From a virus (taxonomy: Duplodnaviria > Caudoviricetes), in IMG/VR virus record IMGVR_UViG_3300037067_003221, positions 32,001 through 96,000 of that record: a stretch of DNA of 64,000 nucleotides. One strand, given 5' to 3'. The position numbers and the translations under genes were made by a program. Positions within the stretch are counted from its first letter, which is position 1, and every line of letters starts with the position of its first letter. The notes under the pieces are model-generated. The model did not search any database and was not told the origin of the DNA. It saw only the letters and a program-made list of their open reading frames with translations. Positions 1 to 64,000 of this stretch are shown here, piece after piece.

Positions 1-201
1 GTGTTTATCGACCCGATTATTGACTGTGGGGCTGACTATACGGATGTGGAAGAAGGTTGCCTAAGCCTGCCCGGCGTTGTCGTCAAGAAACGGCGGCTTC
101 TGCGAATCCAACTCCTAGATGGTCGCACCTATATAAACGAACAAGCCATTGTCATTCAACACGAAATCGATCACTTGAAAGGTATCCTGATAAATGACTA
201 A
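1..201 (+). CDS. def: Peptide deformylase (C-terminal part; 5' end outside window)
   Basis: Contains the EGCLS and QHEIDHLKG (HExDH) motifs of peptide deformylases. Confidence 0.9.
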   Translation: MFIDPIIDCGADYTDVEEGCLSLPGVVVKKRRLLRIQLLDGRTYINEQAIVIQHEIDHLKGILIND

Positions 202-769
202 AGAGGAGAGGAGCGAGTATCGAAAGAGATACCGGCAAGAGAATAAAGAGAAGATTGCCGCCCAGCAGAAGAGATACCGGCAAGAGAATAAAGAGAAGTT
301 TGCTGCTTATCAAAAGAAATACCAGCAAGCGAATAAAGAGAAGTTTGCTGCTTATCAAAAGAAATACCAGCAAGCGAATAAAGAGAAGTTTGCGGCCTGG
401 CAGAAGAAATACCAGCAAAAGAATTTAGAGAAGATTGCGGCCCGTGAAAAGAATCGCCTGGCTACGGATATAAATTTTAGAATAGCCCATAATTTACGTG
501 CTAGAATGCTCTGCGCAATCCGAAATGGGCAGCGGGGCGGTTCGGCAGTACGCGACTTAGGTTGTTCGATACCTGACTTTAAGATTTACATTGAGGGGAA
601 ATTTATATCGGGCATGACCTGGGAAAACTATGGGTCGTGGCACTTGGACCATATTCGCCCTTTGGCGAAGTTTGATTTGACCGACCGTGCCCAGTTTTTG
701 CAAGCCTGCTACTATACGAATTATCAACCCCTGTGGGCAGAAGATAATCTACGAAAAGGTGCAACATGA
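194..769 (+). CDS. HNH-type endonuclease-like protein with N-terminal 14-aa repeats
   Basis: WHLDHIRPL...NYQPLWAEDNLRKG C-terminal motif; repeats of YQQANKEKFAAYQKK (42-bp DNA repeats). Confidence 0.7.
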   Translation: MTKEERSEYRKRYRQENKEKIAAQQKRYRQENKEKFAAYQKKYQQANKEKFAAYQKKYQQANKEKFAAWQKKYQQKNLEKIAAREKNRLATDINFRIAHNLRARMLCAIRNGQRGGSAVRDLGCSIPDFKIYIEGKFISGMTWENYGSWHLDHIRPLAKFDLTDRAQFLQACYYTNYQPLWAEDNLRKGAT

Positions 770-1419
770 CGCTAATTGAAAAGTTCCGAGAAGGTCGCAA
801 GTTCCTGCCCGATGGGTGTGTCGAACGCAAGCCGACCATTTGGTTCGAGGACAAAGTTTACCGTTCTACTCAAGTAGCCTACTTCCTGCATTTCGGGGTG
901 TGGGCTAAAAATGTTTACCGAACTTGTCGTAATCCCAAGTGTGTAAACGTCGATCACCTGACCACGAAGCGTCCAGCGTCTCGGCCTCTGGTTTGTTGGG
1001 GCCGGACCTTCAACTCCGTACAGGAATTGTGGGAACACCCAAGATGCTATGTCCCGACGGTACGGCAGTTGCAACGCCGCCTGGAAAAATATGCGCCTGA
1101 AGATGCGGTTCGACCCGACTATTTTGTTTGCGGCGGGAAGCGGTATAAATCGATTAACACAATCCCGCTGCCCCTGGGTTTGGCTCGATCTACCTTTTAC
1201 AAGCGGCTCGGTTGTCATATCTGGGTCACAGCTAAGACGGCGAAGAAGTTCTCCCCTGACGCGGCACTAGATGATAATTTCTGGGAATTTACAATACCCA
1301 CCCTTCCGAGGGTTGGAGAATACGGTTTTCGCAACGTGTTGAACAAGCAAGCTGCCCCGGAGTTCGACCCACGGAATCATCATGAATCTAGTAAGGGATT
1401 CATTTTCAGGAATCGGTAG
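766..1419 (+). CDS. HNH-related hypothetical protein
   Basis: CRNPKCVNVDHL resembles the HNH_3 motif; ATGA overlap with the upstream gene. Confidence 0.5.
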   Translation: MTLIEKFREGRKFLPDGCVERKPTIWFEDKVYRSTQVAYFLHFGVWAKNVYRTCRNPKCVNVDHLTTKRPASRPLVCWGRTFNSVQELWEHPRCYVPTVRQLQRRLEKYAPEDAVRPDYFVCGGKRYKSINTIPLPLGLARSTFYKRLGCHIWVTAKTAKKFSPDAALDDNFWEFTIPTLPRVGEYGFRNVLNKQAAPEFDPRNHHESSKGFIFRNR

Positions 1420-1655
1420 CCTCACACTTCACTCCCGGTCCAAGCACACTTAAACCCTTACCCTGTAGGGGTTTACGAGAATCTCTGTTTTTTGCAAAAT
1501 CAAAACAAACTTCTTCCCTATATAATTTTTCTTCTCTCAGGGAAATCGTTCTCGTTGGGAACTTTGTTTTTTATGATTTGCAAAAAACAGAGATTCTCGT
1601 AAACCCCTTATTTATAAGCACTTAGATGCTGTTTGACCGGGGATGAAGTGTGAGG
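1420..1655. repeat. Large imperfect inverted repeat at the junction between plus- and minus-strand genes
   Basis: AGGGGTTTACGAGAATCTCTGTTTTTTGCAAA (1467-1498) is the exact reverse complement of 1577-1608; outer arms CCTCACACTTCA..CCCGGTC / GACCGGGGATGAAGTGTGAGG. Confidence 0.9.
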
Positions 1656-2468
1656 GTGATGATTAAAATGAGTCTCAAATCTCTCTCAGACGCGGCAGCC
1701 GTCTAAATTCAGCCGCGACCCAGCCGGAAGGGCGGGCGGGACAATCGTTACATTCCACCTACTCGGTATCTTAATTAAAACCCTCCCCACCGTCACAACC
1801 GGACCACCCCGCCCACCAGTCTATCTATACTAAGTATGTAATGTATGTATGTTAATATCATACTATATTGATTATATAATGTATGTATCTTAGTATGTTA
1901 TGACCCCGACAACACAATCAACCTGCATAGATAGAACAATCGTTACATTCTATCAACAGTGTAGTCAAATTGACTACAGTGTACGATTATGCAGGCTTTG
2001 CGGGTTATACTAATAGTAGCTATGATACTAGATTGTCTGGTTGTCGGGGTCGGGATACCTATTTCGCGCTTGACATTGCGAGATTGTCGCGTTTGTCAGT
2101 AATGATTGAATAATCGGATATCCCCTTACAATCAGAGACGCTGACATACTCGATACAACATGCACAGACAGAACAACCCCACCCTAGCAGTATAAGTGGT
2201 ACAATGCAAACAAGCAGCACAGTATGTATAACTGTACTATGTGCTATAATCGGCGCAATTGGTACGATTCCAAGGGTATAGGGATTATAGCAATTGCCCT
2301 ATTTGTAGCAATGGTAATAGTATCTCTGATTGTAATGATTGTCGGGGGCAACTAGGGACAGGGCAGCACAATCATTACAATCAGGCGACAGGGTGCATGA
2401 CCCCGATAATTAGAAGTATCGGTACAAAAGAAAAGGCCGCTATAAGCAGCCTTATTAGCACAATCATA

Positions 2469-2765
2469 CTACTCTGCACAATGAGAGTAATTGGGACAAT
2501 CAGCACAATCGATAGCATCGTGATCTTTGAAGCAATGCACAATATCGGCAGGCATGTTACAAGCGACACGCAAGGCATTACGTGCATCCTCGACACGATC
2601 ATTCAGATCGGCATATTTGGCATAAGCGTCACAATATGCGAAATTGCCACAACCCTTACAGAGCGAAAAGCCCTCACATCTGGCAACTGCGCAACCAGGG
2701 TGTTTTTCGTAATTACCCCTAGCAATGATAGCATCGGCATAAGCCTTAAATTCGGGTGTCATCAT
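2469..2765 (-). CDS. Cys-rich hypothetical protein
   Basis: ORF with GGAG RBS and several CxxC motifs. Confidence 0.55.
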   Translation of the reverse strand: MMTPEFKAYADAIIARGNYEKHPGCAVARCEGFSLCKGCGNFAYCDAYAKYADLNDRVEDARNALRVACNMPADIVHCFKDHDAIDCADCPNYSHCAE

Positions 2766-2963
2766 AATAAGCTCCCTATTCGTTATAATCCTAATTCATC
2801 GGACAAGGTGGTGCTAATACTGGAAAATGCGTCCCAATCGTTAGAATCGAGATAATCCATAAGACCGTCAACACCGAATGCTGCATTTGCCCCCTCTAAT
2901 AGCAATCGCAATTCCCTCTTAGTAAGGGGTATCGTTTTTTCGTTGATTGTCAATAAAATCATG

Positions 2964-3245
2964 TTAATCGTTATAACCGGCAAGACCGGAGTTAAGGTTG
3001 TTAATGGCAAAATCCAACATTCCGACATGCTGAGGATTTATCGTTTTATTCCGAATAATCGTTAAATTATCCACGGCTTGCATAATCGTTGCAACAATTA
3101 AATCAGGATTTTCCGCTTGTCTAAACAAATTGTTTAGACCCTGCAAAATCGGCATAACAGGAACCCCCTGTTTGGATGCCGTGAAAAGACGCGCACGCGC
3201 TACAATCGATTTTTCCAGCACCCTTGCGTACATCGGCATAATCGT
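2964..3245 (-). CDS. Hypothetical protein
   Basis: ORF with GAGG RBS upstream of MPMYARV; part of the minus-strand gene run. Confidence 0.5.
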   Translation of the reverse strand, partial: TIMPMYARVLEKSIVARARLFTASKQGVPVMPILQGLNNLFRQAENPDLIVATIMQAVDNLTIIRNKTINPQHVGMLDFAINNLNSGLAGYND

Positions 3246-3460
3246 TACCTCTTGTATAATTGGTTTCCGCAAGCAAAATAGAATTGCCTCTCAAGAGGGG
3301 TAGGCGCACGCATGGTAAAATGCGAATATCCGAAATTGAAGTTATGCGCGTAATAAACCGCGCTTTCCCTACAATCGCATATTTGCACTAAAACGCGATG
3401 ACCGTCACAATCCGAACTATTAGCAAATAAGGCAATCATGGCAATTCCCCTAAAAATGGA

Positions 3461-3643
3461 TTATTCCCAATAAACGCCACCCATAGCCCCGCGAACCTTT
3501 ACAAGCCCTAAATCCCGCAAAATCGATTCGCGCGCTTTTCTCTGCATTTTCGCGCGCTCTTTGGATTTTTTCTTACAACCATCACAAGTGTTTTGACCGT
3601 CAAGACCGTCAAATTCGGCACCACACTTACTACATACTTTCAT
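3461..3643 (-). CDS. Small zinc-ribbon protein
   Basis: CSKC...CDGC; GGAG RBS. Confidence 0.6.
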   Translation of the reverse strand: MKVCSKCGAEFDGLDGQNTCDGCKKKSKERAKMQRKARESILRDLGLVKVRGAMGGVYWE

Positions 3644-3674
3644 GGCAAACTCCCTAAAAGTGGTAGAATTGGAA

Positions 3675-3833
3675 TTATCGGTTAATCGTCACAACCGGCA
3701 CAACCCCCTCCACTATGACGATATGCCGCGCGCCCCGAATCGAGAGGGCAGAGAGGGCAAGCGCGCCTTGAATAGTGTCCGATTTTTCAGTATGAACTAA
3801 TTTCGAGAAAACGAAAAATTCTATTGTGAACAT
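3675..3833 (-). CDS. Small hypothetical protein (MFTIEFF..., 52 aa, below the ORF-track cutoff)
   Basis: Starts in the repeated promoter/RBS/ATG-TTC-AC cassette. Confidence 0.5.
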   Translation of the reverse strand: MFTIEFFVFSKLVHTEKSDTIQGALALSALSIRGARHIVIVEGVVPVVTINR

Positions 3834-3901
3834 GATTTTTCCCTTTCCTGATTGCTTGCCCCTTATATAGTCAATTATGCGCTATAGGGGCGTTTTGTCA
3901 A
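3826..3901 (-). promoter_or_regulatory. Repeated promoter + 5'UTR + RBS cassette (copy 1; other copies at 4910-4997, 5728-5810; partial at 7146-7215, 8300-8355, 10071-10180)
   Basis: Near-identical GTGAACATGATTTTTCCCTTTCC..GATTGCTTGCCCC..TGTCAAG blocks; on the minus strand TTGACA-N16-CATA(A/C)T followed by GGAAAGGG RBS and ATG. Confidence 0.85.
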
Positions 3902-4077
3902 GTAAATCGGGAATTTTCTAAAAGATTTTTCGGGATATTTCCATTTAGGGGGTGGATTTTAACGATTAGGCAAAATGGCAACTAGTCGAAAATCGTTACA
4001 ACCGACAATCTCGATACAAAGTGAAAAATGCCCTGATTGCTTCCCCTTCCAAAATAGTGGCAAGAGCGCAGGGCAGG

Positions 4078-4172
4078 GGCAAGCAACCGGCAAGCAACCG
4101 GCAAGCAACCGGCAAGCAACCGGCAAGCAACCGGCAAGCAACCGGCAAGCAACCGGCAAGCAACCGGCAAGC
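4078..4172. repeat. Tandem 11-bp repeat (GGCAAGCAACC) x8 plus a partial copy
   Basis: Read directly from the sequence; related GGCAAGC/GGCAGGG blocks at 4173-4262, 5958-6048 and 8367-8500. Confidence 0.95.
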
Positions 4173-4308
4173 GATTAGAGGGCAGGGCAGGGGCAAGCGA
4201 TTAGGCAAGATGATACGCAACCCGATAAAATGACGCAAGCGATTAGGCAAGCGATTAGAGGGCTAGAATTAAAAACTCCCCCATAGTAAGTAGAAAATGG
4301 TATGTTCC

Positions 4309-4416
4309 GATTGTAACAAGTATCGGGGTCAAGCCGGTTGTGGCGGGCGCGTCGATACGACCCCGACAATCGGAACAACCGGCGCAAAAGAAAACGCCGT
4401 TTGCGACCGGCGTTTT
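4309..4416. repeat. Dispersed CGGGGTC/GACCCCG inverted-repeat element plus minus-strand terminator
   Basis: GATTGT..ATCGGGGTC-N-GACCCCGACAATC..GCGCAAAAGAAAA followed by a GC hairpin. Confidence 0.85.
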
Positions 4417-4559
4417 CGGAATAAGTGTAATAAATGGTAAATCCGCTCCACAATGTTTCTAAGCCGGATTGACCCCGATTATTCATACAACCGGACCATC
4501 ACGAATAAGTGTCATAAGCGGTAAACTCCCGATTCAAGGGTTAATTGGAAAATTCGTTA

Positions 4560-4916
4560 CTACCTGCCCCCCTCGATTAGCGAATCTAGTTCGCTAGTCG
4601 GAATATCCTGATTGTAACGGCTCACACCACCCCAAAGGTGGATATGGGCCATACAATACGCATAACCGGCTTCTTCGGCAGTACCGGCTTTACTGGTCAA
4701 AGTGATACGAACGTCAGAACCGGAAAGAGCGTCACAAAACCTAATTCGGGCACGATACTTACCATTAGGTAATTCGTCAACACCGTCAAAACCCGTAGGA
4801 TTAGGAAAAACCGGATAAATTGGGCGGGTTGCTTCCCTTGCCCTGCGCGCCCCTAGCTTGCGTATCGCGCTGTTTGCAATCGATAATCTTTCCGTTTTCG
4901 TCAAGGTTGTGAACAT
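4560..4916 (-). CDS. AP2-domain-like DNA-binding protein
   Basis: TGFDGV..GKYRARI..GTAEEAGYAY resembles the AP2 fold motif. Confidence 0.6.
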   Translation of the reverse strand: MFTTLTKTERLSIANSAIRKLGARRAREATRPIYPVFPNPTGFDGVDELPNGKYRARIRFCDALSGSDVRITLTSKAGTAEEAGYAYCMAHIHLWGGVSRYNQDIPTSELDSLIEGGR

Positions 4917-5217
4917 GATTTTTCCCTTTCCCTTGCGTATTGCTTGCCCCTGTCTATATCAAGTATGCAGTATGAAAAGCAATTGTCAAGGAAAATTCCG
5001 AAAATTATTTTTTCAACCCGCAAGCAACTAGAAAACGGTTTATCGAAAATTGGGGATTATCATCTTTGAAATAATCCGCCAATTTTTCCGATAAATGCTC
5101 GATAACCAGTTTTTCCCCTACATCCGAAATTTTCAATTCGGCAAGGATAATCGCTGCAATCGCTTCATAATGTTTTTTCGACATGATTGTTTCAACCGTT
5201 AAAGGCGTTAAAATCGT

Positions 5218-5544
5218 TTAGTCAGTCCAGCGAACCACAAGAGGGGGTAGAATTGTAGGAATTGCGCCATTATTACGCAACCTATGGGTATCAAGGAATA
5301 ATCGGATATTTCCGATTGCATCGGTCATGCTGACAGTAGGGGCTTCACCCCCACCCCACACAATTTCCCCGTTACGAGTGGCATAATTGCTACCATCGGC
5401 GTATAACTCACAATCGACAATCAAGGTTTCGCCGGAATATACCTTAAAAGCGGAAAAATTGACATTTCGGGCGCGCGCCTTCTTAAATAGGATATGCCCT
5501 GTTCTCGCGCTAACCGTTACAGTCCCACTAATCAGAGTAAACAT
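5218..5544 (-). CDS. Hypothetical protein
   Basis: ORF with GGAG RBS. Confidence 0.55.
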   Translation of the reverse strand: MFTLISGTVTVSARTGHILFKKARARNVNFSAFKVYSGETLIVDCELYADGSNYATRNGEIVWGGGEAPTVSMTDAIGNIRLFLDTHRLRNNGAIPTILPPLVVRWTD

Positions 5545-5579
5545 GATAACCGCTCCAATCGGTAAAGGTGGAATAATCG

Positions 5580-5735
5580 CTAGTTGGCCCGTCTTTCGGG
5601 GGGTAACATATCGCGGATTGTCTTTTCCGTTTTTTCGACAATCGCCCCGATATACTGTTTGCGCCCCTTGACGATAAGGGCTAGGGCGATTGCTTGCAAT
5701 TCGAGAGGGCTAGTTTTTTTCGTGATAGTGAACAT
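5580..5735 (-). CDS. Small hypothetical protein (MFTITKK..., 51 aa)
   Basis: Starts in a copy of the repeated promoter/RBS cassette. Confidence 0.5.
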   Translation of the reverse strand: MFTITKKTSPLELQAIALALIVKGRKQYIGAIVEKTEKTIRDMLPPERRAN

Positions 5736-6067
5736 GATTTTTCCCTTTCCTGATTGCTTGCCCCTGTCTATATCAAGTATGCAGTATGAAAAGCAATTGT
5801 CAAGGAAAAATAAATTTTCTAAAAGATTTTTCTAGGTTTTTCTAAAAGAGGGATATGATTTTAACGATTAGGTAAGATAGAAATTTTCAAAAATCGTTAC
5901 AATCGATAATCTCGCTACAAAGTGAAAAGTGGCATAGTTGCCCACCCTACTATATTAGGGGCAAGAGGGCAGGGCAAGCGATTAGAGGGCAGGGCAAGCG
6001 ATTAGAGGGCAGGGCAAGCAATCGGCAACCGGCAAGAGGGCAGGGCAATAGTCTGATTATACAGTTT

Positions 6068-6180
6068 ATCGGGGTCATGCAGGCGGGGGCGGAATAATCG
6101 TTACAACCGGCCATTCGAGGATGTGACCCCGAAAATCGTTACAATAGGCGCAAAGAGAAAGTCCGGCATAACCGGACTTA
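6068..6180. repeat. CGGGGTC/GACCCCG element plus terminator
   Basis: ATCGGGGTCATG...GACCCCGAAAATC...GCGCAAAGAGAAAGTCCGG-loop-CCGGACTT. Confidence 0.8.
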
Positions 6181-6189
6181 CCCATACAA

Positions 6190-6777
6190 TTAGTATTGTC
6201 CGCACATTGAGCGCAATCGGGATTTATCGTGGCAATTGTGACAACCCTTACAATCCAGCAATGTGGTACAACCGTTACAATGCTGACATTCGTTACAGTT
6301 ATGTGAACCGTGACATTTGTAACAGGACTGACAATCGATACAACAGTCGCAACGGATACAGGAGTCACAATCCCTGCAACCACTACAATCTGTGCATCTG
6401 TTAATTCCACTACATATCCGACAACCTTGACAAGTCAATCCGTTGACACATTGGATACAATCCTCACAATTGGTAAGATTCTCACTTCGCTCACAATCAG
6501 TACAGTCGTTGCAATTAGTACAATCGCAACAATTCGTACAGTCACGACAATTGACGCAATTGACGCAACCTACGCAATTGACACAATCGACACAATTGAC
6601 ATTATCGCATTCATCCCGATCAGTCCGCACAACCGTCACATTCGGATTATGCAGAAAATCCTGCATATCCCCGATATTCGTTGGGGGCGCGGTACAATCG
6701 TCACAATTCTCACAGTTTGTACATCCGGTACAATTGTGGCAATTGATATTTCCGTTTGCATCAGGTTCAATCGGCAT
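6190..6777 (-). CDS. Cys-repeat protein, DxxGNxNC family (copy 1; probable frameshift near the 3' end)
   Basis: MPIEPDANGNINCHNCTGC followed by CxxC repeats with 3-residue periodicity. Confidence 0.7.
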   Translation of the reverse strand: MPIEPDANGNINCHNCTGCTNCENCDDCTAPPTNIGDMQDFLHNPNVTVVRTDRDECDNVNCVDCVNCVGCVNCVNCRDCTNCCDCTNCNDCTDCERSENLTNCEDCIQCVNGLTCQGCRICSGINRCTDCSGCRDCDSCIRCDCCIDCQSCYKCHGSHNCNECQHCNGCTTLLDCKGCHNCHDKSRLRSMCGQY

Positions 6778-6847
6778 AGGTATATCCCTTCTCAAAACCG
6801 GCAAAATTGTTACAATTAGAATCTAGGACGCTGGAAACCACCCTCCC

Positions 6848-7129
6848 CTATAGGTGGGGTGATAAACTGTCAAGCGCGGTTTGCAATCCCTCAATTTTCG
6901 CCGATAATAGCTTGATAAATTCGGCGATAATCCCCGCCTTACAAGCCTCAAAACCAGTATGATCGGGCGCGACGGCAGCAACCCGTTTATCCATATCATA
7001 GACAACACCGCCATAATTGGAAAAGCCGTAGTAATAGATACAAAGATCATAATCCGCATGTTCGGCAGTCCAATAACCTAGCATCTTTGCCGGTTGTGGC
7101 GTTATCGCGTGATAGGTCCATTTCAGCAT
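6848..7129 (-). CDS. Hypothetical protein
   Basis: ORF with GAGG RBS behind the promoter at about 7168-7195. Confidence 0.6.
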   Translation of the reverse strand: MLKWTYHAITPQPAKMLGYWTAEHADYDLCIYYYGFSNYGGVVYDMDKRVAAVAPDHTGFEACKAGIIAEFIKLLSAKIEGLQTALDSLSPHL

Positions 7130-7212
7130 GATAAAACCTCTTGCGTGATTGCTTGCCCCTGATATTCAAGTATAGCCCACAATCGGGGAAAGTCAAGGAA
7201 AATTCCAGAAAA

Positions 7213-7643
7213 TTATCGCAACCTATGCGCGGCCGTTATCAATTCGGTAGCACGCGCCGCATAATCGGAAAATCTGGCAATCAGAATATCATAGGCCCAC
7301 TTGATACAAGCGGCCCTATCGGGAAGGGCGTTACAATCGATAAGATTGTTACCCTCGAAAATATAGGTAGTACAGCCGGAGGAGTAAAACCTAATCGTTA
7401 AGATCATTTTATCCGTTAAATTGATCTTTTCGAGAGTTTTCCCCGTATCTAATTGGAACGGCATAATCGGTATCTCCGTGCTAACCAGGCAATCGTTACA
7501 GACGCTAGTTCCAAGCAACACTGCAAGACCCCGGCAACAAATAGAAACGGCACAATCGTTACAAACAGAACGATCAGCACCACATCTACAAGCGGCCCAA
7601 ACAGCAGCATCATTACAAGCAGAGCAACCGTCATTTCAAGCAT
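7213..7643 (-). pseudogene. Cys-rich hypothetical gene, apparently frameshifted right after its start
   Basis: The frame of ORF 7213..7521 continues upstream as NDGCSCNDAAVWAACRCG..CNDC up to a TGA; the only nearby ATG (7643) is out of frame. Confidence 0.4.
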
Positions 7644-7644
7644 A

Positions 7645-8040
7645 TTAGCAATCTCCCCTAACTGCCCTACAAATGGCATAATTGTCATAAGCCTTACCAC
7701 GGCGCATGTCCTCAAAAGTCATACGACCCTTACCACCGCATCGAGCGCACGGAGCGGAATGAGTCATACGACCGTTAATACAGGCACCCCAGTAATAAAC
7801 CCCGGAACCCTTACAACGCGGGCATTCACACTCAACCCGCTTAGTCGCTGCAATCCAATCAACCGGCGTAATCGGATTAAACGCCCTTATGGCATTATCG
7901 GCATTTTCCTTGCCCATTGTATAACGGACAATTTCACGCAATTCGGAAAAAACGGCACGTTGCGTATCGACGGACAATTCCGCATAATCGGAATTATCCA
8001 TGTCGATATACCCTTTCGGCAATTTCGTTGCAACCGTCAT
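7645..8040 (-). CDS. Protein with DnaJ-type zinc-finger repeats
   Basis: CPRCKGSG and CARCGGKG (CxxCxGxG). Confidence 0.65.
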   Translation of the reverse strand: MTVATKLPKGYIDMDNSDYAELSVDTQRAVFSELREIVRYTMGKENADNAIRAFNPITPVDWIAATKRVECECPRCKGSGVYYWGACINGRMTHSAPCARCGGKGRMTFEDMRRGKAYDNYAICRAVRGDC

Positions 8041-8508
8041 AACCGAACTCCTTAATTTGGGTGGGGTGGAAGGGGCAAGGTCATAGCGATTATGCCGGTT
8101 TCCCTGCCGTATCCTCCCTAGCTACCCCCACTTGTAAGGGGAATAATCGGGTTGTCATTTAGAGGGAACCACCCCTCTTGTAGGCTAGGCTTTGGCCTCT
8201 TGCGATAGGGGTGGTTAATCCCCTATTAGTGGCACTTTTCCTAGTTACTCTGGCAACCCCGATTATTCTCCTCTTGTGTTTTGTTTTCGTTTTCGTTGCG
8301 ATATTCAAGTATAGCCCACAATCGGGGAAAGTCAAGGAAAATTCCGAAAATTATTTTGACGCAATAGCAAGCGATTAGAGGGCAAGCAATCCGGCAAGCA
8401 ATCACAAGCAACCGGCAAGGGGCAAGAGCGCAGGGCAAGCGATTAGAGGGCAGGGAGGGCAAGCAACCGGCAAGAGGGCAGGGGCAACCAGCAACCAGCA
8501 AGGGTCCG

Positions 8509-8613
8509 GTTGTAACGATCATCGGGGTCATGCCAGCGCGCCCCGCAACCGCTCGATACGACCCCGACAATCAGACTTACTAGCGCAAAAGAAAACCCCG
8601 GCAAAACCGGGGT
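8509..8613. repeat. CGGGGTC/GACCCCG element plus terminator
   Basis: ATCGGGGTCATG...GACCCCGACAATC...GCGCAAAAGAAAACCCCGG-CAAAA-CCGGGGT. Confidence 0.85.
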
Positions 8614-8629
8614 AATCGTTTCAGGGCTA

Positions 8630-10033
8630 CTAGACGGCAACCTCCTCTCTAACGGTAAGACCGTTACGAGCGACAATCGGGATATAATAGTCAACAAGAT
8701 CAGAAGCGTTACAATCCTCCCAGAGCTTGCAAAGGAACTCCCACTTTTGGGTGGGCGACTTGGCAAGCAGTGTATTCCTTACAATCCGCCAATCGTTACG
8801 AGCGGCCCAATCGATAAAGAGAGATAAGCCCCTAATCCAGTTACAAATCTCCTTACCGTTACAAGTCCCATGATACAAACGAACCTCAAAGGTTGAATGA
8901 TAGACATAGGCGTTAATGTTCAACCATTTATAACGATCCTTACGATGGGCATAACAGGCCCAATCGGTAACGCCGAAAATATCGGACAATTCCGTAGTAT
9001 CCGCTTCACAGTAATGACGCGAACGACGGTCACTATCGACAAAATGCTTCCAAACGTCATACATGAAACGCATGGCACAATAGATAGACTTCATGCTTTC
9101 AGTATTTTCCTCACGCATATCAAAATGCACATGAAGCCCACAACTCCGATTTACGGTAAAACCCTTATCATCGGCAGCATTGCAAAATGCCATAATAGCG
9201 TCAAGACCCTTATCGCCGGAAAGGACGGAAGAAACGAACTCTTTGCCACTAATGCTACCATCGTCCTTTGCGCCAAAATAGAACTCATCCTCTAAATCGC
9301 AATAATCCTCACAAGAGGAAGTTTCGATTTCAACGCCAAATTTCCTATGACCGATACGATTGTAAGAATTGTTATCGTGCGAAAAACGGAGCGCGTCGAA
9401 ATTGTGGTCATTATGGTTACGACGATAACAAGAGCTACAAAGCCCCTCACCCTCATAATCGTCATTATCGTAAGTATCGCCACAACTATCGCAAACGAAA
9501 AATCTGTCACACCAGCACGAATCGCAATAATCGTTACCATCGGAACCCGTCATCGATTCGCGCGTCCATTCGTCACAACCCTCACACTTCACCCAACCGT
9601 TACGACTAGCACAACGGTCGCAATAGACATTATCGCCACAATTGTTCAAATCGTCACCACTGAACCAATCGTTGCAATGGTCACAGCTATGATAGTCGCT
9701 TGCTTCGGCACATTCGATACAGTTGGTATCGCCGTCACAATCGACACAATCGGAATGCCAAGTATGGCACGATTCACATTCCTTAAAATCGTTTTTATCG
9801 GCACAATCGAGACAGTACATAGTACCGTCACAATCGACAAGATCATCGTGATAGGTGCCGCAACCCTCACAAGCGGCATAGCCCTGAGAATCGGCACAAT
9901 CGGGACAGATAACCCGATTGTCAAGCATATCCGAAACCTCACAACCGGGTTTATCGGTTGTATCCCACCATTGCTCACAATCGGGACAATAGGCATCGGC
10001 GGGCGAGCGCGAAATATCCGTTTTAGATAGCAT
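8630..10033 (-). CDS. Putative amidoligase (COOH-NH2 ligase type) with long N-terminal zinc-ribbon repeats, paralog 1
   Basis: KFGVEIET, DGSISGKEFVS, CGLHVHFD, RY.WLN and TFEVRLYHGT motifs. Confidence 0.85.
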   Translation of the reverse strand: MLSKTDISRSPADAYCPDCEQWWDTTDKPGCEVSDMLDNRVICPDCADSQGYAACEGCGTYHDDLVDCDGTMYCLDCADKNDFKECESCHTWHSDCVDCDGDTNCIECAEASDYHSCDHCNDWFSGDDLNNCGDNVYCDRCASRNGWVKCEGCDEWTRESMTGSDGNDYCDSCWCDRFFVCDSCGDTYDNDDYEGEGLCSSCYRRNHNDHNFDALRFSHDNNSYNRIGHRKFGVEIETSSCEDYCDLEDEFYFGAKDDGSISGKEFVSSVLSGDKGLDAIMAFCNAADDKGFTVNRSCGLHVHFDMREENTESMKSIYCAMRFMYDVWKHFVDSDRRSRHYCEADTTELSDIFGVTDWACYAHRKDRYKWLNINAYVYHSTFEVRLYHGTCNGKEICNWIRGLSLFIDWAARNDWRIVRNTLLAKSPTQKWEFLCKLWEDCNASDLVDYYIPIVARNGLTVREEVAV

Positions 10034-10236
10034 AATCGCAACCCTCTTGCTATGGGTTATGGTTTCGCTAGATATTCAAGTATAGCATACTTTGCGGGAA
10101 AGTCAAGTAAAATTCTTTCCCTGCCCTGATAATCAAGTATAGCCCACAATTCGGGATTGTCAAGGAAAATTCCGAAAATAATTTATTCAATATACTATAC
10201 AAGCGCGGAATCGAGTAGGGTGGGGTTGTATCGAAT

Positions 10237-10303
10237 ATCGGGGTCAAGACGATTGTAGCGGTGTTGCCTGTCTGGACCCCGACAACCCTAACAACCCCGA
10301 TTA
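10237..10303. repeat. CGGGGTC/GACCCCG element
   Basis: ATCGGGGTCAAG...GGACCCCGACAAC. Confidence 0.75.
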
Positions 10304-10331
10304 TTGACACAATCGATTTTGCGTTTTTCAC

Positions 10332-10359
10332 TTGACAACCGGCTTTTCCGTGCTATAAT
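10332..10359 (+). promoter_or_regulatory. Plus-strand (counter-oriented) sigma70-type promoter
   Basis: TTGACA-N16-TATAAT with extended -10 TG. Confidence 0.8.
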
Positions 10360-10485
10360 GTAAACAGTGGCGAAAAGGCAACATGCCAAAACGCAACATC
10401 CGAAAGTAGGGTTCCGGCTGTAACGATTATAGGCCCTACTTTGCGGTTCTACCCACTCTCTGTGAGGGGAGGGCACGATTTCAGG

Positions 10486-10527
10486 CCCTACATTGCGACC
10501 TCAAAAACTCCCCAGGTAAATTTTCCG
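10486..10527. repeat. Conserved ~43-bp box, copy 1 (others at 33453-33495 and 54268-54310)
   Basis: CCCTACATTGCGA-N-AAAA(C/T)TCCCCAGGT-N-AATTTT(T)CCG. Confidence 0.9.
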
Positions 10528-11233
10528 AACAAACCTGCTGCCGACGAACGCGCGGCGTATTTCCCAGGTAAATAATTCGCAGATTGCGAACTCAGCGTGA
10601 CCCCGATAAATGGCCCGATAAAGAAATAAAATAGGGCGTTGGGATGAATGAATAATCACCCCACGCCCGATGTAGCAACCAGTCGGTCGAATCCTTAACC
10701 TGTTAGAGGCGGTTCACTTCCATGCCTAACTACTACATTTAACACGCTAACCAGTCAGACTGTTGCAAACTACTGCGCCCGGCATTCAGCGGGCAATATG
10801 AACGGGGAGGTTATGAAGCGGTTAATTCCGCGAACGGGGGTTAGATACAGCCACCGACAATATACATTATCGTTTGCGGCCAAACCATTTTTAAGAAGTC
10901 CCGTTGTTCCCTCTCGTTGTTCCTTTTCGTTGTTGCATTGTCTTAACATTTTAATTATACCTCATTTTCAGGCTTTGTCAAGTAAGTTGCGTCAGATTTT
11001 TTGGAATTGTCTCGCCATAGAATTTTGGACAAAACCACGCAGCATTTTGTCAGTAGATTTTTCGGTCGGGGTTGATCGGATTATCGGGGTAAAGCGATGG
11101 GCGAAAAGTTTTGGCACGATTCTGACCCCGACATTTGGCATAACTGTACATAAAAATACCCCGTCCATAGTCGGGGTATCAACACGCTTCTAAGCGCGTT
11201 TGAAATTGCCGTAAATCCTTACCACATAAGCAC

Positions 11234-11554
11234 TTAGGGCGTTTCAAAACCCTCCCTATGCGTCAGGATATAATGGCGCGAATCCTGCTTAAAGGCGGTT
11301 AGCCAGTGGCGAAACCACACTTCTAATTGTGCAACCGGGTGCATACGCTTCATGCGTTTTCCTTCCAACCACGCCCGCCACACTGGATTGTTGGCATGTA
11401 GGTATCGCACGCGCCAACTAAAATAGTCCAGTAACCATTGATAATGCTCGGCAGTCAGGGCGGTATTGGTTTCACGCAACACGCCATCGAAAATGACCCG
11501 CACAATCAATGCAGTCCGATCTTCAAACACGTCGATAGGTGTCGGCTGATTCAT
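11234..11554 (-). CDS. Hypothetical protein
   Basis: ORF in a tightly coupled run of genes. Confidence 0.55.
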   Translation of the reverse strand: MNQPTPIDVFEDRTALIVRVIFDGVLRETNTALTAEHYQWLLDYFSWRVRYLHANNPVWRAWLEGKRMKRMHPVAQLEVWFRHWLTAFKQDSRHYILTHREGFETP

Positions 11555-11802
11555 TATTCCAACCCTATTACAATCAGGTCAGTCAGGGCAAGCAGCATAT
11601 TCCGCTCGACCCGCAAATCTTCCAACACGGCCTTCAAGGCTTTTCGCTGCGCCCGCTCGACCGTATCGGCCTCAAACATAACGGGCATTCTGTTGCGGCT
11701 TGTGTACACGCCCCAGAGCGAACCATCTTTGTAAAGGTGAATGAGTAGCGTATCGACAAAGGCCCGCCACGTTGACCTATCCTCTTGTTGCCAGTGTATC
11801 AT
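11554..11802 (-). CDS. Hypothetical protein (small MxxW family)
   Basis: MIHW...FEADTVERAQRKA; similar to 14342..14626 and 17252..17530. Confidence 0.6.
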   Translation of the reverse strand: MIHWQQEDRSTWRAFVDTLLIHLYKDGSLWGVYTSRNRMPVMFEADTVERAQRKALKAVLEDLRVERNMLLALTDLIVIGLE

Positions 11803-12013
11803 CGTTTTGAGTGTGGTAGTTTGTGCCGGGGGATAAGGTAAAGGGGGTGAAAGTCACGCCCAAACGGCTCACAGTCGATTGTTCGGGGCGTTAATAGTTT
11901 CCGGCATTCAGGGCACCGGAATCGGGAGGGGCGTTGCTTCCCCTCCCTTATCGGTTGGTCTGATACATTGCACCACTCACTTGTGGGGTGCTGTTTCGGT
12001 TTTCGTTTCTCTC

Positions 12014-12298
12014 TCATTTTCGGGCACGATTCTTCAACAGTTGGGCGTAAATAGTTTTGCCGCCCACAGTCGGGCGCGGCTTGGATTTCCAACCGCATAA
12101 CGCCATGATGTAACCGACGGTCAGCGCGCCCATGACCATAACACCACAGAAAAGCAGCGTCAAGACAGGGATAGCCATGACGATAGCCACGGGAATCCAA
12201 AGCGGGGAAAGTACCCAAAGCCAGGACCACGCGATAACGCCACACAATTTCAGGGCGATAAACAAAATCGCCAAGGCACCACAAAAACCAATCTTCAT
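12014..12298 (-). CDS. Small membrane protein
   Basis: LFIALKLCGVIAWSWLWVLSPLWIP is a common phage transmembrane motif; GGAG RBS. Confidence 0.7.
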   Translation of the reverse strand: MKIGFCGALAILFIALKLCGVIAWSWLWVLSPLWIPVAIVMAIPVLTLLFCGVMVMGALTVGYIMALCGWKSKPRPTVGGKTIYAQLLKNRARK

Positions 12299-12316
12299 GT
12301 CTCAATCTCCAAGGGG

Positions 12317-12574
12317 TTAAAGAAGTCTAATTGTTGAAATTATCAAATAGGAATCAAAGGAAAACGGGGACAGCATGTGCCGACCTTGACGGTTTTCCAG
12401 GTTGTTACGCCTTACGCAGTAATCTTCGACGGTTTCACCTTCATCAAGCAGCGGCCCGCCCTCACGCGAGGCAAGATCAGCTAGTTTCTCTTTGCTAACC
12501 GAAACGGCCAGGGGTGTTTCTCCCCAGTTGTAACCATCATACGACCACTCTTTGAGTATGTAAATGTGTTCCAT
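12317..12574 (-). CDS. Hypothetical protein, leaderless
   Basis: ATG lies 6 nt downstream of the TATACT -10 box. Confidence 0.6.
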   Translation of the reverse strand: MEHIYILKEWSYDGYNWGETPLAVSVSKEKLADLASREGGPLLDEGETVEDYCVRRNNLENRQGRHMLSPFSFDSYLIISTIRLL

Positions 12575-12580
12575 ATCACA

Positions 12581-12608
12581 AGTATAGCACAGTTTTTCAG
12601 TTTGTCAA
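12581..12608 (-). promoter_or_regulatory. Leaderless promoter; exact duplicate at 12972-12999
   Basis: TTGACAAACTGAAAAACTGTGCTATACTTGTGATATG occurs twice. Confidence 0.9.
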
Positions 12609-12965
12609 GGGCATGGCGATTATTTCGTCGATCATATCGCGGAAGCGTTTATTTTCTTTCAGTTGCTCTTTCAAGGTAAGCGGTTCGCGGGGATACTTAC
12701 CCAATTGGTCATTGCGGTAGCCCTCCGAAAGGCAGTCAATCATCCATCGCAGTTTGCCCCACCACGCCATATTTATTTGATGACTAATTTCATCGGTTCT
12801 TTCTCCTGCCGCGAACTTTGCTTCGCAGCGTTTTGTCCCGTCGAAAACAGCCAAAGATGCTTCGGTCAGTATATCATTAAAATCGCATCGGTGCATCCCG
12901 CTGATTATCACTTCACCACCGGGTAGAAACGTCACTCTGGGTTTTCGTGTTCGGTATTCTTTCAT
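12597..12965 (-). CDS. Hypothetical protein, leaderless
   Basis: ATG 6 nt after the -10 box. Confidence 0.6.
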   Translation of the reverse strand: MKEYRTRKPRVTFLPGGEVIISGMHRCDFNDILTEASLAVFDGTKRCEAKFAAGERTDEISHQINMAWWGKLRWMIDCLSEGYRNDQLGKYPREPLTLKEQLKENKRFRDMIDEIIAMPLTN

Positions 12966-12987
12966 ATCACAAGTATAGCACAGTTTT

Positions 12988-13869
12988 TCAGTTTGTCAAC
13001 CAGTCGAATTGAATTGTTCCATCAGGCATGATAACCACGGCCCGCACGTTATTGCCGTCCCCGGCTTGCTTGTACTTGGCAAGCTGCCGTAGGCTCGAAA
13101 ACGAGAATCGTAGCGTCTTTTCGCCGTACTTGTATTCTTCATACCAATAGTAATCGCCTATTTTTTGCTGAATAAATCGAAAGCGGGGGTCAGCTACCAC
13201 CCGATCTAAGAGTGGTTTCCAGCATAAATTTCGACTCCCCTCCGCATCGGTAGGGAAGCGTAAGGAAAAACGAGTATGATCGAACGAATTGATAAAGGCG
13301 ATAAAGTTATCAAAATTGTTATCCTGCAAAACCGTTTGAATAGTTGCGTTGCGAAAATGCGGCAGGTTCCAGTATTGACCCCGCTCAACACCAAAATAGT
13401 TATGAACGGATAAATTGATACGACGGGCATTCTGCAAACAATCGTGATACGGTGCGCCCGACGTATTAAGGTTATAAGTCGTATTTATGGCATTAAGCCG
13501 ATAGAATAAAAATGACAGATGATCGGGATAGAGCAACGGTTCGCCGCCCGTGATTGACAACGTAGGGAATAGCCCGGCGTATAGCAGCGCACAGAACAAC
13601 GAGTCAAGTGTCTGACATTGCTTGATTTCGTCCCGATTTTCATCGCCTACGGGATTCAATCGTTCGACGCAGAACGGGCAAGAGAAGGGGCATTTTTTCG
13701 TCACTAAAAGCTGAACATTCAGCCGCCGATAAATCGACGTATAGGCTTGCTCCGCAAATTCAAACGGATAGACGTTATGCTGCGTATAATACGCATACTC
13801 CGGCCCGAAAAACTTCTCGATAGTTTCGAGCGACGTATCAATTCGTTGACTTAGATCGAATGTTCTCAT
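12988..13869 (-). CDS. Radical SAM protein
   Basis: CPFSCPFC (CxxxCxxC) and ITGGEPL. Confidence 0.9.
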   Translation of the reverse strand: MRTFDLSQRIDTSLETIEKFFGPEYAYYTQHNVYPFEFAEQAYTSIYRRLNVQLLVTKKCPFSCPFCVERLNPVGDENRDEIKQCQTLDSLFCALLYAGLFPTLSITGGEPLLYPDHLSFLFYRLNAINTTYNLNTSGAPYHDCLQNARRINLSVHNYFGVERGQYWNLPHFRNATIQTVLQDNNFDNFIAFINSFDHTRFSLRFPTDAEGSRNLCWKPLLDRVVADPRFRFIQQKIGDYYWYEEYKYGEKTLRFSFSSLRQLAKYKQAGDGNNVRAVVIMPDGTIQFDWLTN

Positions 13870-13888
13870 ACAACAACTATACCATATT

Positions 13889-14179
13889 TCAGGCGGTTGT
13901 CAAGTGTCTATGGCAACGACTCAGCATATATTCGATGCGCGAGCAATCGAAACAATCATCACATTCCAGACACAACTCACAATCGTTGCAATAGGTACAA
14001 TTCGTACAGGTGGTCAGACCCCCAGAGGCTCGGCAATTAGTACAGCCGTCACAGAAGTCACATCTGATACAGTTTTCACAATTGGAACAGTTGACGCATC
14101 CGAAACAATTGCTACAATTCTCGCAATTGAAACAGTTGACGCAGTTAGTACAGTTGATATTGCCGTCGCTATCGGTCAT
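13889..14179 (-). CDS. Cys-repeat protein, DxxGNxNC family (copy 2)
   Basis: MTDSDGNINCTNCVNC followed by CxxC repeats. Confidence 0.7.
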   Translation of the reverse strand: MTDSDGNINCTNCVNCFNCENCSNCFGCVNCSNCENCIRCDFCDGCTNCRASGGLTTCTNCTYCNDCELCLECDDCFDCSRIEYMLSRCHRHLTTA

Positions 14180-14341
14180 TGGCAGTTTCCCAATACTTGA
14201 CCATCCGAGTAACCTACTTGCCAAGCCTCTTCCCATGCCATACGCGCAAGGGATTTAGCCCGCTCCCTATCTTGTATCCGGTTGAAAATAAATAGGAGTG
14301 GGCTTTGCTCTATCTTTTCATCCCACCATGCGTCAAAGACT

Positions 14342-14626
14342 TCATCCATTGTTTACCCTTTCGCTTCGGGATGCAAGGCGTAGCGCGTTATGCAAGCTAA
14401 CATCCCGGCCTATCCGCACTTTGATTGCTCCTGCTACCAGCATCACCGCCCTACGGCGGGCAGTCCGAATGTTAGCAGAGTTGTACCGTTTGTAAAGGCC
14501 GAATGAATCGCACGTTACGCGCCATTCGTTTCCTTCCAAGTTGTCAACGTAAAATCGCAAGGTTCCAAAGGTGCCAGTTGCGTTTTGTCCGCTCCGGTCT
14601 ATGTCCCATTGTATGGCGTTTACCAT
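14342..14626 (-). CDS. Hypothetical protein (small MxxW family)
   Basis: GAGG RBS; SANIRTARRRA helix motif. Confidence 0.55.
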   Translation of the reverse strand: MVNAIQWDIDRSGQNATGTFGTLRFYVDNLEGNEWRVTCDSFGLYKRYNSANIRTARRRAVMLVAGAIKVRIGRDVSLHNALRLASRSERVNNG

Positions 14627-14799
14627 TAGTAGTCCTCTTCCATACTGCCGTCAGAATAGCCCTCACTCCATCCTTCGGAATGACCCCGATTCCAGGCAGC
14701 AAGCCAAATTTCATGGGCGAGTTCCTTACCCTCAACCATATCGGGGTAATGTTCAAGCCACCACAATTCAAAATCTCGATTCATAGTTACCTCTTTCAG

Positions 14800-14872
14800 G
14801 GTGGCCGACGGGACTCGAACCCGCGCATCGCGGATTCACAGTCCGCCGCCTTACCAACTTGGCTACGACCAC
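14800..14872 (-). tRNA. tRNA-His(GTG)
   Basis: Cloverleaf; anticodon arm GCGGA-CTGTGAA-TCCGC; T-loop TTCGAGT. Confidence 0.9.
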
Positions 14873-14874
14873 AG

Positions 14875-14946
14875 CGGGCAAATAAGGACTCGAACCCTAA
14901 CCAACGGGTTTGGAAGCCGTCATGCTAGCCATTACACCATTCGCCC
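14875..14946 (-). tRNA. tRNA-Trp(CCA)
   Basis: Acceptor GGGCGAA/TTTGCCC, discriminator G, loop TTCCAAA; C-C mismatch at 31-39. Confidence 0.8.
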
Positions 14947-15143
14947 GATTACTCGTTATTCGTGTACTCAATCCAAGCCAGCCGCCAATATAAATCCAGC
15001 ATGGCAGACTTGACTTCGGCAGTGCAAACTACATTTTCCAAAACGTCCAACAACCTTTTCGTTGCGGCAATAATATCGTCACGTTGTCTTTCGGCGATAT
15101 AAAGTTTTGTTTCGGCAATATAAAGTTTTGTTTCCATATTCAA

Positions 15144-16109
15144 CTATACCATATTTTCAATGGTTGTCAAGTTTAATTTTTCCGACACCACATTATTGAA
15201 CGCCACAAGCCGCTGATTGCAGCCGTAACGGCAAACGCCATGCTTGCACGGCTCTTTGCTCTTGATACCATCCCGATACAAGTGGGAACAAGTCGATTCC
15301 TCACCATCCGGCCCGATAACCCGCTCACTCATGGAGAGGTAGCACGGCTCAGACAGATTGTTTTCGGGGAAGCGAGTACCAGCGATAAGCCGCTGTTTGC
15401 TGTCCATCGTTTCGCACAGTAACGCTAATGATTCCTCTGGCAGTAGCGATTTCATTTCCGGCACAATCCGCCAGAAAAAATTCTCAATATCTCCCGGCGA
15501 AAACACGAAATTCGGATTAGTTCCCTTGTACACCGAGAAAAACAGGGCGTACAAGTCGGGGAATACTTCATTGGAATATCGAATGAAGTCGGGCGCGTGC
15601 CGGTAGTTCTCCCTTGTCAGGGTGTACGTAATCGAAGTGACCGTATGTTTACACGCCCACTTGATATTGTTTACAACCTCATGGAAAGCGTCACGACCGA
15701 CCAAATTGTTCCAATAGGATGCGCTGCACGAATCGAGCGATACTTTCAACCGGCGAATATGCTGCGCAGGCGGGGCAATGTAGGCGTTAGTATTCAGGTG
15801 AAACTGATACTCGTTGCCATGCTCCTCGATGTAGGGGTACAGCCACGGCACAATGGACGGCTCGCCCCCGGTAATGTGGATAATCGCCGTTTTCCCGTAA
15901 GCCGCTACAATCTCTTCAAACCGCTCTTTGGAGAGGGTTTTCGGAGTCTGCGCGATATTGCAATACTTGCATCGAAAGTTGCAGCCTTCCGTAATAAACA
16001 CCGCAACCCGGCGAACGGGCGGGGCAATACCCGCGCGAACGCAGTCAACGGTTTCTTTCATCCGGGCGGCAAAGTTATCCCAATAAAGTGAGGGGCGTAT
16101 TGTGTTCAT
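15144..16109 (-). CDS. Radical SAM protein, leaderless
   Basis: CNFRCKYC, ITGGEP, C-terminal Cys cluster; ATG at 16109 lies 6 nt after TATAAT. Confidence 0.9.
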   Translation of the reverse strand: MNTIRPSLYWDNFAARMKETVDCVRAGIAPPVRRVAVFITEGCNFRCKYCNIAQTPKTLSKERFEEIVAAYGKTAIIHITGGEPSIVPWLYPYIEEHGNEYQFHLNTNAYIAPPAQHIRRLKVSLDSCSASYWNNLVGRDAFHEVVNNIKWACKHTVTSITYTLTRENYRHAPDFIRYSNEVFPDLYALFFSVYKGTNPNFVFSPGDIENFFWRIVPEMKSLLPEESLALLCETMDSKQRLIAGTRFPENNLSEPCYLSMSERVIGPDGEESTCSHLYRDGIKSKEPCKHGVCRYGCNQRLVAFNNVVSEKLNLTTIENMV

Positions 16110-16144
16110 ACTGCAATTATACCTTATTTTCAAGGGTTGTCAAG

Positions 16145-17242
16145 TTAGTCCCCAGCCTTAAAATTGTAAACCGGCTTGAGAACGTCCGTAATATCCGCCG
16201 TAGGCTCGATATTCGCTACAATCTCTTCCATTGCTTTATACGCCATAGGCGATTCATCCAACGTGTCGGGCGTAACGCTAGTGGTATAAATACCCTCCAT
16301 AGAGGCAGTAAAATCTTCCATGTTCAGCTTGCGTTTCGCTTCTTTCCGGCCCATCAACCGGCCCGCACCGTGCGGGGCTGATTGGTTCCACTCATAGTTG
16401 CCCTTACCCACGCAAAGCAAGCTACCATCCCGCATATTGATCGGCACAATAAACGGCTCACCCGCCCTTGCCGACACCGCGCCCTTTCGCAGAATGTTTT
16501 GCATATCGATGTAGTTGTGAACAGTTTGAAACTTGACAAGGCCGGTAAGCGGCACACCGAGAAGTTCCGTCACAATCCGACGAACCATTGTAACACGGTT
16601 CAGCGTTGCGTATCCCTGCACAGTCCGCATATCCGTCAAGTAATGATCTTTGAACGCGCCCGTTAAATAGCACAGGTCACGATGAATTTCAAGCCGCTCC
16701 GGGCAAAGTTCAGCGGCAAGGTGCTGATAATAATCAGCTACCTGCTTACCAAGGTTTCGGCTTCCCGAATGCACTACCAACCAAAGATCACCGGCAGTAT
16801 CGTGATTCACTTCGATGAAATGATTACCGCCGCCGAGCGAACCTAACGCAAGATCATAGTCGGCTTGTCGAATGCTCGCACCGCAATACAGGCCCGATAC
16901 ATCAAAGTGAGTCTGCGCGGTTTCATTGTTTCGGAAACCAAACGGGATTTTTTCGCGGATAAAATCGTCAAGCCGCTTCAAGTCAATCTCACGCTCGACG
17001 CGAACAACCGCCACCCCACAACCAATATCTACACCCACTAAGTTGGGGACAACCTTATCGCCCACCATCAGGGTGGTGCCGATAACGCAACCGGCCCCGG
17101 CATGGCAATCGGGCATGATACGCACCTTTGAATTAGCAGCAAACGAATGATCGATAAGTTGCTGTATCTGCGCGATAGTCGTTTCGTCCGGCGTATCCGT
17201 GAAGATTTTAGCCGCGGTGTAGCGTCCGGTAAGTTCGATCAT
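16145..17242 (-). CDS. rtcB: RNA-splicing/repair ligase RtcB
   Basis: MPDCHAG, VGVDIGCG, LGGGNHFIE, VHSGSR, HNY, SAPHGAGR and DESPMAYK motifs. Confidence 0.95.
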   Translation of the reverse strand: MIELTGRYTAAKIFTDTPDETTIAQIQQLIDHSFAANSKVRIMPDCHAGAGCVIGTTLMVGDKVVPNLVGVDIGCGVAVVRVEREIDLKRLDDFIREKIPFGFRNNETAQTHFDVSGLYCGASIRQADYDLALGSLGGGNHFIEVNHDTAGDLWLVVHSGSRNLGKQVADYYQHLAAELCPERLEIHRDLCYLTGAFKDHYLTDMRTVQGYATLNRVTMVRRIVTELLGVPLTGLVKFQTVHNYIDMQNILRKGAVSARAGEPFIVPINMRDGSLLCVGKGNYEWNQSAPHGAGRLMGRKEAKRKLNMEDFTASMEGIYTTSVTPDTLDESPMAYKAMEEIVANIEPTADITDVLKPVYNFKAGD

Positions 17243-17251
17243 AATGTTTCC

Positions 17252-17530
17252 TTAGTTTGTTAAGTACCGGGTTGTTAAATCCTCACGCAATTCCATAAGC
17301 ATTTCCGTATCTTTTAGAAGTTTCCATTCCATCGTTTCAATAGCGAAAACCGTAGCCCGTTGCTTTGCAGTTTGCAAATCGTTGGCGACGAAAATTCGAT
17401 CCCGTCCGTTGAATGTGGCAACCCATTGGTCGCTGCCCGGCAAATTCTTACGTAAAAGAATTTCATGCGGCTGAAAATTCCGCGAACCAGTTGCCACCCA
17501 TTTTGAATCAATTTGTTCCCATTCGAGCAT
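17252..17530 (-). CDS. Hypothetical protein (small MxxW family)
   Basis: MLEW...ANDLQTAKQRA. Confidence 0.6.
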   Translation of the reverse strand: MLEWEQIDSKWVATGSRNFQPHEILLRKNLPGSDQWVATFNGRDRIFVANDLQTAKQRATVFAIETMEWKLLKDTEMLMELREDLTTRYLTN

Positions 17531-17555
17531 TTTGTATTATTCCTTGTTATAAAAT

Positions 17556-17681
17556 GTAGCCGGGTGGGAGTCGAACCCACATAAGGCAACCGGCCTCTTT
17601 TGTGTTGGAGTCGAACCAACCCCCTCTTCCAGAGCTTCCCAGGGAATTGAACCCCGCACATTTTCCGCTAACGCCGACTAC
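17556..17681 (-). ncRNA. Putative tRNA-like ncRNA with three T-loop hairpins
   Basis: Closing stem GTAGTCGG/CCGGCTAC; hairpins GGG-TTCAATT-CCC, GTTGG-TTCGACT-CCAAC, GTGGG-TTCGACT-CCCAC; begins at the expected +1 of the promoter at 17688-17715. Confidence 0.7.
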
Positions 17682-17736
17682 ATTTTAATTATACCTCATG
17701 TTTTCTAAAAGTCAAATCAAGGTCCAATTATTCCTA

Positions 17737-17836
17737 TCGTCGGGGTCAAGTGAACGACCCGCCCGGCACTCATTCCGACCCCGACAATCAGACCTACCGG
17801 AAACAATAAAAGGCGGGGCTAATGATGACCCCGCCT
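17737..17836. repeat. CGGGGTC/GACCCCG element plus terminator
   Basis: GTCGGGGTCAAG...GACCCCGACAATC...AAAAGGCGGGG-loop-CCCCGCCT. Confidence 0.85.
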
Positions 17837-19259
17837 AACGGCATTACCGGCATTACCACCCAATAGTTACGGCTAAGGTATCCGGTTTCAGTCCCCGTAA
17901 CAGTCTGCCGATTAGAAAAAATAGCTCATAAAATATGCTCTAGGGGCAGCCAGCAATTCGACCAGATAATAGGCATTTATCGGAATAGCAATTGCCGCCA
18001 CAATCCAACTGATTGCCATCCCGGCATACGAAAGGATGTAAGGCGAATTATCGTCCATGTAGTTTTGCGGCTTGGTAACTTTTGCGATGCGGCTCAACGC
18101 ATACTGTATCGCCAAGGCCACCACAATAAGCACCGTAATCGCAATGCCATGTTTGATAATGCCCGCCAACACAAGTTGGTTGAAAGTTTCCGGCACTTCG
18201 CTCACAATCAAGTTCACATAATCCACGCTAGTTCTCCTCAAAAGGGTCAAGTAAATTAGCCAATAATTTGTGTCAAAGCAGCTTTGCCCGCTTCGTATTC
18301 TGCCGGGGTTGCTTCCCGCATCCGGGTCTGCTTACCGCTCGGATGGTTCCAACTGCAATGGCAAATGGAAGGGCCTAATCCGTGAATTGTCCAAGCGGCA
18401 TTGCCACAAATGTCACAGATAACGAGTTTTTCGTTAGGTGTCGGTTGCCCCTTGATCTTGAAAGTAGGGTAGTCGATTTTGACTTTGGTTTTCTTCATCA
18501 TGCTTTCAACCAATTTCGATAATTCCGACGGCCATATCGCAGTTGAAACAATCTTCGGCGATTTCTTCCACGGTCATAGTCGGGGCAAATTCAAACCCCA
18601 TCGGAATGAGAAGATTGAATAAAGCCTCTACTGGCGTAGCGGCCTCAATCTTGTGCATCTTGACCACGTTATCAAAATAGTTCATAAGTGACACGACGTA
18701 CAGTTTCATGTTTTCCTCTTATTGTTGGAGTCTATTCAAGTATAGCACACTTTTCGGAGTTGTCAAGTATCAATCCGATATTCATCGTTGCAAATTGCAT
18801 CTTTCACCGCTTCGATGAAAGTTTCCCACCCATAAAAGGTATGGTCATAGTCTCGACAGGCTACCTTGAATGGCATGTGTATCCACCCCTGTTGATATTC
18901 CTCATTCCATACGGCATACCAGCCGGGGAAGAAATGCACCCGCTTACCTGCGCGCAGGCCAGCTTCGATTGCGACGATATGATGGATATTTTTCATTACG
19001 CGCGTAATACCTCATGGATTGATTCCAATTCGTCAACCCGCGCTTGGATAAATTCACCGGCTAATTTCAGCAAGTTGGCTTTGCCAGTGTCCAAACCAGT
19101 ACCCAACGCGATACCATCGACAATCAAAGAACCGAACGTAATACGCCCGCCGCAACGGTCGCTTCCGATATTATGCCATAGCAACAACACTAGCCCACGT
19201 TCCTCTATGCGGTAGTATTGCAGGGGGTAATGATCGGGGTGAGTTTCTTCCAACGCATG

Positions 19260-19892
19260 TTATTGCCGCTTATGCGCGGCCCTCCATTCGATACTGACAA
19301 ATTTGTAAATGTGGTCACATACGCCTGTATAGTATTTTTCGCACGATAGACACGGCCCGGCGTAAGAAGGGCAAACCAAATAAATGTCAGGGTCAATCCC
19401 GAAAAGCAATTTGTGAGCCTTCCGGTAAAGTGTCCTATCGCCCTCTCTTAACAGCGGCAGCAACAGTTGCTTTTCAGCAACGTAAACCTTACCAAAGTTC
19501 GGGTCATGCTCGACAATCGAGGGAACATTATCGAGTATGTCGGCCAGTTTGATTGTCTTGGCATCGGGGCAAGCCCGCGCCAAGTGATTTCGTTCTAGTT
19601 GCTTGCGAGTGTCCCGGTTGCCGTCGGCATGGGTGGTAACATTCGTAACCTCAGAAACCAATTTAGCGACACGACTGTTGAAAAGATCATCAATCTCACT
19701 AATCAGAACTTCGGTATCTTCGACAACATCGTGCAGCCATGCCGCAGCAATTACATTCGCATCATTCGATACGCTCGCTACGACCCCGGCAACAGCTTCG
19801 GGATGTACAATGTACGGTTCGTCGGTGTACTTTCGCATCTGACCGTCATGCACCATTTCGGCAAATTTAGCGGCCCGTTGAATTAGTGTCAT
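19260..19892 (-). CDS. HD-domain protein, (p)ppGpp hydrolase/Mesh1-like
   Basis: HDGQMRK..EPYIVHP, AAWLHDVVEDT, EVT and IKLAD motifs. Confidence 0.85.
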   Translation of the reverse strand: MTLIQRAAKFAEMVHDGQMRKYTDEPYIVHPEAVAGVVASVSNDANVIAAAWLHDVVEDTEVLISEIDDLFNSRVAKLVSEVTNVTTHADGNRDTRKQLERNHLARACPDAKTIKLADILDNVPSIVEHDPNFGKVYVAEKQLLLPLLREGDRTLYRKAHKLLFGIDPDIYLVCPSYAGPCLSCEKYYTGVCDHIYKFVSIEWRAAHKRQ

Positions 19893-20234
19893 TATTCGTC
19901 CCGTTGCACAAAGTAAATGGATACCCGTTTAGAGGGGTGATTAGCCGTATAAATAGGGTGTACTTGCAAGGGGTAAAAGCCCTTGGCATCCCACTCGATT
20001 AGGGTATCATACAGTTTGTCAATCTCGACAACCAGGAAAAAACAATCATGTTTAATCATTAGTGGTAGTTCCTAAAATGACAGGTATTCTCGAAAAACGC
20101 TAATTCCATTTCCCATTCATTGGGAAGCAGATCATTGGGAAATAGGTCCGGTTCGGTTTCATGGTGGGCTTTCCACCACGCCACAAACTTATTCAGCCTT
20201 GTAAGCCGGTCGAATATCCAAGCATCAATGTCCA

Positions 20235-20606
20235 TTAAAAATCCCCCAAAGCGAGTACAGCCGACATATCGCCCGCCCGCGCCTTACGCATGGTTTCGAT
20301 ATGCTCTTGACGCATATCGTTGTTGACCTTTTCAGCCGCTTCACAGAGCAAGGTAAACCGTCGAACGGCACCGGCCCGGCCCTTGAAAATCCAGCACTTG
20401 TCACGACCTTTGCCGACCACCCGCTTTGGGGTTAGAAGCACAAAGTCTCGCATTGCATCACGGCAACGCATTTCCGGCCCTACAATGTACTTGCCGGTTC
20501 GACTATGAAAGATAGCCGGGGCCATGCCCGTATTGCAGCACCCGTAAAACTCAGGCCCTTTGTAGCCTTTTCCTTTCGATAATCTTGGTACTTGTATTGT
20601 GTTCAT
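20235..20606 (-). CDS. Hypothetical protein, leaderless
   Basis: ATG 6 nt after TATAGT. Confidence 0.6.
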   Translation of the reverse strand: MNTIQVPRLSKGKGYKGPEFYGCCNTGMAPAIFHSRTGKYIVGPEMRCRDAMRDFVLLTPKRVVGKGRDKCWIFKGRAGAVRRFTLLCEAAEKVNNDMRQEHIETMRKARAGDMSAVLALGDF

Positions 20607-20628
20607 ACTACAACTATAACACAGATTT

Positions 20629-21570
20629 TCAGACTGTCAAGGCAACCGCCCGCTTAATCTTGGATTTTTTCGCAAAATACTGGAAAAGTTCCGGCCCCAC
20701 TATACGGCGGATATTGTGTTCCTTGTTCTCTCCGAACCAACTCTCCAAAGTGTTAAAGCCGGTACTTTCGACACCATCGACAAAACGTGCATGGGTCTTA
20801 ATCCAGTTGCAAATTTCCGGGGCGTGTAAACTTCCCTCATGCCCCCGCACTTCCACCGTGCCGTGATCGTTATAGGCCGACCAATTGATAAACTGGTAAC
20901 GGTCCTGATAGGTGGAAAATTCGCTAAAATCTGCGAATCGCAGGATTTCGCTGCGATCATAACGCATCCCACGGCTGTAAGAATTATTGTCGCGCGACGG
21001 GTGTACCAATTGCTGCCAGTAGGGGTAGGTCAAGTGGTAGGCATACGCCGTATTGCGGCATTGCTCGACTGATTTACCACGCATATCCAAATGGATATGC
21101 AAACCGCACTGCCTATCGACTTGAAACTTTCGCTTGTGGGCAAGTCGGCAGAATTTGCGGATTTCTTCAAGGCCCTTGTCGCCCTGCAAAATTGGGGAAA
21201 CAAATTCAAGGCCGTTAATGCTACCATGCTCATGCACCCCGAACGTGGTATGATTGCGTAGTGACGTATGGCCGGGACAGTTGGAGGTTTCAAGTTCCAC
21301 GCCAAATTTTCTCTGGCTACGGGTTTCGTCAAACGTATTTTCTCGAACATCCGGGGTTGACGTATCCCACAACCATTCATCTTGGCAATCGACGTAGCAA
21401 TTGTAGCATAATCGGCGGTTGCCGAAACGGTTCATATCGCTCTTATAGCCGACATAGCCGCAACCAGAGCAAGTAAAGAAACTTGCTTTGAAGCACTCTT
21501 GGCAGTAGTATCGGTGATAATGATGATACCGTGTCGTTCTGATCGTTTTGCCGCAATAATTGCAATTCAT
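20629..21570 (-). CDS. Putative amidoligase, paralog 2
   Basis: KFGVELET, GLEFVSPIL, CGLHIHLD, GTVEVR; N-terminal CxxC pairs. Confidence 0.85.
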   Translation of the reverse strand: MNCNYCGKTIRTTRYHHYHRYYCQECFKASFFTCSGCGYVGYKSDMNRFGNRRLCYNCYVDCQDEWLWDTSTPDVRENTFDETRSQRKFGVELETSNCPGHTSLRNHTTFGVHEHGSINGLEFVSPILQGDKGLEEIRKFCRLAHKRKFQVDRQCGLHIHLDMRGKSVEQCRNTAYAYHLTYPYWQQLVHPSRDNNSYSRGMRYDRSEILRFADFSEFSTYQDRYQFINWSAYNDHGTVEVRGHEGSLHAPEICNWIKTHARFVDGVESTGFNTLESWFGENKEHNIRRIVGPELFQYFAKKSKIKRAVALTV

Positions 21571-22620
21571 ATCAAGTTCCAGTGTGCAGGGTTAGTTAGT
21601 CACTACTACAACTATACACTATTTTCCAGGGTTGTCAAGTCATTTTCGGAGCAAAATAAACCAATGAGTAATGTTTTCCATCCCATACCCATACAGATTT
21701 ACCAGGGCTAATAACAGGTTTATTCGTAAATGGACCGCTAATAATCCCAGGGTGGTCGGGGTTTATGCCGATACCAATATAGTAGCTAGGGACTAATTCA
21801 CTTTTGGCCGTTGCTACTATATCTTCAATCGCCACTTGCAGGGCGGCATCCCGCTCACTTAGACTTGCTTGAATCAAGTCCCATAGGTTGCAATACTCGG
21901 CAGACCCTCCGAATGGCCCCATCGAATGCTGGTGTTTATACAGTAAGTGACGGGCGTATTCGAGCGTTAGTTTTGTTAAATCGTCCATTTACCCTCCAAT
22001 GTGGCAGTGACCGCACCAATACCAGAAATGTCCGTCACGACAGCTAAGAACCTTATAAATGGCACGGTCGCCACAATCGCCACACACCCGTTCAGGTGAG
22101 CAAGACGTTAGCACAACTGGCAGCCCTTCCATGTTCATTACGAATATCTCGGTAAAACCCGTTGCATTCATGCAATGGATTCTAACCTTTTCATCGGAGA
22201 AAGGCGGAAGCGTTACAATTAGGTCCATGATTATCTTGATAACCTCCGTAAGCAAATATACAGGTAGGCGGGGTCATACGGTTGCGGATTGCCTTCGATG
22301 TAAACCTGACCCCGGAATATGGTTCTGACCCGGCCAAACACGCCAGACCCTTTAACCAGCAAACCACTAATATCCTTACCCATCAGGATAACAGTTTTTA
22401 ACGATAGGCTACCCATATTGCCGTTCATACTCTTTGGTTTTCCAGCAAACTATCGTCACATATTGTGCCAATAGCCGACTATCATCAAGATTGTCTTTGC
22501 CGTGGAAGTGTTGAATATAGCAAGAGGCGGCATCGAATACTTCGGGAGTATCCGCGCACCACCACAAGCCATGAGCAATTTCGATTGCTTCTTTCAATAG
22601 TGCTTTATCGTATTTCATAG

Positions 22621-22763
22621 TGGACCTTGGAGGCTCGAACTCCCAACAGTCGGCAAAGGTCTGCTTAAAAGCTATTTTCTAGCTATCTCAGACAATCCCG
22701 GTCGATCATTCCGGTAGGCTCCGAGTGTCAGCTTTCATCACCGTCTTGCGACCATGCAGGCCC
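22621..22763 (-). ncRNA. tRNA-like RNA with Ala-type acceptor (G3-U70, A73) and an enlarged internal domain
   Basis: GGGCCT/AGGTCC-A acceptor and GGAG-TTCGAGC-CTCC T-arm enclosing about 110 nt with several hairpins. Confidence 0.55.
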
Positions 22764-22766
22764 AAG

Positions 22767-22838
22767 TACCCCGTGCGAGAATCGAACTCGCGCTATGAGA
22801 TTGAAGGTCTCATGTCCTAACCGTTAGACCAACGGGGC
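22767..22838 (-). tRNA. tRNA-Glu(TTC) with atypical C33
   Basis: Acceptor GCCCCGT/ACGGGGT; anticodon arm TGAGA-CCTTCAA-TCTCA. Confidence 0.85.
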
Positions 22839-22842
22839 GTAT

Positions 22843-22939
22843 GCAGCCGTATGGGGGGTGTCACCCCGCCACAACCCTGCTACGGGAGTCATAACCGCCG
22901 AGCAAAGACACAGTAAGCTATCAACCTACTGCCGACTAC
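22843..22939 (-). ncRNA. Putative structured ncRNA related to the 17556-17681 RNA
   Basis: Same promoter-proximal start AAAT|GTAGTCGGC, closing strand CGGCTGC, internal hairpins; promoter at 22946-22973. Confidence 0.55.
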
Positions 22940-22991
22940 ATTTCAACTATACCATAGTTTAGGCGATTGTCAAGCAGAAAATTCAAGAATC

Positions 22992-23082
22992 GATTGTAGT
23001 GGTCATCGGGGTCAAGTGGCGATCCAACCGCGAAGATCGCTGGACCCCGACAATCAGAATAACCGTGCAAAAGAAAACGGCC
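22992..23082. repeat. CGGGGTC/GACCCCG element
   Basis: GATTGTAGTGGTCATCGGGGTC...GACCCCGACAATC...GTGCAAAAGAAAA. Confidence 0.85.
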
Positions 23083-23084
23083 AG

Positions 23085-23369
23085 TTAAAAGCCGTCAATA
23101 TCGACCGCATGGCGAAGATTGCTACTAAACCTACAATCGACACAATGAGAAGATAGGTCGCAGGCACGACAACTGCTACAAGCATCACAATTTACACATA
23201 TATCGCAATCAATACAACCAATGCAATCGTTGCAGTTGCGACAATCAATACAACTATTACAACCATAGCACTCAGTACAGTTGTGACAACTATCGCAGTC
23301 AGTACAATCTCTGCAATTGTAGCAATTGAGGCATCGAGTACAATTGACATTCCCGTGTTCGTCAGGCAT
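23085..23369 (-). CDS. Cys-repeat protein, DxxGNxNC family (copy 3)
   Basis: MPDEHGNVNC; GGAGG RBS. Confidence 0.75.
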   Translation of the reverse strand: MPDEHGNVNCTRCLNCYNCRDCTDCDSCHNCTECYGCNSCIDCRNCNDCIGCIDCDICVNCDACSSCRACDLSSHCVDCRFSSNLRHAVDIDGF

Positions 23370-23670
23370 GTTTCATCCTCCACGCACAACCGTTGCAATA
23401 CTCGCAATAGTCGCTGCCCTGCAAATCGCACGTACTGGTAATATCGCGGCAAACGTGCGAATGCACACAATCGTCAAGGTTGTAGGCCCAGGTGCAATCA
23501 ATGCAATTGTTCGACGTATCAAGGCGGTAACAGTCTTTGCAGCCGTGGCAATTGACGCAAGAAACACAGTGATTGCAGTCCGTGCAATTATGGCAACCTA
23601 CGCAACTCTCGCAGTCAGTACAGTTGCGACAATCGATACACCCGTGGCAATTTATATTTCCGTTTTCATC
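23362..23670 (-). CDS. Cys-repeat protein, DxxGNxNC family (copy 4)
   Basis: MDENGNINC; start position approximate (ORF track gives 23673). Confidence 0.7.
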   Translation of the reverse strand, partial: DENGNINCHGCIDCRNCTDCESCVGCHNCTDCNHCVSCVNCHGCKDCYRLDTSNNCIDCTWAYNLDDCVHSHVCRDITSTCDLQGSDYCEYCNGCAWRMKHA

Positions 23671-23673
23671 CAT

Positions 23674-23907
23674 TTAATTGTTTCGCAGGAAAGAAAAGGC
23701 TCTTGTAATTCGGAGGCAACGGACACAGGATGAACAACTAATACACTCAATACAGAAGTGACAATCTTCGCATCCGACACAACCCCGACACTGGTTACAG
23801 TCCGTGCAATGATCGCATCCGATGCAATTCGTGCAGTCGGTGCAATTAAAGCAATCACGGCAATTCACACAATTGACATTGCCATTTTCATCGGGTTGTC
23901 GGCTCAT
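23674..23907 (-). CDS. Cys-repeat protein, DxxGNxNC family (copy 5)
   Basis: MSRQPDENGNVNC. Confidence 0.7.
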   Translation of the reverse strand: MSRQPDENGNVNCVNCRDCFNCTDCTNCIGCDHCTDCNQCRGCVGCEDCHFCIECISCSSCVRCLRITRAFSFLRNN

Positions 23908-24163
23908 TGCGAGTACAATCAAACTTCTCTAGGAGTCTCAGGCATTTTTTACAGTAGTTGCATAGGCGGCATTGTATCGAGAATGAACAAAACCAGCAAT
24001 CGACACACCCGCGACAGTCTCGACAATCATCGCACCTAACGCACCCGATACAGCCCCAGCAACTATTGCAGCCAACGCAGTTTTCACAGTTGACACAATT
24101 CGTGCAGCCGGGGCAGTTGATACAGCCGATGTTTCCGTTTTCGTCTTTCACCCGGCCCGGCAT
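23888..24163 (-). CDS. Cys-repeat protein, DxxGNxNC family (copy 6)
   Basis: MPGRVKDENGNIGC. Confidence 0.7.
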   Translation of the reverse strand: MPGRVKDENGNIGCINCPGCTNCVNCENCVGCNSCWGCIGCVRCDDCRDCRGCVDCWFCSFSIQCRLCNYCKKCLRLLEKFDCTRNEPTTR

Positions 24164-25792
24164 ATCACAATCCCATGCTGATCGGTCAAAATGATATTCT
24201 CATTCGCCAAATTCAGGAATAGGTTGTAATAGAACCTAATCGCATCGGAGGGCAAATCGAACTCAATTTTGTGCCGGTTCCCGGCGTAAGTGTATGATAG
24301 TTTGAACATATCTCAATTATACCTTAGTATGCTGAGAAGTCAAGAATTTCTGTGCCTCATTCCACCATGCCCGGAACATTTCCAGAGCATAGACCCCGGC
24401 ATCCTGCTTAATCAGCGAAAGCGGCGTATCTTCCGGGTAGGAATTGCCGGTAAATACATCGTCACCATTCAGATACATATCTAAGTGAATGAGTCCAGTT
24501 ATCAACTGTTCGACTTGGCAACGGAATGGTCCGATTTCAAACGAGTCGATTATTTCCGAACCATCCCACATTCCAGCTTTCATGGCGTGTACTCCAAAAC
24601 GGCTTCAAGTTCGTTCTCCATGATACATTGCTGCATCAAGTGGGACATTTCGCGGGGGCTAAACCCCTGCAATACCCACCGTTGAAACAGCGGTAGCACC
24701 ACGGCGTTAAGTTCGTTATACAGTTTCGCCCCGTCGTTAGTGAAGCGAAGATCGGTAGGTGAAAATAGCGGTTTCATTAAATCCCCTCACAATGGTCGTT
24801 GTGAAATTCCTCAAGACCCCGAACCACGGCACTGTTCAACTTACGCAACTCTTCGACATAATCGTTAATCATGCCGCCGTCGCGGGCAACAGCCCCGGCC
24901 ATATCGCATACGTGAATCTGCCGCATCAGCAGCCTACGCACTTTCGGCATTTCCCGCATCGTGGGAATAATCAAAGAGGCTTGCGCCTTGCGGGCAACCG
25001 CTTCAAGTTGTTCAACGTGAGTCATCGGGTTAATCTCTTTATGTGAATGTCGATAGCGTCGCGCAACTCATACAGCGTAGCCGCGCGTGTTTCTTCGCTT
25101 ACTTTACGGTCAAACGAAAATCGTTCTACCGCGAGAAATACGTCAGACATTTTTTCGGCAAGTTCAACAATCTCTTCAACCATGATTCATCGTAAATGAT
25201 TTCGAGTTTTCGGACAGTAACATGGACAGGAAAATCGGGGCAAAATAGCGGGGTGCCGTATCGAGTCGGCTCAATCGCTTGTTGCTTGGCTTTGGGGATT
25301 CGCTTTTCAGCGTCCCGTTCGCTAGTAAAAACGGTTGACGTTCGGAGCGACTTGTGACCGTCGCCCACTAGGCCGTCGGTCCCCTCGATTTCAAGTTGAT
25401 AAACATATTTCATGGCAGCACCACGTTTGCTACATCCCTAGTGGAGAGTATCGCACCCTCAGAATCGGCTGTTAAAATTCGCATCAAATCATTGTAGGTA
25501 GTAAATGAATGCTCACGGGTAGCACGGTAAAAGCGGCGGGATGTAGCAATCATAAATGGTGAAGTATGATTTTCTACCCAAAAACGATATACCTCTTCGC
25601 TAATATACCCGCCGTTGAAAAACCCCGTCAGATATAATTTTCCATTTTCTCGTAACTCGAATGCCCAACAATGCGGGCTTTCCGACTCACACAAATCAAC
25701 TTGTACGCCGTGAAACTTGGCAATCAGAATGTTTTCTACATCCTCTAACCACTTTGCCGGGCGCAACGGAATACGGAATTGGTCGGCTATAC

Positions 25793-26206
25793 TCATTTCG
25801 GGGTTCCCATAACGCCACCTTTATAGAGGCGTACTTTCGTGAAATTGAACGGGTCCGAAAACCGCTTCATATTGAACAACTGGCATAACCGGCTACGGAT
25901 AACCTCGACGGAATCATCGGCCCGGTTAATCGTTCGCATCCAACCATCCATATCGGAAGTCAGATAGAAGATTTCCCCTTCCCCGGCGATATACTCCGCA
26001 CAGATGCCGATGATTTCCTTATGGCCGTCGCCGTCAATAACGCCGATTGCCACCTTAAAATCCTTGTCATCGTCCAACGCCGACCAAATAAGGGCGGCGG
26101 GATGCTGCGAAGAATCAACCGGCTCATTGTCCTGTACCAGCACAAAGTAGGGTTCGGATACCATAAGTTCACCCGGAACGTCACAGTCTTGTAAGTGAGT
26201 AATCAT
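25793..26206 (-). CDS. Hypothetical protein, leaderless (first of a run of small genes spanning 24317-26206)
   Basis: ATG 5 nt after TATAAT; downstream ORFs overlap by ATGA. Confidence 0.6.
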   Translation of the reverse strand: MITHLQDCDVPGELMVSEPYFVLVQDNEPVDSSQHPAALIWSALDDDKDFKVAIGVIDGDGHKEIIGICAEYIAGEGEIFYLTSDMDGWMRTINRADDSVEVIRSRLCQLFNMKRFSDPFNFTKVRLYKGGVMGTPK

Positions 26207-27122
26207 ATTCAATTATACACCACGCCGGGCGAAAGTCAAATTATTTTCTGGCAAATTTGTTGAAGAACCCTGAATCGGGGCCATACACAAACCCATCGTG
26301 AGTATCTTTACCCCAAGTGGGTTCCATTTCGATAGCCGTCGGCGGGAGAATAAAGTCATCCCGATTCAATGTCAATGTCAACGCCGTACTCAATGCCTTT
26401 GCTTCATACCGGGCGGGGCCAATCTGCTTAGTGATTGTTACCGGCCCGCGAATCAGGATTGCGGCAAGGCCCGGCCCAAAGCGGTAAACGCTGCATTTCA
26501 GGTACACTTGCCGACCGACAAGCGAAAAGTTTTGAGTGATTACGAATGACATAGTTCAAACCTCGATCTTGGAACGACTCCCACCCACATAGGGAAGGCG
26601 ATAGCAAACCAACCGGGGAAAGGTTCCCCGATGATACGACCCCGATAGAACTCACCATCGAAAGGTTCGATAAAAATCACAGTTTCGCCTAGCATGGCAC
26701 AACCCTCAAGCCGATCAAATCATTATCGGGCAACGCCCCGCGAGCGAAGAAACATTGGAGGATTGTCTTGACGGAGGCAACAACACTTTCGGCACCCTCG
26801 ACATAATGAAAACATTCCGGGCAGTTAGGATTAGCGCCATATACGCGATAACCCCGCTTACCCCATTGGCTTGGCTTATTGCCAAGATCAATAACGGCCA
26901 CATCTTCTCGGCAACCGTCAATGTCGGCCTGAACCAACCACATTTGCAAATCCCACCGATGAAACCCCTCCAATAACATTTCGGGAGTGTCGGCTATGGC
27001 AAGCAACGTATCCTCTTTATTCGCTATTTCACGCAAGAAGAATCTAATCATTGTTTCCCTTAATATCGGAGGTAAAGAAAAATGCCTCACCATCGGATAA
27101 CGGCGGCAGTGGTTTTCGGCCC

Positions 27123-27602
27123 TTATCGACAATCTTGATAAATTGGACCAGCCACATAACGCATAGTGCGACTATAAGCACTTGCAGGATCGTAAGAAAC
27201 ATTATGAATACTCCTATGACATTCCGGCCCAAAGCCGTCGATATGCTCGGTAACTTTACGCCCGCACTTTCCGCACCGGCCTGCCCATTCGATAGCATAA
27301 CCAGCGGGCAACTTATCAACCCAAATACATTTCAACGCCCACGCCACGATATTGTACATCAATTCGCCGTGTCGAAAGCGGCTTGTTCGGGTAGTAGCAA
27401 TACGCCCGTTGTCAAGCATCATGCCCACATACTGGTACTCTTTCAGCGGGGCATCGTGATCGCTTACCGTAATCCAGTAAGGTTTCGGCATACCCGCGCG
27501 AGGCCGTCCCAATTGCACCCTTACATAAAAGGTTGTGCCGTTAGGATTGCTCACCGTAAAGACGGCGTTACCAGCGTGTAGATATTCAGGTGTTATTTTC
27601 AT
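27123..27602 (-). CDS. Zinc-finger protein (DUF6011-like)
   Basis: RCGKCGRKVT...GFGPEC. Confidence 0.6.
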   Translation of the reverse strand: MKITPEYLHAGNAVFTVSNPNGTTFYVRVQLGRPRAGMPKPYWITVSDHDAPLKEYQYVGMMLDNGRIATTRTSRFRHGELMYNIVAWALKCIWVDKLPAGYAIEWAGRCGKCGRKVTEHIDGFGPECHRSIHNVSYDPASAYSRTMRYVAGPIYQDCR

Positions 27603-27698
27603 GGTCTATACTCAATTATACACTATGTTTCACTGGTTGTCAAGTCAATCTTGTTGCCAATAAAAATGCCCCCTTGCGGGGGCTACTCTTGCGAAGCA

Positions 27699-27875
27699 TT
27701 AGCGGCACGAATCCACTTCGTCACATTCGTCACAATCTTCGTTTTCGTCATCCTGCATTTCACGGCGGGGGCGGGCAAGTCGGCTTGTGGAGTCATTGCC
27801 ACGCCGACGCTTGCTAATCCAGTACCTCACAAGGGGGAAGTCGCCAAGAAGCAATTTCAGCCCCTCCCACTTCAT
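27699..27875 (-). CDS. Detached C-terminal tail of amidoligase paralog 3 (58 aa)
   Basis: MKWEGLKLLLGDFPLVRYW aligns with QKWEFLCKLWED..LVDYY of paralog 1; ATGA overlap with the upstream ORF. Confidence 0.55.
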   Translation of the reverse strand: MKWEGLKLLLGDFPLVRYWISKRRRGNDSTSRLARPRREMQDDENEDCDECDEVDSCR

Positions 27876-28798
27876 GTTATTGCTCCCTCGAAATAGGCAT
27901 CAAGTTCGTCAAGGGTTTTGGTTGCGGCCCAGTCACAAAACCGGGTATGGATTTTAATCCAGTTGCAAATTTCCGCCTTGTCAATGCTCCCCTGATAGAG
28001 GCGGATTTCATACGTGCCGTGCCGGTTGTAGGCAGTCAGGTTGCACAACTCGTAACGATTTTGACTGTCGCAGTAGTCGCGCCAATCATGCGCCCGCTCG
28101 ACATTACCACGGGTCCGGGTTGACGGGCGGCAATAGGTGCAATTGTCGGCCCGAAACGGGTCAGCCAGCTTACGCCAAGCCTTATCCGTAAGCAGATAGG
28201 CATAGGCAATTGACTTCAAGGAATCGGCATTTTCGTCCCGCATATCCAAGTGGATATGCAAGCCGCAATCGCTATCAACCGACCAACCTTGTTCGCGGGC
28301 ATTGTCACAAAAACGCTCAATCTCGGCAAGCCCTTCATCCCCGTACAAAATGGGGGAGATAAATTCCATGCCACTAATGGAGCAATCATATTTCGCCCCA
28401 AACAGGGTGTTGTTTCGGAGGGTGCGATAACCGGCACAAGTGGCGGTTTCGATTTCCACGCCAAACTTTCGTTTGCTTCCGATAACCCCGTAGTTGGCAA
28501 TGGCAACATCCATCGGGGTGGGATTCCAAACATTCAGCCGGTCACGGCAGTTTCGGCAGATACGAACGACTTCGCCCGTGTCATGCTCAAAATTGTAACC
28601 GTCGAAATTTTCATTCAACGTGCCACATTCAGCACAGAGGAAATGCCGCTCTGCATAGCATCGCGGGCACCACCAATTTCTGTAGGAATCGGCAACGCAA
28701 TCGTTGAAAGACCCGCCGCAACAACGGCATCGTTGCGTTTCGGTTGTACGCCGGAGAGTTGGGCGTTCAAGTACCGGGGCATTGGTTAAAGCTGGCAT
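27872..28798 (-). CDS. Putative amidoligase, paralog 3
   Basis: KFGVEIET, DCSISGMEFISPIL, CGLHIHLD, GTYEIRLYQG. Confidence 0.85.
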   Translation of the reverse strand: MPALTNAPVLERPTLRRTTETQRCRCCGGSFNDCVADSYRNWWCPRCYAERHFLCAECGTLNENFDGYNFEHDTGEVVRICRNCRDRLNVWNPTPMDVAIANYGVIGSKRKFGVEIETATCAGYRTLRNNTLFGAKYDCSISGMEFISPILYGDEGLAEIERFCDNAREQGWSVDSDCGLHIHLDMRDENADSLKSIAYAYLLTDKAWRKLADPFRADNCTYCRPSTRTRGNVERAHDWRDYCDSQNRYELCNLTAYNRHGTYEIRLYQGSIDKAEICNWIKIHTRFCDWAATKTLDELDAYFEGAIT

Positions 28799-28920
28799 TA
28801 CGTTCTCCGCAAGAGGAATGTTTTAGTATATTAAAAGTATAGCACAGATTTTGTGATTGTCAAATTAAAATTTAGTCAGAGGGGGCGGCACGATTGCCGC
28901 CCCCTCAATCGACCTGACAA

Positions 28921-29826
28921 TTATTCGATCTTGGAATGTTCGCTTTCGCAAGCGTAGCTATCCCACGCATCCCGCCATTCGCCGTCGTAGTCACGCGCGG
29001 CCTCTTCCGATTTATCCTTCTTACTGGAATCCTTCTTGCTATCGTAATAGTACGTACTACCCGTAGCATCGTAATCGTCATGTTCGTAAGTGGTATAGCC
29101 CTTACGCTTCCAGTTATTCGTATTGGAACAACCGTACTTGCGGGTCCAATAATCCGGGGCAGCCGAGGTAAAGCCTGCCACCTTTTCCATTTCCACAACA
29201 CCCTCTTTGAGGGAGAACTTCATCGTTTCCCCTTCCGCGAGAGTCACAAAATTTTCGGTATGACCGACCACGCTTTCCAGGTGGGACCACGCCGAAGAAT
29301 AGTAATAAGTACCATTCTCGTCACAAGCGATAGACAGATCGCCATTGTGAACTTGCAGATAAAAGGATTCGCCGTCAAACCAGCTAACACCCCAATATCC
29401 GGTAATTTCGCCCCACGCCGTTTGATAATCGCCTTTCGCTTTGTTCAGCGTGTCGAATAACATTTGCGAATCGACCACATAGCCGGTCGGGGCGTCGATC
29501 ATACCGTTATGCGCCCCGATGATATTGCCGTATCGAAACGGGTGGCTGTTTTGACGGTTGACTTTGCCACGGGTGGCATAGCGAGTATGACCCGCGATAA
29601 ACCACGCCTTTTCGCGCTTTTCGTTGCCGTTCAAAGAGTCTCGCAACCAATTGGTCACGTTTTCCTTGCGTAACGCTTCCGATGGGTCGGCGGCAGTCTT
29701 AATCATCTTGCCGGTCGAATCGAAGAACCCGATGCTATCGGTTCCACGCTCACGATTCGCCCACGCCAACGCCTTGACGTTGCCAAGGTTCCAATTAGTT
29801 CCAATCGCTCCGAAAATTCCACACAT
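28921..29826 (-). CDS. Class II (Ntn) glutamine amidotransferase
   Basis: N-terminal MCGIFG, RGTDS, GHTRYAT, HPF, HNG and VDS motifs. Confidence 0.9.
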   Translation of the reverse strand: MCGIFGAIGTNWNLGNVKALAWANRERGTDSIGFFDSTGKMIKTAADPSEALRKENVTNWLRDSLNGNEKREKAWFIAGHTRYATRGKVNRQNSHPFRYGNIIGAHNGMIDAPTGYVVDSQMLFDTLNKAKGDYQTAWGEITGYWGVSWFDGESFYLQVHNGDLSIACDENGTYYYSSAWSHLESVVGHTENFVTLAEGETMKFSLKEGVVEMEKVAGFTSAAPDYWTRKYGCSNTNNWKRKGYTTYEHDDYDATGSTYYYDSKKDSSKKDKSEEAARDYDGEWRDAWDSYACESEHSKIE

Positions 29827-30249
29827 GAATTAGATTCCTTTTACAACCAGTACAGTGATGATTCGCTAAGTTTACTACAAACTCAGTCTTGCGAACTAGG
29901 GCGGGCTGTTGTGTCACTCGCCCCTCACTATATTAACTATACCACATTTTGAGCAAAAGTCAAATGATTTTTTCAAAATACCCCGTAGGTAGCACCACCA
30001 TTAGGTTCGTGGTGCATTCAACCAATCGGCACCGTATTCTTTCATTAACCGGCCACATAAGACCGTAATTTCATCGCAACGGGCAATAGGTAGGCCGGTC
30101 ATGTATTCAATGTCATAACCCTGTTGACCGTCAAGACAGTCAAGCAAGGCATAAACGGCTTGTCTCGCAAGGTCGGCATCGATAGGTTTGTTGCTCATAC
30201 TTTAACTATACCATGTTTTCGGCGAAAGTCAAGAGAAAAATTAAAAATC

Positions 30250-30352
30250 GATTGTGACGGTCATCGGGGTCGAGTGGTCGGAACTCACCGTGGACCCCGA
30301 CAATCGGATAATCTAGCGCAAAGAAAAGGCCGGGAGGGGCAGCTTCCCGGCC
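30250..30352. repeat. CGGGGTC/GACCCCG element plus terminator
   Basis: GATTGTGACGGTCATCGGGGTC...GACCCCGACAATC...GCGCAAAGAAAAGGCCGGGA-loop-TCCCGGCC. Confidence 0.85.
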
Positions 30353-30365
30353 AGCACACTAGGAA

Positions 30366-31625
30366 TTAGAATGGAGGGCTGTAAACATCGATAGGGTTGA
30401 TATGAAACGCATTGCCATTGCGACTGGCAACTTCGATGTAATACTCCCACAAGGCATTACCGATAATATCGTGCATCATTTCCATCTGCGCATCGGTATC
30501 GCCCATGAATTTTTCTCGCAAAGCATCAATACTGTACTGCTTTACGTAATCGATGAATCGTAAATGAATCATCACCCAGTTGTTAATCGCGGTTGCATCA
30601 AGACTTGCATCATGCAAACGTAACTCGACACTTCCATGAACCAAATAAGCCCGCCAATTGATGTACTCGAATCGATCACGTTCACCGACAAAATATTCCC
30701 AATCGGATTCGCTGTTAATACCAGCAACTTCGTCAGCTTCGTAATCCACCCGGCCACAGTAGCTATTGTGTGCCCTGTCCTCACTAACCAATTGCATCCA
30801 AAGGTTTTGAGTGAGCCGGTAGGCGTAGGCGATACTACGTAATGATTGCCAGTCCTCATTTTCAACGTCAAAGTGAGCATGATACCCACAATGGCGGCTT
30901 ACCCGCCACCGCATTCGGTTGGCCGTGGCGCAAAAGTCGATAACTTCGTCAAGGCCCTGATCGCCGTACAAAATAGGCGAAACAAATTCTTTCCCCTCGA
31001 TTGAGCAATCCGATTTACACTCCCAAATGGTGCCGCCACGGATACTCCGATGGTTTTCGCAGCGGGAGGTTTCCAATTCCACGCCAAAGCGGCGGGTTGA
31101 ACCGATTCGATCATAGGTGGGATTCTCGCAGACAAAATCACTCATGCCCCATTCAGGTTGGTTGACAGAGCATTCGTCGCAATACCCATCTTCGTTAAGA
31201 TCGTCACGATGGTAAGTGTTGCCGCAACCGTGGCAATTGGTAAAATTGTCGCTGTAGCAATCGGCACAATAAAATTGGTCACGATGCGTATAGCTATTGT
31301 GTCGGCGAACCGCCTCCCCACACTCCGCACAAGTCACAAAGTTCCGGCTGTAGCAGCGGGGGCAATAATCCCCGTCGGTAGTATGACGCATTGCCGTGCG
31401 ATTCGTTTCGGCACCGCAATCATCACAGCAATAGTGAAGATAATCGTAACATGCTTCGCAATAATGCCGCCCGTTTGCCGATACAATGTCCTCACAATAC
31501 ACAGGCTGAGCGCAACCCGCACAAGGTACAAAGTAGGCAGCCGCGCACTCCGGGCAGTAACTATGCCCGTTGTAGTCTAATGCGTCCCGCCGATCAAAAT
31601 TGCCCGAACAATGATAACAAATCAT
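30366..31625 (-). CDS. Putative amidoligase with zinc-ribbon repeats, paralog 4
   Basis: RFGVELET, DCSIEGKEFVSPIL, CGYHAHFD, GSVELR. Confidence 0.85.
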   Translation of the reverse strand: MICYHCSGNFDRRDALDYNGHSYCPECAAAYFVPCAGCAQPVYCEDIVSANGRHYCEACYDYLHYCCDDCGAETNRTAMRHTTDGDYCPRCYSRNFVTCAECGEAVRRHNSYTHRDQFYCADCYSDNFTNCHGCGNTYHRDDLNEDGYCDECSVNQPEWGMSDFVCENPTYDRIGSTRRFGVELETSRCENHRSIRGGTIWECKSDCSIEGKEFVSPILYGDQGLDEVIDFCATANRMRWRVSRHCGYHAHFDVENEDWQSLRSIAYAYRLTQNLWMQLVSEDRAHNSYCGRVDYEADEVAGINSESDWEYFVGERDRFEYINWRAYLVHGSVELRLHDASLDATAINNWVMIHLRFIDYVKQYSIDALREKFMGDTDAQMEMMHDIIGNALWEYYIEVASRNGNAFHINPIDVYSPPF

Positions 31626-32485
31626 TTCCTAGTATCCTGCAAGTGAAAATTGAACTCTAAACAATTATACCATATTTTCGGCGGTTGTCAAATAAAATTT
31701 GCCCATTTTTACTTGATGCACACCCCGCCATTGAGAAGCGGCGGGCCTCCAAAAAATCGGCACATTCATTACATCCAGAGTTTCCCATAACATTTTCAAC
31801 CGCTCGCCCTGTCGCCCCCACTCGTTATTGTGGAAAACGATATGCACAGTTTCATTCTTCAAAGCCGAATGATCTTGCCGGGGCAACGATATGCTAAAAT
31901 TATCGATGTAGTTGTAGATTTCCACCACAACCGGCAATAAAATACGAGGAATAATCGCGCGGGTGTAGTGCTGCCGAATGGCAGTGCCCGAAAAATCCTG
32001 AATGTCGTTAAAGTCGAAAATCTTCATGTAATCACCACTACATCGACTAACCGCTCACCCTCTTCGAGTGGGATTTCGTCGTAATGCTCCGAGAGGATAC
32101 CACGGGAATAAACGGAATCGGTCGATTCGATACGCCCGGCCAGCCGATATTCATGGTCAGGCGCAGGCAAAACGATAACCGGGTTGCCGGGGATGGACTG
32201 CAAAGCTGCAATCAACTGATCTTTACGCATCGATTTCCACCTGTTCGAGAATGATAATGTCAAAATGCAAGTCACTAAGGAACTTATATTTGACAACCGC
32301 TTCACCGTCTTGCAACCGAACTTCGATACTATCGTACTCTTCATACTGATAGTTCAAGCTGTTGCGGATAATCTGCTTGATGCCAGCCGAATTAACAGCA
32401 TAGCCGTCAAGTATCTGATCGCTATTGTGGTCGCGTACAATGAAAATCATAATCAATTATACCTCATGTTTCCCGGTTTGTCAAA

Positions 32486-32567
32486 TCGGCCTGCAAGGAA
32501 TCGAACCTTGTGTGGGACTAGCCCAACAGATTTACAGTCTGCCGCCCGACCATCGAGCATCAAGCCG
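32486..32567 (-). tRNA. tRNA-Tyr(GTA), atypical (C1-G72, A8)
   Basis: GCAGA-CTGTAAA-TCTGT anticodon arm, long variable arm, CAAGG-TTCGATT-CCTTG T-arm. Confidence 0.8.
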
Positions 32568-32726
32568 TCTTATTTTGTTCTTTCGCCTGCGCTTTGTAAT
32601 AGGCCATGCGTTGCCGATAAGCCGACTTGCAACAATTACGCTTTCGATGTAGTGGGCGTAAGACACTGTTGCAAGTGGGGCAGCGCAGCACACCGCCAAC
32701 AAATTTGCCCATCGGGTACTTGCCCA

Positions 32727-32966
32727 TCATTTACTGTCCAGTTTGTTTTTGTATTCGTCGCGTTCGCGGCGGGTGGCTTCCAAGTCAAAGGCGATATACT
32801 TCATATCGAGCCGCAATTGACCCAGAGCATCCTGTACAAGCGAAAGTATTCGCGTTCGGCGTTCGCTTGCTTCAATCAACTTTGCAACCAATGGGGTCAC
32901 TTTCGCGGCGTATTGCGGCGGCAGTGTTTCGGCAACGGCGGCAAGTTCAATCAATGCTTCTTTCAT
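32727..32966 (-). CDS. Small coiled-coil protein resembling a conserved planctomycete protein
   Basis: RILSLVQDALGQLRLDMKYIAFDLEATRRERD motif (recognised from memory, not searched). Confidence 0.6.
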   Translation of the reverse strand: MKEALIELAAVAETLPPQYAAKVTPLVAKLIEASERRTRILSLVQDALGQLRLDMKYIAFDLEATRRERDEYKNKLDSK

Positions 32967-33036
32967 GGTTTTCCCTTTCATTACAATCTTACCACATTTT
33001 GCCCGGTTGTCAAGTGGAATTTTCAGATTTCACTTT

Positions 33037-33076
33037 ATCGGGGTCAATCGGCTGTGGGATAGTCTCGACCCCGACA
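33037..33076. repeat. CGGGGTC/GACCCCG element (last full copy)
   Basis: ATCGGGGTCAA...GACCCCGACA. Confidence 0.75.
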
Positions 33077-33287
33077 GCTAGCACAATAATACTGCGCACG
33101 CGCGCCCGCGATAGCAACTTCTGTGCCAAACCTTATAGACCCCGACACATAGAATAATCATTTTAATCAATTCGACGGCCCAGAAAAATTGGAATAGTCG
33201 TTACAGATTGGCCGTTATAAATACACCCCACCCATCGAATCGATACAATCGGATATAGAAAAATTCAGAAAATTTTTAGAATAGCCC

Positions 33288-33315
33288 TTGACAAAAGCCG
33301 CAAGCATGGTATCCT
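33288..33315 (+). promoter_or_regulatory. Plus-strand (counter-oriented) promoter
   Basis: TTGACA-N16-TATCCT with extended TG. Confidence 0.6.
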
Positions 33316-33452
33316 TGTAATAGCTAGAATAGACGACGGCACAACCAGTAAAGACGGAAGTGCCGCCTGCCAATCATAAAAGTCTGTATAAAAGGCAGGA
33401 ACAGTCCTGACCCCGAATGTCAGATTCTACGAATCCGTTCGAGGTTTTTAGA

Positions 33453-33495
33453 CCCTACATTGCGATTCAAAAAACTCCCCAGGTCAATTTTTCCG
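33453..33495. repeat. Conserved ~43-bp box, copy 2
   Basis: CCCTACATTGCGATTCAAAAAACTCCCCAGGTCAATTTTTCCG. Confidence 0.9.
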
Positions 33496-34999
33496 GGCGT
33501 TCCGCTACCAGCCGGTGGCGGCAGCATTTCCGCGACTTCGACCGTGGTTTCTGGACAGAAAAAATGCCGGTGTCGCATCGCTAACTCAACCATTTTAATT
33601 TGATGTGGCATCAATTTAATCATCATTTTCCCTTAGCGCAAAATTTAGGCCGGGCGATTAAGTCCCGGCCAAGCATATCACAGGGTCAAGTCGAAATCGT
33701 AGCAATCCGAATTAACAAGACCACGGTATAGCGTCATAAGTTAATGATTCTTTGACCGTAACACGTTCTAAGAATCCGGGTGCAGTGTCATAAAGCCGAC
33801 TATAATCAGGGTGAGCAACACCCCTAGCCGCTTGCACCGTGGCGGCAACGTCAGCATGAAGCAAATCTTCTTGCGACAAAATCACAACAGACCGATCTTC
33901 CACTTCCAAGTATTTATTGGCTCGGTGGCCTGTCGCCGGTCGAATCAAACATTTCACTTTGTTCTTGCCCGCGACCGCGCAAGCATGAAGCACTTGTTGA
34001 AACGAACCATTCCAAATCAAATACACATTCACATGCTCAGGAATTGGATACTGAACAACTTGCTTGATGGTGGTAATACCATGAGGCTCTTTCGACATTC
34101 TTCTACTTCTCGGCTTTCCGTTCAAATGATAAATGATGAATAAAACACACTTCCAAGCGCGTTAAGGTATGGGCATATTTAGTTCGGCCCGACTTTGGGC
34201 ACCCTAATAAAACCCTCCCCATGCCGCGAATATAATACGCCAGCATCGCGGCCTAGCGTAATGACTTGATCGAGGGCTTTTCCAAAAGCCATCTTTGCCT
34301 CTTGAACAAATTGCTCTTTAAGGTCGTTTTCACACACCCAAAATTGCACCGAATTATCTTCGTAGATTTTCGACCAACGCCATTTTGAAAGGCGCGGTTT
34401 GGGCATCGGTTTCGTACAAGCAATAGTTTGAATCCAGTGGAGCATGGTTAAATGTAAATATAATCCCGATGAATTTTTTGCGGGAAGCATTTTCGCGGGT
34501 CCAAGAATGCGTCTCGATAGTCCATAGCGTCACTCTCGGTATCGAACAACTTTACTTTGGGGTTGTTGATACCCGTAGGTTCAAGTTCGCCATTTTTCAA
34601 CAGCCACTTAACACCTAAACCGACTTCGCCATTTTCATCCACAGGGTTGTATTGCGTAGCAATAGCCCAATAAAATTCGTTCATGCTGGTACGTCCTTAA
34701 ACCAATATCTCCGTTTATCGTAAGTCAAATCAGCTAGGATGTACTCAATCCTAGCGTACACTGCATCGTTCGGCAAGTCGGCCCGTGCCCGACGTTCGGC
34801 TTCCAACATGGCATCCCTATTAGCCGCTTCGAGATTTACACACTCGCGGCTTTCGTAATTCCAAAACAGGAATCGTTTCATAACTCGTTCATACCGATAG
34901 TCCGGTATAACCTCAGTCATACGTTGAATGCAGCCAAAACGATGTTTGACATACACTTCAATCACTTGCAACAATTCTGTTCGTAGATGCTCATTCATG

Positions 35000-36595
35000 T
35001 TAGTTCCTTACAAAGTCTGCCATAACAGCCGGGCAGGCGGCATCAAAGCCGACAACATCCAACATCCCGGCATCATTCGGATCAGCAATAGTGAATCCAG
35101 TCGCCGTGGTCCCGGCCACGATCAACTTGGCGTTAATGCCCATTTTCTGACGGTATTGCGTCAAGGCTTGGCATGGGTGAATATCACCCGACCACGTTTC
35201 ATTATCGGTATAGATAATGAAAGCATCAACTTCAATTTTATTCTCCGCTGCGTACAGCATCGGAAGGGCACAATCAGTGCGGGACATTCTGATCGACTTA
35301 ATCAAGGCAATCACTTCGCTCAATCGAGAGCAACGGTTAATGTCCATCGGACTAATACCCCCGGAAAACGCCGTAACCAGCGTTTGCGGCTCAGTCTTAG
35401 TCGTAACCATCGACATGCAAGCCGACACATCCCTAGCAGAGAGATTCGTATTGGCTACACGCTGGCTACCCATCGAACCCGATACGTCAAGGGCAACCAT
35501 GTGCCGCTTGCCAGTCGGTTCAACTGCATCGAAAGACGCATAAAACGCATCTTCCAATGCCGCCGTAATTTGAGTTACAGGGGTCCAAGTCAATGCACCA
35601 CGGAAACCGTGGCCTTGACGATAGGTGTCTTGTGCAAGCAAGATCGACAACGGATGCACGCGCGCCCGCTTCAAATCTTCCATATTCATTAGGTGTCGGC
35701 ACACCAAATTGGTTGCAGCCGACAGCGGCTTCAATAGCCCGATGCTGGACAACTTGCCGAGATTGCGAATCAAGGCAGTGGGCGGCATGTGGGGCAGCAA
35801 TTCTTCCCAAATGACCGTGCTATTAAGCAACGTATTCGGAACATGCTCGAACGACATTTGATACTTGCGAATTAAATCCGCAGCCTTACGTTCGTCGCCG
35901 GGTCCGAGTTTTTGAATTGCTTCAAACCCTTCAACGATTGCCAAAGGCGAGTTAGCAGGGATGCAAGGAATACTGCCACCCTGAGTCAGATACTTGTATA
36001 GGGCGTTTCGCACATCGCTATTGGTCCGTGGGTGCGACAGCCGCAGCGCATCGCGGTGCGTATAACCTTCACGGTTACGATACTTCGTAACTTGATAGGC
36101 CAGCCGCTCTATTGGCATAACGTCATACCAAGTGGCAACTGCATTACGCAGACCACGGCCCCAACCACGCATTTCCTTACACGCTCCGATGAATTGGAAT
36201 AAGTGCGTCGGAATACGGCACACGGTCGATAGGTGGTGCAGAGCATGGCTACGGGCAACATTGTCGCCGTGACTTGCCACAAGGGCAAGAGCGAAGATTG
36301 CCGCATCGTTCTTAGGTGCCCGGCCAGCCGAACTAATACCGGCAATAGTCTTAACCGTGCGAGACGAATCGACGGCGGCACATTCCAACACGACCTTAGC
36401 ATTATCCACAGTCATCGGGCGTTCGCCAACATAATACGAACCGCCCTCGCATCCGAGAATCAAGAACCGTTCAAGACGGGTCCAAATATCCGTTGCGAAA
36501 ACAAATCCGCCAGCGTTATTTTTGACCTGTTCGCGGCCAAAGATAGCTTGCGATTGCGAAGTTTTGCGAGACGAAACATGCTGTGCGTAACTCAT
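35000..36595 (-). CDS. rsr: Ro60/Rsr (TROVE + vWA domain) RNA-binding protein
   Basis: NNAGGFVF, RFLILG.EGGSYY, RGWGRGLR, KYRNREG, ALIRNLGK, DVSGSM (MIDAS), TDCALPM, YTDNET, GMLDVVGFD; GGAG RBS before the ATG at 36595. Confidence 0.95.
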   Translation of the reverse strand: MSYAQHVSSRKTSQSQAIFGREQVKNNAGGFVFATDIWTRLERFLILGCEGGSYYVGERPMTVDNAKVVLECAAVDSSRTVKTIAGISSAGRAPKNDAAIFALALVASHGDNVARSHALHHLSTVCRIPTHLFQFIGACKEMRGWGRGLRNAVATWYDVMPIERLAYQVTKYRNREGYTHRDALRLSHPRTNSDVRNALYKYLTQGGSIPCIPANSPLAIVEGFEAIQKLGPGDERKAADLIRKYQMSFEHVPNTLLNSTVIWEELLPHMPPTALIRNLGKLSSIGLLKPLSAATNLVCRHLMNMEDLKRARVHPLSILLAQDTYRQGHGFRGALTWTPVTQITAALEDAFYASFDAVEPTGKRHMVALDVSGSMGSQRVANTNLSARDVSACMSMVTTKTEPQTLVTAFSGGISPMDINRCSRLSEVIALIKSIRMSRTDCALPMLYAAENKIEVDAFIIYTDNETWSGDIHPCQALTQYRQKMGINAKLIVAGTTATGFTIADPNDAGMLDVVGFDAACPAVMADFVRN

Positions 36596-36617
36596 TCTTT
36601 TCTCCAAATTAAAAATT

Positions 36618-36677
36618 AGGCAAGTTAGTGGAATGGGGTGCTTCAAAACCAAATTGATAACCCATCCCGTTCGGCCC
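36618..36677 (-). ncRNA. Minimal Y-RNA-like stem-loop Y1 in the rsr 5' region
   Basis: GGGC(C)GA..GGGATGGG-TTATC-loop-CCCATTCC..TTGCCT; bulged-C helix. Confidence 0.75.
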
Positions 36678-36689
36678 AAATCACACTCA

Positions 36690-37055
36690 CTACCAGTCCA
36701 TGCGGAACGAACCAAAATTGGTGTCGATCAGCATTTCTTTGAATTGATCTTCGGTCATTGCGGCATCTTCCGGTTCGTCATGGACGAAATTCAAGAAGAA
36801 TACCCAATCATACACTTGATACCGTTCGTAATCATACGGCAAGCAAGCATCAACCCACTCACCAATTTTACCATATTCGCCCTTATGGATAACCCAAGGG
36901 GCTTTCTTCTTATCGCAAAATTGTTTCCAAACTTCAAACCGTTCGGCTAACGGGAGCGACGTATCTGTTACATACTCCCGAAGTGCGGGCTGTACATACT
37001 TATGGTACTTCTCATTGTCTTGCAAGTGCGTAATAATCTCAGTAATTTGACTCAT
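36690..37055 (-). CDS. Hypothetical protein inside the Ro60/Y-RNA locus
   Basis: GGAG RBS; lies between the Y-like RNAs and rsr. Confidence 0.65.
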   Translation of the reverse strand: MSQITEIITHLQDNEKYHKYVQPALREYVTDTSLPLAERFEVWKQFCDKKKAPWVIHKGEYGKIGEWVDACLPYDYERYQVYDWVFFLNFVHDEPEDAAMTEDQFKEMLIDTNFGSFRMDW

Positions 37056-37156
37056 ACGTTCTCCAAAAGGTAAATAAGTGACTTGGCAGTTGCGCGACGA
37101 CTGCGTTTCCCCGGTGCTACCAGGGCTTTCTTAACGTCATTGAAATACAAGTCTTT

Positions 37157-37218
37157 GCGGACTAGGTATGTCGATAGGGGGCATCATTAACAGTGATAAC
37201 CTATCAACCTCGGCCCGC
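37157..37218 (-). ncRNA. Minimal Y-RNA-like stem-loop Y2
   Basis: GCGGGCCGAG-GTTGATAGG-TTATC-loop-CCTATCGAC..GTCCGC. Confidence 0.7.
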
Positions 37219-37225
37219 ACAAACA

Positions 37226-37299
37226 GGGATACATTTGGGACTTGCACCCAATCCTACGTATTCTTCTCTACGTCGCTCTACTACTAAGCCAATATATCC
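37226..37299 (-). ncRNA. Pseudo-tRNA with an 8-nt purine-only anticodon loop
   Basis: Acceptor GGATATA/TGTATCC, D arm, ACGTA-GAGAAGAA-TACGT, TTGGG-TGCAAGT-CCCAA. Confidence 0.6.
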
Positions 37300-37330
37300 G
37301 GGGACTCTATAGCGTCCCGCACAAAAGGGT

Positions 37331-37463
37331 TGGGCGTGAATGGGACTCGAACCCATACTGTTCCTTTGATAATGGATAACGCTTTACCGTCGGCCCGCGA
37401 TATACTCAGCCGGGCAAAAGGTGGCAAAACGGTTTAACGTGCTGCCATTACACTATCACGCCC
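37331..37463 (-). ncRNA. tRNA/Y-RNA chimera Y3 (Ro-binding helix replaces the anticodon arm)
   Basis: 8-bp acceptor GGGCGTGA/TCACGCCC, D arm TAGTGTAATGGCAGCAC, T arm ATGGG-TTCGAGT-CCCAT, internal CGTTTTGCC..TTGCCCG / CGGGC(C)GA..GGTAAAGCG-TTATC. Confidence 0.8.
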
Positions 37464-37800
37464 ATAAATTCAATTACTGTAACTGCTGTTTAGCTTGTGT
37501 TAACGCAGCAGCTTTCTGGTGATTCAATACCGCAAGCCGAATATCTTCATATTCAAACCCACTAATATACCCGTCGTCCATTGCAGTTTTTACTAGTTGC
37601 TGAACACAGGGATTATTGTCGCGTAATACTCGCACTTCATTGTAGCGATCGGATGAAATTTCTAGGCTCTGCTCGAATGAAATCAAACCAATAATCAACG
37701 CAACGATCCACAGACTGATTAAATTAAATACACTCTCTAAAATCGCGTCCAGAGACTTAAAAATTTTATTCATTTTTTGCTCAACCTTTCTTAAATTCAG

Positions 37801-37884
37801 TACCGAAGGTGGGAGTCGAACCCACACGGTCCTTCGACCACTGGTTTCTAAGACCAGCGCGGCTTCCAGTTACGCCACTTCGGC
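37801..37884 (-). tRNA. tRNA-Leu(TAG)
   Basis: CTGGT-CTTAGAA-ACCAG; long variable arm. Confidence 0.92.
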
Positions 37885-37891
37885 TCATAAG

Positions 37892-37975
37892 TACCGGAAG
37901 AGGGACTCGAACCCACACGGCCTTTCGACCCCCTGCTCTTGAGGCAGGCGCGGCTCCCAATTACGCCATTCCGGC
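37892..37975 (-). tRNA. tRNA-Leu(CAA)
   Basis: CCTGC-CTCAAGA-GCAGG; long variable arm. Confidence 0.92.
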
Positions 37976-38131
37976 AAAATCTAAGTTCAACTAAATACCC
38001 AGTACAGGAATGCAACGCCTGCCATATCAAACAGAAACGTCTGCACAACAATGGCCGGAGCATTTACATCTTGGATAGCACTAATAAGGCCGCTCATTAA
38101 AAATGCTTCCAATAGTACAAATACTAACAAT

Positions 38132-38284
38132 CTAATCTTCTTTCTTGTCATCGCTGATACCCTTCTTAAACTCCGTGATACTCTGTCCCAATGACCGCAT
38201 CACAGTAGGTAGGCGGTTGCCGAACAACATGAAGGCAATCAGGGCCACAACCAACCAATGGAACATGCTAAAACCACCCATCAT
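38132..38284 (-). CDS. tatA: Twin-arginine translocase TatA/TatE subunit (50 aa, missed by the ORF track)
   Basis: MMGGFSMFHWLVVALIAFMLFGNRLPTVMRSLGQSITEFKKGISDDKKED: TM helix, FG hinge, LP, amphipathic helix, FKKG; GGAG RBS. Confidence 0.9.
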   Translation of the reverse strand: MMGGFSMFHWLVVALIAFMLFGNRLPTVMRSLGQSITEFKKGISDDKKED

Positions 38285-38305
38285 AAACTCCCGTTGTAAA
38301 TTTCC

Positions 38306-38449
38306 GTCAGTCCAACCCGCCTACTCACGACCGCTTCCTAACGACTAATTCAAGCCGCATCGTCACAAGTCGCCCTTAGCTCTTACAGCAAACCACCCAT
38401 GAGAGTTGCTCGTCGTAGCTGACTCTCCCCCTCGGCGGGTGCCGACTAC
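38306..38449 (-). ncRNA. Putative structured RNA upstream of tatA
   Basis: Closing stem AGTC..ACCCGCC / GGCGGGT..GACT; internal GAGAGT..ACTCTC hairpin; begins GTAGTCGGC. Confidence 0.4.
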
Positions 38450-40023
38450 TCCTCAGTGACCTTAACTGGCCCCCGCTCCTCCATGAGTGAGATTAACGCT
38501 TCCAATGAACTACCCGTACAACGGGCGGCAAAGTTTGGTGTTGCTTCCACCATCACCCCGTTTTCAACAGTGGCGTGAACATCCATACGTGCGTTTTCCA
38601 AGTGCCATTTCTGAATCATCTGGTTTCCTCTAAAAGGTTTCATCAAGGTATTCTTCGACTAGCGAATCGTAAACAGCTTCTCCACAGGCGAGGCTTTCAA
38701 TGGCAAGTCGCAAAGCGAATTTGTCCAGAGTAAAGCCGTGCGATACAATCCACTTACGGTCGATTCGGCTACCACTTCTATGCCAGAAGCACAGAACCTC
38801 GGCATCCGTAATATCCACTTCGGGCGGTACGGGTGCTTCCCACGAATTATCGCGGTAACGCTGTGCCTTTTGGCCGGGCCGCACTTTGAAGGTTAAGTCA
38901 ACTTCAAAGCAGTTGCCCGTGTCATAGTCGGTAAGTTTTGCGTAAGTGTGACTCATATCTTAATTATACACTATTTTTCGGGGTTGTCAAATGGATTTTT
39001 AATAATTCCGGCTTGTTGCCGCCAAAAGCCAATCTCACGCAGCAATTCTTGACCATGATCGGCCTGAATCTGAGGCCACATGGCTGTGCCGCCAGGGTCA
39101 CACTGCAAACAAATCATCACTTGGCGACCGACGTTTGTGATTGCTTCGTCGCTGGCAAGCGGAAGCGAATCATGTATCAGTCCATAGTCTTTAATGTCCA
39201 TATTAAACTATACCACAGTTTTCTGACTTGTCAAGTGGAATTGCCACAGATTGTCCAAATAATCCTATACCCCTACCATTGACGGTTGGGTAGTACCATG
39301 TATGATTACGATTCTGGTACTGTATAGTGCCCAGAGTATTCACGCCAATTTTCAACTCGCGTATAAGGAACAACCCCACAATCGAGGAACAAGTCAAAAA
39401 ACGAACCACTTCATCGTTGATGATGAATTTGAATATGTACCCGGCAGCCGGTCGCCCACGTATATCCACGCCAATATCCATAATAGAATGTTCGCCCAGA
39501 TAAGTCACCGTCAGGGTTTTACCCCACGATTCATGGAGATTGTTGCCATTGTGCATCAAGTAATCCCCGCGATGGGGATTGTCAATCACTGAGTTACCGA
39601 CTGATAAATAGCGCATATTAGTCCAGGTGAAAAATGGCTTTGAGAGCCATGCCAAGTCCCGTGGCTACCGACATTGCAAATGCAACGCCAACGATTCCAA
39701 GCAGCCACTTGAAAATAATTTTGTAGTTGTCAATTACCGCAGTAATCAACAATCCTAACAACCCAAGAAACCCGATCAGAAACACTAACGCCGGGAATCC
39801 AATCTGCATACATTGAAAATAGTATTGCATTACAATGTTCTCCAAATCCAATCAGGCCAGCCAAGCATAATGTGAAATAGTTGATTGGATGTAAGTGTGT
39901 CGTGCCACAGGACGTGATTAAGTATCCGCGCGACAAAGTATCCCGTACCAAGGTAAAAGGCCGCTACCAGCCCCAAGCCAAAGGCACCACTAGCAAGTGC
40001 CTTGGCTATTTCTTTCAACTGGT

Positions 40024-40917
40024 TCATTTCGCCGGAACCTCGCCCATGTGAATCAAGGGAAGCGGGTTCGGGGAACTACCGTCAAGGAAATAAATCTTGG
40101 CGGCGGGGTCTTTGCTCATAGATTGCAACGCCTTCAACGCTTCAAGTTGAATAAACGCAGGGCTACCAGCAATCGCCTTGTTAATCTTTTCAATCTCATA
40201 CGCCTGTGCATCAGCCATCGTTCGCTTACGGGAAGCATCAGCTTCGGCAGACTTCTTTTCAGCCTCGGCCTTTACAACAACTTGCTCCTGTGCAGATCGA
40301 TACCGTTCAAGTTCGGCCTTCTGAGTTTCAACCTCCTGTGACCGCACCTTCTTAGCTTCAATCGCCTTAGTGATGTAGTCGGGCAGTTTCATATCACGAA
40401 TCAAAACGGAAGTAACATCGAGACCCTTGCTATCAAGCCGCTTTTGCAGCCCAATCAACAGTGAATCCTGAATCAACTTTTGTGTAGTATCCAGATAAAA
40501 ATCCTCGCACTTCTTAATACTCTTGCCATTCTCGCGGGCAAGCGAACGTAAGTTAGGAATCAAATGAACGGCCACAAGTTGTTCTTCGTTGCCGGTTTCC
40601 GTCAAAATCTTTGTCGCCAAAGCCTTCTTGACTCGATAGTTGACCGATACATCGACGATAGTGATCTGTTGATCTTCGGTGGGAATGCCAATTGCTTCTT
40701 TCACCGTCTTTTCACGGGCATCGAAGGTAGTCCACGAAAGCAGTGGATTGACAGGGAAGTGCATACCTTCATCGTAAACATCTTGCACCTTGCCAAACAA
40801 GGTCGCAACGGATACTTGACCAACAGGTACAGACTTCATGGAGCAACAGCCGCCAATCAAAACGAACAGGCCCAGAAATCCAGCCAAACACACGCCAACA
40901 ATTTTCTTCACGCTCAT
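40024..40917 (-). CDS. SPFH/band-7 (prohibitin-like) membrane protein
   Basis: N-terminal TM, FGKV..EGMHF.NP, VDVSVNYR, AIEAK and an Ala/Glu coiled coil. Confidence 0.9.
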   Translation of the reverse strand: MSVKKIVGVCLAGFLGLFVLIGGCCSMKSVPVGQVSVATLFGKVQDVYDEGMHFPVNPLLSWTTFDAREKTVKEAIGIPTEDQQITIVDVSVNYRVKKALATKILTETGNEEQLVAVHLIPNLRSLARENGKSIKKCEDFYLDTTQKLIQDSLLIGLQKRLDSKGLDVTSVLIRDMKLPDYITKAIEAKKVRSQEVETQKAELERYRSAQEQVVVKAEAEKKSAEADASRKRTMADAQAYEIEKINKAIAGSPAFIQLEALKALQSMSKDPAAKIYFLDGSSPNPLPLIHMGEVPAK

Positions 40918-41923
40918 TCTAACTCCTCTTGTTAATTTCCGGCCCGACCGTCGGGCCGCTTACCATCATTGTACTTGTAACACGCTAACTTTGCTTCCGC
41001 AATTTCTTCATGCGTTTTTAAGCGTCGGACTCGTACAAAGTCCATTCCGCCGAAAGACACAGATAATCGCGGCAACGCATTTAGTAGCAACCTAACATGC
41101 GGATAATTGCAATATATACGTATTGGTTGCCAGTTACTCGCAATCTTCGCTTCCAGTAGTAGTCTCGGTGTCCTGAACATTACGCAACTTCTCCGGGGCT
41201 TGCATTACAACATAGCCCCTTGTTTGTAAGGCAAGTGCCTCTTCTTCCGTGATTCGTTTCAAACGATAATCCCATTTCCACGTCTTATGCAATAACTCTA
41301 CGGCAACAAGGTGTTTTTGAATGTCACCTTGGAAAATTAGGTTAGTGTCTTGCCAGACACCACGTTTATGTTGCAGTAAGTATAGTAGTTGTGCTGTCAT
41401 TTTAACTCTACTCGATTGGGCATCCCGACTCTCGCAAGTTCCTCTTTCAGACGAAAATTCTCAATTTTCAAGAGTTCAATTTCTCGAACTTCGTTATTCA
41501 CCGATTGTTGCGCAATGGGTTCAAAATCCAACTTGCTTGCCAACCGGCCAGCGAGTTGCATTTCAAGATCGTCAAGTGGTCGTGTCAGCGAAATCTCAAA
41601 GAGATATTCGTACACGCGCTCACACTCTGCTCGCAATAATGTAATCATTGAAGTAGTTTCAATTTGTGCCTCAATTGTTCACACTCTTTATTTAATTCAT
41701 CGAGGCGTTTGTTGAGTTCTTTAATGGCATCCTGTTTCCATAATTCTAACAGACTTTGCACTTGTTCTTTGGTAATGTAGTAATAATTACTGGGTATATA
41801 AAACCAACAGCTTTGCCACTCAACATCACCTTTTGTGAACGATTCAGTCTTATTTTCGGAAATGCGGAGAATACAGCCGCCTGCATGATATAATTTATAT
41901 CCAATCATAAATCACCTTTCAAA

Positions 41924-42004
41924 ATGGGTAGCAAGGAATCGAACCTTGTCTGCAATAAAGCTGCTTGTTTACCACAAGCCGTGCGCACCATGCGCATCTA
42001 CCTA
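41924..42004 (-). tRNA. Degenerate tRNA-Tyr(GTA)-like gene (pseudo-tRNA)
   Basis: Same T arm as the Tyr tRNA (ACAAGGTTCGATTCCTTGC); loop TGGTAAA with G33; acceptor mismatch. Confidence 0.55.
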
Positions 42005-43689
42005 ACCCACGACATACGGGTATCCTGTCATGGCAGTAGCCGTTGTCAGCCTACTACGCATCAAGTTACAACAACTCTCCGAGTTTACTTAAAGAAGTTT
42101 TGAAACGCAATGGCGGAAATCAAACCAATAACCACGCCGATCATAATGTACACAGTTTGTTCCAAGGTTCTCGACTCTGGACTATTGGCCTTTTCAGGGG
42201 CAGCCGCTCCCACTGGCATAGGGCATACAGGAGCAACTTTGACAAGTCCAAGAGCAGATCGCCATTCAGGGGGCACATCCGTTGCCGCCACTTCCAGGCC
42301 CGTGCGTACAATGTCCACAACACTCAAAACACGGGCGGTGATCGAGCCAGGGTCATTGGCACGTTCTGGACCGCGACCGTAAGCCAGAATGTTCGTGGGG
42401 ACTCTACTACCATTCGCATTCACCTGCGTTTCTGTATCGATTGAAAAATAGCCGTTTTCGGTTTTGTAGTATTTCATTAGCAGTTGCTCTTAATTCGTTC
42501 GGACGGAACGTATTGTAAAGCATCCTCGAAAGCACCGATGTACGTGTTGTGTTTATCGGGTAAAAATACCCGAAACTTGTTGCTGCTCAAATAAAAATGC
42601 CGACCTTTCGGCCACCGAGAGATAGTGATAATCTCCGTATCGTAACGGTCGCCCCAGCGGATATTCTCAGATGTAACAGTATCGAGAATAATAGCGTCCT
42701 CCATGAACATCCAACCGCCGTTCATGTTAATAAGGACAGTCTTATTATCCTTCATTCGGTCGTGCATACTGCCCAACCATCGTTGGGCCTGTGTAATCGG
42801 ATTCCAAATCCGGCGAGTAGTTTCGTCTTTCTGCATGTGCGGGTCATGCTGGAAACGATGGAAATACATGGCCGTCACGCCTAAGTGAACCTCAAGCAAG
42901 GTGGCAATGTCATACGGAATCAATTGCAGATACCACCCCGTCAAGGTTGGTATCTTTTCGTGGCATTGAACTTTGTGGAAGGTATAGGTCATGCTACTCT
43001 CAGTCCCCATACGTCAGTAATCTCATTGACTACGTAATCTTCACCGTAAAGGTCCATAGCCTTTAACAGCCGGTCGGTTACAAAGCAAGCAAGAGTCGCA
43101 GTAAAGACGGACCTACCGCATAAGTCTGCACCCGGCCCGCCCTTGAATTTCACTAAAATCTGGCCGCATTTTTCTTCAACAAACTCGCTACAGTTGGCGA
43201 AGGTAGTAATGTTTTTCATGCCGGGTATTCCGACAACAATCATTCTATCCTCACCGAAACCTAACGCCTCCATCAATTCGGCGGCATCCCCGACGGACTT
43301 CCACCGGGACAAGGCTTCAAAGGCCAGCAGATAATTTTTGAGTTTATTGGTTTCCATATATAAACTATACCACAGTTTTGTGTCTTGTCAAGTAGAATTT
43401 CTCAGATTCTTTTAACGTGACCCCACAAAGGACTACCTCTGGCGAGGGTCCATTGGCATCTTCGATGAAAACCCTACGAATGTAAGTGTGCGGTTCCCCA
43501 CAATTAGGGGTCTTAGGGTCTAAGACCGTGTAGCCGACAATTCCTTTCACCTTCGGTTGCTTGTTTCGATTCTTGCACGGAAGAATCAATTCGCTGACCC
43601 CGGCAATCTCTCGAAGTCGTTTAAGCCATACAACCGATACTTCATACTCTAAACCGACTTGGGCCGGTCGAATGATAATGACATCTTCA

Positions 43690-43932
43690 TCACGCATTAG
43701 TTGAATCCTTTACTAAACCATATTTCGCAATGTATAGTACCCATTCGTCTAACTTGTGCCATGCGCCGCAAGCACACGGCCCAGAGATCATGTCGCAAGG
43801 TTCATTACAGGCATTATGGTACTTAGGCCAATGTTCAGGCCAGCCCATTAAATCATTCATATTAGCTCCAATTTGTCCAGGTCCATACTTCTCCGCATAC
43901 CGGGCATGTCCATGTTTCGTCCCAATGTTCAC
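43690..43932 (-). CDS. Small Cys/His protein (CDMxxGPCxCGxxH motif)
   Basis: PCDMISGPCACGAWH; the same motif occurs twice in 51407..51940. Confidence 0.55.
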   Translation of the reverse strand: MNIGTKHGHARYAEKYGPGQIGANMNDLMGWPEHWPKYHNACNEPCDMISGPCACGAWHKLDEWVLYIAKYGLVKDSTNA

Positions 43933-44291
43933 CGTATTCTAAATTTGCAACCGGCTCTGAATACGTGACCGGGGCATCATCCAAGCCATATAGATTTTCG
44001 CTATTCCAGCCGCAAGACGGACAGCACCAATCTGGTAAATCATTCATAGGGCCTCCAATGAATTAACCAATCCGGCCTTTCGATCTTTCAAAAGGCCAAC
44101 AAGAAACGCACTTAGTTGCGACTCTTCGCTTGCCGACATGCAGATCGACGTTTCATTAACTCCAACGCTCACATGAATGATGCTTCGCTGACAGTTAAAA
44201 ATCAAATCGTCGATGCGTTTAATATCCTCTCGCAATCCGGTTGCCTTTGAAACAAGCGTTTGCAATTCGAGGAACTTATCGTTTGTCATAA

Positions 44292-44684
44292 TTATGCTCC
44301 AATTGCGCTGGCAAATTTGTCAAGGTGGCATCGCACTAAAATATCCTCCGTAATTGCTTCCGCAACTAAGTGTACTAAACGTCTGAATAGTTTCACCTTA
44401 TCGGAGATTAGTTCACGTCGATCTGTGGTTAATTCAATCTCATACTTCTTGCCGTTCAACATGAACCCGACAAAAATTCTCTTCTCGCCGAAGGTGTCAT
44501 TGACTTCCACGATTACGCCGGTTATTACATTGTCTGCATCGACTTGAGAAATTACTAGACTTCTTAGCAGTTTCTCTCGCATTTCATCGGCTAAACGAAT
44601 TGAATCATCCGTCGGTGCCCGATGTTCATTGATGTTGATCGTTGAAGGGAACGATGCAGCTTTGTGAATGTACGTGTTAAACAT
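44292..44684 (-). CDS. Hypothetical protein
   Basis: GAGG RBS before MFNTYIHK. Confidence 0.6.
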   Translation of the reverse strand: MFNTYIHKAASFPSTININEHRAPTDDSIRLADEMREKLLRSLVISQVDADNVITGVIVEVNDTFGEKRIFVGFMLNGKKYEIELTTDRRELISDKVKLFRRLVHLVAEAITEDILVRCHLDKFASAIGA

Positions 44685-44710
44685 TGTGCGTCCTCTTGTT
44701 AATTGTAAAG

Positions 44711-44783
44711 TGGCAGGGGCGGGAATCGAACCCGCGACCTCAAGGTTATGAGCCTTGCAAGCTACCGTCTGCTCCACCCTGCT
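44711..44783 (-). tRNA. tRNA-Met(CAT), initiator-like
   Basis: CAAGG-CTCATAA-CCTTG; unpaired 1:72 and GGAGCAG D arm as in fMet tRNAs. Confidence 0.88.
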
Positions 44784-45008
44784 ATATTCGCCTATCAATC
44801 ATTTTCATGTGCCATATTGAATATCGTCCACATAACTAATTTTTCTTGGGGTGTCATCGGATAAAGAACTTCATCAATTTTGTCTTGCCACTCGATGATC
44901 TTATCTATAAAAATAAAACCAATCACGCTACAAAAACAAACCCAAAATAAAATAGCATTTAGGATACTCAAGCATCTAAACCAAAATCTTTTCATCGTAA
45001 TCTCCTAG

Positions 45009-45082
45009 TGGGCCGGGTAGGAATTGAACCTACGCTAACGCGGATTTTCAGTCCGCTGCTCTACCTGCTGAGCTACCGGCCC
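45009..45082 (-). tRNA. tRNA-Phe(GAA)
   Basis: GCGGA-CTGAAAA-TCCGC. Confidence 0.92.
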
Positions 45083-45086
45083 GGAG

Positions 45087-45162
45087 TCGGAATAGAGGGA
45101 ATCGAACCCACGGCCTCATGGTCCCAAACCACGCGCTCTGAACCTAGCTGAGCTATATTCCG
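45087..45162 (-). tRNA. tRNA-Pro(TGG)
   Basis: Acceptor CGGAATA/TATTCCG; CGTGG-TTTGGGA-CCATG. Confidence 0.92.
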
Positions 45163-45169
45163 ATCTACA

Positions 45170-45721
45170 CTAATCTGCCGTGATAATAGCGGCATACCAA
45201 ACTCCGTTCGTACCCATTGCCATATCGGCACCGAAAAACTTATGCTTGACGCTTGCTACCGACCAGTGGCCGGGAGATTGTCGCCAACACACAAACATTT
45301 CTTTCCCTAATGCGTCCATAGCAAAATCCTTTTGCCACGGCCACGATTCGGCAGCAATCTCCGCAAACTGGAAATTGCCCATCGTCTGGCGCAATTCCTC
45401 GCAACGTGCTTGGAACATCTGGTGGCCTTGTGTGCGTCGGTCGGCCTGATACTTGGCGTGACGGGTTGCCATAGCCATAAGCGCAGGGTGCCGTTCGGAC
45501 AGACATACCTGCGCGCCAGGGAAAATCAACCCTGCGCTAATTAGGCCCTCAGCCGTCAAACCAACAGGCGTGACAATAGGCGACACCGGCCCGATAATAT
45601 CGTAGTCGGGCACTGTGGGTTTCACTGTCATCTTGCAGTATGGGCACGGCGTAATGCCTAAAAATGAAGGGTACGTCTTGCCACACACTCCGCATGTAAC
45701 TTGTTTCTTGAACCAGCCCAT
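45170..45721 (-). CDS. CAP/SCP-domain protein with N-terminal zinc ribbon
   Basis: ATRHAKYQA..GH..EIAAE..WRQSPGH. Confidence 0.7.
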   Translation of the reverse strand: MGWFKKQVTCGVCGKTYPSFLGITPCPYCKMTVKPTVPDYDIIGPVSPIVTPVGLTAEGLISAGLIFPGAQVCLSERHPALMAMATRHAKYQADRRTQGHQMFQARCEELRQTMGNFQFAEIAAESWPWQKDFAMDALGKEMFVCWRQSPGHWSVASVKHKFFGADMAMGTNGVWYAAIITAD

Positions 45722-46467
45722 TAGATTAAGTTGAACCTTTCCAAAACGTCTTGATACGATTCCTTCCAACGAATAAGCGGCTCGTTCCTAAGCTGCTTGT
45801 ACAAGTCGATGATCTTATCGTCGGTTTGTCCGCGATAGATTCGTTCCAATTCAGCCGGGTCAATGCCCGAACAACGATCTTCAATTCGATTCATTTTTCC
45901 AATCCAAAATGAATCGGAAATTAACGGCTTCAACGTGTGGAATAGTTGAACAACTTTCGACGTATCCAAACACGGTTCACAAGAAATACTTGTCTTGAAA
46001 CCGAGCATAAAGGAATGCGCTAACGAGTTATATCGTTCCTCGAAACAAGGCGCACCTGGTTCCCAGTAGCCAAGAATCCTATCGCTGTACGAACCAATAC
46101 TGAATCGAAACAGCATCTTGTCCTTGAACTTCTCGGTGACTTTGCAAATATCTTTGATGCAGTCAAAGTGAGGTTTGCTAACAACAAGTACCTCATTGCC
46201 AACTTCCAACAACCCCGTCAAGGTGCTAAGGCAGTGGTCCAAGTTCTCCGGCGTAATATCGTGTTGCGTCGGGAACATGACTACGCCATTGTACTTACGA
46301 ATGTTGGGCCGAATATCTACAGTATTCGTCCAAGTATCGAGAGTGGCAACACCACGTTGTACGGCGGTTGCCCTCGCATAGCAATATCGGCAATTATGTT
46401 TGCAGCCCCGCGAACAATTCACGGAACTATCGGACCACTCACGGGTTCCTGTTTTACGTTTAGCCAC
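45721..46467 (-). CDS. Radical SAM-like protein (gp37gp68/DUF5131-like)
   Basis: GCKHNCRYCYA and ISCEP. Confidence 0.75.
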   Translation of the reverse strand: MAKRKTGTREWSDSSVNCSRGCKHNCRYCYARATAVQRGVATLDTWTNTVDIRPNIRKYNGVVMFPTQHDITPENLDHCLSTLTGLLEVGNEVLVVSKPHFDCIKDICKVTEKFKDKMLFRFSIGSYSDRILGYWEPGAPCFEERYNSLAHSFMLGFKTSISCEPCLDTSKVVQLFHTLKPLISDSFWIGKMNRIEDRCSGIDPAELERIYRGQTDDKIIDLYKQLRNEPLIRWKESYQDVLERFNLI

Positions 46468-47284
46468 GTTGCACCTTAATAGTTAAAGAAGATCGATTCT
46501 AACATGCTTCAAGTTTGCAGAAGCATCGTCGTTAGCAATGATAACCCAGGTATAATCCTTGATTTCATACGTTGTATAGTTGATCTGAACAAGATCACAT
46601 TCCCCAGGCAAATCCGGGGCTTCAAGTTCCGCTAGTAAAGTACCCTCAGCATAAAACAAAAGTAAAAACTTGTTCATCTTATAACCTTAATGGATTGAGT
46701 AGTTTTGCTTTGTGCAACCCATACAGCATTTGCTGGCAGCAAGTTCCAACTGTGTGGGCTAGTGTTTCGTTATCACCTTGATAACTGTCTCGTTTCGGTA
46801 AATTGCGGGGACACATTCGACGTACATAGTTTATTGCGGCATGGGTGGCTTCATGCGTCACTGTTTCTGAATCAAGTTGATTCATACTCAGGAAAATGTA
46901 GCCCATATCCGGCAATAAAATCCATTTACGTCCGTTCCATTGCGTCTTGTTGATTCCCATTTCACAGCCGCCGAAACGCGGTTTGATCTTCGTCAAACAA
47001 TTAGCTTTACGTATGCGGCTGAATCCACGCCACATGGCACTACGAGTTTTGTAAATACGAACTTCGTAGAACGATTCACATTCTGTCGCCATGTAATTGT
47101 TAAGGCCGGGATGTATGCGAAACGTAATCATTGGTCCGACCTAATTTGTTTGTTCTCGGCCTCTTTCTCAGCGGCCTTCTCGTTGATTTTTTGCAACCTC
47201 TTGTTGAGTTTTCGCATCCTCTTCGAGTTGCGATAGTCTGGTTTATAGCCGTAGTCTGCGTTTTTCTTGAATGTCCTACCCATG

Positions 47285-47629
47285 CTACCACCTTACTGCA
47301 ACTTTCGGGCCAAACGCCTGTTTAATTAGTTCTTCGTGAGCTACGTGATACATTACTTTGTCAAGTGTAAAGGTAGTCATTGAACCTGTTGCCCATATCG
47401 CGTGTCCCGGTGGCCCGCCACTAAATTGGACTGGTCCAATATCGTCACACGCATCGAGTTGTCCGCAACCATCAAAAATATCCCGTGGATTCGTTCTATT
47501 GAACTTCTGTTCACGGGGGTTCCAAATCAACACAATATCGTCAAGTGCATCGAGGGAAGATAAAAACGCCCATGCCTCACCGACTTTTAGGTTCCGAAAA
47601 CTATGTAGATAAAATTCCAGGTTTTTCAT
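47285..47629 (-). CDS. GGPP-motif paralog 7
   Basis: VQFSGGPPGHAIWATGSM. Confidence 0.7.
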   Translation of the reverse strand: MKNLEFYLHSFRNLKVGEAWAFLSSLDALDDIVLIWNPREQKFNRTNPRDIFDGCGQLDACDDIGPVQFSGGPPGHAIWATGSMTTFTLDKVMYHVAHEELIKQAFGPKVAVRW

Positions 47630-47957
47630 TTTGAATCATCTTGATTACTGTCGTTACTTTCTTTCTTTCGCCAGCGTAATAAGCCGACAAAAATCGATCC
47701 ATCAACAGTTGTGTCAAACTTCCTTCGTACAAGCCGGGTTTACTCGGCGGGCCACCAGCAAATCGCACAGTGATTGAGTCAGCCGAGTCATAATAAATAT
47801 CGGCCATGTCATAAACATCAATTATAGGTGTCCAGAAACCAGCAATGCAAATCATTTGATGCGTTTCATTAAACACATTGCAAAGGGTATCTAGCACTTC
47901 GCCAGCAGTCCAATCCTTAAAAAGGGACACTACTAATTGAAAGTCGATCTTCTTCAT
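47601..47957 (-). CDS. GGPP-motif paralog 6
   Basis: VRFAGGPPSKPGLYEGSL. Confidence 0.7.
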   Translation of the reverse strand: MKKIDFQLVVSLFKDWTAGEVLDTLCNVFNETHQMICIAGFWTPIIDVYDMADIYYDSADSITVRFAGGPPSKPGLYEGSLTQLLMDRFLSAYYAGERKKVTTVIKMIQNEKPGILST

Positions 47958-48315
47958 CGTCTGTTCGCCCTTCCACCATTTCAACGTAATGGCCTTTTGT
48001 TGCCCAGTCGTATAGTACCGAGTCGCAAAGCATTGTCAACAAGGTTCCCGTAAAATGTGTTCTACGTGTCGGCGGGCCACCCCAAAATTCTATCGGGCCA
48101 AAATCCTCCGGGGATAATTGCTCCAAGTGAGTGGCCGTTAGCAATGATCTAACGTCACGCCGGGTGCCTGACTTGACGAACGTAATTGTTGACTGACCTT
48201 TACCAAACTCTTCGCAGAGTAGGTTGACAGTCTCAGCCGCCGTGATACCAGCCACATAATCTCTTATGCGGGCATCAATTGCTGGTGGTTTCGGTGATTT
48301 TATTCGGGGTGTCAT
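47917..48315 (-). CDS. GGPP-motif paralog 5
   Basis: IEFWGGPPTRRTHFTGTL. Confidence 0.7.
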   Translation of the reverse strand: MTPRIKSPKPPAIDARIRDYVAGITAAETVNLLCEEFGKGQSTITFVKSGTRRDVRSLLTATHLEQLSPEDFGPIEFWGGPPTRRTHFTGTLLTMLCDSVLYDWATKGHYVEMVEGRTDDEEDRLSISSVPF

Positions 48316-48619
48316 AAATTGAACGTGTCATTAAACGGTCGATTAACATGGTTATCAAGGTGCCTTTATACACTGCCTCATGTCGGGGCGGGCCACCAAA
48401 AAACTTCACATGAATGTACCTAGCCATCGACCGATGTACAGGTTGCGACAGTAACGCTTCTATTTCATACCATCGACCACCCAGAACCTCGACTGCACAG
48501 GTATTATGTTGGCATCCAATATCATCCAGTCTTTCGGCAACCTCGGCAACCGTTAAGCCGCCAAAGCTGCGATACATCTGATTGATCGAGTAATCCAGCC
48601 AAATGGGGTCAAGTTTCAT
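48275..48619 (-). CDS. GGPP-motif paralog 4
   Basis: VKFFGGPPRHEAVYKGTL. Confidence 0.7.
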   Translation of the reverse strand: MKLDPIWLDYSINQMYRSFGGLTVAEVAERLDDIGCQHNTCAVEVLGGRWYEIEALLSQPVHRSMARYIHVKFFGGPPRHEAVYKGTLITMLIDRLMTRSIYDTPNKITETTSN

Positions 48620-48978
48620 ACGGTAATCACCCCGCCCAACTTACGCTTCCGCACACCCAGAGCCATACGAGTTTTGGTAAACCCGTCTATCTGAATGCGA
48701 GAGGCAATACAATCCAGCAAATAGCTTATGAGTGTTCCTCGATACCACTTACCGTGGCCGACAGGTCCACCATAAAACGAAACCTTGACTCTTTCGGCAG
48801 GCATGTTCCAAGCCGTGGCCGCATAAATCGAATCGACAGTAGTTGGGATGCTGTACTCGTCGTTAATCAACGTGTCGCCGTGTTGCAACTTGCCAATTAG
48901 TTCGTGTACGCATTCCATATCGAGTGGCTTAAAATGGCCGAGCAGCGATTCAGCTTGTGCCAGAAAATTCTTCTTCAT
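48616..48978 (-). CDS. GGPP-motif paralog 3
   Basis: VSFYGGPVGHGKWYRGTL. Confidence 0.7.
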   Translation of the reverse strand: MKKNFLAQAESLLGHFKPLDMECVHELIGKLQHGDTLINDEYSIPTTVDSIYAATAWNMPAERVKVSFYGGPVGHGKWYRGTLISYLLDCIASRIQIDGFTKTRMALGVRKRKLGGVITV

Positions 48979-49324
48979 GTTCAAGGCTTTCAAGGTTCAA
49001 AAATCGGCTATAAATAGCCCAGTTATTATCGCAAGTTGTGTTCATAATCTTGTCACACAACGCAGTCAACAAAGTGCCGGGGAAGAATCCCTTATTGTCG
49101 GGAGGCCCGCCCCAAAACTTTACATAGCAATTCTTCGCGGGGGCATCGGACATGCCATCACATTCGGCCAACAATCGTCCAACTGTGGTTACAATCCCGG
49201 CAAAGACAATCAAATCTTCTCGCCCGCCGAAGGTATAAATCAAGAAGTTCACCGCCCGCCTACAATTTAGGTACGAGAGGCTTTCTTGAAGGCGAACGTG
49301 ATTGCTTTTAGGGCGTATTACCAT
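48950..49324 (-). CDS. GGPP-motif paralog 2 (frame stays open to 49678)
   Basis: VKFWGGPPDNKGFFPGTL. Confidence 0.65.
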   Translation of the reverse strand: MVIRPKSNHVRLQESLSYLNCRRAVNFLIYTFGGREDLIVFAGIVTTVGRLLAECDGMSDAPAKNCYVKFWGGPPDNKGFFPGTLLTALCDKIMNTTCDNNWAIYSRFLNLESLEHEEEFSGTS

Positions 49325-49656
49325 AGTGTCAGTTGTGGTGAGACTTGGATATAAGTCGCCAAACTCTCTAAGTTGTGCGTCAGTAAATAGTTCAATACTC
49401 TGTCCTCCACTAGCCGCGCTAGTGTACCCCTGTAGTATTTGCGTCGTGGCGGTGGGCCTCCCCAGAACAAAAATGTTCCCGTTTGGCTGCACGACAGTAT
49501 ATTCACTTCGTCCTGTTTCACCCAATCCTTCACGGATATTCGTCGCCCGTCCATTAGTACGCCCACATACTCGTCGCCCAACGCCCTTATAAGGGCGTAT
49601 GCGGCGGGGGCGGTTAGTGATTGGAGTTTCGTCGTTAGGAAGGGTGATAGTTTCAT
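49318..49656 (-). CDS. GGPP-motif paralog 1
   Basis: FLFWGGPPPRRKYYRGTL. Confidence 0.7.
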   Translation of the reverse strand: MKLSPFLTTKLQSLTAPAAYALIRALGDEYVGVLMDGRRISVKDWVKQDEVNILSCSQTGTFLFWGGPPPRRKYYRGTLARLVEDRVLNYLLTHNLESLATYIQVSPQLTLW

Positions 49657-49720
49657 GGCTAAGGAATAATCGGCTCATAATTAAACTATACCATACCTTT
49701 CCAGGTTGTCAAGTAGAATT

Positions 49721-51112
49721 TTAATTATTTGGATAAATATAGGTTTCATCGGGTGTAACAGTCCATCCCTCAACAGTGGCATACTTGCTTGTGTAAGGCG
49801 GAATTACAGTGGCACCCGCATTAAACGAGTGACGCAATTCACCCACCCGATAGTGGGACCACTCTCGCCGACGTTCCACGCCGCAATAGCTGCAAACATC
49901 TTGCAACAGCATCCGGTCACGGGCACCACGATTATGACCCCAACGAATCAACGCTTTGGCAACATGCCGTCTTTCCTCCCACAGTAGAAGGATAGCTTGA
50001 TGGGATTTACGCAACCGCGCCCATTTAATCCATTCCGGCTTGTTATAAAGGCCGGGGACATATTTTGCCTTAAACACTTCTAAGGAAGCATCGGCAAATC
50101 CACGGCGGCGACATTCGGTGGCAATCGCCATACCATAATGCACCAACGCTTGTTCGTAGCCAATCCACAACTGGACGGCTTTGTTAGAATCCAAATCCGG
50201 TTCATTTAAGCGTTTCAAAGTGCGTAGTGCCGCAACCCGCATTAACTTCAAATCGCGGTCATGGAAACACTTGGCACACTTCTCGAAATTCATATACGGC
50301 ACAAGCGTCAGGAAATGCCGACGTTTGGGGCGGGATGCCCGCCGTGCTGAACGTGTGGGTCTAGGACTTCGGGCCTGTGACTGTGCGTTTCCTGCTAATG
50401 CCGCCGACAACTCGGACGAAGTTTGCCGGATACCGCCAGAGTTTCCGCCATATAAACTCGCAAACGAACGAGTACGTTCAATATCGCGGCGTGAATAACC
50501 ACTCGACCGTGGCTCGTTGCTTTCAACAGGCGCAGGGACTCCCAATTGTTGATTGCAAAACTCTTCGGCAATTTGCCGAGAATGTCGCTGAATCACTTCA
50601 TCAGGAATAACTCGCTGTGCATCGGGCGTATAGTCAGCCGTGAAAGACATTTCATAAGCATGATAGTCACTCGCGTATCGATCAGAAACTTCGGGGCCGG
50701 GGTCAACCCTCGGCGTTGGCTCTGAACCGGGTAGTCTAAAACTAACAATTGGCGCAGGGTTTACAGGCCGCTGGCTACGGCCAAGCGACTGGAAGGTTTC
50801 TGCATAGCTGCTTGGCACTTCCCGTATCTCCTCCCGGTTAGCATTGTCGTGTTGCGCACGGATATAATCCAATGTAGCCGCACGAATACGGTCCTCTGTG
50901 TCAACAGATATGGGGATGATCCCCAAATAAAAATTAAACCCTGCTCTCTGTGCGGTTTGTTGGACAACCACATAGCCGTTACTGTCGCAGTAGCAACACT
51001 CGTAACGAATCCGTTCACAGGATTCCCATGTAGGGACAACGTCAAGACTTGGCCGACGTAAAAGGTCTCGGTTCATCACCGACCATTCAACTTGAAAATG
51101 ATAGTAACTCAT
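49721..51112 (-). CDS. Protein with a C-terminal pyrimidine-dimer-glycosylase-like (MSMEG_6728-type) domain and a long low-complexity N-terminus
   Basis: TLVPYMNF..AVQLWIGYEQAL..ECRRRGFAD..PEW..SHQAILL. Confidence 0.65.
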   Translation of the reverse strand: MSYYHFQVEWSVMNRDLLRRPSLDVVPTWESCERIRYECCYCDSNGYVVVQQTAQRAGFNFYLGIIPISVDTEDRIRAATLDYIRAQHDNANREEIREVPSSYAETFQSLGRSQRPVNPAPIVSFRLPGSEPTPRVDPGPEVSDRYASDYHAYEMSFTADYTPDAQRVIPDEVIQRHSRQIAEEFCNQQLGVPAPVESNEPRSSGYSRRDIERTRSFASLYGGNSGGIRQTSSELSAALAGNAQSQARSPRPTRSARRASRPKRRHFLTLVPYMNFEKCAKCFHDRDLKLMRVAALRTLKRLNEPDLDSNKAVQLWIGYEQALVHYGMAIATECRRRGFADASLEVFKAKYVPGLYNKPEWIKWARLRKSHQAILLLWEERRHVAKALIRWGHNRGARDRMLLQDVCSYCGVERRREWSHYRVGELRHSFNAGATVIPPYTSKYATVEGWTVTPDETYIYPNN

Positions 51113-51406
51113 AGTCTTACCCAGGAAAATAGGGGATATTTTGTATCCCTGTCAAAGGATTGCATCCTATCATACCCTTCACCAAAACGGTGACGTTGAA
51201 TAATGCAAAAGGTTTTTCGATTCCGGCTCATTAGCACTTCAACAGTTGTTATGTCTGTATTAGCATCTGTATGAACCGTTTCCACATATACTCTACCATC
51301 CCGCAACTCCAAAACTTTGAACTCATGTTCAAAGTCGATCAACCGACTGTAGTAAAATGTAATCTGTCGGCCTTCATTGGCGGCAATGGCTTTCAAGCCG
51401 AAAGAA

Positions 51407-51940
51407 TCAACTGTTTTCGTAGTAATCGATTCTTCGTTGTCTGCAATTGTCACAGTTGCATCCCTCTTGCGCGCCATTTACGGCCTCCAATCTGGAAAGA
51501 AATTCTTCAAGGCTTTCGCGGGCAGGCTGCAAATCCATGTTCTTAAACCGCTCAGGCACTTCGTAACCAATCAAGTGTGCCCCATGTGCGGCCAGCAATT
51601 GATGCACCCATTCCTCTTCGATGGTATGAACCTCTCCACAAGCACAGCGGCCAATAAGCGTGTCGCAGTTACCGTGGTTGCGTATCTTCGTCCAATATTT
51701 TGGCATTGCGATACGGCCATTCTCTTCGGGGGCTAGTGCCAATTGGTCAATAGTTGCGCTGTGGGTGCGAAGAAGTCGCTGAACCCACCCATCATTTTCT
51801 TGATGGACACCCCCACATGAGCAGGGTCCAACCAGCATGTCACATTTCGTGCGATACCGGGCCGACCCATCGATAATACGTTTCGGAAAGGCTTTGGGAT
51901 ATTTAACAAAGCCGCTGGATGCTCGTCGTTTTAGTTGCAT
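51407..51940 (-). CDS. Protein with a duplicated Cys/His motif
   Basis: CDMLVGPCSCGGVH..WVQRLL and CDTLIGRCACGEVH..WVHQLL. Confidence 0.6.
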   Translation of the reverse strand: MQLKRRASSGFVKYPKAFPKRIIDGSARYRTKCDMLVGPCSCGGVHQENDGWVQRLLRTHSATIDQLALAPEENGRIAMPKYWTKIRNHGNCDTLIGRCACGEVHTIEEEWVHQLLAAHGAHLIGYEVPERFKNMDLQPARESLEEFLSRLEAVNGAQEGCNCDNCRQRRIDYYENS

Positions 51941-52899
51941 AGTTTTGTTCCTCTACACAATCATAGCATACTTTTAGAGGTTGTCAAATGAAAATCAAGA
52001 TTTTTTCAAAATAGGGCCAACTTCGTAGTAACTCCCTTTAGTTTTGGTAATACCGTCAAGGGGTAAAACATCCCCTTCTTTACGCACACACTTAAAGGGA
52101 GTATTCTTTAAGCCGCATCGGCAGCGTAACCCGCCATAAATATGGGTTGCCATTCTCATAAAGTTCGACAATGGTGCCCCGACGGCATTGCTGAATTGTT
52201 CCCACAAAGTCATTTGTAGCGGATTGTCCAGTTGTGGACACAGCATTTCTAGCAGTGCTGCCATTTCCATGCCAGTCAACTCGACAGTATATTTGCCGTT
52301 ACCAAACGCATTGCCATACACTTCCAAAACCAGCACCTTGCCGCCCTCTTCACGGGTGTCTCGGAAAGTGGAGGATTGGAACTTACCGTCTTGACAACTA
52401 TGGTCTAAGACGTAAAACAATTCGGGCTGTTTATCCTTGTCAATTCGGATGACAGTCTTTTCATCGATACGAGTGTCGTGCGACTTGATAATCATTTTGT
52501 AACCCTCGGACGGAGTACCACAACCCGGTCGCCGGAGCGCAATTCAACTCGCTTACCATAACCCAGGCTTACACACCAAACACTGTTAAAGTGCCGTTTG
52601 GCGGGGTCAAGGTCAGTCTTAAACTTGAGCGGAACCCATGACTGAATCAAGTTCGGCACACCTTTATCGAGGCCGTCTTTGTGTGGTTGAAATTCGCCAA
52701 GCATCTTGTAGCCGTGGAATACAGTCGGGGTCTTGCCCGTGACCCAGTTATATAGGTCAGTCAGCCCACGGCCCAGGATAGTGCAGGCAACGCCAAATAC
52801 AATTAAAAGGTAGATGTTCATACTTCAATTATACCATAGTTTCTTAGGTTGTCAAATGAAAATAGCCAGGAAACAGAAAATTCTGTTCCTGGCCTAATG

Positions 52900-53463
52900 C
52901 TAACAATTGGTTAATCCGTATAATCCGGCATAATCGAAAAATCTCCAACGACCCATACAATCAATTTCTTTGTCAAAAGCGATATGACGCATATAAGCCG
53001 TAAGGTCGGACCAAGTTTCAAACATCAACTCAGGTGGTAGTTCACCCCTCACCCAATCGGGGACTGCCCACAACCCCTGCTCCATGTGGAACAAGATAGG
53101 TGCCTTTCGCCGGTTGAGGGTTGTTAGTTCCTCATGCGTTCCGGTCGAATAACAATTCATATCCAGATGCACGATAGCAAAGTCGCAAATATCACATAGA
53201 CGCAAATCAATGCAGCGAATCTCTCGCATATCGTGGGCCAGCGTTTCCCAGTCACCAATCTCTTTCAAGTGTTTACGCCGTGCATGATCTTCCAAGTCGG
53301 GGCATTCATAACCGGGGAACATCGGTTTGTGGCACGGGTCCAACGAGATAACGTGCAGCTTATCAAGTTCCTTCTTCATTTCTGTGCGCCACCCAACGCC
53401 AAAATCAACGGCGTAATCAATCGGCCCTGCCAGATAACAACGGTTGTAAAATAATCTATTCAT
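52900..53463 (-). CDS. Nucleoside 2-deoxyribosyltransferase / dNMP N-glycosidase-like protein
   Basis: YLAGPI, DLRLCDICD, STGTHEEL. Confidence 0.75.
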   Translation of the reverse strand: MNRLFYNRCYLAGPIDYAVDFGVGWRTEMKKELDKLHVISLDPCHKPMFPGYECPDLEDHARRKHLKEIGDWETLAHDMREIRCIDLRLCDICDFAIVHLDMNCYSTGTHEELTTLNRRKAPILFHMEQGLWAVPDWVRGELPPELMFETWSDLTAYMRHIAFDKEIDCMGRWRFFDYAGLYGLTNC

Positions 53464-54130
53464 TGACGTAGTATCCTTTCAAAATGCTGATTAACCCATT
53501 GACCCCGACACCAATCCTAGAACATCCCGCCGTTATAAACGCTTCCAACTCTTCTTTTGTCTTTATCCCACCAGAGGCTTTGATGCCCGTGTTGGGGAAA
53601 GTCAACAATCCTTGTTTCATATTTTCAACATCTTCGAGACTTGCGCCCCGCGAACCGAAGCCTGTGGAAGTTTTTACAAAATTCCACCCAAGAAACCCGG
53701 CGTACCAACTGAGTTGCTGAATATCTTGTGGACTGAGATAACACGTTTCCAAAATCAACTTGATGATTTCAGTCTTAAAGGCCCGTCTAAATCGACGTAA
53801 TCCGTCAATACATTCATCGCGGTTATCTTGCCACTCTCGTTGATTCAAAACAACGTCCAATTCCTTTGCGCCCGATACGACTGCCAATTGGGCTTCTCCC
53901 TCTTTAGCTCGCCACGGGATATTTCCATGCGGAAACCCAATAACTGAACATAAACGGTCGTGGGGAAGGAACGGAAGTGATCGAACGGCATCTAAATTGC
54001 CACTAGCAACGCACAGGGATGCGCAGTCGTATTTTACGACTAGATCAATACCACGTTTCAAGTCGGTAGCGGTAGCGTTTGGGGCTAACACCGCTAAATC
54101 GATGAATTTCATTACATCATAAAGTTGCAT
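53456..54130 (-). CDS. deoC: Deoxyribose-phosphate aldolase
   Basis: VIGFPHG, GAKELDVV, KLILET, FVKTSTGF and IKASGGI motifs. Confidence 0.93.
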   Translation of the reverse strand: MQLYDVMKFIDLAVLAPNATATDLKRGIDLVVKYDCASLCVASGNLDAVRSLPFLPHDRLCSVIGFPHGNIPWRAKEGEAQLAVVSGAKELDVVLNQREWQDNRDECIDGLRRFRRAFKTEIIKLILETCYLSPQDIQQLSWYAGFLGWNFVKTSTGFGSRGASLEDVENMKQGLLTFPNTGIKASGGIKTKEELEAFITAGCSRIGVGVNGLISILKGYYVNE

Positions 54131-54267
54131 GACATTACCTGTAAAAGAATGTATAGTTTCAAGCAGAGGTACATACAATAGGCACTGACCCCTACAAACG
54201 CTACCAACATCAACCCCTCAAGTTTTTCTTCCATTTTAATCCTGGCTGGGGCAAATAGGTAAATCCT

Positions 54268-54310
54268 CCCTACATTGCGACCCTGAAAATTCCCCAGGTT
54301 CAATTTTCCG
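54268..54310. repeat. Conserved ~43-bp box, copy 3
   Basis: CCCTACATTGCGACCCTGAAAATTCCCCAGGTTCAATTTTCCG. Confidence 0.9.
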
Positions 54311-55073
54311 ACGAACCCGTTTCTTCCGCACTGGTAGCTGTTTTTCCCGGCAATCTTTCTCACATTCAGCAATTGCTTTGTTGAGAGTTTTGAATGGACG
54401 TTTGACAGTTGCAAACGTCCAGGTTTCTCCGTCCCACTTAAATGCAAAGAATCTTGGCGGAAGTTTTATGCCGAAGGCTTCACTTCGCCAGTAGATTCTA
54501 TACTGCTTATCCTTCGTCAGCCAATTCTTCACCTTCTTCGGGTCGTGCTTCCCAAACTTCACCGTGCGGGAAAACTTCAATTGTGGCTTCTGGGATATTC
54601 TTTTCTTCGATGCTTTTCTCACGTTCGATCTCAACTCGTTCGAGTAATTCACCGTTGCTGTCGAAATAGTATCCAACGTACCGATCAATTAGTCCTACAA
54701 GGACTCCGAAGTTTTCAGGCGTAACCTTAGTGATAAACGTGCCTGGATTCGGATAAATATTCAGGTTGCTTGGAAGTCGAACAAAATGTGCTTCTGTCAG
54801 TATCTTAATTGCATTCTGAAAGCCGGTTAATTTTACTTCTGGTTCGTCCATATTATCCCTTCATAATTACACAACGGTCTGGATGTTCCAGCTTTACTGT
54901 ACGCCCAGCGTCATTAGTTCCAAGCACATGAAATACGGGTTCTGCTGCTCTAATGGTTTCAATATGCGAAACGTGCATATAGCGCAACCACATTTCCGAG
55001 CCACGTCGCACAGGATAAGCGACCTTCATTCCCGGCATAATTTCCTGTCCAGAAAAGTCCAATGCTGGCATGA

Positions 55074-55883
55074 TTATTTCTCCTCAAATTGTTTTCTAAT
55101 GTCAAAAGGTGTCGCTATTCCAACTCCATGCTCACCCAGCCATCGGCCATTAGGCCAAAAATTACTGGTAGCTTTCTCCAAGCCCCATTCACGGGCAATA
55201 TTTTCACAGTATTGCCGATCAACGTCACTTGTGATACAATCCAAACCAAGCTGCTTGCACACTCGCAGGGTCGTGCCCGTGCCCGCAAACGGATCACAAA
55301 CAGTCTGCCCCGGAATGGCACTCATTCGTAGGCAGCGTTCCACCAACCCTTCATTAAGTTGTGTTGGGTGCCATGCCCTACGTTGCTTACTATTGCCCGT
55401 TACACGCGGGAAGTCAAATACGTCGCCAGGAACACGGCCTCTGGGGTCTCCTCTTGGGTCGCCGTGCTGCTGCCTCCAAGAGGGTATTCTAATGGCATCC
55501 GTGTACCAAGTCTCACCAACCCGATTTATACGTATAAGTGGCCGATGATTATTGCCAAGGTCATGCTGATTATGTTGTCCGAACGTGAAAATTTGAACAC
55601 AATTCTTTGCTTCCAAAGTTCGGTCTGAATCGAGTAAATTTGCTACAAGCCTACCAACTTGAAACGTGTGTTTCGCGTTGTAAGAAAACCACACTACGTT
55701 GCATTTTTGCACCATCAATTTGATGATCTGGTCCAACCAAAAGATGTAGTCGAATCCACGCAATTTATCGGAGTATGTTGCATACTTTAAGCCGATATTA
55801 TCGGGTGGGTCGGCAAAGCCTACTCGTACTTCCGAGAGGCTTTCCAACAATTCCATCGCATCTGTGCAGATTACTTGTAGCAT
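55074..55883 (-). CDS. Beta-class N4-C/N6-A DNA methyltransferase
   Basis: FADPPDNIG (motif IV variant), HPTQ, DPFAGTGTT (motif I). Confidence 0.85.
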   Translation of the reverse strand: MLQVICTDAMELLESLSEVRVGFADPPDNIGLKYATYSDKLRGFDYIFWLDQIIKLMVQKCNVVWFSYNAKHTFQVGRLVANLLDSDRTLEAKNCVQIFTFGQHNQHDLGNNHRPLIRINRVGETWYTDAIRIPSWRQQHGDPRGDPRGRVPGDVFDFPRVTGNSKQRRAWHPTQLNEGLVERCLRMSAIPGQTVCDPFAGTGTTLRVCKQLGLDCITSDVDRQYCENIAREWGLEKATSNFWPNGRWLGEHGVGIATPFDIRKQFEEK

Positions 55884-55902
55884 TATGCAAATCCTGTGCC
55901 AA

Positions 55903-57174
55903 TCAAAAACTGGATACGTCCGCAGCCAGGGCTGTTTCTGCATCATCTTTGTGTTTTAACAATACGCCTTGTAACTGGGCCATCGATATATTATTTTCCG
56001 CAGCTTTTGCTCCAAAAGCATCAGCAAGGAATGGATGGTTAGGAAAGAAGCGAAGGAATAAATCAGCCGCTTGTTTCTTATTTGCATTCCCTATCACAAC
56101 ATCCACGTCAACTCGTCCGGGGCGTGTTAATGCTGAATCTAATACGTCTCGGCAATTGGTCGTCATAAATAATATGCGGCCTTCACTTGCCATAACACCG
56201 TCAATCGCATTCAACAAGCCAGAGAACGTAATGTTGTCTCGGTCATCCGTTTTCTTGCGTTCTTTGAACACACAATCCACGTCCTCTACTAGCACGATGC
56301 TATGCAGTGGTACATTTGCCATAAGTTCTGACAAGCGTTCGTCAGTTAAACTTGTTGTACTTAAATTGAGTGTGCAAATATCCAAATGTAATTCCGAAGC
56401 TACAGCGGTTACTATAGACGTTTTACCATTGCCAGGAGGGCCTGACAATAAATATCCACGTCGATAGGGAATACCTCGATCATTATACCACGCTTCTGCT
56501 TCGATGAAATTTTTCACATCTTCCAACAGTCGGTCGCCAAGTCTGTCAGCAAGTAAAACTGACTCGAATGGCCGTGGTAGCCGCCGTGCAAGTTCAACCC
56601 ATTCATTATATTCAGGCCGTAAAATCTTAATACGGTTGCTGTCGATTGGGTTCGCTAAGTCTCTTGCTTCCGTAATTAAGTCAAGCGCGATCTGTCGATT
56701 GCGGCTGAATAATTTAATGGTAAAGGTTTCACGATACCCCAATGCTGTCGCTGAGGAGGCACCCACACTTTTACCGCCGCTGGCATTATCTTTCCGTTCT
56801 CTGTATAAGATCATTAACCGTTTCTTGTATAACAGAAAATGTATCCCAGGAGCGGGCGATAAAATAATCTTTGCAGTTTTAGGGCGGTGGCTATATGGCT
56901 CAGTATCATCGTCATCACGTTGACGTTTTGTACTTACTGTCCACCAGCGGCAGCGTTTTTTATATGGATGTTGGGATAGCCAATAGTTCATCCATTTGAA
57001 GGCTTCGTCGCGGTCAGGAATATCTATTTCCGTCACAATACGTCGCTTAAACCATCCATAGATAGCACCCGGCAACGATTTCAAATATACTAGCAGGCTT
57101 CCAGCTATGCCTAAAATTAAACCACCGGATAGGAAGGCATTAGACGTTAGCTGCGCCATTAAGGTATCCCACAT
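55903..57174 (-). CDS. BCS1-like AAA ATPase
   Basis: N-terminal TM; WY.DRGIPYRRGYLLSGPPGNGKTS, LVEDVD, TFSGLLNAIDG, RPGRVD. Confidence 0.9.
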   Translation of the reverse strand: MWDTLMAQLTSNAFLSGGLILGIAGSLLVYLKSLPGAIYGWFKRRIVTEIDIPDRDEAFKWMNYWLSQHPYKKRCRWWTVSTKRQRDDDDTEPYSHRPKTAKIILSPAPGIHFLLYKKRLMILYRERKDNASGGKSVGASSATALGYRETFTIKLFSRNRQIALDLITEARDLANPIDSNRIKILRPEYNEWVELARRLPRPFESVLLADRLGDRLLEDVKNFIEAEAWYNDRGIPYRRGYLLSGPPGNGKTSIVTAVASELHLDICTLNLSTTSLTDERLSELMANVPLHSIVLVEDVDCVFKERKKTDDRDNITFSGLLNAIDGVMASEGRILFMTTNCRDVLDSALTRPGRVDVDVVIGNANKKQAADLFLRFFPNHPFLADAFGAKAAENNISMAQLQGVLLKHKDDAETALAADVSSF

Positions 57175-57739
57175 GCTTGAATCTCCTATTCCAGTATTTA
57201 GTCTGTCTTAATTTCCGTCTGAAAACGGGTTAAAGTAAACGTAATGGTCGGAAGCAACTCACCAACTTTCACGTTGTCAGGGTCTTTAACAAACCCCAAC
57301 GTAATGGCAGCTTGCTCAGACCCAGAGGCAATCAATGTTTGCTCCATCGCCTTAAAGATTTCAATAATCTTATTGTTTTCAAGAGTACAGATTGCCAACT
57401 TATCAGCTAGTTGTTCGTTCATGCTTTTGCCTTTTCAATCTTGACTTCGATTGGCAGCCGTTCATCGCGGCTAATGCCGAGGATGTTTTTAATAGCTTTA
57501 CGAGCATCTGACCGGCAGTGACCTTCTACTTGGCCCCCGACCTTTTCATTCAAACTCCAATTCCAAGTCGCTGGAATCTTAGGTCCAATTAAACCCTTCC
57601 CGCGAAGATATTTCTTCGCAAGGCGATCCCAAATAACACGACGTTCGGCTTTTGTTAGTGGTTTTCGTTTTTCTTGAAAAACTTCTGAATAGGAATGTCG
57701 ATCAACACGCCCCGCAACACTCTTTGGAGTTCCCATTAT

Positions 57740-58735
57740 TTACCTCTTAAACATTCGTTGTTCTCTGGTGATTGAAGTTATATACTGCGTCATAGGATCG
57801 TCAATCTGCATGTTGATTGCTTGTTGTTCAAGTAATCGGCAGCGTTCTTGACTTTCCTCAATTGGCAAGTCCGTGAAAATATGGTCATTGACAATCGCAG
57901 TCCAACATTCTTGGATTCGCCGAAGAAGATTCTCTTGATGTACTTTCGAGATTCTTGCCCGGTGGTTAGCAATACGGAGTAGTGGGTATGGATCATGTGG
58001 TTTAGCAACGATCTGATCGATACAAACCACGACGTTTTCATCCCCAACTTGTTCGCCAAGCATCCACGAATAAATCGCTAATTGGTCTGCCCAGTCCGAG
58101 TTCGATTCTTCGAGCCAGCCGGAGTGGATTTCGACCCCTTTCCAAATAATTGGGTTGTAGTTTTTGTGCGGGCCATTGCCGCCGCGAGTTGGTTTCGCCG
58201 TCTCAGCATCCCAGGAGTCTCGAATAAGCCGATAGTTTTTGCAAGGACTCGTAGGGCTTCTTGAGCAGTACCCATTGCACTTCCAGTCCAAGATAACGTG
58301 CGCCCCAGACGGGTGGACGAATCGTAAATCTGGTTTACCAAGCAACGGCACATTTTCAATCGTTCCGGTGATCTTAAATTCAAATTGGGGAGCATATTCA
58401 CTTTGTTTAAGCAAGGTAAGTAGGTCATCGTAGGCTCCACATTTTCGGTAACAATCGTACACGTACTTGCCGTGTTCCAACGCCCAGTCTCGGTTGTGTT
58501 CTTCAACTTGTTCCTCGAACAGAGTTGTGAACTCAAACCGTGGGTCTGTTTTCCCAAACAGCGTTTCAAACATTTCCGCCTTGACAAACGCATCGAAAGC
58601 TGACCCCAGGCTCATGTAATTGATTTGAGGAAGTTTAGGGGCACGTACTTCACTTAAATGTTGAAGATAATATTCCTCACGATTCGCCTCCCACAAACCT
58701 ATTTGTGATGGGCTGAGGTATTCTGGTTTACGCAT
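57740..58735 (-). CDS. PD-(D/E)XK family nuclease-like protein
   Basis: LSPS, GSAFD, GKPD, ILDWK, QLAIY. Confidence 0.7.
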   Translation of the reverse strand: MRKPEYLSPSQIGLWEANREEYYLQHLSEVRAPKLPQINYMSLGSAFDAFVKAEMFETLFGKTDPRFEFTTLFEEQVEEHNRDWALEHGKYVYDCYRKCGAYDDLLTLLKQSEYAPQFEFKITGTIENVPLLGKPDLRFVHPSGAHVILDWKCNGYCSRSPTSPCKNYRLIRDSWDAETAKPTRGGNGPHKNYNPIIWKGVEIHSGWLEESNSDWADQLAIYSWMLGEQVGDENVVVCIDQIVAKPHDPYPLLRIANHRARISKVHQENLLRRIQECWTAIVNDHIFTDLPIEESQERCRLLEQQAINMQIDDPMTQYITSITREQRMFKR

Positions 58736-59027
58736 TAGTTTTGTCCTCGCAACGTGGTTCGGGGCCGGGTGGAACAATCACAGGTTCCGGTGGAACAATC
58801 ACAGGTTCCGGTGGAACAATCACAGGTTCCGGTGGAACAATCATAGGTTCCGGTAGTGGTGGCACAGGATTATCTGGCACTACGATTACTGGATTATCTG
58901 GCACAAGAACCGGCACTGGTTTAAGTGCATAATACCATCCTGTACAGATAATACCGAGTATCAATCCGGGCATCAAGATCGTCCAAAATAACAAGTCCTC
59001 GGTGCATTTTCTATTACGCGGGTTCAT
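58728..59027 (-). CDS. Membrane-anchored Pro-rich repeat protein
   Basis: TM segment followed by PVIVPPE repeats (21-bp tandem DNA repeat at about 58768-58853). Confidence 0.6.
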   Translation of the reverse strand: MNPRNRKCTEDLLFWTILMPGLILGIICTGWYYALKPVPVLVPDNPVIVVPDNPVPPLPEPMIVPPEPVIVPPEPVIVPPEPVIVPPGPEPRCEDKTNA

Positions 59028-59037
59028 AGTTAGTTCC

Positions 59038-59862
59038 TTAAACAAAAGTGCATGATTTGCACGGTTCAGAAGTTCGTACCTTCATTTGTCTCATTGCTTT
59101 AGCTTGTGGACTATTGAACACATCTAAAATGTGGTCAGTAGTTACGTCCCCAAGTTGGTATTCACACAGCCCATCCATGCAACATAAGGCTACCTTACCG
59201 TCACAGCAGATCGAAAGTTCTTGCGTCCGTCGGCATGGCCCTATTTGAGCAGCAACAGATGGGGCATCAATATTATTGCACCACCTTCCGCGATACATCA
59301 ACGCTACAATAGCTGGCTCTGGAAACATTTTTCGCCCCCAGTCTGACCATTTTCTATCCTCTTCACTATAAGAGGCCACGCGACCAATTACAAGTTGATG
59401 CTTTATACCAGCCTCAATTAGTTGTCTGATATTTTTGAGTGTCTTATCAAAATCTAAACCAGTTTCATCTTTATAGAGGCGACTGGTTCGTTGGTTAAGC
59501 GAAATCCAGATGTGTGTCATACGTTTGATAGCCAACAAAGTCGGAATCAAGTCGTTTGGCATGTGATTCAAATTCGTATGAAGTTCAATCCATGCCTTGG
59601 GCACTTGTTCATCAATTTGCACCAGCCGTTGTGAAAACAATGGGTCAAGCATCGGCTCACCCAGTTTGAAAGGCGATATAATAAACGGTTGTGGAATCTC
59701 TCTCGCCTCTGTAAGAATCTTCGTGAATAGTTCCGGTGACATATCGCTAGTGCGTCTAGGCGACCTGTCATGGGGACAGAACCGGCACCTTGAATTGCAC
59801 CGGCCTGTCGTTTCAATGTGAATACTAGTCGGATATTCCTTCGTCGTCAAGCTCTCCATCAT
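59038..59862 (-). CDS. Radical SAM protein with SPASM/twitch domain
   Basis: CNSRCRFC; DGKVALCCMD; C-terminal CKSC. Confidence 0.88.
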   Translation of the reverse strand: MMESLTTKEYPTSIHIETTGRCNSRCRFCPHDRSPRRTSDMSPELFTKILTEAREIPQPFIISPFKLGEPMLDPLFSQRLVQIDEQVPKAWIELHTNLNHMPNDLIPTLLAIKRMTHIWISLNQRTSRLYKDETGLDFDKTLKNIRQLIEAGIKHQLVIGRVASYSEEDRKWSDWGRKMFPEPAIVALMYRGRWCNNIDAPSVAAQIGPCRRTQELSICCDGKVALCCMDGLCEYQLGDVTTDHILDVFNSPQAKAMRQMKVRTSEPCKSCTFV

Positions 59863-60931
59863 CTTTCGCACCCTTTCTATCCAAGTAATCGGCGGATACA
59901 CTTTTCAAAATCATCCGGCCAATGTGACAAGTTTGCTCAACCAACGGAGTCACAACACAGCCTTCGCGGCCTTTGAACTTACAGGCGGGGTCAAACGTAG
60001 TTGGACCGTAAGTAAGTTCTTTCAAAATATCCAATGAGAATGGGCCAACATACAATACTGGCACCAATTCTACGCCATAAACATTGCACCAAGTTTCCAG
60101 AACGTCCCAATTGACGTACTGACCGTTAATCATCATGTCAAAGACACGGTAGCCCAATTGGCCGCTCGGAACACCATAGTCCAAGTCTTGTACGCCAGGG
60201 CCGAACAACTCACCATATACGACAACCTCATTGGTTTCGTCGCAAATGTCGGTCAGCATGTGCAGGATATTTTCATACTGCAACGGCTCCCAGTAAACAT
60301 TGACTTTCAATTCGTCGGCCAAGTCCGAGTAGTAACACTCATGGGTGAATTGTTTCTTCACACAATGATGCGAACCGCCAACAAACTGCCATTCACCATC
60401 GATCTTGATAAGACCAATGCGGCTATTAGTTCCGTGAATCTTTTCGGTGATTCGTACTGGCAAACCCTCCTCGATAACACTGTGATTTTTCCAGTGGTGC
60501 TGGATGCTGGTGTATTCAGGGAAATTCAACAGCTTGTGGCTTGTCTTAGCTTGGCCCTGGCGCAGTTGTGCCCGCGTGATAGGCGGCTCATACTTTACTG
60601 CACCGTAGTAGTCGGATACATCCGTACCCTCAGCCTTACCAACCAGCGGCTCCGGTACAACTTGAATGAAGCCGTAAGACGGAGTACCCCGCAAACGGGT
60701 GGCCGCAATACGGTTGCCATGTTTCAAGTACGCCTTGACTCCAAGGCCAATTGCTACCGGCTCTGGCAAAATCATGTCAGGCGGGAAGAATACAGCCAAG
60801 TCACCGGCCTTAAATTGGCCAATAGGTGCAAGAGTCTGAGTGCCAAGGATGGTGACAATCTCAAGCCGATCCGCATTAGGATGTGGCGAGATTCCAATTA
60901 CCCGTTCAATACTTACGTTAATTTCCGACAT
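59825..60931 (-). CDS. ATP-dependent RNA ligase, DRB0094/Rnl5 family
   Basis: N-terminal OB domain HPNADRLE; TEKIHGTN, GELFG, FD, REGCVV, LKSVS. Confidence 0.9.
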   Translation of the reverse strand: MSEINVSIERVIGISPHPNADRLEIVTILGTQTLAPIGQFKAGDLAVFFPPDMILPEPVAIGLGVKAYLKHGNRIAATRLRGTPSYGFIQVVPEPLVGKAEGTDVSDYYGAVKYEPPITRAQLRQGQAKTSHKLLNFPEYTSIQHHWKNHSVIEEGLPVRITEKIHGTNSRIGLIKIDGEWQFVGGSHHCVKKQFTHECYYSDLADELKVNVYWEPLQYENILHMLTDICDETNEVVVYGELFGPGVQDLDYGVPSGQLGYRVFDMMINGQYVNWDVLETWCNVYGVELVPVLYVGPFSLDILKELTYGPTTFDPACKFKGREGCVVTPLVEQTCHIGRMILKSVSADYLDRKGAKDDGELDDEGISD

Positions 60932-61422
60932 GCTGAGTTCCTTGTTAATCGTTTTCTGCGTTTGTTGTTCCGCAATTTAACGTGTGTTTCTCTATGACAG
61001 TTAGCGCACAACAAATCACATTTGTCTAGTTCGTGTTTTGTTTTATTCCAACTGTTGCGTAAATGTATCGTGTGATCTTTACATTTAGGATTCCTGTGAT
61101 GAAATTCCAAAGCGGCTAAGTATTTATCGTAACCGCAAAGTTTACATTTCCCACCCTTGTAATCTACAGCACGTTGCTTAAATACATCATTATGTTGCAC
61201 TATACAAGCATAATTACTGCACTTATAATTACAATAGACATGATCTTTTCTTACTGGCAAAAACCAATGCCCACAAACTTTACAACGTCGTTTTGATCGT
61301 GCAGGTTGTTTATTCCGCCATTTTAAGTTCCTCGCTAGGCGTTGACAATTATCCGTACAATACTGAGAATTATAATGCTTCGGATAAAACCAGTGTCCAC
61401 AACCAATACAGCGTCGTTTCAT
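60913..61422 (-). CDS. HNH endonuclease
   Basis: YKGGKCKLCGY..LEFHH..ELDKCDLLCANCHRETH. Confidence 0.85.
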   Translation of the reverse strand: MKRRCIGCGHWFYPKHYNSQYCTDNCQRLARNLKWRNKQPARSKRRCKVCGHWFLPVRKDHVYCNYKCSNYACIVQHNDVFKQRAVDYKGGKCKLCGYDKYLAALEFHHRNPKCKDHTIHLRNSWNKTKHELDKCDLLCANCHRETHVKLRNNKRRKRLTRNSACRKLT

Positions 61423-61453
61423 AATCTATACTCTGCAAATCCTGTGCCAAAAG

Positions 61454-61525
61454 TCGCTCCGGTAGGATTCGGACCTACTTCACCACTTTCGTAGAGTGGT
61501 ATGCTGTCCACTGCACCACGGAGCG
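61454..61525 (-). tRNA. tRNA-Arg(ACG)
   Basis: CCACT-CTACGAA-AGTGG; acceptor CGCTCCG/CGGAGCG; atypical T loop TCCGAAT. Confidence 0.8.
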
Positions 61526-62040
61526 AAATGCCCTCGGAGCGTCCCACGTCTGGGCCATTCCGGGGCCGGTAAATCACATCCCGATTGCAAACTTTGCCAC
61601 ATAGTATGGCCAACTGGCAATCCATCCGGCTTCATACCACCCGACTGGAACTCCGTAAGCTACTAAATGAGCAGTCAAAACAGTACAACCACCAGCCCAA
61701 TAGGACACAGCCGCAATAAGCAATTTCTTCATTTTTTCCTCAAATTAAACCTTGTTCTTTTAGTAGTGCATGGGAAAATACGCTCGGCTCCCATTCCACA
61801 CTTACATCTATTTTGGAGTTGGCCGACTTCAACTCCTCTGTCATAACATCTAATGATTTGCGATAACCTAACCCTTCTCGCCATAGGGAAACAAAGTGGG
61901 CTGCTGCTTTACGGGCGGTACTCCCGTCACACCCGGCTATGGTAACTATACCATGATTCCAGATGAACCGCCAAGCAGCCATAGTTTTACATCCAGCCCT
62001 TACACCCGCCGTGACTTCGCTTACTTTTACATTATCATTT

Positions 62041-63147
62041 CTATTCAATATCTCTCTGTCTAAAATACCTCGCGTCTTTCGGGATACCATCGTCGCTCAA
62101 CTCCCTGTATTTGAAAGTAACTAATTGTCCAATCTTAAAATACTTTCCTTGAAATCCACTCGGCATATCCTCGCCCGGCTGCTTCGCGGCTTCCCGCGAC
62201 ATAGCTTCCGTTTGAAATGCTCGTTCTGGATTAGTTAGACCAGATAATTCTAATCTCTGTCCTTTATAATCCAAAATCAAGGCTCCAATAAGGCCAAGCA
62301 ATTTGCTTCCCTTATCAGTCTCGCGGCCAGATGTAAAGCCGACTAATGTGCCCTCAGCATCATCATACGGTTTATACTTTAATACATCGTGCGACCGTTT
62401 AGGAATCCACAGTCCTTTTGGATTCCTGAATACCAAGCCCTCGCCGCCTAATTCCAACACCCTGTTCAGTAACCCCTCTACTTCCTCTCTACGTATATTC
62501 TTGGACAATAGAGTATGCCGGTGTAAATAGGCCACACTGCCTTCCGATGGTATAGCGGCGTTAAGCAACTCCATTTCATCTTTGAAGCACGTTCCCGCTG
62601 GAATAAATCGTACATCAACTAAACGACCGTCATCTACTCGATCTAACCACGCTTTAACTTCGTCGTAAAATATCTTACGTTTGAAGTTACTGTCTTTAAT
62701 CTCACCATTTCTAAATACACTCTCAAATGGTGGACTCCCAAAAATTGGATATTCAATCTGTTCCCACTCTTTATCAATTGGAACATCCTTCGATACAACC
62801 GACCGACAGAATTGGAATCTGCCACGACCAGCCCAAAGTTCGCCGTCAAGCGGCATACAAGGTAGTTGATTGAGCCACCAATCAGGGGCTACAATGGGAT
62901 TTCCATACCGACTCCATAGGCCGGTAGCAAACTCTCGCACCTTGGTCTTGATCTTCCCCGTCTTAGGGTTATGGATTCCTGCCCAAGGCACTTCCATTGT
63001 CGGTAATCCTCGACTCAGCCCACCGTCCCAAAAACAGCGGGTGCCGTCCAGTTTTTCCGAGTATAACCAGCCGCCAACATTCGTGCGGTCATTATACTTG
63101 TGTGCCTGTTGCAAAAATTCACGTCGTTCGAGATCGGATTTTAACAT
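62041..63147 (-). CDS. ATP-dependent DNA ligase
   Basis: SEKLDG, LDGELW, GGEGLV, LKYK; C-terminal OB domain (TFKY..GIPK.ARY). Confidence 0.92.
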   Translation of the reverse strand: MLKSDLERREFLQQAHKYNDRTNVGGWLYSEKLDGTRCFWDGGLSRGLPTMEVPWAGIHNPKTGKIKTKVREFATGLWSRYGNPIVAPDWWLNQLPCMPLDGELWAGRGRFQFCRSVVSKDVPIDKEWEQIEYPIFGSPPFESVFRNGEIKDSNFKRKIFYDEVKAWLDRVDDGRLVDVRFIPAGTCFKDEMELLNAAIPSEGSVAYLHRHTLLSKNIRREEVEGLLNRVLELGGEGLVFRNPKGLWIPKRSHDVLKYKPYDDAEGTLVGFTSGRETDKGSKLLGLIGALILDYKGQRLELSGLTNPERAFQTEAMSREAAKQPGEDMPSGFQGKYFKIGQLVTFKYRELSDDGIPKDARYFRQRDIE

Positions 63148-63408
63148 GGGTTAATGTGCGGCTTGGCCGGTGTTGGAGTGGGTGCTTGTTTTTTCAACAA
63201 CTCAAAATCAATCCGAAGGTGGTCATTGTCCTTCTGCAAAGCGTCAACACGAATTTGCAATTTGGTGGCTTTCGCCCGCATATAAATTGCTCGTTGATAG
63301 TTTAATTGTCGATCAACTTCGGCCCGTTGGTACATGAAAAATCCACCGTAGCAGATAATCGCACCAACGATTGTTCCGAAAAGCGTCCCTAGAATTGCTG
63401 TTTTCATA

Positions 63409-63993
63409 TTAACTGCCTTTCTTTGTAACGAGTTGTGCCTGCAACGCTTTAATCATATTCTTATTTGATTCAGCGTTATCAATCAGACATTTAACATCGT
63501 TAGCAGACGCATCCAGTTTCTTTTGCAACTCTTCAATGATAACCTCATTCTTTGCGATGGTTGCTTTAAGTTCCTCAATCTGCTTCTTTGCAGAGAAATA
63601 ATCGCATTTAGATTGATCTAGCAACTCCAAACTAACATCCAAACGCGCACCCAACTTGGCATTTTCGTCGGTTAGTTCCTTAATGGTGGTGGCACTTTCT
63701 TCCAAAACACCTTGTAACCGACCATTCTCTTCTCGCAACTGCTTCACCCCGGCAGCAAATTTTGAAAGCATATCGTCCTGCTTTTCAATTCGCCGTGCTT
63801 GGATGGTTGCAATCTCTTGGCATTTTTCAGCATACTGAATGGTGCCTGTTGCTCTGCACAAATCGACAAACTGTTCATAGTTCATCTTATTGGCTTCATC
63901 GAACTCAGTCAATACCTTGTGGGTTGTGTAGTGGTCAACAGCAACAACCGACACGGCCAAAATCGCCAATACCATATAAAGGTACTTAGTCAA
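63409..63993 (-). CDS. Membrane-anchored coiled-coil protein (start uncertain, at window edge)
   Basis: N-terminal hydrophobic segment and a long heptad-rich region. Confidence 0.55.
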   Translation of the reverse strand: MTKYLYMVLAILAVSVVAVDHYTTHKVLTEFDEANKMNYEQFVDLCRATGTIQYAEKCQEIATIQARRIEKQDDMLSKFAAGVKQLREENGRLQGVLEESATTIKELTDENAKLGARLDVSLELLDQSKCDYFSAKKQIEELKATIAKNEVIIEELQKKLDASANDVKCLIDNAESNKNMIKALQAQLVTKKGS

Positions 63994-64000
63994 TTTGCTC

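What the first reader, a model, noticed from the sequence alone, without database searches (positions are those of the whole stretch)
1902..33150. Dispersed CGGGGTC/GACCCCG inverted-repeat element that punctuates transcription units only in the left 33 kb
Seen: at least ten copies (about 2336, 4309, 6068, 8509, 10237, 11064, 17737, 22992, 30250, 33037; an opposite-polarity pair at 1902/2051). Consensus GATTGT-N-ATCGGGGTC-[variable 25-55 nt]-GACCCCGACAATC-N10-GCGCAAAAGAAAA-[GC hairpin]. In the direction of transcription most copies sit directly after a rho-independent terminator and before the next promoter. Arms are conserved and the interior differs in every copy. No full copy occurs after 33.1 kb. 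Established: T4-type phages have promoter/stem-loop (PeSL) cassettes that mediate shuffling of accessory genes, and integron attC sites are folded substrates with variable loops. Inference: boundaries of exchangeable gene modules, or binding/cruciform sites used during DNA entry or early transcription.
Basis: partly seen in the sequence, partly recalled or inferred. Interest (0 to 1): 0.8.

Follow-up and report, generated by a model that had tools for sequence, protein, structure and literature searches.

The report
Repeated operator in phage early-gene cassettes
An uncultured 147-kb groundwater phage, and its relatives, place one fixed inverted-repeat signal between the terminator of one early gene block and the promoter of the next; it is most likely a docking site for a small phage DNA-binding protein, and in related phages it is also a point where gene blocks have been swapped.

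Summary
Eleven CGGGGTC...GACCCCG inverted repeats lie in window 2.3-33.1 kb. Ten carry the flanking GATTGT/ACAATC modules. None lies anywhere else in the 147-kb genome.

On the transcribed (-) strand each copy is the middle of a cassette: terminator hairpin, TTTTCTTTTGCGC, N10, GATTGT-CGGGGTC, variable interior, GACCCCG-AYRAYC-NNN-ACAAYC, then a sigma70-type promoter.

The same cassette occurs in four other large viral contigs and about 50 metagenome contigs (42-60% GC). It is absent from 185,579 bacterial and archaeal species genomes.

Four features point to a sequence-specific site on double-stranded DNA rather than an RNA hairpin:
- The arms keep their sequence, while terminator stems and interiors differ in every copy.
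- Interior lengths are quantised (20-23, 27-32, 36-43 nt).
- The distance to the -35 box is quantised (about 33 or 43 nt).
- Arm units also occur in tandem and in unequal numbers on the two sides.

A single-copy 118-aa AP2-fold protein (window 4560-4916) is encoded inside the repeat cluster in all five genomes. It is my candidate binder; this is inference only.

One recombinant junction in a related lineage lies exactly in an arm, which resembles the PeSL cassettes of T4-type phages. No integrase is present, so the element is not attC-like.

This scan has noted similar terminator-palindrome-promoter cassettes in other uncultured phages.

The parts
4307..4381 (-). Full inverted-repeat (IR) element: GGTTGT-TCC-GATTGT-CGGGGTC, 28-nt interior, GACCCCG-ATACTT-GTT-ACAATC
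6055..6145 (-). Full IR element with a 48-nt interior that itself holds GGTTGTAACGATTAT
8506..8572 (-). Full IR element with a 30-nt interior. It is orthologous in position to the G003 copy just after the 467-aa amidoligase; arms are kept and the interior is unrelated
10224..10298 (-). IR element with GGTTGT/ACAACC outer modules (both arms changed alike) and no terminator upstream
17726..17789 (-). Full IR element with a 29-nt interior; the promoter -35 lies 25 nt downstream
22992..23064 (-). Full IR element with a 29-nt interior; the -35 lies 33 nt downstream
30250..30314 (-). Full IR element with a 21-nt interior; the -35 lies 32 nt downstream
33024..33079 (-). IR element with weak outer modules and a 21-nt interior; the -35 lies 25 nt downstream; no terminator upstream
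2328..2411 (-). Degenerate copy: right core is GCCCCCG, and the GATTGT-AAT-GATTGT modules lie inside the interior
11070..11137 (-). Degenerate copy: right core is TACCCCG
22269..22314 (.). Exact core pair without flanking modules, inside an ORF; possibly chance
1902..1919 (-). Lone arm GATTGTGTTGT-CGGGGTC at the end of the - strand gene block
2039..2051 (+). Lone arm GGTTGT-CGGGGTC facing the other way
4382..4416 (-). Intrinsic terminator plus TTTTCTTTTGCGC tail, 10 nt before the left arm. Other terminators followed by an IR: 2433-2453, 6159-6179, 8595-8613, 11155-11180, 17811-17836, 23076-23096, 30316-30352; spacing to the arm is 9-10 nt only in the canonical copies
30205..30232 (-). Sigma70-type promoter (TTGACT-16-TATAGT with TG) downstream of an IR. 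Others in the same position: 2284-2311, 10136-10163, 10954-10981, 17688-17715, 22946-22973, 32986-33013. Further away: 8308-8335, 5776-5803
4560..4916 (-). Single-copy 118-aa AP2-fold protein gene; candidate binder of the arms (inferred)
8350..8500 (-). Array of TTGC(C/T) short repeats between the IR and the next promoter. Similar arrays at about 5960-6045 and 4150-4290

Best explanation
The element is a sequence-specific protein-binding site (operator) on double-stranded DNA. It forms the middle of a conserved terminator-operator-promoter cassette that separates host-RNA-polymerase (early) transcription units. Each arm is built from short modules: a CGGGGTC core plus GATTGT sub-repeats at 9-nt spacing, which together make an 18-nt unit. 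The two arms face each other across a spacer whose sequence is free but whose length is restricted to steps of about 8.5-9 bp. The promoter-proximal arm sits at a fixed distance from the -35 box. I infer that the arms are read by the phage's own small AP2-fold protein (window 4560-4916), an early gene product encoded inside the repeat cluster. Once made, it would bind all cassettes together. It could then tune the adjacent promoters (repression or class-I-type activation; the sign is unknown), or it could block read-through from the upstream unit. Because the cassette is the only conserved DNA among fast-changing early genes, it also serves passively as a crossover point for gene shuffling. 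Shown: anatomy, distribution, quantised spacing, sequence invariance, the AP2 fold, co-occurrence, and one junction in an arm. Inferred: that a protein binds, that it is the AP2 protein, and the regulatory outcome.
For: Sequence is fixed, not just pairing. Both cores are invariant in 9 of 11 window copies and in G001-G004 (44-56% GC). Interiors differ in every copy and so do the terminator stems of the same cassettes. Right-arm variants are plain transitions, and A.C mismatches are as common as G.U at position 5. The architecture recurs in 52 oriented copies from many contigs. Interior lengths are quantised, with empty gaps at 24-26 and 33-35 nt; 0 of 2000 jittered nulls reach the observed periodicity. 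The distance from GACCCCG to the -35 box falls at 30-34 nt (17 copies), 42-44 (13), 51-52 (4), 60 (2), 71 (2) and 25 (2), and nowhere between. Arm units occur as tandem direct arrays and in unequal numbers on the two sides; a lone arm sits 21 nt before a -35 box; modules are permuted in copy 2328-2411. The element is phage-specific: all 13 hits in 596 Gb of prokaryote genomes are chance hits in high-GC coding DNA. The candidate binder has an AP2 fold: pLDDT 81, and the top Foldseek hit is the AtERF1-DNA complex 1gcc (probability 0.98, rmsd 2.2 A). AtERF1 is the top hit of the profile search of PDB sequences, though weakly (E 0.14). Distant profile hits are bona fide Pfam AP2 and HNH_3-AP2 proteins. 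Invariant Arg55/57/59/70 lie on the predicted beta-strands. In IMG/VR the protein search finds 4 contigs. Three of them are exactly the 3 contigs found by the DNA pattern, and the fourth also has an IR cluster next to the gene. The gene is single-copy in G000. AP2-homologue genes on contigs L131, L132 and L134 carry a single core in or beside their own promoter.
Against: No binding data exist. The co-occurrence of protein and site is confounded by common descent, since all five genomes belong to one phage group and also share amidoligases. Only about 11 of 29 strong - strand promoters in the region have an IR, so it is not a general promoter part. The 8.5-9 bp step is not the 10.5 bp B-DNA repeat expected for simple same-face binding. 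Interiors are slightly more self-complementary than shuffles (mean z -0.52, p 0.002; 15% below -2), which a hairpin model would predict. As single strands the elements fold well (-15 to -34 kcal/mol). G000's own AP2 gene promoter has no core beside it.
Confidence: 0.45

Rival explanations
1. The primary role is recombinational. The cassettes are PeSL-like mobile regulatory modules whose conserved arms promote exchange, insertion and loss of early genes, by short-homology recombination or by an unidentified site-specific nuclease guided by the AP2 protein.
For: The L095/L048 junction lies exactly within GATTGTCGGGGTCA. Three of five distinct breakpoints in that lineage lie within 36 nt of a core and one lies at the promoter/gene edge. 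In L048 versus L025, two genes plus a cassette are replaced by one gene, with the right breakpoint at the cassette start. The region is hypervariable compared with G003. A wetland relative lacks 432 bp immediately behind a cassette promoter. The nearest relatives of the AP2 family include HNH-AP2 endonucleases. PeSLs do this in T4-type phages (PMC2839356, PMC4122927).
Against: The sample is small (5 breakpoints; 3 of 5 within 40 nt against 25% expected). One breakpoint is a plain gene junction. The complete genome has no integrase, resolvase or HNH_3. Recombination alone does not explain the quantised interior length or the fixed distance to the -35 box. Any conserved repeat attracts crossovers without being selected for it.
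Confidence: 0.2
2. The element acts as a hairpin in RNA (in read-through transcripts) or in single-stranded DNA. Possible roles are a processing or stability site, a back-up terminator or insulator, or a structure read during injection or replication.
For: All copies fold as hairpins, z -1.7 to -4. A subset of interiors extends the stem perfectly (L091, L092, L035), and interiors overall show a weak excess of self-complementarity. Some arm changes are matched on both sides (GATTCT/AGAATC in L075, GGTTGT/ACAACC in copy 10224-10298).
Against: The element lies behind strong intrinsic terminators and ahead of the next promoter, so it falls outside the main transcripts. The arms are fixed in sequence, whereas the true RNA hairpins in the same cassettes (the terminators) vary freely. 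A.C mismatches are tolerated. A hairpin gives no reason for a quantised loop length. Numbers of arm units differ between the two sides. No Rfam family matches. Matched changes on both arms are equally expected for a symmetric protein site.
Confidence: 0.15
3. The arms are sites for a host factor (a nucleoid protein or global regulator) that the phage recruits or titrates, or they are pause signals for stepwise DNA entry.
For: The position upstream of host-type promoters is typical of host activator sites, and the proximal core is centred about 36 or 46 nt upstream of the -35 box. The copies are restricted to the early region.
Against: The IR is absent from 185,579 species genomes. It is conserved across phages of 42-60% GC, which probably have different hosts. 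A conserved phage-encoded DNA-binding protein is available.
Confidence: 0.1
4. It is a selfish miniature transposable element (MITE-like) that spread through the early region.
For: The copies are short and dispersed, have terminal inverted repeats, and lie between genes.
Against: Interiors are unrelated between copies, no target-site duplications were seen, and the genome has no transposase or recombinase. Register with the terminator and promoter is fixed in many phages. Position is kept between G000 and G003 while the interior has turned over completely.
Confidence: 0.05

Closest known systems
PeSL (promoter-early stem-loop) cassettes of T4-type phages (Arbiol et al. 2010, PMC2839356; Comeau et al. 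2014, PMC4122927)
   Same: Both are small composite terminator/promoter modules with near-consensus sigma70 promoters. Both are repeated between small, variable early genes in hyperplastic regions and are associated with indels and replacements between relatives. A minimal IR-less version also exists here at window 27615-27683.
   Different: Here a separate, sequence-invariant inverted repeat of two 13-22-nt arms with a 21-48-nt free spacer sits between the terminator and the promoter. A PeSL has only the terminator stem-loop. The phage group is different: no DNA or AP2-protein match to any cultured phage. Mini-circle formation was not tested.
Dispersed repeats of mycobacteriophages: Cluster K ESAS (inverted 17-bp repeats with a variable spacer), L5 stoperators, Cluster O 17-bp repeats (PMC4351075). 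ESAS and stoperators are cited from my own knowledge.
   Same: These are phage-specific short motifs, dispersed in intergenic DNA in one orientation relative to transcription, and read by sequence. Stoperators are bound by the phage repressor.
   Different: The motif differs, the position differs (ESAS lie before start codons; stoperators are single asymmetric sites), and the phages differ. No AP2 protein is involved.
AP2/ERF DNA-binding domains: AtERF1 with the GCC box (PDB 1gcc) and HNH-AP2 homing endonucleases of phages and cyanobacteria
   Same: The candidate binder has the three-stranded sheet plus helix fold and conserved arginines on the sheet. The known targets are G/C-rich (the GCC box). 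From memory, Magnani et al. 2004 reported binding of a cyanobacterial HNH-AP2 domain to poly(dG)/poly(dC), which would resemble the G4/C4 core.
   Different: It is a stand-alone 118-aa protein with extra N- and C-terminal helices. It falls below Pfam's AP2 threshold in 8 of 10 members, has no nuclease domain, and its DNA target has not been tested.
Integron attC sites
   Same: Both have imperfect inverted arms around a variable centre and lie between gene cassettes.
   Different: There is no integrase, each cassette has its own promoter and terminator, and the arm consensus differs.

Membership tests
PeSL cassettes | Composite of a stem-loop terminator directly followed by an early sigma70-type promoter | tested here: met
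   Terminator and promoter flank 8 of the copies, but an extra IR lies between them.
PeSL cassettes | Located in hyperplastic regions, next to genes that differ between close relatives | tested here: met
   About 20 of 90 ORFs are shared with G003. Breakpoints at cassettes in L025/L048/L095/L099.
PeSL cassettes | Occur in T4-type myoviruses and have the PeSL consensus | tested here: not met
   No DNA or AP2-protein match to any cultured phage; one amidoligase found only remote (<30% identity) matches in unrelated phages. The consensus is different.
PeSL cassettes | Recombination between tandem copies yields mini-circles and deletions | not testable with these tools
   Only weak contig joints were seen.
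Integron attC | An IntI tyrosine recombinase is encoded nearby | tested here: not met
   PF00589 is absent from the complete genome.
Integron attC | Promoterless cassettes driven by one Pc promoter | tested here: not met
   24 strong promoters lie in 26 kb.
Intrinsic terminator | G+C-rich stem, short loop, U-tract directly after the stem | tested here: not met
   The loop is 21-48 nt and no T-run follows the right arm.
Known RNA families (Rfam 15) | Match to a covariance model | tested here: not met
   Only tRNAs and spurious weak hits were found in window 1-36000.
AP2/ERF domain (candidate binder) | Three-stranded beta-sheet packed on a helix; similarity to Pfam PF00847 | tested here: met
   Fold match to 1gcc. 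Pfam AP2 matches 2 of 10 members, best E 5e-4. Distant homologues match AP2 at E as low as 1e-56.
AP2/ERF domain (candidate binder) | Binds the IR arms | not testable with these tools
   Only co-occurrence is available.
MITE | Copies share their interior, target-site duplications are present, and a cognate transposase exists | tested here: not met

The most novel reading that the evidence does not exclude
An uncultured clade of large phages runs its early genes as plug-in cassettes. Each is bounded by a lattice-built operator (18-nt units, about 9-bp steps) that is read by a stand-alone AP2-type transcription factor. That factor would be the first phage AP2 protein acting as a regulator rather than as the targeting domain of a homing nuclease. 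The same sites would double as the preferred crossover points that shuffle early genes between phages.
Probability: 0.25. Interest if true: 0.7.

Novelty: new variant of a known kind. Interest (0 to 1): 0.55.

Why it matters
Regulation of early genes in uncultured large phages is almost unknown. This is a compact, testable pair: a 13-22-bp arm and a 118-aa protein, shared by phages from groundwater, sediment, soil, wetland and landfill. If the pairing holds, it gives a portable operator/regulator module. It also gives a rule for recognising early transcription units in this group, and a concrete case in which a regulatory site also sets where phage genomes recombine. The quantised 8.5-9 bp spacing is an unusual structural constraint that a protein-DNA structure could explain.

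Tried and rejected
- Y RNA idea. A Ro60 gene lies at window 35000-36715. I dropped the idea because the IRs lie behind terminators, have no Rfam match, and the Y RNAs of this phage were placed elsewhere by earlier notes.
- GATTGT excess as extra binding sites. GATTGT occurs 73 times on the - strand against 25 on the + strand. This is mostly Asp-Cys codons in Cys-rich proteins.
- Strand bias of lone CGGGGTC. These are mostly Gly-Val-type codons inside ORFs.
- Close relatives by megablast or by a single protein: none found.
- RNA evidence: no RNA holder was listed.
- Read laying gave only short, low-depth contigs. The joints 5941->4149 and 7212->6148 are cassette-to-cassette but may be repeat artefacts.
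- Variant core GCGTGGTCA, seen beside a distant AP2 homologue on contig L133. The IMG/VR scan gave 37 unrelated chance hits, so protein/site co-variation rests on one case.
- Other contigs of distant AP2 homologues were about 1 kb and mostly uninformative.
- Helical phasing at 10.5 bp: the best period is 8.5-9.5 bp instead.
Full report
**Source and setting.** The window is bases 32001-96000 of a single 147,030-bp viral contig. It has 45% GC and is rated 100% complete. Earlier notes describe it as an uncultured groundwater phage. The best DNA holder is a groundwater metagenome, and partial holders come from landfill and wetland samples. Genes from window about 2.2 kb to beyond 64 kb run on the - strand, so I read everything below on that strand.

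**Observation.** CGGGGTC occurs 41 times against 6.5 expected. The 13-mer GACCCCGACAATC (up to 2 mismatches) occurs 23 times against 1.5.
- Nine exact CGGGGTC...GACCCCG pairs and two one-mismatch pairs lie between window 2343 and 33073.
- Allowing one mismatch, the whole genome has no flanked copy outside genome 34.3-65.1 kb. The reversed-sequence control gives one hit.
- The pair at 22269-22314 lacks flanking modules and lies in an ORF, so I treat it as doubtful.

**Anatomy.** In the direction of transcription a canonical copy reads as follows:
1. a terminator hairpin whose stem differs in every copy
2. TTTTCTTTTGCGC
3. 9-10 nt
4. (GRTTGT-NNN-)GATTGT-CGGGGTC-A
5. an interior of 21-48 nt
6. 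T-GACCCCG-AYRAYC-NNN-ACAAYC
7. an A/T-rich stretch, often with a GGAAT box
8. TTGACA/T, then a 16-18-nt spacer (often ending in TG), then the -10 hexamer TATAnT

Eight copies follow a clear terminator. Only one other clear - strand terminator in the region (27668-27683) lacks an IR; it is followed directly by a promoter. By contrast, only about 11 of 29 strong - strand promoters have an IR upstream. The region is promoter-dense: 24 of the genome's 32 strong - strand promoter matches lie in window 7-33 kb, and only 3 matches lie on the + strand genome-wide. This marks it as the host-polymerase (early) region.

**Relatives.** An exact-pattern scan found three IMG/VR contigs:
- G001: 124.7 kb, 56% GC
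- G002: 67 kb, 54% GC
- G003: 105 kb, 45% GC

It also found 83 metagenome stretches. About 51 of these have the full flanking architecture; the rest are chance hits in high-GC coding DNA. The same pattern in 596 Gb of prokaryote genomes gave 13 hits, all chance hits in coding DNA. The element is therefore specific to phages.

G003 is collinear with G000 at about 68% nucleotide identity in shared genes, but only about 20 of 90 ORFs of the IR region are shared. The IR directly after the 467-aa amidoligase is kept in both phages, with the same arms and unrelated interiors.

**Hairpin or protein site.** As single strands the copies fold at -15 to -34 kcal/mol, with z from -1.7 to -4. Interiors are weakly self-complementary (mean z -0.52, p 0.002), and a minority extend the stem perfectly. 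Several points argue against a structure-only signal:
- *Sequence conservation.* The arms keep their sequence across phages of 42-60% GC. The terminator stems of the same cassettes, which are true RNA hairpins, differ in every copy.
- *Arm variants.* Right-arm variants are simple transitions. At position 5, A.C mismatches (12) outnumber G.U (7).
- *Interior length.* It is quantised at 20-23, 27-32 and 36-43 nt, with none at 24-26 or 33-35. The best period is about 8.5 nt, and 0 of 2000 jittered nulls match it. A loop has no reason to be quantised.
- *Distance to the promoter.* The distance from GACCCCG to the -35 box is 30-34 nt (17 copies) or 42-44 (13), with minor classes at 25, 51-52, 60 and 71 and nothing between. 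The longer classes carry an extra 18-nt unit.
- *Unit arrangement.* Units (GACCCCG-ACAAYC-N5, 18 nt) occur as tandem direct arrays and in unequal numbers on the two sides. One lone arm lies 21 nt before a -35 box. In copy 2328-2411 the GATTGT modules lie inside the core pair.
- *Transcript position.* The element lies behind a terminator and ahead of the promoter, so it is outside the main transcripts.
- *Cruciform.* Cruciform extrusion in duplex DNA is disfavoured by such long spacers (established knowledge).

The step of 8.5-9.5 bp is not the 10.5-bp helical repeat. It equals the sub-repeat spacing within the arms (GATTGT-NNN), which suggests tiling by a protein with a footprint of about 9 bp. 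That is inference.

**Candidate reader.** I clustered all ORFs of the element-bearing loci. The most widespread small protein is a 118-aa family, found in 10 loci that include G000-G003.
- It has an AP2-like signature: GVD..GKYRARIRF.DALSG.D.R.TL....AE.A.YAY..AH..LWG.
- The profile's best PDB hits are AtERF1 (E 0.14, weak).
- Pfam AP2 matches 2 of 10 members (best E 5e-4).
- The AlphaFold model (pLDDT 81) has three strands and a helix. Its top Foldseek hit is the AtERF1/GCC-box complex 1gcc (probability 0.98, TM 0.65 on the target, rmsd 2.2 A), with other AP2 domains and the lambda Int arm-binding domain lower in the list.
- The profile search of 1.8 billion proteins found 69 hits. The distant ones are bona fide multi-AP2 proteins (Pfam E as low as 1e-56) and HNH_3-AP2 endonucleases.
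- Invariant arginines (55, 57, 59, 70) lie on the sheet.
- A protein-based scan of IMG/VR returned four contigs. Three are exactly the contigs found by the DNA pattern. The fourth (G004, 175 kb) has an IR cluster at 121-134 kb beside its AP2 gene.
- The gene is single-copy in G000 and lies inside the IR cluster in all five genomes.
- Three more distant homologue genes carry one core in or next to their own promoter. One very distant homologue sits beside the same cassette layout with a different arm core, GCGTGGTCA. That is only a single case.

All of this is co-occurrence within one phage group, not proof of binding.

**Recombination.** In the L025/L048/L095/L099 lineage (90-99% identity), L095 is identical to one L048 cassette up to GATTGTCGGGGTCA and to a different cassette from that point on. 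Of five distinct breakpoints, three lie within 36 nt of a core, one at the promoter/gene edge, and one at a plain gene junction. A wetland relative of G000 lacks 432 bp directly behind the promoter of cassette 17726-17789. G000 has no tyrosine or serine recombinase and no HNH_3 domain. Any exchange is therefore by homology or by an unknown activity. This matches what PeSL cassettes do in T4-type phages (PMC2839356, PMC4122927). It does not explain the spacing constraints.

**Verdict.** The finding is real and is more than part of a terminator. It is best read as a phage-specific operator embedded in PeSL-like terminator/promoter cassettes. Its probable reader is a stand-alone AP2-fold protein, and it has a secondary role as a crossover point. 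It is a new variant of a known kind. This scan has noted comparable terminator-palindrome-promoter cassettes with other motifs in other uncultured large phages, so the general layout is recurrent. The AP2 link, the lattice spacing and the wide environmental spread are what is new here.

Noticed in passing
window 8350-8500, 5960-6045, 4150-4290 (- strand): Dense arrays of TTGC(C/T)-type short repeats (CTTGCCCTGCCCTCTAATCG; TTGCTGGTTG) fill the space between three IRs and the next promoter. TTGCTGGTTG also occurs in the cassettes of metagenome contigs L048 and L025. Function unknown.
   Followed up: partly
window 8308-8335, 7169-7196, 10136-10163; also 5776-5803 and 4962-4989: Near-identical copies of whole promoter regions (ATTTTCGGAATTTTCC-TTGAC...). 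The promoters themselves form repeat families.
   Followed up: partly
window 10332-10359 (+): A perfect 12/12 sigma70-type promoter with TG points rightwards, antisense to the gene block, right beside IR 10224-10298.
   Followed up: no
window 27615-27683 (-): A minimal terminator-plus-promoter cassette without any IR. This is the closest thing here to a classic PeSL.
   Followed up: partly
window 1420-2050: The convergent end of the two gene blocks holds an AT-rich stretch of ACATAC-type repeats between two lone outward-facing arms, plus a long hairpin that gives spurious miRNA hits (1420-1655). G003 has a similar AT-rich stretch after its last IR.
   Followed up: no
window 8630-10033, 20629-21570, 27872-28798, 30366-31625: Four amidoligase (PF12224) paralogues; at least the 467-aa copy (8630-10033) has a Cys-rich N-terminus. 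A GATase-like gene (28921-29826) and several CxxC/DC-repeat proteins lie nearby. This family is the commonest cargo of IR cassettes in metagenome contigs.
   Followed up: partly
window 17255-17686: A wetland relative (run X3) replaces these 432 bp with 24 nt. The 432 bp hold the tRNA-like RNA between the cassette promoter and rtcB.
   Followed up: no
L133 (contig of distant AP2 homologue P0022): It has the same terminator-TTTTTGCGC-N9-IR layout but with arms GGTTTGCGTGGTCA/TGACCACGCAAACC. This may be a case of protein and site changing together.
   Followed up: partly

What the first reader, a model, noticed from the sequence alone, without database searches (positions are those of the whole stretch)
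17551..17715. Promoter-driven tRNA-like RNA with three T-loops at the head of the rtcB transcription unit
Seen: a ~126-nt segment begins at the expected +1 of a consensus promoter and is closed by GTAGTCGG/CCGGCTAC. It carries three hairpins with 7-nt T-loop consensus (TTCAATT, TTCGACT, TTCGACT), the last stacked on the closing stem exactly as in a tRNA 3' half. It has no D arm or anticodon arm. It is followed by a 92-aa ORF and rtcB. Established: interdigitated T-loop pairs recognise the tRNA elbow in T-box, RNase P and the L1 stalk. Inference: a tRNA mimic or decoy, a tRNA-sensing leader for rtcB, or a dedicated RtcB substrate. It does not fit an RNA class I recognise.
Basis: partly seen in the sequence, partly recalled or inferred. 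Interest (0 to 1): 0.8.

Follow-up and report, generated by a model that had tools for sequence, protein, structure and literature searches.

The report
Phage tRNA mimic with three T-arms
Just behind a strong promoter and ahead of its RNA-repair ligase gene rtcB, this phage encodes a 126-base tRNA-like RNA with an acceptor stem and three T-arms but no anticodon arm; RNAs built the same way recur in other phages, match no Rfam family and appeared in no paper I could search, so it is more likely a tRNA decoy or scaffold than a working tRNA.

Summary
On the minus strand a near-consensus promoter (17715-17688) puts the likely start at G17681. That base opens an 8-bp acceptor-like helix (17681-17674 / 17563-17556), which encloses three perfect T-arm hairpins, a small UGG-loop hairpin and a variable-arm-like hairpin. 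ORF92 and rtcB follow. It is not a canonical tRNA and matches no Rfam family. It is not a tandem repeat and does not code for protein.

No direct homologue turned up in viral, metagenome or related-phage sequence. The build does recur. A generic triple-T-loop pattern hits at least 119 viral stretches, against 13 for a control pattern. Among these is a well-supported family with no Rfam match ("Family A", at least 26 loci), whose closing helix and hairpins covary. Some members lie beside Ro60, RtcB or RNA ligase genes. Other phages carry multi-T-arm RNAs directly next to rtcB.

My element shares the layout but lacks Family A's signature motif, and its parts match this phage's own tRNA-His and tRNA-Leu. 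Best reading (about 0.5): a non-decoding tRNA mimic, cut out by tRNA-processing enzymes, that acts as decoy or scaffold in the phage's tRNA damage and repair toolkit. Transcription and function are untested. The scan had already noted this same stretch once before, read from another window.

The parts
17710..17715 (-). -35 hexamer TTGACT
   Evidence: Promoter scan, 11 of 12 consensus matches with a 16-nt spacer. The -10 and its downstream flank (GAGGTATAATTAAAATGT) recur at a second promoter near 10946-10968.
17688..17693 (-). -10 hexamer TATAAT
   Evidence: G17681 lies 7 nt downstream. That this is the transcription start is inferred, not measured.
17674..17681 (-). 5' strand of the acceptor-like closing helix, GTAGTCGG
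   Evidence: Pairs with 17563-17556 at probability 0.82-1.0. Its first 7 nt match the phage tRNA-His acceptor except for one compensated pair.
17657..17673 (-). 17-nt linker containing GCGGAAAA, a possible D-loop stand-in
   Evidence: Aligns with the A(A/T)TGG..AAGG linker of the Family A RNAs. A D-loop role is inferred.
17640..17656 (-). T-arm hairpin 1: CGGGG TTCAATT CCCTG
17624..17634 (-). Short hairpin CTCT-GGA-AGAG with UGG at the loop
   Evidence: The G at alignment position 52 is invariant across all 17 aligned sequences. The counterpart in L100 is GTCT-GGAC-AGAC.
17604..17620 (-). T-arm hairpin 2: GTTGG TTCGACT CCAAC
   Evidence: It has the same loop as hairpin 3, and its stem differs from hairpin 3 by one compensated pair (T:A against G:C).
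17584..17596 (-). Variable-arm-like hairpin AGGC-CGGTT-GCCT
   Evidence: Pair probability 0.98-0.99. It sits where class II tRNAs carry their long variable arm.
17564..17580 (-). T-arm hairpin 3, the true T-arm position: GTGGG TTCGACT CCCAC
   Evidence: A 19-nt stretch is identical to the T arm of the phage tRNA-Leu(TAG) at 37808-37826.
17555..17563 (-). 3' strand of the closing helix, CCGGCTAC, plus discriminator A. No CCA is encoded.
   Evidence: None of the phage's tRNAs encodes CCA either.
17252..17530 (-). ORF92, an orphan protein with an AAGGAA ribosome-binding site
   Evidence: Positive codon-usage score of 0.19, against -0.22 for the overlapping ORF115 that starts inside the RNA. No homologue or family found.
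16145..17242 (-). rtcB, a 3'-phosphate/5'-hydroxyl RNA ligase
   Evidence: Pfam PF01139, E 1.1e-60.

Best explanation
The element is a non-decoding small RNA derived from tRNA. An acceptor-type helix with a stacked T arm closes a body that carries two further T-arm hairpins, a UGG-loop hairpin and a variable-arm-like hairpin. There is no anticodon arm.

Proposed mechanism (all inferred): a strong early-type promoter starts transcription at about the first base of the acceptor helix. The acceptor/T-arm minihelix is recognised by the enzymes that mature the phage's CCA-less tRNAs, which cut after the discriminator and add CCA. This releases a stable RNA of about 126 nt and frees the ORF92-rtcB message. 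The released RNA then acts in trans as a multivalent tRNA mimic. Lacking an anticodon loop, it could compete for proteins that recognise the tRNA body or elbow, most plausibly host tRNA-cleaving defence nucleases, without being inactivated by them. Alternatively it could scaffold the phage's own RNA repair and surveillance proteins (RtcB, an Rnl-type ligase, Ro60).

Shown: the anatomy, the promoter match, the absence of coding potential, the recurrence of the architecture in other phages, and the genomic link to RNA-repair genes. Inferred: transcription start, processing, stability and the decoy or scaffold role.
For: Anatomy and non-chance:
- It is non-coding. ORF115, which starts inside it, scores -0.22, while ORF92 scores +0.19.

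Recurrence of the build:
- Family A (at least 26 loci at 60 bits or more) has three T hairpins with compensatory changes. A perfect 6-bp closing helix of different sequence occurs in 14 of 15 members, against a mean of 0.77 (maximum 4) for shuffled strands.
- Other acceptor-closed three-T-arm RNAs lack the Family A motif: L100, L140 and L157.
- The element aligns full-length and colinearly to the Family A model at 38.4 bits. That is the best hit in its own genome, above tandem tRNA pairs at about 26 bits.

Link to RNA repair:
- This phage encodes RtcB, Ro60 (TROVE plus vWA) and an Rnl-type ligase.
- L138 has RtcB, TROVE, a tRNA with a 72-nt insert, a tRNA, a Family A RNA and an RNA ligase within 6 kb on one strand.
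- In L137 an RNA ligase follows the Family A RNA directly.
- In L084 a 211-nt acceptor-closed RNA with four T arms starts at the rtcB stop codon.
- L065 has odd tRNA-like pieces just upstream of rtcB.
- TROVE is present in 4 of 17 Family A records and PF09414 ligase in 5 of 17.

Precedent: Hughes et al. [quoted passage not shown] RNase P cleaves and CCA is added to M. smegmatis YrlA (PMC4201824).
Against: - No direct homologue exists, so the element itself has no covariation support.
- Its 38.4 bits lies in the range of generic triple-T-loop elements (30-50 bits), far below true Family A members (60-129 bits). It also lacks their CAAATAGGG..CCCGCC motif.
- Its T arm is identical over 19 nt to the phage's tRNA-Leu(TAG), and its acceptor nearly equals that of tRNA-His. 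It may therefore be a recent mosaic whose intact stems reflect youth rather than selection.
- The nearest-neighbour MFE (-43.9 kcal/mol) pairs half of hairpin 1 with half of hairpin 2. The three-hairpin fold is 2.8 kcal/mol worse, and the folding z-score is only -0.88.
- RtcB is found in only 1 of 17 Family A records, and I have no baseline rate of TROVE or ligase genes in comparable phages.
Confidence: 0.5

Rival explanations
1. It is a cis-acting leader of the ORF92-rtcB message. The tRNA-like fold would serve as a processing, stability or attenuation signal, or as a mimic of RtcB's substrate through which RtcB or another tRNA-binding factor feeds back on its own mRNA.
For: - It starts at the predicted +1 and ends 25 nt before the ORF92 start codon, with no terminator in between.
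- Two competing folds of similar energy exist: three hairpins, or a long central helix.
- tRNA-like elements lie directly next to rtcB in L065 and L084 as well.
Against: - The ribosome-binding site lies outside the structure.
- The nearest RtcB genes (54-60% identity) have no such leader.
- RNAs of the same build mostly lie in tRNA arrays or downstream of genes.
- Cross-pairing between two similar T arms is expected in any such RNA and need not be a switch.
Confidence: 0.2
2. It is functionless debris: a recent chimera made by recombination or partial duplication among the phage's own tRNA genes, tolerated at the head of an operon.
For: - 19-nt identity to the tRNA-Leu(TAG) T arm, and an acceptor nearly the same as that of tRNA-His.
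- No homologue anywhere.
- Folding z-score of -0.88.
- Bacterial genomes are full of non-functional repeats of tRNA 3' ends.
Against: - It is not a direct repeat.
- All three stems and the 8-bp closure are perfect.
- Hairpins 2 and 3 differ by a compensated pair.
- The order of its parts (linker with GG, T hairpin, UGG hairpin, T hairpin, variable hairpin, T arm) parallels independently conserved phage RNAs.
- Its 5' end coincides with a promoter's +1.
Confidence: 0.17
3. It is a sensor or clamp for the tRNA elbow. Two of the T-loops would interdigitate, as in T-box Stem I, the RNase P S-domain or the L1 stalk, and stack on the elbow of a cellular tRNA.
For: Three T-loop motifs lie close together. 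From established knowledge, interdigitated T-loop pairs dock tRNA elbows in those three systems.
Against: - In the known modules the T-loops are a terminal loop plus an internal bulge of one helix, not separate 7-nt hairpins with G53-C61-type stems.
- Three GG-bearing segments are available to cap the three T-loops internally, as D-loops do in tRNA.
- There is no specifier-like or other tRNA-pairing segment.
- No tool here can test tertiary docking.
Confidence: 0.08
4. It is a working, decoding tRNA with extra arms, for example tRNA-Ser(CGA) as ARAGORN calls it, or a Sec-like 8/5 tRNA.
For: ARAGORN calls tRNA-Ser(cga) at 17556-17645. The 8-bp acceptor plus 5-bp T stem and a variable arm resemble tRNA-Sec, which gives the best but weak Rfam hit at 19.4 bits.
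Against: - No Rfam tRNA hit at the 29-bit gathering score, and tRNA-Sec reaches 19.4 bits against a cutoff of 47.
- ARAGORN finds nothing on the isolated region in intron mode.
- Both candidate anticodon loops are T-loop sequences with a pyrimidine at position 37.
- There is no D stem, and the ARAGORN model ignores the real 8-bp closure.
Confidence: 0.03

Closest known systems
YrlA-type bacterial and phage Y RNAs (Chen et al. 2014, PMC4201824)
   Same: - A non-decoding tRNA mimic with a T arm and a D-like element.
- Encoded in RNA-repair loci alongside rtcB and Ro60.
- Handled by tRNA enzymes.
- A decoy role against an anticodon nuclease has been proposed for YrlA (PMC7790460).
   Different: - YrlA has one T arm.
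- Its 5' and 3' ends form the Ro-binding stem, not the acceptor.
- It carries a GNCGAA motif near the 5' end.
- It lies within 4 kb of Ro60.
The element has three T arms and an acceptor closure, has no CGAA anywhere, and sits about 17 kb from the phage's Ro60 gene.
Phage T4 species 1 RNA (rnaC), a 139-nt stable RNA in the T4 tRNA cluster
   Same: A phage-encoded, tRNA-sized-plus stable RNA whose 3' end is a T arm stacked on a terminal helix. To my knowledge its function is still unknown.
   Different: rnaC has a single T arm and long unrelated hairpins. It shares no sequence similarity with the element, and only its T arm scores against the Family A model (13 bits).
Multi-T-arm phage RNAs with no Rfam match, found here ("Family A" plus L100, L140, L157 and L084). 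They are unnamed and appeared in none of the papers I searched.
   Same: An acceptor-type closing helix stacked on a 3' T arm, two further T-arm hairpins, a UGG-loop hairpin between them, a hairpin before the last T arm, and a length of 117-139 nt. Some lie beside RtcB, Rnl or Ro60 genes.
   Different: The element lacks Family A's invariant CAAATAGGG-N5-CCCGCC hairpin and about 19 nt after hairpin 2. Its closing helix is 8 bp rather than 6-7. It has its own promoter instead of sitting in a tRNA array. It scores 38 bits, against 60-129 for members.
Class II tRNAs and tRNA-Sec
   Same: A variable arm followed by a T arm and acceptor. The 8 + 5 bp acceptor/T stack matches bacterial tRNA-Sec, and the T arm is identical to that of the phage tRNA-Leu(TAG).
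   Different: No D stem and no anticodon arm. Rfam gives tRNA-Sec 19.4 bits against a cutoff of 47 and no RF00005 hit.
Double T-loop elbow-docking module of T-box Stem I, RNase P and the L1 stalk
   Same: Several T-loop motifs on one RNA.
   Different: The known modules interlock a terminal loop with a bulge of the same helix. Here there are three separate canonical T-arm hairpins. No docking evidence is available.

Membership tests
Canonical tRNA (Rfam RF00005) | Cloverleaf scoring at or above the 29-bit gathering score | tested here: not met
   No RF00005 hit at the locus at gathering, nor at E up to 10. The other tRNAs in the window score 41-70 bits.
Canonical tRNA (Rfam RF00005) | Acceptor stem coaxial with a T arm carrying a TTCRANY loop | tested here: met
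   The acceptor is 8 bp rather than 7.
Canonical tRNA (Rfam RF00005) | Anticodon arm with U33 and a purine at 37, plus a D stem | tested here: not met
   The two internal 7-nt loops are TTCAATT and TTCGACT, with a pyrimidine at position 37. There is no 3-4 bp D stem after the acceptor.
tRNA-Sec (RF01852) | 8/5 acceptor/T stack, long variable arm, UCA anticodon, score of at least 47 bits | tested here: not met
   The 8/5 stack and a variable-like hairpin are present, but the score is 19.4 bits at E 0.27 and there is no UCA anticodon arm.
YrlA / bacterial Y RNA | GNCGAA(N)G Ro-binding motif near the 5' end | tested here: not met
   The 126-nt sequence contains no CGAA at all (sequence). The motif definition comes from PMC4201824.
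YrlA / bacterial Y RNA | RNA ends form the Ro-binding stem, with the order T arm, closed acceptor-like stem-loop, D arm | tested here: not met
   Here the RNA's ends form the acceptor helix itself.
YrlA / bacterial Y RNA | Encoded within about 4 kb of Ro60 on the same strand | tested here: not met
   Ro60 lies at 35000-36595 on the same strand, about 17 kb away.
   The full-length colinear alignment shows this.
   The element has AAAAGAGGCCGGTTGCC instead and lacks about 19 nt there.
   38.4 bits, within the 30-50 bit range of other triple-T-loop elements.
Tandem repeats of tRNA 3' ends (integration-site relics) | Direct repeats of T arm plus acceptor with a fixed period, identical to a host tRNA end | tested here: not met
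   TRF finds no repeat. The flanks of the three hairpins differ. The 22-nt T-arm/acceptor end has no exact match in metagenome contigs, and the 25-nt version has none in viral contigs.
Interdigitated double T-loop elbow-docking module | Two T-loops interlocked to form a stacking platform for a tRNA elbow | not testable with these tools
   This needs 3D structure determination or probing.

The most novel reading that the evidence does not exclude
Phages carry a class of RNAs, described in no source I could search, that display several tRNA elbows (three T arms, each capped by its own GG element) on one acceptor-closed scaffold. These RNAs would act as multivalent decoys for tRNA-targeting defence nucleases, or as a second Y-RNA-like partner of phage Ro60 and RNA ligases. 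This element would be an independently assembled member, placed so that decoy and repair ligase are made together at the onset of infection.
Probability: 0.25. Interest if true: 0.85.

Novelty: new variant of a known kind. Interest (0 to 1): 0.62.

Why it matters
tRNA cleavage is a widespread bacterial defence against phages. Phages answer it with repair ligases and with nuclease-resistant tRNAs. An anticodon-less RNA that offers three tRNA bodies at once, made from the same promoter as RtcB, would be a third answer: titrating the attacker or recruiting the repair machinery.

The follow-up also turned up a conserved family of such RNAs, with covariation and no Rfam match, in dozens of uncultured phages. 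Some of them sit next to Ro60, RtcB or Rnl genes. This gives a concrete set of RNAs on which the long-open question of what tRNA-like phage RNAs do (T4 species 1 RNA, YrlA) can be tested.

Tried and rejected
- Direct homologues. Exact and degenerate patterns specific to the element gave 0 hits in viral contigs and 0 in metagenome contigs.
- Phage relatives. Fifteen relatives by capsid protein (51-66% identity) have neither rtcB nor paired T-loops.
- RtcB relatives. The 80 IMG/VR RtcB loci share no synteny with this phage. The nearest RtcBs in the large protein collection (55-60% identity) have no such RNA upstream.
- ORF92. It has no homologue or family.
- BLAST of the element against all triple-T-loop loci found only T-arm-length matches.
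- Rfam at a permissive threshold gave only weak tRNA-clan, mascRNA and Tymo-TLS hits.
- The ARAGORN tRNA-Ser(cga) call was rejected.
- An attP or tRNA-end copy was rejected.
- A coding reading (ORF115) was rejected.
- Bacterial genome hits of the generic pattern are mostly tandem repeats of tRNA 3' ends or coding repeats, which is a different phenomenon. The raw hit counts therefore overstate the structured class.
- Four full-text literature searches found no description of multi-T-arm RNAs. That is not proof that none exists.

Full report
**Setting.** The window is bases 32001-96000 of a 147,030-bp IMG/VR phage record that CheckV rates complete. The phage has 14 dispersed tRNA genes on the minus strand, and none encodes CCA. 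It carries an unusually rich RNA-repair set:
- RtcB at 16145-17242
- Ro60 with TROVE and vWA domains at 35000-36595
- an Rnl-type RNA ligase (PF09414) at 59825-60931

**The observation.** Read on the minus strand, the locus runs as follows:
- an intrinsic terminator at 17836-17811
- a promoter, TTGACT-16 nt-TATAAT, at 17715-17688, matching 11 of 12 consensus positions
- 7 nt after the -10, G17681, which is the first base of GTAGTCGG

GTAGTCGG pairs with CCGGCTAC (17563-17556). Between the two strands lie, in order:
- a 17-nt linker containing GCGGAAAA
- T-arm hairpin 1 (17656-17640)
- a short hairpin, CTCT-GGA-AGAG (17634-17624)
- T-arm hairpin 2 (17620-17604)
- a variable-arm-like hairpin (17596-17584)
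- T-arm hairpin 3 (17580-17564), abutting the closing helix

A discriminator A follows, then 25 nt that include an AAGGAA ribosome-binding site, then ORF92 and rtcB.

This is not chance. Hairpins with the strict T-arm core occur in this genome only in tRNAs and here. Two T-loops 12-45 nt apart occur only here, and in none of 15 related phage records, with zero control matches. It is not a tandem repeat. It is not coding either: the ORF that starts inside it scores -0.22 on phage codon usage, against +0.19 for ORF92 and +0.26 for rtcB.

**What it is not.**
- Rfam gives no family at gathering. At E up to 10 it gives only weak tRNA-clan look-alikes: tRNA-Sec at 19.4 bits against a cutoff of 47, mascRNA and a Tymovirus tRNA-like element.
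- ARAGORN's tRNA-Ser(cga) uses T hairpin 2 as an anticodon arm and ignores the real 8-bp closure. Both internal loops have a pyrimidine at position 37.
- The YrlA hallmarks are absent: the GNCGAA motif, RNA ends in the Ro-binding stem, and a position within 4 kb of Ro60.

**Origin.** The last T arm is identical over 19 nt to that of the phage's tRNA-Leu(TAG). The first 7 bp of the acceptor match the phage tRNA-His acceptor except for one compensated pair. Hairpins 2 and 3 share a loop and differ by one compensated stem pair. The element therefore looks assembled from this phage's own tRNA parts. This cuts both ways: it shows pairing being kept, but it also allows a recent origin.

**Search for homologues.** None was found.
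- Specific patterns gave nothing in viral or metagenome contigs.
- Capsid relatives lack rtcB and paired T-loops.
- RtcB relatives share no synteny and have no comparable leader.
- ORF92 is an orphan.

**The architecture recurs.** A composition-matched control hits 13. Some hits are coding repeats or tandem tRNA-end repeats, but several structured groups stand out.

The clearest group I call Family A:
- Its members are 128-139 nt long.
- The layout is a 6-7 bp closing helix, an A(A/T)TGG linker, T hairpin 1, a UGG-loop hairpin, T hairpin 2, an invariant CAAATAGGG-N5-CCCGCC hairpin, then the T arm.
- RNAalifold finds compensatory changes in 9 of 18 pairs.
- A perfect closing helix of different sequence is present in 14 of 15 members, against a mean of 0.77 for shuffled strands.
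- A covariance model finds at least 26 members at 60-129 bits among 100 loci.
- None is covered by an Rfam family, and four literature searches found no description.

Other acceptor-closed RNAs with three T arms lack the Family A motif (L100, L140, L157). One in L084 has four T arms.

**Where the element stands.** It aligns full-length and in the same order of parts to the Family A model at 38.4 bits. That is the best hit in its own genome and above tandem tRNA pairs at about 26 bits. But the score lies within the 30-50 bit range of generic triple-T-loop elements, and the family's signature motif is missing. I therefore file it as the same kind of RNA by architecture, not as a Family A member.

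**Link to RNA repair.**
- In L138 one strand carries, within 6 kb, RtcB, TROVE, a tRNA with a 72-nt insert, a tRNA, a Family A RNA and an RNA ligase.
- In L137 an RNA ligase follows the Family A RNA directly.
- In L084 the four-T-arm RNA begins at the rtcB stop codon.
- In L065 aberrant tRNA-like pieces lie just upstream of rtcB.
- Across 17 Family A records, TROVE occurs in 4, always upstream on the same strand within 0.5-7 kb. PF09414 ligase occurs in 5 and RtcB in 1.

I have no matched baseline, so this is suggestive only. The present phage has all three proteins, plus a tRNA with a long insert next to Ro60.

**Mechanism.** The acceptor/T-arm minihelix is the determinant that tRNA end-processing enzymes recognise (established knowledge). 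M. smegmatis YrlA, another tRNA mimic, is cut by RNase P and receives CCA (PMC4201824). I infer release of a stable RNA of about 126 nt from the 5' end of the rtcB transcript. With three T arms, three GG-bearing segments that could cap them, and no anticodon loop, the simplest role is a multivalent tRNA-body mimic. It would act as a competitive inhibitor of tRNA-targeting nucleases, an idea already raised for YrlA (PMC7790460), or as a scaffold for Ro60 and the ligases. I give this about 0.5. The rivals are a cis-acting leader (0.2), recent functionless mosaic (0.17), an interdigitated T-loop elbow sensor (0.08) and a decoding tRNA (0.03).

**Caveats.**
- Thermodynamic prediction slightly prefers cross-pairing of hairpins 1 and 2 (-43.9 against -41.1 kcal/mol), and the folding z-score is only -0.88.
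- Transcription, processing and function are untested.
- The E-values from the short-calibrated model are rough.

**Closest known analogues.** These are YrlA-type Y RNAs and T4 species 1 RNA, which has an acceptor-like closure and one T arm. Neither has several T arms.

Noticed in passing
window 22618-22764 (minus strand): Directly after tRNA-Glu lies another non-canonical tRNA-like RNA of about 145 nt. A 6-bp terminal helix (TGGGCC/GGTCCA) stacks on a T arm (GGGAG TTCGAGC CTCCA) and encloses a long unrelated insert, much like T4 species 1 RNA. ARAGORN and Rfam do not call it.
   Followed up: partly
window 37332-37462 (minus strand); L138:5959-6097: A tRNA-like gene with normal acceptor, D and T arms carries an insert of about 55-80 nt in place of the anticodon region (Rfam tRNA 41 bits). 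It lies just upstream of the phage Ro60 gene. L138 has a counterpart, a 139-nt tRNA with a 72-nt insert, right after its TROVE gene.
   Followed up: partly
IMG/VR loci, e.g. L156:1894-2035, L181:4269-4410, L122:416-558, L138:5590-5735: "Family A" is a conserved phage RNA of about 130 nt with a closing helix, three T-arm hairpins and an invariant AATAGGG-N5-CCCGC hairpin. It has at least 26 members among 100 loci, shows strong covariation and has no Rfam match. Four of 17 host records encode Ro60 upstream on the same strand.
   Followed up: yes
IMG/VR loci, e.g. L109:4518-4679, L118:1585-1746, L101:928-1085: A second recurrent element (at least 21 distinct loci) usually follows a tRNA directly. 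It consists of a T-arm hairpin, a D-arm-like hairpin (CTCG-yTGGy-CGAG), a conserved GTCTGGTGAGAAG segment and a second T-arm hairpin. It also has no Rfam match.
   Followed up: partly
L084:9982-10192 (minus strand): A 211-nt RNA closed by GCCACTT/AAGTGGC and containing four T-arm hairpins begins at the stop codon of a phage rtcB gene.
   Followed up: partly
L065:2520-2800: Just upstream of another phage rtcB lies a long tRNA-like gene with the same T arm (GTGGG TTCGACT CCCAC). After it, a T arm plus acceptor 3' strand (CTTGGCC) is followed 5 nt later by the complementary 5' strand (GGTCAAG), a D arm and an anticodon arm (TTC). This order resembles a circularly permuted tRNA gene.
   Followed up: no
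window 14799-14872: The phage tRNA-His gene has T, not G, at position -1, so the extra G-1 typical of bacterial tRNA-His is not encoded. Its acceptor is nearly identical to the closing helix of the element.
   Followed up: no
Genome-contig loci, e.g. L322:3433-4571, L304, L339: Acidobacterial and other genomes carry long tandem arrays (period about 56 nt, ten or more copies) of a tRNA's T arm plus acceptor end, directly downstream of the intact tRNA gene.
   Followed up: no

What the first reader, a model, noticed from the sequence alone, without database searches (positions are those of the whole stretch)
35000..37463. Phage Ro60 locus with an array of at least three different Y-like RNAs and a pseudo-tRNA
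Seen: upstream of a full-length Ro60/TROVE gene lie Y3 (37331-37463), a pseudo-tRNA (37226-37299), Y2 (37157-37218), a further two-hairpin element (~37076-37142), a 121-aa ORF and Y1 (36618-36677). Y1, Y2 and Y3 share GGGCCGA, an 8-9 bp upper stem whose sequence differs but whose pairing is kept (GGGATGGG/CCCATTCC, GTTGATAGG/CCTATCGAC, GGTAAAGCG/CGTTTTGCC), and an invariant TTATC. Established: Ro60 binds Y RNAs through a bulged helix, Y RNAs tether effectors such as PNPase, and rsr is often linked to rtcB. Inference: a modular phage RNP system in which one Ro60 is loaded with several RNAs, including ~60-nt minimal Y RNAs lacking any tRNA domain.
Basis: partly seen in the sequence, partly recalled or inferred. 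Interest (0 to 1): 0.85.

Follow-up and report, generated by a model that had tools for sequence, protein, structure and literature searches.

The report
Phage Ro60 gene with Y-RNA array
A 147-kb groundwater phage carries a Ro60 gene preceded by two short Y RNAs and a tRNA-shaped RNA whose anticodon arm carries a Ro60-binding stem; that third RNA belongs to a conserved class, found here in many phages and bacteria and not described in the papers I could read.

Summary
Upstream of a full-length Ro60/TROVE gene (35000-36595, minus strand) lie Y1, Y2 and Y3 at the stated coordinates. Y1 and Y2 give sub-threshold Rfam hits to metazoan Y RNA and nematode sbRNA.

A covariance model of such hairpins finds 87 hits in 51 sources (50 phage Ro60 loci plus this window) and 72 in 80 bacterial loci. 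Every hit is on the Ro60 strand.

Several Y RNAs beside a phage Ro60 gene is a known arrangement (Chen 2014; Thermus phage phiLo 2025).

It has free acceptor ends, D and T arms, and a loop-capped Ro60-binding stem branching from the anticodon stem. This is the reverse topology of YrlA.

A second model finds this chimera in at least 14 phage loci and 46 of 80 bacterial Ro60 loci. Across 73 copies, 92.9% of cells are paired and 34 of 37 pairs show compensatory changes. I found no description of it in the literature I could read.

The apical loops of the short Y RNAs are anticodon-loop-like. The pseudo-tRNA is real but non-canonical. The "two-hairpin element" is unsupported.

No expression or binding data exist. 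Other first-stage notes on this same genome had already flagged the chimera; I consulted none from other DNA.

The parts
35000..36595 (-). Ro60/Rsr gene (531 aa, ATG at 36595)
   Evidence: Pfam TROVE 3e-44 and vWA_Ro60 2.6e-65. Full-length match to vertebrate Ro60 (9nen, 1yvp; E 1e-122 and 3e-120) and to D. radiodurans Rsr (2nvo; 6.5e-114). Only 2e-6 to phiLo phage Ro60.
36615..36680 (-). Y1: short Y RNA hairpin ending 19 nt before the Ro60 ATG. It has the GGGCCGAACG motif, an 8-bp upper stem and an apical 4-bp stem with a 7-nt loop.
   Evidence: Model R1 47.8 bits (it is a training member). Rfam Y_RNA 27.9 bits, E 0.0045. It fits the published motif GNCGAAN0-1G (PMC4201824).
36690..37055 (-). 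121-aa ORF embedded in the array
   Evidence: Pfam DUF7020, 27.6 bits against a cut-off of 25. Unrelated to the 102-aa ORF at the same position in L001.
37076..37142 (-). Two small hairpins of doubtful significance; not Y-like
   Evidence: Fold z = -0.7. No R1 or R2 hit. A landfill relative has 10 substitutions and 1 deletion across 37102-37152, mostly in the linkers between the hairpins.
37156..37219 (-). Y2: short Y RNA hairpin with a 9-bp upper stem and the apical loop CUGUUAA
   Evidence: R1 51.1 bits (training member). Rfam sbRNA 28.2 bits. Fold z = -4.1. Natural variants at 37170 and 37172 keep the pairing.
37226..37299 (-). Non-canonical tRNA-like element ending 6 nt before Y2. It has an 8-nt 'anticodon' loop GAGAAGAA and T loop UGCAAGU, and its D loop lacks GG.
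   Evidence: Cloverleaf minimum-free-energy fold. R2 tRNA-core alignment at 35.8 bits. Not called by ARAGORN or Rfam tRNA.
37301..37318 (-). Small hairpin GGGAC/GUCCC between Y3 and the pseudo-tRNA. It is preceded by UUUGUGCGGG, the same words that open Y2.
   Evidence: Read from the sequence and the fold.
37332..37462 (-). Y3: tRNA-topology Y RNA chimera. Parts in order: 7-bp acceptor stem, D arm, 2-bp junction helix (27-28:42-43), Y 3' strand (37431-37411), 13-nt cap loop, Y 5' strand (37399-37375), short anticodon-like hairpin, T arm.
   Evidence: Rfam tRNA 41 bits. ARAGORN with introns allowed. R2 103 bits. Four natural variants are all compatible with the structure.
37476..37503 (-). Promoter-like site TTAACA-16-TACAGT just upstream of Y3
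   Evidence: Consensus scan. The number of such sites in the region is no higher than in shuffles, so this is only a candidate.
37800..37975 (-). Two tRNA-Leu genes upstream of the array
   Evidence: ARAGORN and Rfam.
16145..17242 (-). RtcB RNA ligase gene, 19 kb from Ro60 in the same phage
   Evidence: Pfam RtcB 1.1e-60.

Best explanation
This is a phage Ro60 ribonucleoprotein operon.

Inferred steps:
1. A transcript starting upstream of Y3 runs through Y3, the tRNA-like element, Y2, a small ORF, Y1 and the Ro60 gene.
2. Host tRNA-processing enzymes (RNase P at the 5' side; RNase Z or exonucleases plus CCA-adding enzyme at the 3' side) cut at the two tRNA-shaped elements and so release the RNAs.
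3. Ro60 binds the conserved bulged helix (GGGC-C-GA paired with UU-GCCC) that all three RNAs share.
4. Each RNA then presents a different tRNA-like part to host factors. Y1 and Y2 present an anticodon-arm-like hairpin. Y3 presents a whole L-shaped tRNA body with a free acceptor end.
5. The likely purpose is to tether or titrate tRNA-recognising host proteins during infection. Candidates are PNPase, which was shown to assemble with Ro60 and Yrl RNAs for phage phiLo, and anticodon nucleases or tRNA-processing enzymes. This would act alongside the phage's own tRNA set and RtcB ligase.

Shown here: the RNA structures, their conservation and their linkage to Ro60. Inferred: transcription, processing, Ro60 binding and the host partners.
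For: Identity of Y1 and Y2:
- Rfam Y_RNA and sbRNA are their best hits.
- Model R1 gives 87 hits in 51 sources (50 phage Ro60 loci plus this window), all on the Ro60 strand. Nearly all lie within 1 kb upstream or just downstream of the gene.
- R1 gives 72 hits in 80 bacterial loci, all on the Ro60 strand.
- In the 64-kb window R1 hits only Y1, Y2 and, weakly, Y3.
- The lower helix is 93-96% paired, with compensatory changes.

Enrichment next to TROVE genes:
- In a motif scan of all viral contigs, 10 of 80 loci held a TROVE gene, including all 7 loci with two or more motifs.
- Of 15 loci confirmed by the model, 12 have a TROVE gene on the contig. The other 3 are incomplete records.

Y3:
- Rfam tRNA 41 bits.
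- 73 homologous chimeras have 92.9% of cells paired, against 70.3% when shuffled and 38-46% when slid. 34 of 37 pairs show compensatory changes.
- Natural variants in Y2 and Y3 keep the pairing.

Anticodon-like loops: 24 of 65 short Y hairpins have a 7-nt apical loop, and 19 of them have U at position 2 and a purine at position 6. The null expectation is 0.96 +/- 0.9.

Processing:
- Y hairpins sit 5-8 nt from tRNA genes in Gordonia phage Boopy.
- Y2 starts 6 nt after the pseudo-tRNA.
- M. smegmatis YrlA is cut by RNase P and gains CCA (PMC4201824).

Function:
- phiLo Ro60 binds two upstream Yrl RNAs and host PNPase (PMC12135203).
- A competitive-inhibitor role for YrlA against an anticodon nuclease has been proposed (PMC7790460).
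Against: - No transcript, RNA end, Ro60 binding or host partner has been observed for this phage.
- Y1 alone does not fold better than shuffled sequence (z = -0.7).
- Y1 and Y2 fall below Rfam's gathering scores.
- Y2 and Y3 each depart by one base from the published motif GNCGAAN0-1G.
- The promoter-like site is not statistically distinguishable from chance, and no terminator was found.
- In Y3 a loop closes the Ro60-binding stem at the end where Y RNAs normally have their termini. Whether Ro60 tolerates this is unknown.
- The alignments behind searches were fitted to the models, which favours pairing.
Confidence: 0.78

Rival explanations
1. Y3-type elements are split-stem tRNA genes. The Y module would be an intron-like insert between nucleotides 28 and 29 of the anticodon stem. 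It would be cut out and the ends rejoined (for example by RtcB), giving a working tRNA plus a free mini-Y hairpin.
For: Removing the insert on paper leaves a regular 5-bp anticodon stem and a 7-nt loop with U33 and R37 in most copies: L005, L012, L046, L054, L029 and L052. The junction helix 27-28:42-43 covaries. The phage encodes RtcB. Wang et al. raised processing of YrlA towards a tRNA as a possibility (bioRxiv 10.1101/312249).
Against: No bacterial endonuclease for such a site is known. Canonical-topology YrlAs in the same loci keep the same small hairpin and junction although their acceptor stem is closed, so the hairpin is a family feature rather than a sign of splicing. The window's copy would have an A31-A39 mismatch and the anticodon AUC. 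The 'anticodons' vary without pattern. The insert itself is conserved as a Ro60-type helix, which argues that it functions in the mature RNA.
Confidence: 0.07
2. Y1 is mainly a cis-acting leader of the Ro60 mRNA. Free Ro60 would bind it and so regulate its own synthesis. It would not be a released trans-acting Y RNA. This can coexist with the main explanation.
For: Y1 ends 19 nt before the ATG and about 10 nt before the GGAG ribosome-binding site. In at least 20 phage loci the last Y hairpin ends 20-110 nt before the Ro60 start. No promoter-like site lies between Y1 and the gene.
Against: In other loci the Y hairpins lie downstream of Ro60 or inside tRNA arrays, for example L011, L044 and Boopy. 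Proximity to the start codon is therefore not required. No structure that sequesters the ribosome-binding site was found.
Confidence: 0.12
3. The hairpins are generic repeats, terminators or chance motifs that merely sit near Ro60.
For: Y1's fold energy is unremarkable. One further motif copy lies inside an ORF.
Against: All 159 R1 hits in the Ro60 loci and this window are on the Ro60 strand. There is covariation, similarity to Rfam Y RNA and no U-tract terminators.
Confidence: 0.02

Closest known systems
YrlA (Salmonella, M. smegmatis; Chen 2014 PMC4201824; Wang 2018 bioRxiv 10.1101/312249)
   Same: Encoded beside Ro60. A Ro60-binding helix is joined to a tRNA-like body with D and T arms, and the helix occupies the anticodon-stem position. 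M. smegmatis YrlA even gains a free CCA end after RNase P cleavage.
   Different: YrlA has its ends in the Ro60-binding stem and a loop-closed acceptor stem, so it is a circularly permuted tRNA. Y3 and its 72 relatives have free acceptor ends and a loop-capped Ro60 stem, so they keep tRNA gene order. They also carry a short anticodon-like hairpin at the junction.
Thermus phage phiLo Yrl1/Yrl2 with phage Ro60 (PMC12135203)
   Same: A phage Ro60 gene with several short Y-like RNAs directly upstream. Ro60 binding and assembly with host PNPase were shown experimentally.
   Different: The phiLo Ro60 protein is only distantly related (E 2e-6). The paper reports no tRNA-shaped partner.
Metazoan Y RNAs (RF00019) and nematode sbRNAs (RF01656)
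   Same: The 5' strand UGGGCCGAAC..GGGUUAUC nearly matches the metazoan consensus UGGUCCGAAgg..GGGUUAUC, with a bulged C and a stem-internal loop-stem layout.
   Different: Scores are below the gathering thresholds. The RNAs are shorter, lack a polyuridine tail, and belong to a bacterial-type operon.
D. radiodurans Yrn1
   Same: A Y RNA with tRNA-like features in which the arms follow tRNA order relative to the ends (PMC4201824).
   Different: In Yrn1 the Ro60-binding stem takes the place of the acceptor stem. In Y3 it takes the place of the anticodon arm, and the acceptor stem is free.
Circularly permuted tRNA genes of algae and archaea
   Same: They show that tRNA and permuted-tRNA gene orders can interconvert (discussed in bioRxiv 10.1101/312249).
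   Different: Those genes are processed into ordinary tRNAs. Nothing here indicates that.

Membership tests
Y RNA (Ro60-associated RNA) | Encoded next to a Ro60/TROVE gene | tested here: met
   Y1, Y2 and Y3 lie 19-870 nt upstream of Ro60 on the same strand. The same holds in 50 phage and 80 bacterial Ro60 loci.
Y RNA (Ro60-associated RNA) | Bulged helix with the conserved 5'-strand motif GNCGAAN0-1G (Chen 2014) | tested here: met
   Y1 (GCCGAACG) fits exactly. Y2 (GCCGAGG) and Y3 (GCCGACG) each differ at one base. The bulged C and the G-U/A-U pairs are present in all three. The lower helix is 93-96% paired across homologues.
Y RNA (Ro60-associated RNA) | Reaches the Rfam Y_RNA (RF00019) gathering score | tested here: not met
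   Y1 scores 27.9 bits against 38. Y2's best hit is sbRNA RF01656 at 28.2 bits against 38.
Y RNA (Ro60-associated RNA) | Physically bound by Ro60 | not testable with these tools
   Needs gel-shift or immunoprecipitation experiments.
YrlA | tRNA-like domain with D and T arms and conserved elbow nucleotides | tested here: met
   Y3 matches Rfam tRNA at 41 bits with a GG-containing D loop (AAUGGCA) and T loop UUCGAGU. D stems are 99.7% and T stems 100% paired in 73 homologues.
YrlA | 5' and 3' ends form the Ro60-binding stem, and the acceptor stem is closed by a loop | tested here: not met
   In Y3 the Y 3' strand precedes the Y 5' strand and a 13-nt loop joins them. The acceptor strands are at the two ends. 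The same order holds in 73 copies, where the cap loop has a median length of 6 nt.
tRNA (RF00005) | Cloverleaf that passes the Rfam gathering score | tested here: met
   Y3 scores 41 bits against 29. The chimeras in L005, L012 and L054 also pass.
tRNA (RF00005) | Continuous 5-bp anticodon stem with a 7-nt loop, called by a standard tRNA finder | tested here: not met
   A 73-nt insert interrupts the anticodon arm. ARAGORN calls Y3 only when introns are allowed.
tRNA (pseudo-tRNA 37226-37299) | Recognised by ARAGORN or Rfam tRNA; canonical D and T loops and a 7-nt anticodon loop | tested here: not met
   No ARAGORN call and no Rfam hit at E 10 or below. It has an 8-nt loop, G18 changed to A and U55 changed to G. 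The cloverleaf stems are intact.

The most novel reading that the evidence does not exclude
The tRNA-topology Ro60-stem RNAs are a widespread class of Y RNA, found here in at least 14 phage and 46 of 80 bacterial Ro60 loci and absent from the literature I could read. Under this reading three things would hold. First, their free acceptor end is matured like a tRNA's, by RNase P and CCA addition. Second, they serve as Ro60-tethered tRNA decoys or tethers in conflicts over tRNA cleavage. Third, they are the form from which the permuted YrlA arose, by tandem duplication of a chimera; this would give the 'dimeric tRNA' origin model a concrete intermediate.
Probability: 0.3. Interest if true: 0.85.

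Novelty: new variant of a known kind. Interest (0 to 1): 0.72.

Why it matters
Why bacterial and phage Y RNAs imitate tRNA, and which partners they recruit, is still an open question. A second tRNA-like Y RNA architecture is conserved and more common than canonical YrlA among this Ro60's closest relatives, and it changes what can be tested.

- These RNAs have a free acceptor end. RNase P cleavage, CCA addition and even charging can therefore be assayed directly.
- They display anticodon-like loops, which fits the proposed role as competitors of anticodon nucleases.
- They offer a simple route to YrlA's permuted order.
- They may explain why Chen et al. found few YrlAs in delta-proteobacteria, since Sorangium and its relatives carry the tRNA-order form.
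- For phage biology, the locus adds a Ro60 particle with several RNA adaptors to the set of tRNA-centred counter-measures (phage tRNAs, RtcB).

Tried and rejected
- Expression: no RNA holder is listed for this stretch. The one possible RNA run laid nothing on it. Nothing can be said about expression.
- Rfam: no family matched the canonical YrlAs in related loci, so membership in YrlA could not be scored with a curated model.
- Fourth motif copy (25898-25923): it lies inside an ORF and model R1 does not hit it, so I rejected it as a Y RNA.
- Two-hairpin element (37076-37142): no support from fold energy or from either model.
- ORFs embedded in the arrays of the window and of L001: unrelated to each other.
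- The gene downstream of L001's Ro60: an ATP-dependent ligase-like gene, not RtcB.
- Plain nucleotide search of the phage collection: it found only the conserved 3' end of Ro60 genes.
- Literature gaps: the supplements of Chen 2014 and the reviews by Sim and Wolin (2018, 2020) are not held. A mention of the tRNA-order form there cannot be excluded.
- MAFFT misaligned the upper stem (62% paired). Model-based realignment raised this only modestly for the short Y RNAs (68%).
Full report
**Setting.** The window is bases 32001-96000 of a 147-kb virus record that CheckV rates as complete. Its best DNA holder is a groundwater metagenome. Genes in the region run on the minus strand. The ORF at 35000-36595 is a full-length Ro60, matching Pfam TROVE and vWA_Ro60. 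It aligns end to end with vertebrate Ro60 (E 1e-122) and D. radiodurans Rsr (6.5e-114), but only weakly with the one solved phage Ro60, from phiLo (2e-6). The window also holds 12 tRNA genes and an RtcB ligase gene at 16145-17242.

**Checking the observation.**
- GGGCCGA-N8-14-TTATC occurs four times against 0.05 expected. Three copies are Y1, Y2 and Y3. The fourth lies inside an ORF and no model hits it.
- Rfam's best sub-threshold hits are metazoan Y RNA for Y1 (27.9 bits) and the nematode Y homologue sbRNA for Y2 (28.2 bits). The alignments cover the bulged lower helix and the GGGUUAUC motif.
- Y3 (37332-37462) passes Rfam's tRNA gathering score (41 against 29 bits), with 73 nt in place of the anticodon arm.

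**What Y3 is.** Within the 73-nt insert, the Y 3' strand (CGUUUUGCC..UUGCCCG) comes first. A 13-nt loop follows, and then the Y 5' strand (CGGGCCGACGGUAAAGCGUUAUC). The Ro60-type helix is therefore capped at the end where Y RNAs normally have their termini, and the RNA's own ends lie in a 7-bp acceptor stem.

This is the reverse of YrlA, which the literature describes as a circularly permuted tRNA with a closed acceptor loop (bioRxiv 10.1101/312249; PMC4201824).

A 2-bp helix (positions 27-28 with 42-43) and a short hairpin with a 7-nt loop complete a three-way junction. In effect the Y helix branches from the 5' strand of the anticodon stem.

**Is the chimera a conserved RNA class?**
- ARAGORN with introns allowed finds similar "tRNAs" just upstream of Ro60 in many of 55 viral Ro60 loci.
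- An eight-sequence alignment supports the acceptor, D, T and lower Y helices with compensatory changes.
- A covariance model built from it (R2) separates chimeras (60-122 bits, 118-175 nt) from ordinary tRNAs (at most about 53 bits, about 77 nt).
- R2 finds chimeras in at least 14 distinct viral loci and in 46 of the 80 bacterial Ro60 loci closest to this protein. These include complete Sorangium and Minicystis genomes, and Kofleriaceae, Gemmatimonadota, Isosphaeraceae, Brocadia and Fimbriimonadales assemblies. Every hit is on the Ro60 strand.
- Across 73 copies, 92.9% of cells are paired, against 70.3% when shuffled and 38-46% when the partners are slid. 34 of 37 pairs show compensatory changes, and the junction helix is 94% paired. 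The alignment was fitted to the model, but the slid controls and the independent eight-sequence MAFFT result (86% against 68%) point the same way.
- The cap loop has a median length of 6 nt. CCA is encoded in 7 of the 73 copies.
- Canonical-order YrlAs and short Y RNAs occur in the same loci; L005 and L012 have all three forms.

**The short Y RNAs.**
- A model of the plain hairpin (R1) hits only Y1, Y2 and, weakly, Y3 in the 64-kb window.
- It gives 87 hits in 51 sources (50 viral Ro60 loci plus this window) and 72 hits in 80 bacterial loci. All 159 are on the Ro60 strand. In the viral loci they mostly lie within 1 kb upstream or just downstream of the gene.
- Arrays of 2-8 copies are common.
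- An unbiased motif scan of all viral contigs returned 80 loci, of which 10 held a TROVE gene, including all 7 loci with several motifs. Of 15 loci confirmed by R1, 12 have a TROVE gene on the contig; the other three records are 18-60% complete.

**Anticodon-like loops.** Prompted by another first-stage note, I tested the apical loops. Of 65 distinct short Y hairpins, 24 have a 7-nt loop (null 4.6 +/- 2.0). Of those, 19 have U at position 2 and a purine at position 6, the anticodon-loop signature (null 0.96 +/- 0.9, maximum 4). The small hairpin at the junction of chimeras and YrlAs has the same form. The "anticodons" vary widely.

**Natural variation.** Contigs from a landfill and a wetland sample carry near-identical relatives.
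- In Y3's upper stem, A37384 becomes G (A-U to G-U) and U37429 becomes C (G-U to G-C).
- In Y2, G37172 becomes A (U-G to U-A) and C37170 becomes U (G-C to G-U).
- Two further Y3 changes fall in an internal loop and in the D loop.

All of these changes keep the structure.

**The other elements.**
- Pseudo-tRNA (37226-37299): it has four intact stems and aligns to the tRNA core of the chimera model (35.8 bits). It has an 8-nt loop, a D loop with A in place of G18, and a T loop with G in place of U55. Standard tools do not call it. It ends 6 nt before Y2.
- Gordonia phage Boopy: two unannotated Y hairpins sit 3-8 nt from annotated tRNA and tmRNA genes. This fits release of Y RNAs by tRNA-processing enzymes.
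- Two-hairpin element: no support.
- Transcription signals: one promoter-like site lies just upstream of Y3 and no terminator was found. Neither scan is significant.

**What is known, and what is not.**
- Y RNAs beside Ro60 in more than 250 bacteria and phages, several per locus, and their resemblance to tRNA were all reported in 2014 (PMC4201824).
- A phage Ro60 that binds two upstream Y-like RNAs and host PNPase was shown in 2025 (PMC12135203).
- The array as such is therefore a new member of a known kind.
- The tRNA-order chimera appears in none of the papers I could read. Chen et al. noted that they found few YrlAs in delta-proteobacteria, which is where I find the tRNA-order form.
- The supplements of that paper and two reviews were not available.

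**Mechanism.** I commit to an operon whose RNAs are released by tRNA-processing enzymes, bound by Ro60 through the shared helix, and used as adaptors that present tRNA parts to host proteins. PNPase tethering has direct precedent. Competition with anticodon nucleases was proposed for YrlA (PMC7790460) and fits the anticodon-like loops, the phage tRNA set and RtcB. Everything beyond structure, conservation and linkage is inference.

**Earlier notes.** Other first-stage notes on this same genome already named the permuted chimera, the anticodon-like loops, the leader idea for Y1 and the odd tRNA mimic. I had reached the chimera reading from the Rfam alignment before seeing them, and I tested the loops afterwards.

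Noticed in passing
window 15144-17242 (-): The RtcB RNA ligase gene (365 aa) is immediately followed by a radical-SAM protein gene (329 aa). tRNA-Ser lies just upstream at 17556-17645.
   Followed up: partly
L259 2043-2111 and 2611-2674 (Gordonia phage Boopy MK894436.1, about 88532-88600 and 89100-89163): Two unannotated Y-like hairpins (R1 39.8 and 30.4 bits) fill gaps in the tRNA/tmRNA array downstream of the annotated Ro-like gene. This is a cultured system in which the RNAs could be tested.
   Followed up: partly
L260 237-368 (Streptomyces phage Samisti12 MF347639.1): A 132-nt R2 hit (46.7 bits) lies in an unannotated gap between tRNA-Gly and tRNA-Leu. It may be a divergent chimera.
   Followed up: no
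L103 and L110 (465-kb and 277-kb viral contigs): Several Y hairpins are scattered over 6 kb among tRNA genes rather than clustered beside Ro60. The 465-kb contig has its TROVE gene elsewhere. None was found on the 60%-complete 277-kb record.
   Followed up: partly
window 37310-37327 and 37208-37228 (-): The words UUUGUGCGGG(A/C)C occur twice: once opening Y2 and once opening the small hairpin after Y3. This may be the remnant of a decayed Y copy.
   Followed up: no
window 37226-37299 (-): In the pseudo-tRNA, both partners of the tertiary pair G18-U55 are changed (to A18 and G55), while G19-C56 is kept. This may be a co-ordinated change in the elbow.
   Followed up: no
window 37474-37827 (-): The 117-aa ORF from the GTG start overlaps tRNA-Leu (37800-37884). 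Its real start must lie further downstream, or it is not a gene.
   Followed up: no
L238 (Isosphaeraceae MAG) and L179 (Candidatus Brocadia MAG): The best bacterial chimera match (107.6 bits) and the best bacterial Ro60 match (52% identity) are both in Planctomycetota. This is a weak hint about the host, in line with earlier notes.
   Followed up: no
L044 5840-6912; L229 1238-2143: Four tRNA-order chimeras stand in tandem. This is the arrangement from which a permuted YrlA could arise by reading from the middle of one copy to the middle of the next.
   Followed up: no

What the first reader, a model, noticed from the sequence alone, without database searches (positions are those of the whole stretch)
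37331..37463. tRNA/Y-RNA chimera: Ro60-binding helix placed in the anticodon position of a normally ordered tRNA
Seen: on the minus strand the order is acceptor 5' strand, D arm, [CGTTTTGCC-ACCTT-TTGCCCG, 13-nt loop, CGGGC(C)GA-C-GGTAAAGCG-TTATC...], T arm, acceptor 3' strand (8-bp acceptor). The inserted hairpin contains the bulged-C helix and the GGGCCGA/TTGCCC plus TTATC signature shared with the two other Y-like elements near rsr, but its two strands are in swapped order. Established: bacterial YrlA Y RNAs begin and end in the Ro-binding stem and carry a tRNA-like domain whose acceptor stem is closed by a loop. Inference: this is a circular permutation of YrlA with free tRNA-type ends, so it could be matured by RNase P and CCA addition and might be aminoacylated or act as a Ro-tethered nuclease decoy. 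It may also reflect how YrlA derived from tRNA.
Basis: partly seen in the sequence, partly recalled or inferred. Interest (0 to 1): 0.9.

Follow-up and report, generated by a model that had tools for sequence, protein, structure and literature searches.

The report
Y RNA built as a tRNA
This phage gene encodes a small RNA that looks like a normal tRNA, except that a closed hairpin carrying the docking site for the Ro60 protein replaces the anticodon arm; the same design sits beside Ro60 genes in many phages and bacteria and appears to be undescribed.

Summary
Window 37463-37332 (minus strand) has tRNA order. It has an open acceptor stem (7 bp plus a G-1:C73 pair), a D arm and a 52-nt hairpin where the anticodon arm should be. 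A small V hairpin and a T arm follow. The 52-nt hairpin is a Y RNA stem with the GGGCCGA motif, a bulged C and UUAUC, closed by a 13-nt loop.

The element lies 740 nt upstream of an intact Ro60 gene, next to two ordinary small Y RNAs.

It is not a one-off. Covariance models found about 70 elements of the same design in 9 phage contigs and 46 bacterial Ro60 loci (Myxococcota, Gemmatimonadota, Planctomycetota). Of the cells, 94.5% are paired, and 33 of 36 pairs show compensatory change.

A sequence profile of the family, rotated at the hairpin loop, matches classical YrlA RNAs over their full length. The two forms are therefore circular permutations of each other. They rarely share a locus and they follow Ro60 lineages.

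An intron-containing tRNA and a tandem-YrlA junction artefact are excluded for the window.

Ro60 binding, RNase P and CCA maturation, and aminoacylation are inferred and untested. I found no published description and no Rfam family. I class it as a new variant of a known kind.

The parts
37332..37463 (-). Whole tRNA-order Y RNA gene, 132 nt from G-1 to C73. The trailer is AACCC; no CCA is encoded.
   Evidence: Rfam tRNA model 41 bits, full length with a 73-nt insert. CM R2 scores 111.7 bits. The proposed structure has all 36 pairs standard.
37456..37463 (-). Acceptor 5' strand, G-1 plus G1-A7. It pairs with 37332-37339.
   Evidence: All 8 acceptor pairs covary in 73 relatives, 97.7% of cells paired. 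RNAalifold on an independent MAFFT alignment recovers the helix.
37439..37453 (-). D arm, GTGT-AATGGCA-GCAC, with A14, G18, G19 and A21.
   Evidence: The D stem is 99.7% paired in the family.
37380..37431 (-). Closed Y RNA helix in the anticodon-arm position. It has a 9-bp upper stem, an ACCTT/C internal loop, a 7-bp lower stem with bulged C (37392) and a 13-nt closing loop (37398-37410).
   Evidence: Read directly from the sequence. All 9 upper-stem pairs and 6 of 7 lower-stem pairs show compensatory changes. Closing loops are 2-13 nt in 69 of 73 relatives.
37375..37396 (-). GGGCCGA-N9-GTTATC, the Ro60-site signature. It is the 5'-strand type of ordinary Y RNAs and here forms the 3' strand of the hairpin.
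   Evidence: Exactly three copies in the window, all upstream of rsr. Consensus GgGcCG...ggUUA.C is conserved in the family.
37362..37376 (-). V hairpin in the variable-arm position: TCC, a 9-nt loop, GGA.
   Evidence: 85% of cells are paired in the family.
37340..37356 (-). T arm, ATGGG-TTCGAGT-CCCAT.
   Evidence: The T stem is 100% paired in the family, with GGUUCGA.UCC conserved.
37332..37339 (-). Acceptor 3' strand, T66-C72, plus C73.
37154..37222 (-). Small Y RNA 1. It has ordinary topology, with its ends in the Ro-binding stem, and no tRNA domain.
   Evidence: Sub-threshold match to the nematode Y-RNA homolog family RF01656, 28.2 bits, E 0.014. Exact motif at 37216.
36610..36683 (-). Small Y RNA 2. 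It has ordinary topology and ends in a U run, about 15 nt before the rsr start codon.
   Evidence: Rfam Y_RNA RF00019, 27.9 bits, E 0.019. Exact motif at 36677.
35000..36595 (-). rsr, the Ro60 ortholog, 531 aa. It is the presumed protein partner.
   Evidence: Pfam TROVE E 4e-44 and vWA_Ro60 E 3e-65.

Best explanation
The stretch is a gene for a noncoding RNA of about 130 nt. It is a Y RNA of the YrlA kind written in native tRNA order.

The acceptor stem, D arm, T arm and elbow nucleotides of a tRNA are kept. The ends of the RNA are the two acceptor strands. The anticodon arm is replaced by a long hairpin that carries the conserved Ro60 docking helix: GGGCCGA, a bulged C and UUAUC.

Inferred mechanism:
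1. The RNA is cut out of the transcript that runs through the tRNA and Y RNA array by the tRNA-processing enzymes. RNase P makes the 5' end. 3' trimming and CCA addition make the 3' end.
2. The phage Ro60 ring binds the closed helix.
3. The tRNA-shaped module, now with a free acceptor end, serves as the effector-binding or tethering domain, as proposed for YrlA.

Shown here: the architecture, its conservation and covariation, its homology to YrlA by circular permutation, and its linkage to rsr.

Inferred only: transcription, the ends of the RNA, Ro60 binding, and the identity of the effector.
For: Architecture:
- The Rfam tRNA model matches at full length with a 73-nt insert.
- All 36 pairs of the proposed structure are standard pairs.

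Ro60 signature and linkage:
- Three exact GGGCCGA-N9-GTTATC copies lie upstream of an intact TROVE+vWA Ro60 gene.
- In three bacterial genomes of 7-16 Mb, all five strong long matches (67 bits or more) lie within about 3 kb of rsr. There is one weaker orphan.

Conservation:
- A CM built from the window alone found the same design in other phage rsr loci.
- The refined CM found 73 matches in phage and bacterial rsr loci. Two of these are flagged as artefacts.
- 94.5% of cells are paired. 33 of 36 pairs show changes on both sides. Slid controls give 34-48%.
- An independent MAFFT/RNAalifold run recovers the acceptor stem, D stem, Y lower stem and T stem.
- Closing loops of 2-13 nt in 69 of 73 exclude a tandem-junction reading.

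Homology to YrlA:
- The rotated HMM matches classical YrlAs at full length, with E down to 1e-19.
- The window and the other phage loci with this design lack a classical YrlA.
- RNA type follows the Ro60 tree: 11 changes against 34.9 for shuffled labels.

Precedent:
- M. smegmatis YrlA is cleaved by RNase P in its acceptor loop and receives CCA in vivo (PMC4201824).
Against: - There are no expression data. The RNA, its ends and Ro60 binding are unobserved.
- The minimum-free-energy fold of the single sequence is not the proposed cloverleaf. It differs by 3.7 kcal/mol.
- CM-made alignments lean towards the model structure.
- The helix below the bulged C is only 5 bp before the loop, shorter than in the window's two ordinary Y RNAs. 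Binding geometry could therefore differ.
- The trailer after C73 is AACCC. The phage's 12 real tRNA genes mostly have N73-C-T, so identical 3' processing is not assured.
Confidence: 0.72

Rival explanations
1. It is a cis-acting element of the precursor transcript and not a stable trans-acting Y RNA. On this reading the Ro60-binding hairpin recruits Ro60, and its exonuclease partners, to the polycistronic tRNA and Y RNA transcript. The tRNA-like frame supplies only RNase P and 3'-end cleavage sites as processing punctuation.
For: - The element lies 10 nt after an ORF stop and is followed by a pseudo-tRNA and further Y RNAs, with no convincing promoter or terminator of its own.
- In Sorangium, stand-alone closed Y hairpins without a tRNA frame sit in spacers between tRNA genes next to rsr.
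- In bacteria, rsr lies inside dense tRNA arrays.
Against: - The full set of tRNA elbow nucleotides (U8, A14, G18, G19, T-loop GGUUCGA.UCC) and all 8 acceptor pairs are conserved or covary. That is more than cleavage-site punctuation needs.
- Classical YrlA, its rotated homolog, is a stable Ro60-bound RNA (PMC4201824).
Confidence: 0.12
2. It is a real tRNA gene interrupted by an intron-like insert. The insert is removed to give a decoding tRNA.
For: - The Rfam tRNA model scores above its gathering score.
- The phage encodes an RtcB ligase.
Against: - After removal of the hairpin, no 5-bp anticodon stem with a 7-nt loop remains.
- ARAGORN's inferred intron positions, anticodons and isotypes disagree even among near-identical Sorangium orthologs: Arg, Gly, Ala, Pro, Val, Asn. 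For the window it gives the unnatural anticodon AUC.
- The insert itself is the most constrained part. It carries the Ro60 motif and covarying stems.
- No bacterial endonuclease for such an intron is known (general knowledge).
Confidence: 0.03
3. It is an artefact: either the junction of two tandem classical YrlA genes, or a decayed tRNA with a chance insert.
For: Junction artefacts do occur. The CM hit in Gordonia phage Cashline (66 bits) is such a junction. The hits in L052 and L021 overlap classical YrlAs.
Against: - In the window the unit is single. It is preceded by an ORF, closed by a 13-nt loop, and has 8 of 8 acceptor pairs.
- The canonical-YrlA CM finds nothing in the window.
- Conservation and covariation across about 70 elements exclude decay.
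Confidence: 0.02

Closest known systems
YrlA (Y RNA-like A; Rfam RF02553; Chen et al. 2014, PMC4201824; structure in Wang et al. 2018, bioRxiv 10.1101/312249)
   Same: - It has a Ro60-binding helix with the GNCGA motif and a bulged C, followed by UUAUC.
- It has a tRNA-like module with D and T arms and the elbow nucleotides.
- It has a V hairpin.
- It is encoded beside rsr on the same strand.
- The sequences are homologous after rotation.
   Different: The connectivity differs. [quoted passage not shown] Here the D arm precedes the T arm, the acceptor stem is open, and the Ro60 stem is closed by a loop. The Rfam YrlA model gives no match in the window even at E up to 10.
Mycobacterium smegmatis YrlA after processing (PMC4201824)
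   Same: It ends up with tRNA-type acceptor ends. RNase P cuts in the acceptor loop and CCA is added in vivo.
   Different: The result there is a two-piece RNA that still has open Y-stem ends, and it arises after transcription. Here a one-piece molecule with tRNA ends is encoded in the DNA.
Deinococcus radiodurans Yrn1 and metazoan Y RNAs (Rfam RF00019)
   Same: They share the bulged-C helix with GGUCCGA-like and UUGACC-like strands and UUAUC. Yrn1 also has a T-arm-like element.
   Different: Their 5' and 3' ends form the Ro60 helix, and they have no open acceptor stem. In Yrn1 the Y stem takes the place of the acceptor stem, not that of the anticodon arm.
tmRNA and viral tRNA-like structures
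   Same: They are tRNA mimics with a free acceptor end and a T arm but no normal anticodon arm. In place of the anticodon arm sits an extended domain with another function.
   Different: tmRNA carries G3.U70 and an mRNA domain and works with SmpB. The window RNA has C3-G70 and a Ro60 site instead, and there is no evidence that it is charged.
tRNA-His
   Same: It has an extra G-1:C73 pair on a 7-bp acceptor stem. This is present in the window and in 24 of 71 relatives.
   Different: The window RNA has no GUG anticodon arm. In other relatives the -1:73 pair is U:A, U:G or something else, so the shared feature is the extra pair and not His identity.

Membership tests
Y RNA (Ro60-binding RNAs in general) | A helix with the conserved GNCGA-type motif and a bulged C, the Ro60 docking site | tested here: met
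   CGGGC(C)GA pairs with TTGCCCG, with C 37392 bulged. The motif is shared with two neighbouring Y RNAs. The helix covaries in the family.
Y RNA (Ro60-binding RNAs in general) | Encoded next to the Ro60 gene on the same strand (bacterial and phage Y RNAs) | tested here: met
   rsr lies at 36595-35000 on the same strand, 740 nt downstream. The strong genome-wide hits lie at rsr.
Y RNA (Ro60-binding RNAs in general) | The 5' and 3' ends of the RNA pair to form the Ro60-binding stem | tested here: not met
   The stem is closed by a 13-nt loop (37410-37398). The predicted ends are in the acceptor stem.
Y RNA (Ro60-binding RNAs in general) | Physically bound by Ro60 | not testable with these tools
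   This needs EMSA or co-immunoprecipitation.
YrlA (Rfam RF02553) | A tRNA-like module with D and T arms and conserved tertiary-contact nucleotides | tested here: met
   U8, A14, G18, G19, A21, G53, TTCGA and C61 are present.
YrlA (Rfam RF02553) | T arm 5' of the D arm, acceptor stem closed by a loop, no free CCA end | tested here: not met
   The order here is acceptor-D-Y-V-T-acceptor. The canonical CM R3 gives no hit in the window at E up to 0.001.
YrlA (Rfam RF02553) | Match to the Rfam covariance model | tested here: not met
   There is no RF02553 match in 34000-41000 at E up to 10. As a positive control, the model scores 42.2 bits (E 7e-8, below the gathering score of 69) on the Cashline phage YrlA.
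YrlA (Rfam RF02553) | Sequence homology, allowing for rotation | tested here: met
   The rotated family HMM hits classical YrlAs over 118-120 of 120 positions, with E from 1e-19 to 1e-13.
tRNA (Rfam RF00005) | Cloverleaf frame: open acceptor stem, D arm and T arm in that order | tested here: met
   41 bits against a gathering score of 29, model positions 1-71.
tRNA (Rfam RF00005) | An anticodon arm (5-bp stem, 7-nt loop) with a defined anticodon | tested here: not met
   A 73-nt insert takes the place of 13 model positions. ARAGORN does not call the element without introns. With introns it gives inconsistent anticodons across orthologs.
tRNA (Rfam RF00005) | Aminoacylation and use in decoding | not testable with these tools
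   This needs acid-gel Northern blots or charging assays.
Intron-containing or permuted pre-tRNA | Processing restores a canonical tRNA | tested here: not met
   No anticodon arm can be restored by removing the hairpin.

The most novel reading that the evidence does not exclude
The RNA is matured exactly like a tRNA and is then aminoacylated through acceptor-end identity that needs no anticodon. The window RNA and a third of its relatives carry G-1:C73, the tRNA-His mark. Another 11% carry G3.U70 with A73, the tRNA-Ala mark used by tmRNA. Ro60 would then carry a charged tRNA mimic. Such a mimic could dock Ro60 on EF-Tu, ribosomes or tRNA-repair enzymes, or report amino-acid supply. The phage also encodes RtcB and a Thg1-like 5'-end repair enzyme, and its own tRNA-His gene lacks an encoded G-1.
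Probability: 0.12. Interest if true: 0.9.

Novelty: new variant of a known kind. Interest (0 to 1): 0.72.

Why it matters
Published work defines bacterial tRNA-like Y RNAs (YrlA) as permuted tRNAs with a closed acceptor stem and no free CCA end. It explains them as derived from dimeric tRNA transcripts.

The form found here has normal tRNA order and a free acceptor end. It is the main Ro60-linked RNA in Myxococcota, Gemmatimonadota, some Planctomycetota and several phage groups. Chen et al. 2014 reported finding few YrlAs in delta-proteobacteria, which include the myxobacteria.

Three things follow.

1. It gives a simple evolutionary route that can be tested. A tRNA whose anticodon arm became a Ro60 site is duplicated in tandem, and the junction unit of the array is a classical YrlA. 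Such tandem arrays exist (L131, L124, L128, L082).
2. It raises the question of whether a Ro60-bound RNA can be processed, CCA-tailed and even charged like a tRNA.
3. It offers cultured organisms in which to test this, namely Sorangium and Minicystis.

There is also a practical consequence for annotation. tRNA finders either miss these genes or, in intron mode, mislabel them as intron-containing tRNAs.

Tried and rejected
- **Phage-collection DNA search.** blastn of the locus against cultured phages found nothing. blastn of a family member found only tRNA-sized partial hits. No cultured phage among the 10 sampled carries the tRNA-order form. They carry classical YrlAs.
- **Cashline hit.** The CM hit in Gordonia phage Cashline looked like a member. 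On reading the sequence it is the junction of two tandem classical YrlAs. L052 and L021 were rejected for the same reason. L052 had been in the seed of model R2, a minor contamination.
- **Rfam YrlA model.** At the gathering threshold it finds none of the classical YrlAs in 12 loci. It could therefore serve only as an E-value-level control.
- **Promoter and terminator scan.** It gave no more sites than shuffled sequence. One weak -35/-10 match ends 13 nt upstream of G-1.
- **His-identity idea.** It was not supported as a family rule. G-1:C73 is found in only 24 of 71 members.
- **Thg1-like gene link.** I searched for the gene in five other contigs with the tRNA-order RNA (0 of 5, all fragments) and in five with classical YrlA (1 of 5). 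The result is uninformative.
- **CCA-adding enzyme.** None was found in the phage.
- **Literature.** Five searches and four papers read or searched gave no description of this topology. Two reviews could not be read: Sim and Wolin 2018, and Sim et al. 2020.

Full report
**1. Observation**

The minus strand from 37463 to 37332 reads, in order:
- an acceptor 5' strand (GGGCGTGA);
- TA;
- a D arm (GTGT-AATGGCA-GCAC);
- seven unpaired bases;
- a 52-nt hairpin;
- TTATC;
- a small hairpin (TCC, a 9-nt loop, GGA);
- five bases;
- a T arm (ATGGG-TTCGAGT-CCCAT);
- the acceptor 3' strand (TCACGCCC).

The 52-nt hairpin has four parts: a 9-bp upper stem, an ACCTT/C internal loop, a 7-bp lower stem TTGCCCG/CGGGC(C)GA with a bulged C, and a 13-nt loop.

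All 36 pairs are standard pairs. The structure is 3.7 kcal/mol above the MFE. The sequence folds better than all but 1 of 200 shuffles (z -2.67).

The Rfam tRNA model matches over its whole length (41 bits, gathering score 29), with 73 nt inserted in the anticodon arm. ARAGORN in its standard mode does not call it.

**2. The insert is a Y RNA stem with its termini joined**

The 3' strand of the hairpin, GGGCCGA-N9-GTTATC, is the 5'-strand signature of ordinary Y RNAs. The exact pattern occurs three times in the 64-kb window. All three copies are on the minus strand, within 790 nt upstream of one gene.

That gene (36595-35000) is an intact Ro60 ortholog: TROVE E 4e-44, Ro60 vWA E 3e-65.

The other two copies belong to small Y RNAs of ordinary topology. 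They give sub-threshold matches to Rfam Y_RNA and to the nematode Y-RNA family.

**3. It is a family, not a one-off**

A covariance model built from the window sequence alone (R1) found full-length matches of 118-138 nt upstream or downstream of Ro60 genes in other IMG/VR phage contigs. By eye these have the same order of parts and short loops (GCAA, CUUG and others) closing the Y stem.

A model refined from ten of these (R2) was run on two sets of loci:
- 61 phage loci;
- 80 bacterial loci fetched with the window's Ro60.

It gave 73 matches at E up to 1e-9. They come from 9 distinct phage contigs and 46 bacterial loci. The bacterial carriers include:
- 14 complete Sorangium genomes;
- Minicystis rosea;
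- Kofleriaceae;
- Gemmatimonadota;
- Isosphaeraceae;
- Candidatus Brocadia.

On this alignment:
- 94.5% of cells are paired;
- 33 of 36 pairs show changes on both sides;
- all 8 acceptor pairs and all 9 upper-stem pairs covary;
- sliding the partners by 1-3 columns drops pairing to 34-48%.

CM alignments lean towards the model. I therefore also ran MAFFT plus RNAalifold on 25 diverse members. This run recovered the 8-pair acceptor stem, the D stem, the Y lower stem and the T stem on its own. It did not recover the hypervariable upper stem, which MAFFT misaligns.

**4. A trap, and how it was handled**

Tandem classical YrlAs mimic this design at their junction. The 66-bit hit in Gordonia phage Cashline is such a junction. 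The hits in L052 and L021 overlap classical YrlAs found with a canonical model (R3).

True members are recognised in three ways:
- closing loops of 2-13 nt, present in 69 of 73;
- 7-8 of 8 acceptor pairs;
- single-copy occurrence in most loci.

The window element is single. It starts 10 nt after an ORF stop, has 8 of 8 acceptor pairs and has a 13-nt loop.

**5. Relation to YrlA**

Published YrlAs have the T arm before the D arm, a loop-closed acceptor stem and ends in the Ro60 stem. The authors write that they 'lack a free CCA end' and 'resemble circularly permuted tRNAs'.

I cut the family alignment in the Y loop, joined it at the acceptor ends and built a sequence-only HMM. It matches classical YrlAs over 118-120 of 120 positions:
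- L023, 69.7 bits;
- L003, 66.6 bits;
- Cashline, 65.4 bits;
- also the YrlAs of Catera, FuzzBuster and Vibrio phage BONAISHI.

The canonical CM finds classical YrlAs in about 32 phage and 18 bacterial loci. It finds none in the window or in the other phage loci that carry the tRNA-order form.

On a FastTree of 134 Ro60 proteins, the two RNA types need 11 changes against 34.9 for shuffled labels (minimum 27). Further findings from the tree:
- a 43-member clade of actinobacteria and actinophages has only the classical type;
- the Myxococcota and Gemmatimonadota clades have the tRNA-order type;
- the window's Ro60 groups with L001/L002 (support 100) and then with an Isosphaeraceae MAG.

The Rfam YrlA model gives no match in the window region at E up to 10. 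It scores 42 bits on the Cashline YrlA.

**6. Specificity**

In three bacterial genomes (6.9-16 Mb), the five long matches of 67 bits or more all lie within about 3 kb of the single rsr gene. One 54-bit, 135-nt match in Sorangium lies elsewhere. Only the 150 best first-look candidates per genome were scored.

**7. The acceptor end**

Where relatives encode CCA, it follows the last paired base (7 cases). The first base is therefore -1 and the last is N73. The -1:73 pair is kept in 65 of 73.

The pair types break down as follows:
- G:C, the tRNA-His type, in 24 of 71, including the window;
- U:A or U:G in many myxobacteria;
- eight members have G3.U70 with A73.

This points to a conserved extra pair and not to one amino-acid identity. 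Charging remains a low-probability idea that can be tested. The window trailer (AACCC) encodes no CCA. The phage's own tRNA genes encode only N73-C.

**8. Rivals**

An intron reading fails for three reasons. No anticodon arm is left after removal of the hairpin. ARAGORN in intron mode assigns different anticodons and isotypes to near-identical orthologs, and the unnatural AUC to the window. The 'intron' is also the most constrained part.

A purely cis-acting role in the precursor transcript cannot be excluded (rival 1). Sorangium also has stand-alone closed Y hairpins between tRNA genes.

**9. What is not shown**

**10. Novelty**

I found no description of this topology in the papers I could search or read. 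Two reviews could not be opened.

Rfam has no family for it. Earlier notes of this scan concern acceptor-closed forms.

I class it as a new variant of a known kind. It is widespread, structurally well supported and functionally untested.

Noticed in passing
window 37227-37299 (-): A 73-nt tRNA-shaped element lies between the chimera and Y RNA 1. Its acceptor stem is GGATATA/TGTATCC. It has D and T arms, an 8-nt purine loop (GAGAAGAA) where the anticodon loop should be, and a TGCAAGT T loop. ARAGORN and Rfam do not call it. CM R2 scores it 31.5 bits, in the range of ordinary tRNAs.
   Followed up: partly
window about 16157-17131 (-): The phage encodes an RtcB RNA ligase (Pfam PF01139, 158.9 bits, in a 368-codon open frame). 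RtcB is the enzyme that shares an operon with rsr and the Y RNAs in Salmonella.
   Followed up: no
window 14799-14872 (-); also G000:C1:27180-27569 (+), outside the window: The phage tRNA-His gene has C73 but T at -1, so G-1 is not encoded. The phage also carries a Thg1-like gene for a tRNA-His guanylyltransferase or 5'-end repair enzyme (PF04446, 101.5 bits). That enzyme could add the missing G-1.
   Followed up: partly
window, all 12 tRNA genes: Ten of the 12 phage tRNA genes continue N73-C-T. Only the first C of CCA is encoded and a T follows it. No CCA-adding enzyme gene was found in the 147-kb record.
   Followed up: partly
L093 (Minicystis rosea CP016211.1, 8253738-8261378); also L119 and L131: In myxobacteria, rsr lies inside very dense tRNA arrays. 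There are 35 tRNA genes in 7.6 kb around rsr in Minicystis rosea, and 11-15 in the Sorangium and Kofleriaceae loci.
   Followed up: no
L119 about 4787-4812 and 4945-4990: Sorangium has stand-alone closed Y-type hairpins with no tRNA frame in spacers of the tRNA array next to rsr. One example is CCGTCGTCC...TCGCCCG-ACC-CGGGCCGAAGGACGACGG.
   Followed up: no
L131 5518-5928; L124 1239-2139; L128 5320-6001; L082 1886-2491: These are tandem arrays of 3-4 tRNA-order Y RNA units. The canonical-YrlA model scores their junctions at 55-65 bits. Such arrays are the intermediate expected if classical YrlA arose by duplication and permutation.
   Followed up: partly
V hairpins of relatives, e.g. L131 5716-5784: In many members the V hairpin has a 3-bp stem and a 7-nt loop of the form Y-U-N-N-N-A-A, like an anticodon loop. 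Examples are CUGUUAA, CUGCUAA, CUCAUAA, AUGCAAA and UUUGUAA. ARAGORN even calls a 'tRNA-Asn' from one. The window's V loop has 9 nt.
   Followed up: no
L056 (Gordonia phage Cashline MW534378.1) 2677-2947: Two tandem classical YrlA genes lie in the unannotated 645-nt gap between the integrase and Ro60 genes of a cultured phage.
   Followed up: partly
G001:C1:4251864-4251998 (-) (Sorangium cellulosum So0157-2): A 135-nt match to the family model (54 bits) lies far from the only Ro60 gene of that genome. I did not inspect it.
   Followed up: no
L044 5833-6912: An AT-rich phage contig has at least four tandem Y/tRNA-like units downstream of rsr. Both models hit them weakly (33-46 bits) and acceptor pairing is poor. 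Their topology is unresolved.
   Followed up: partly
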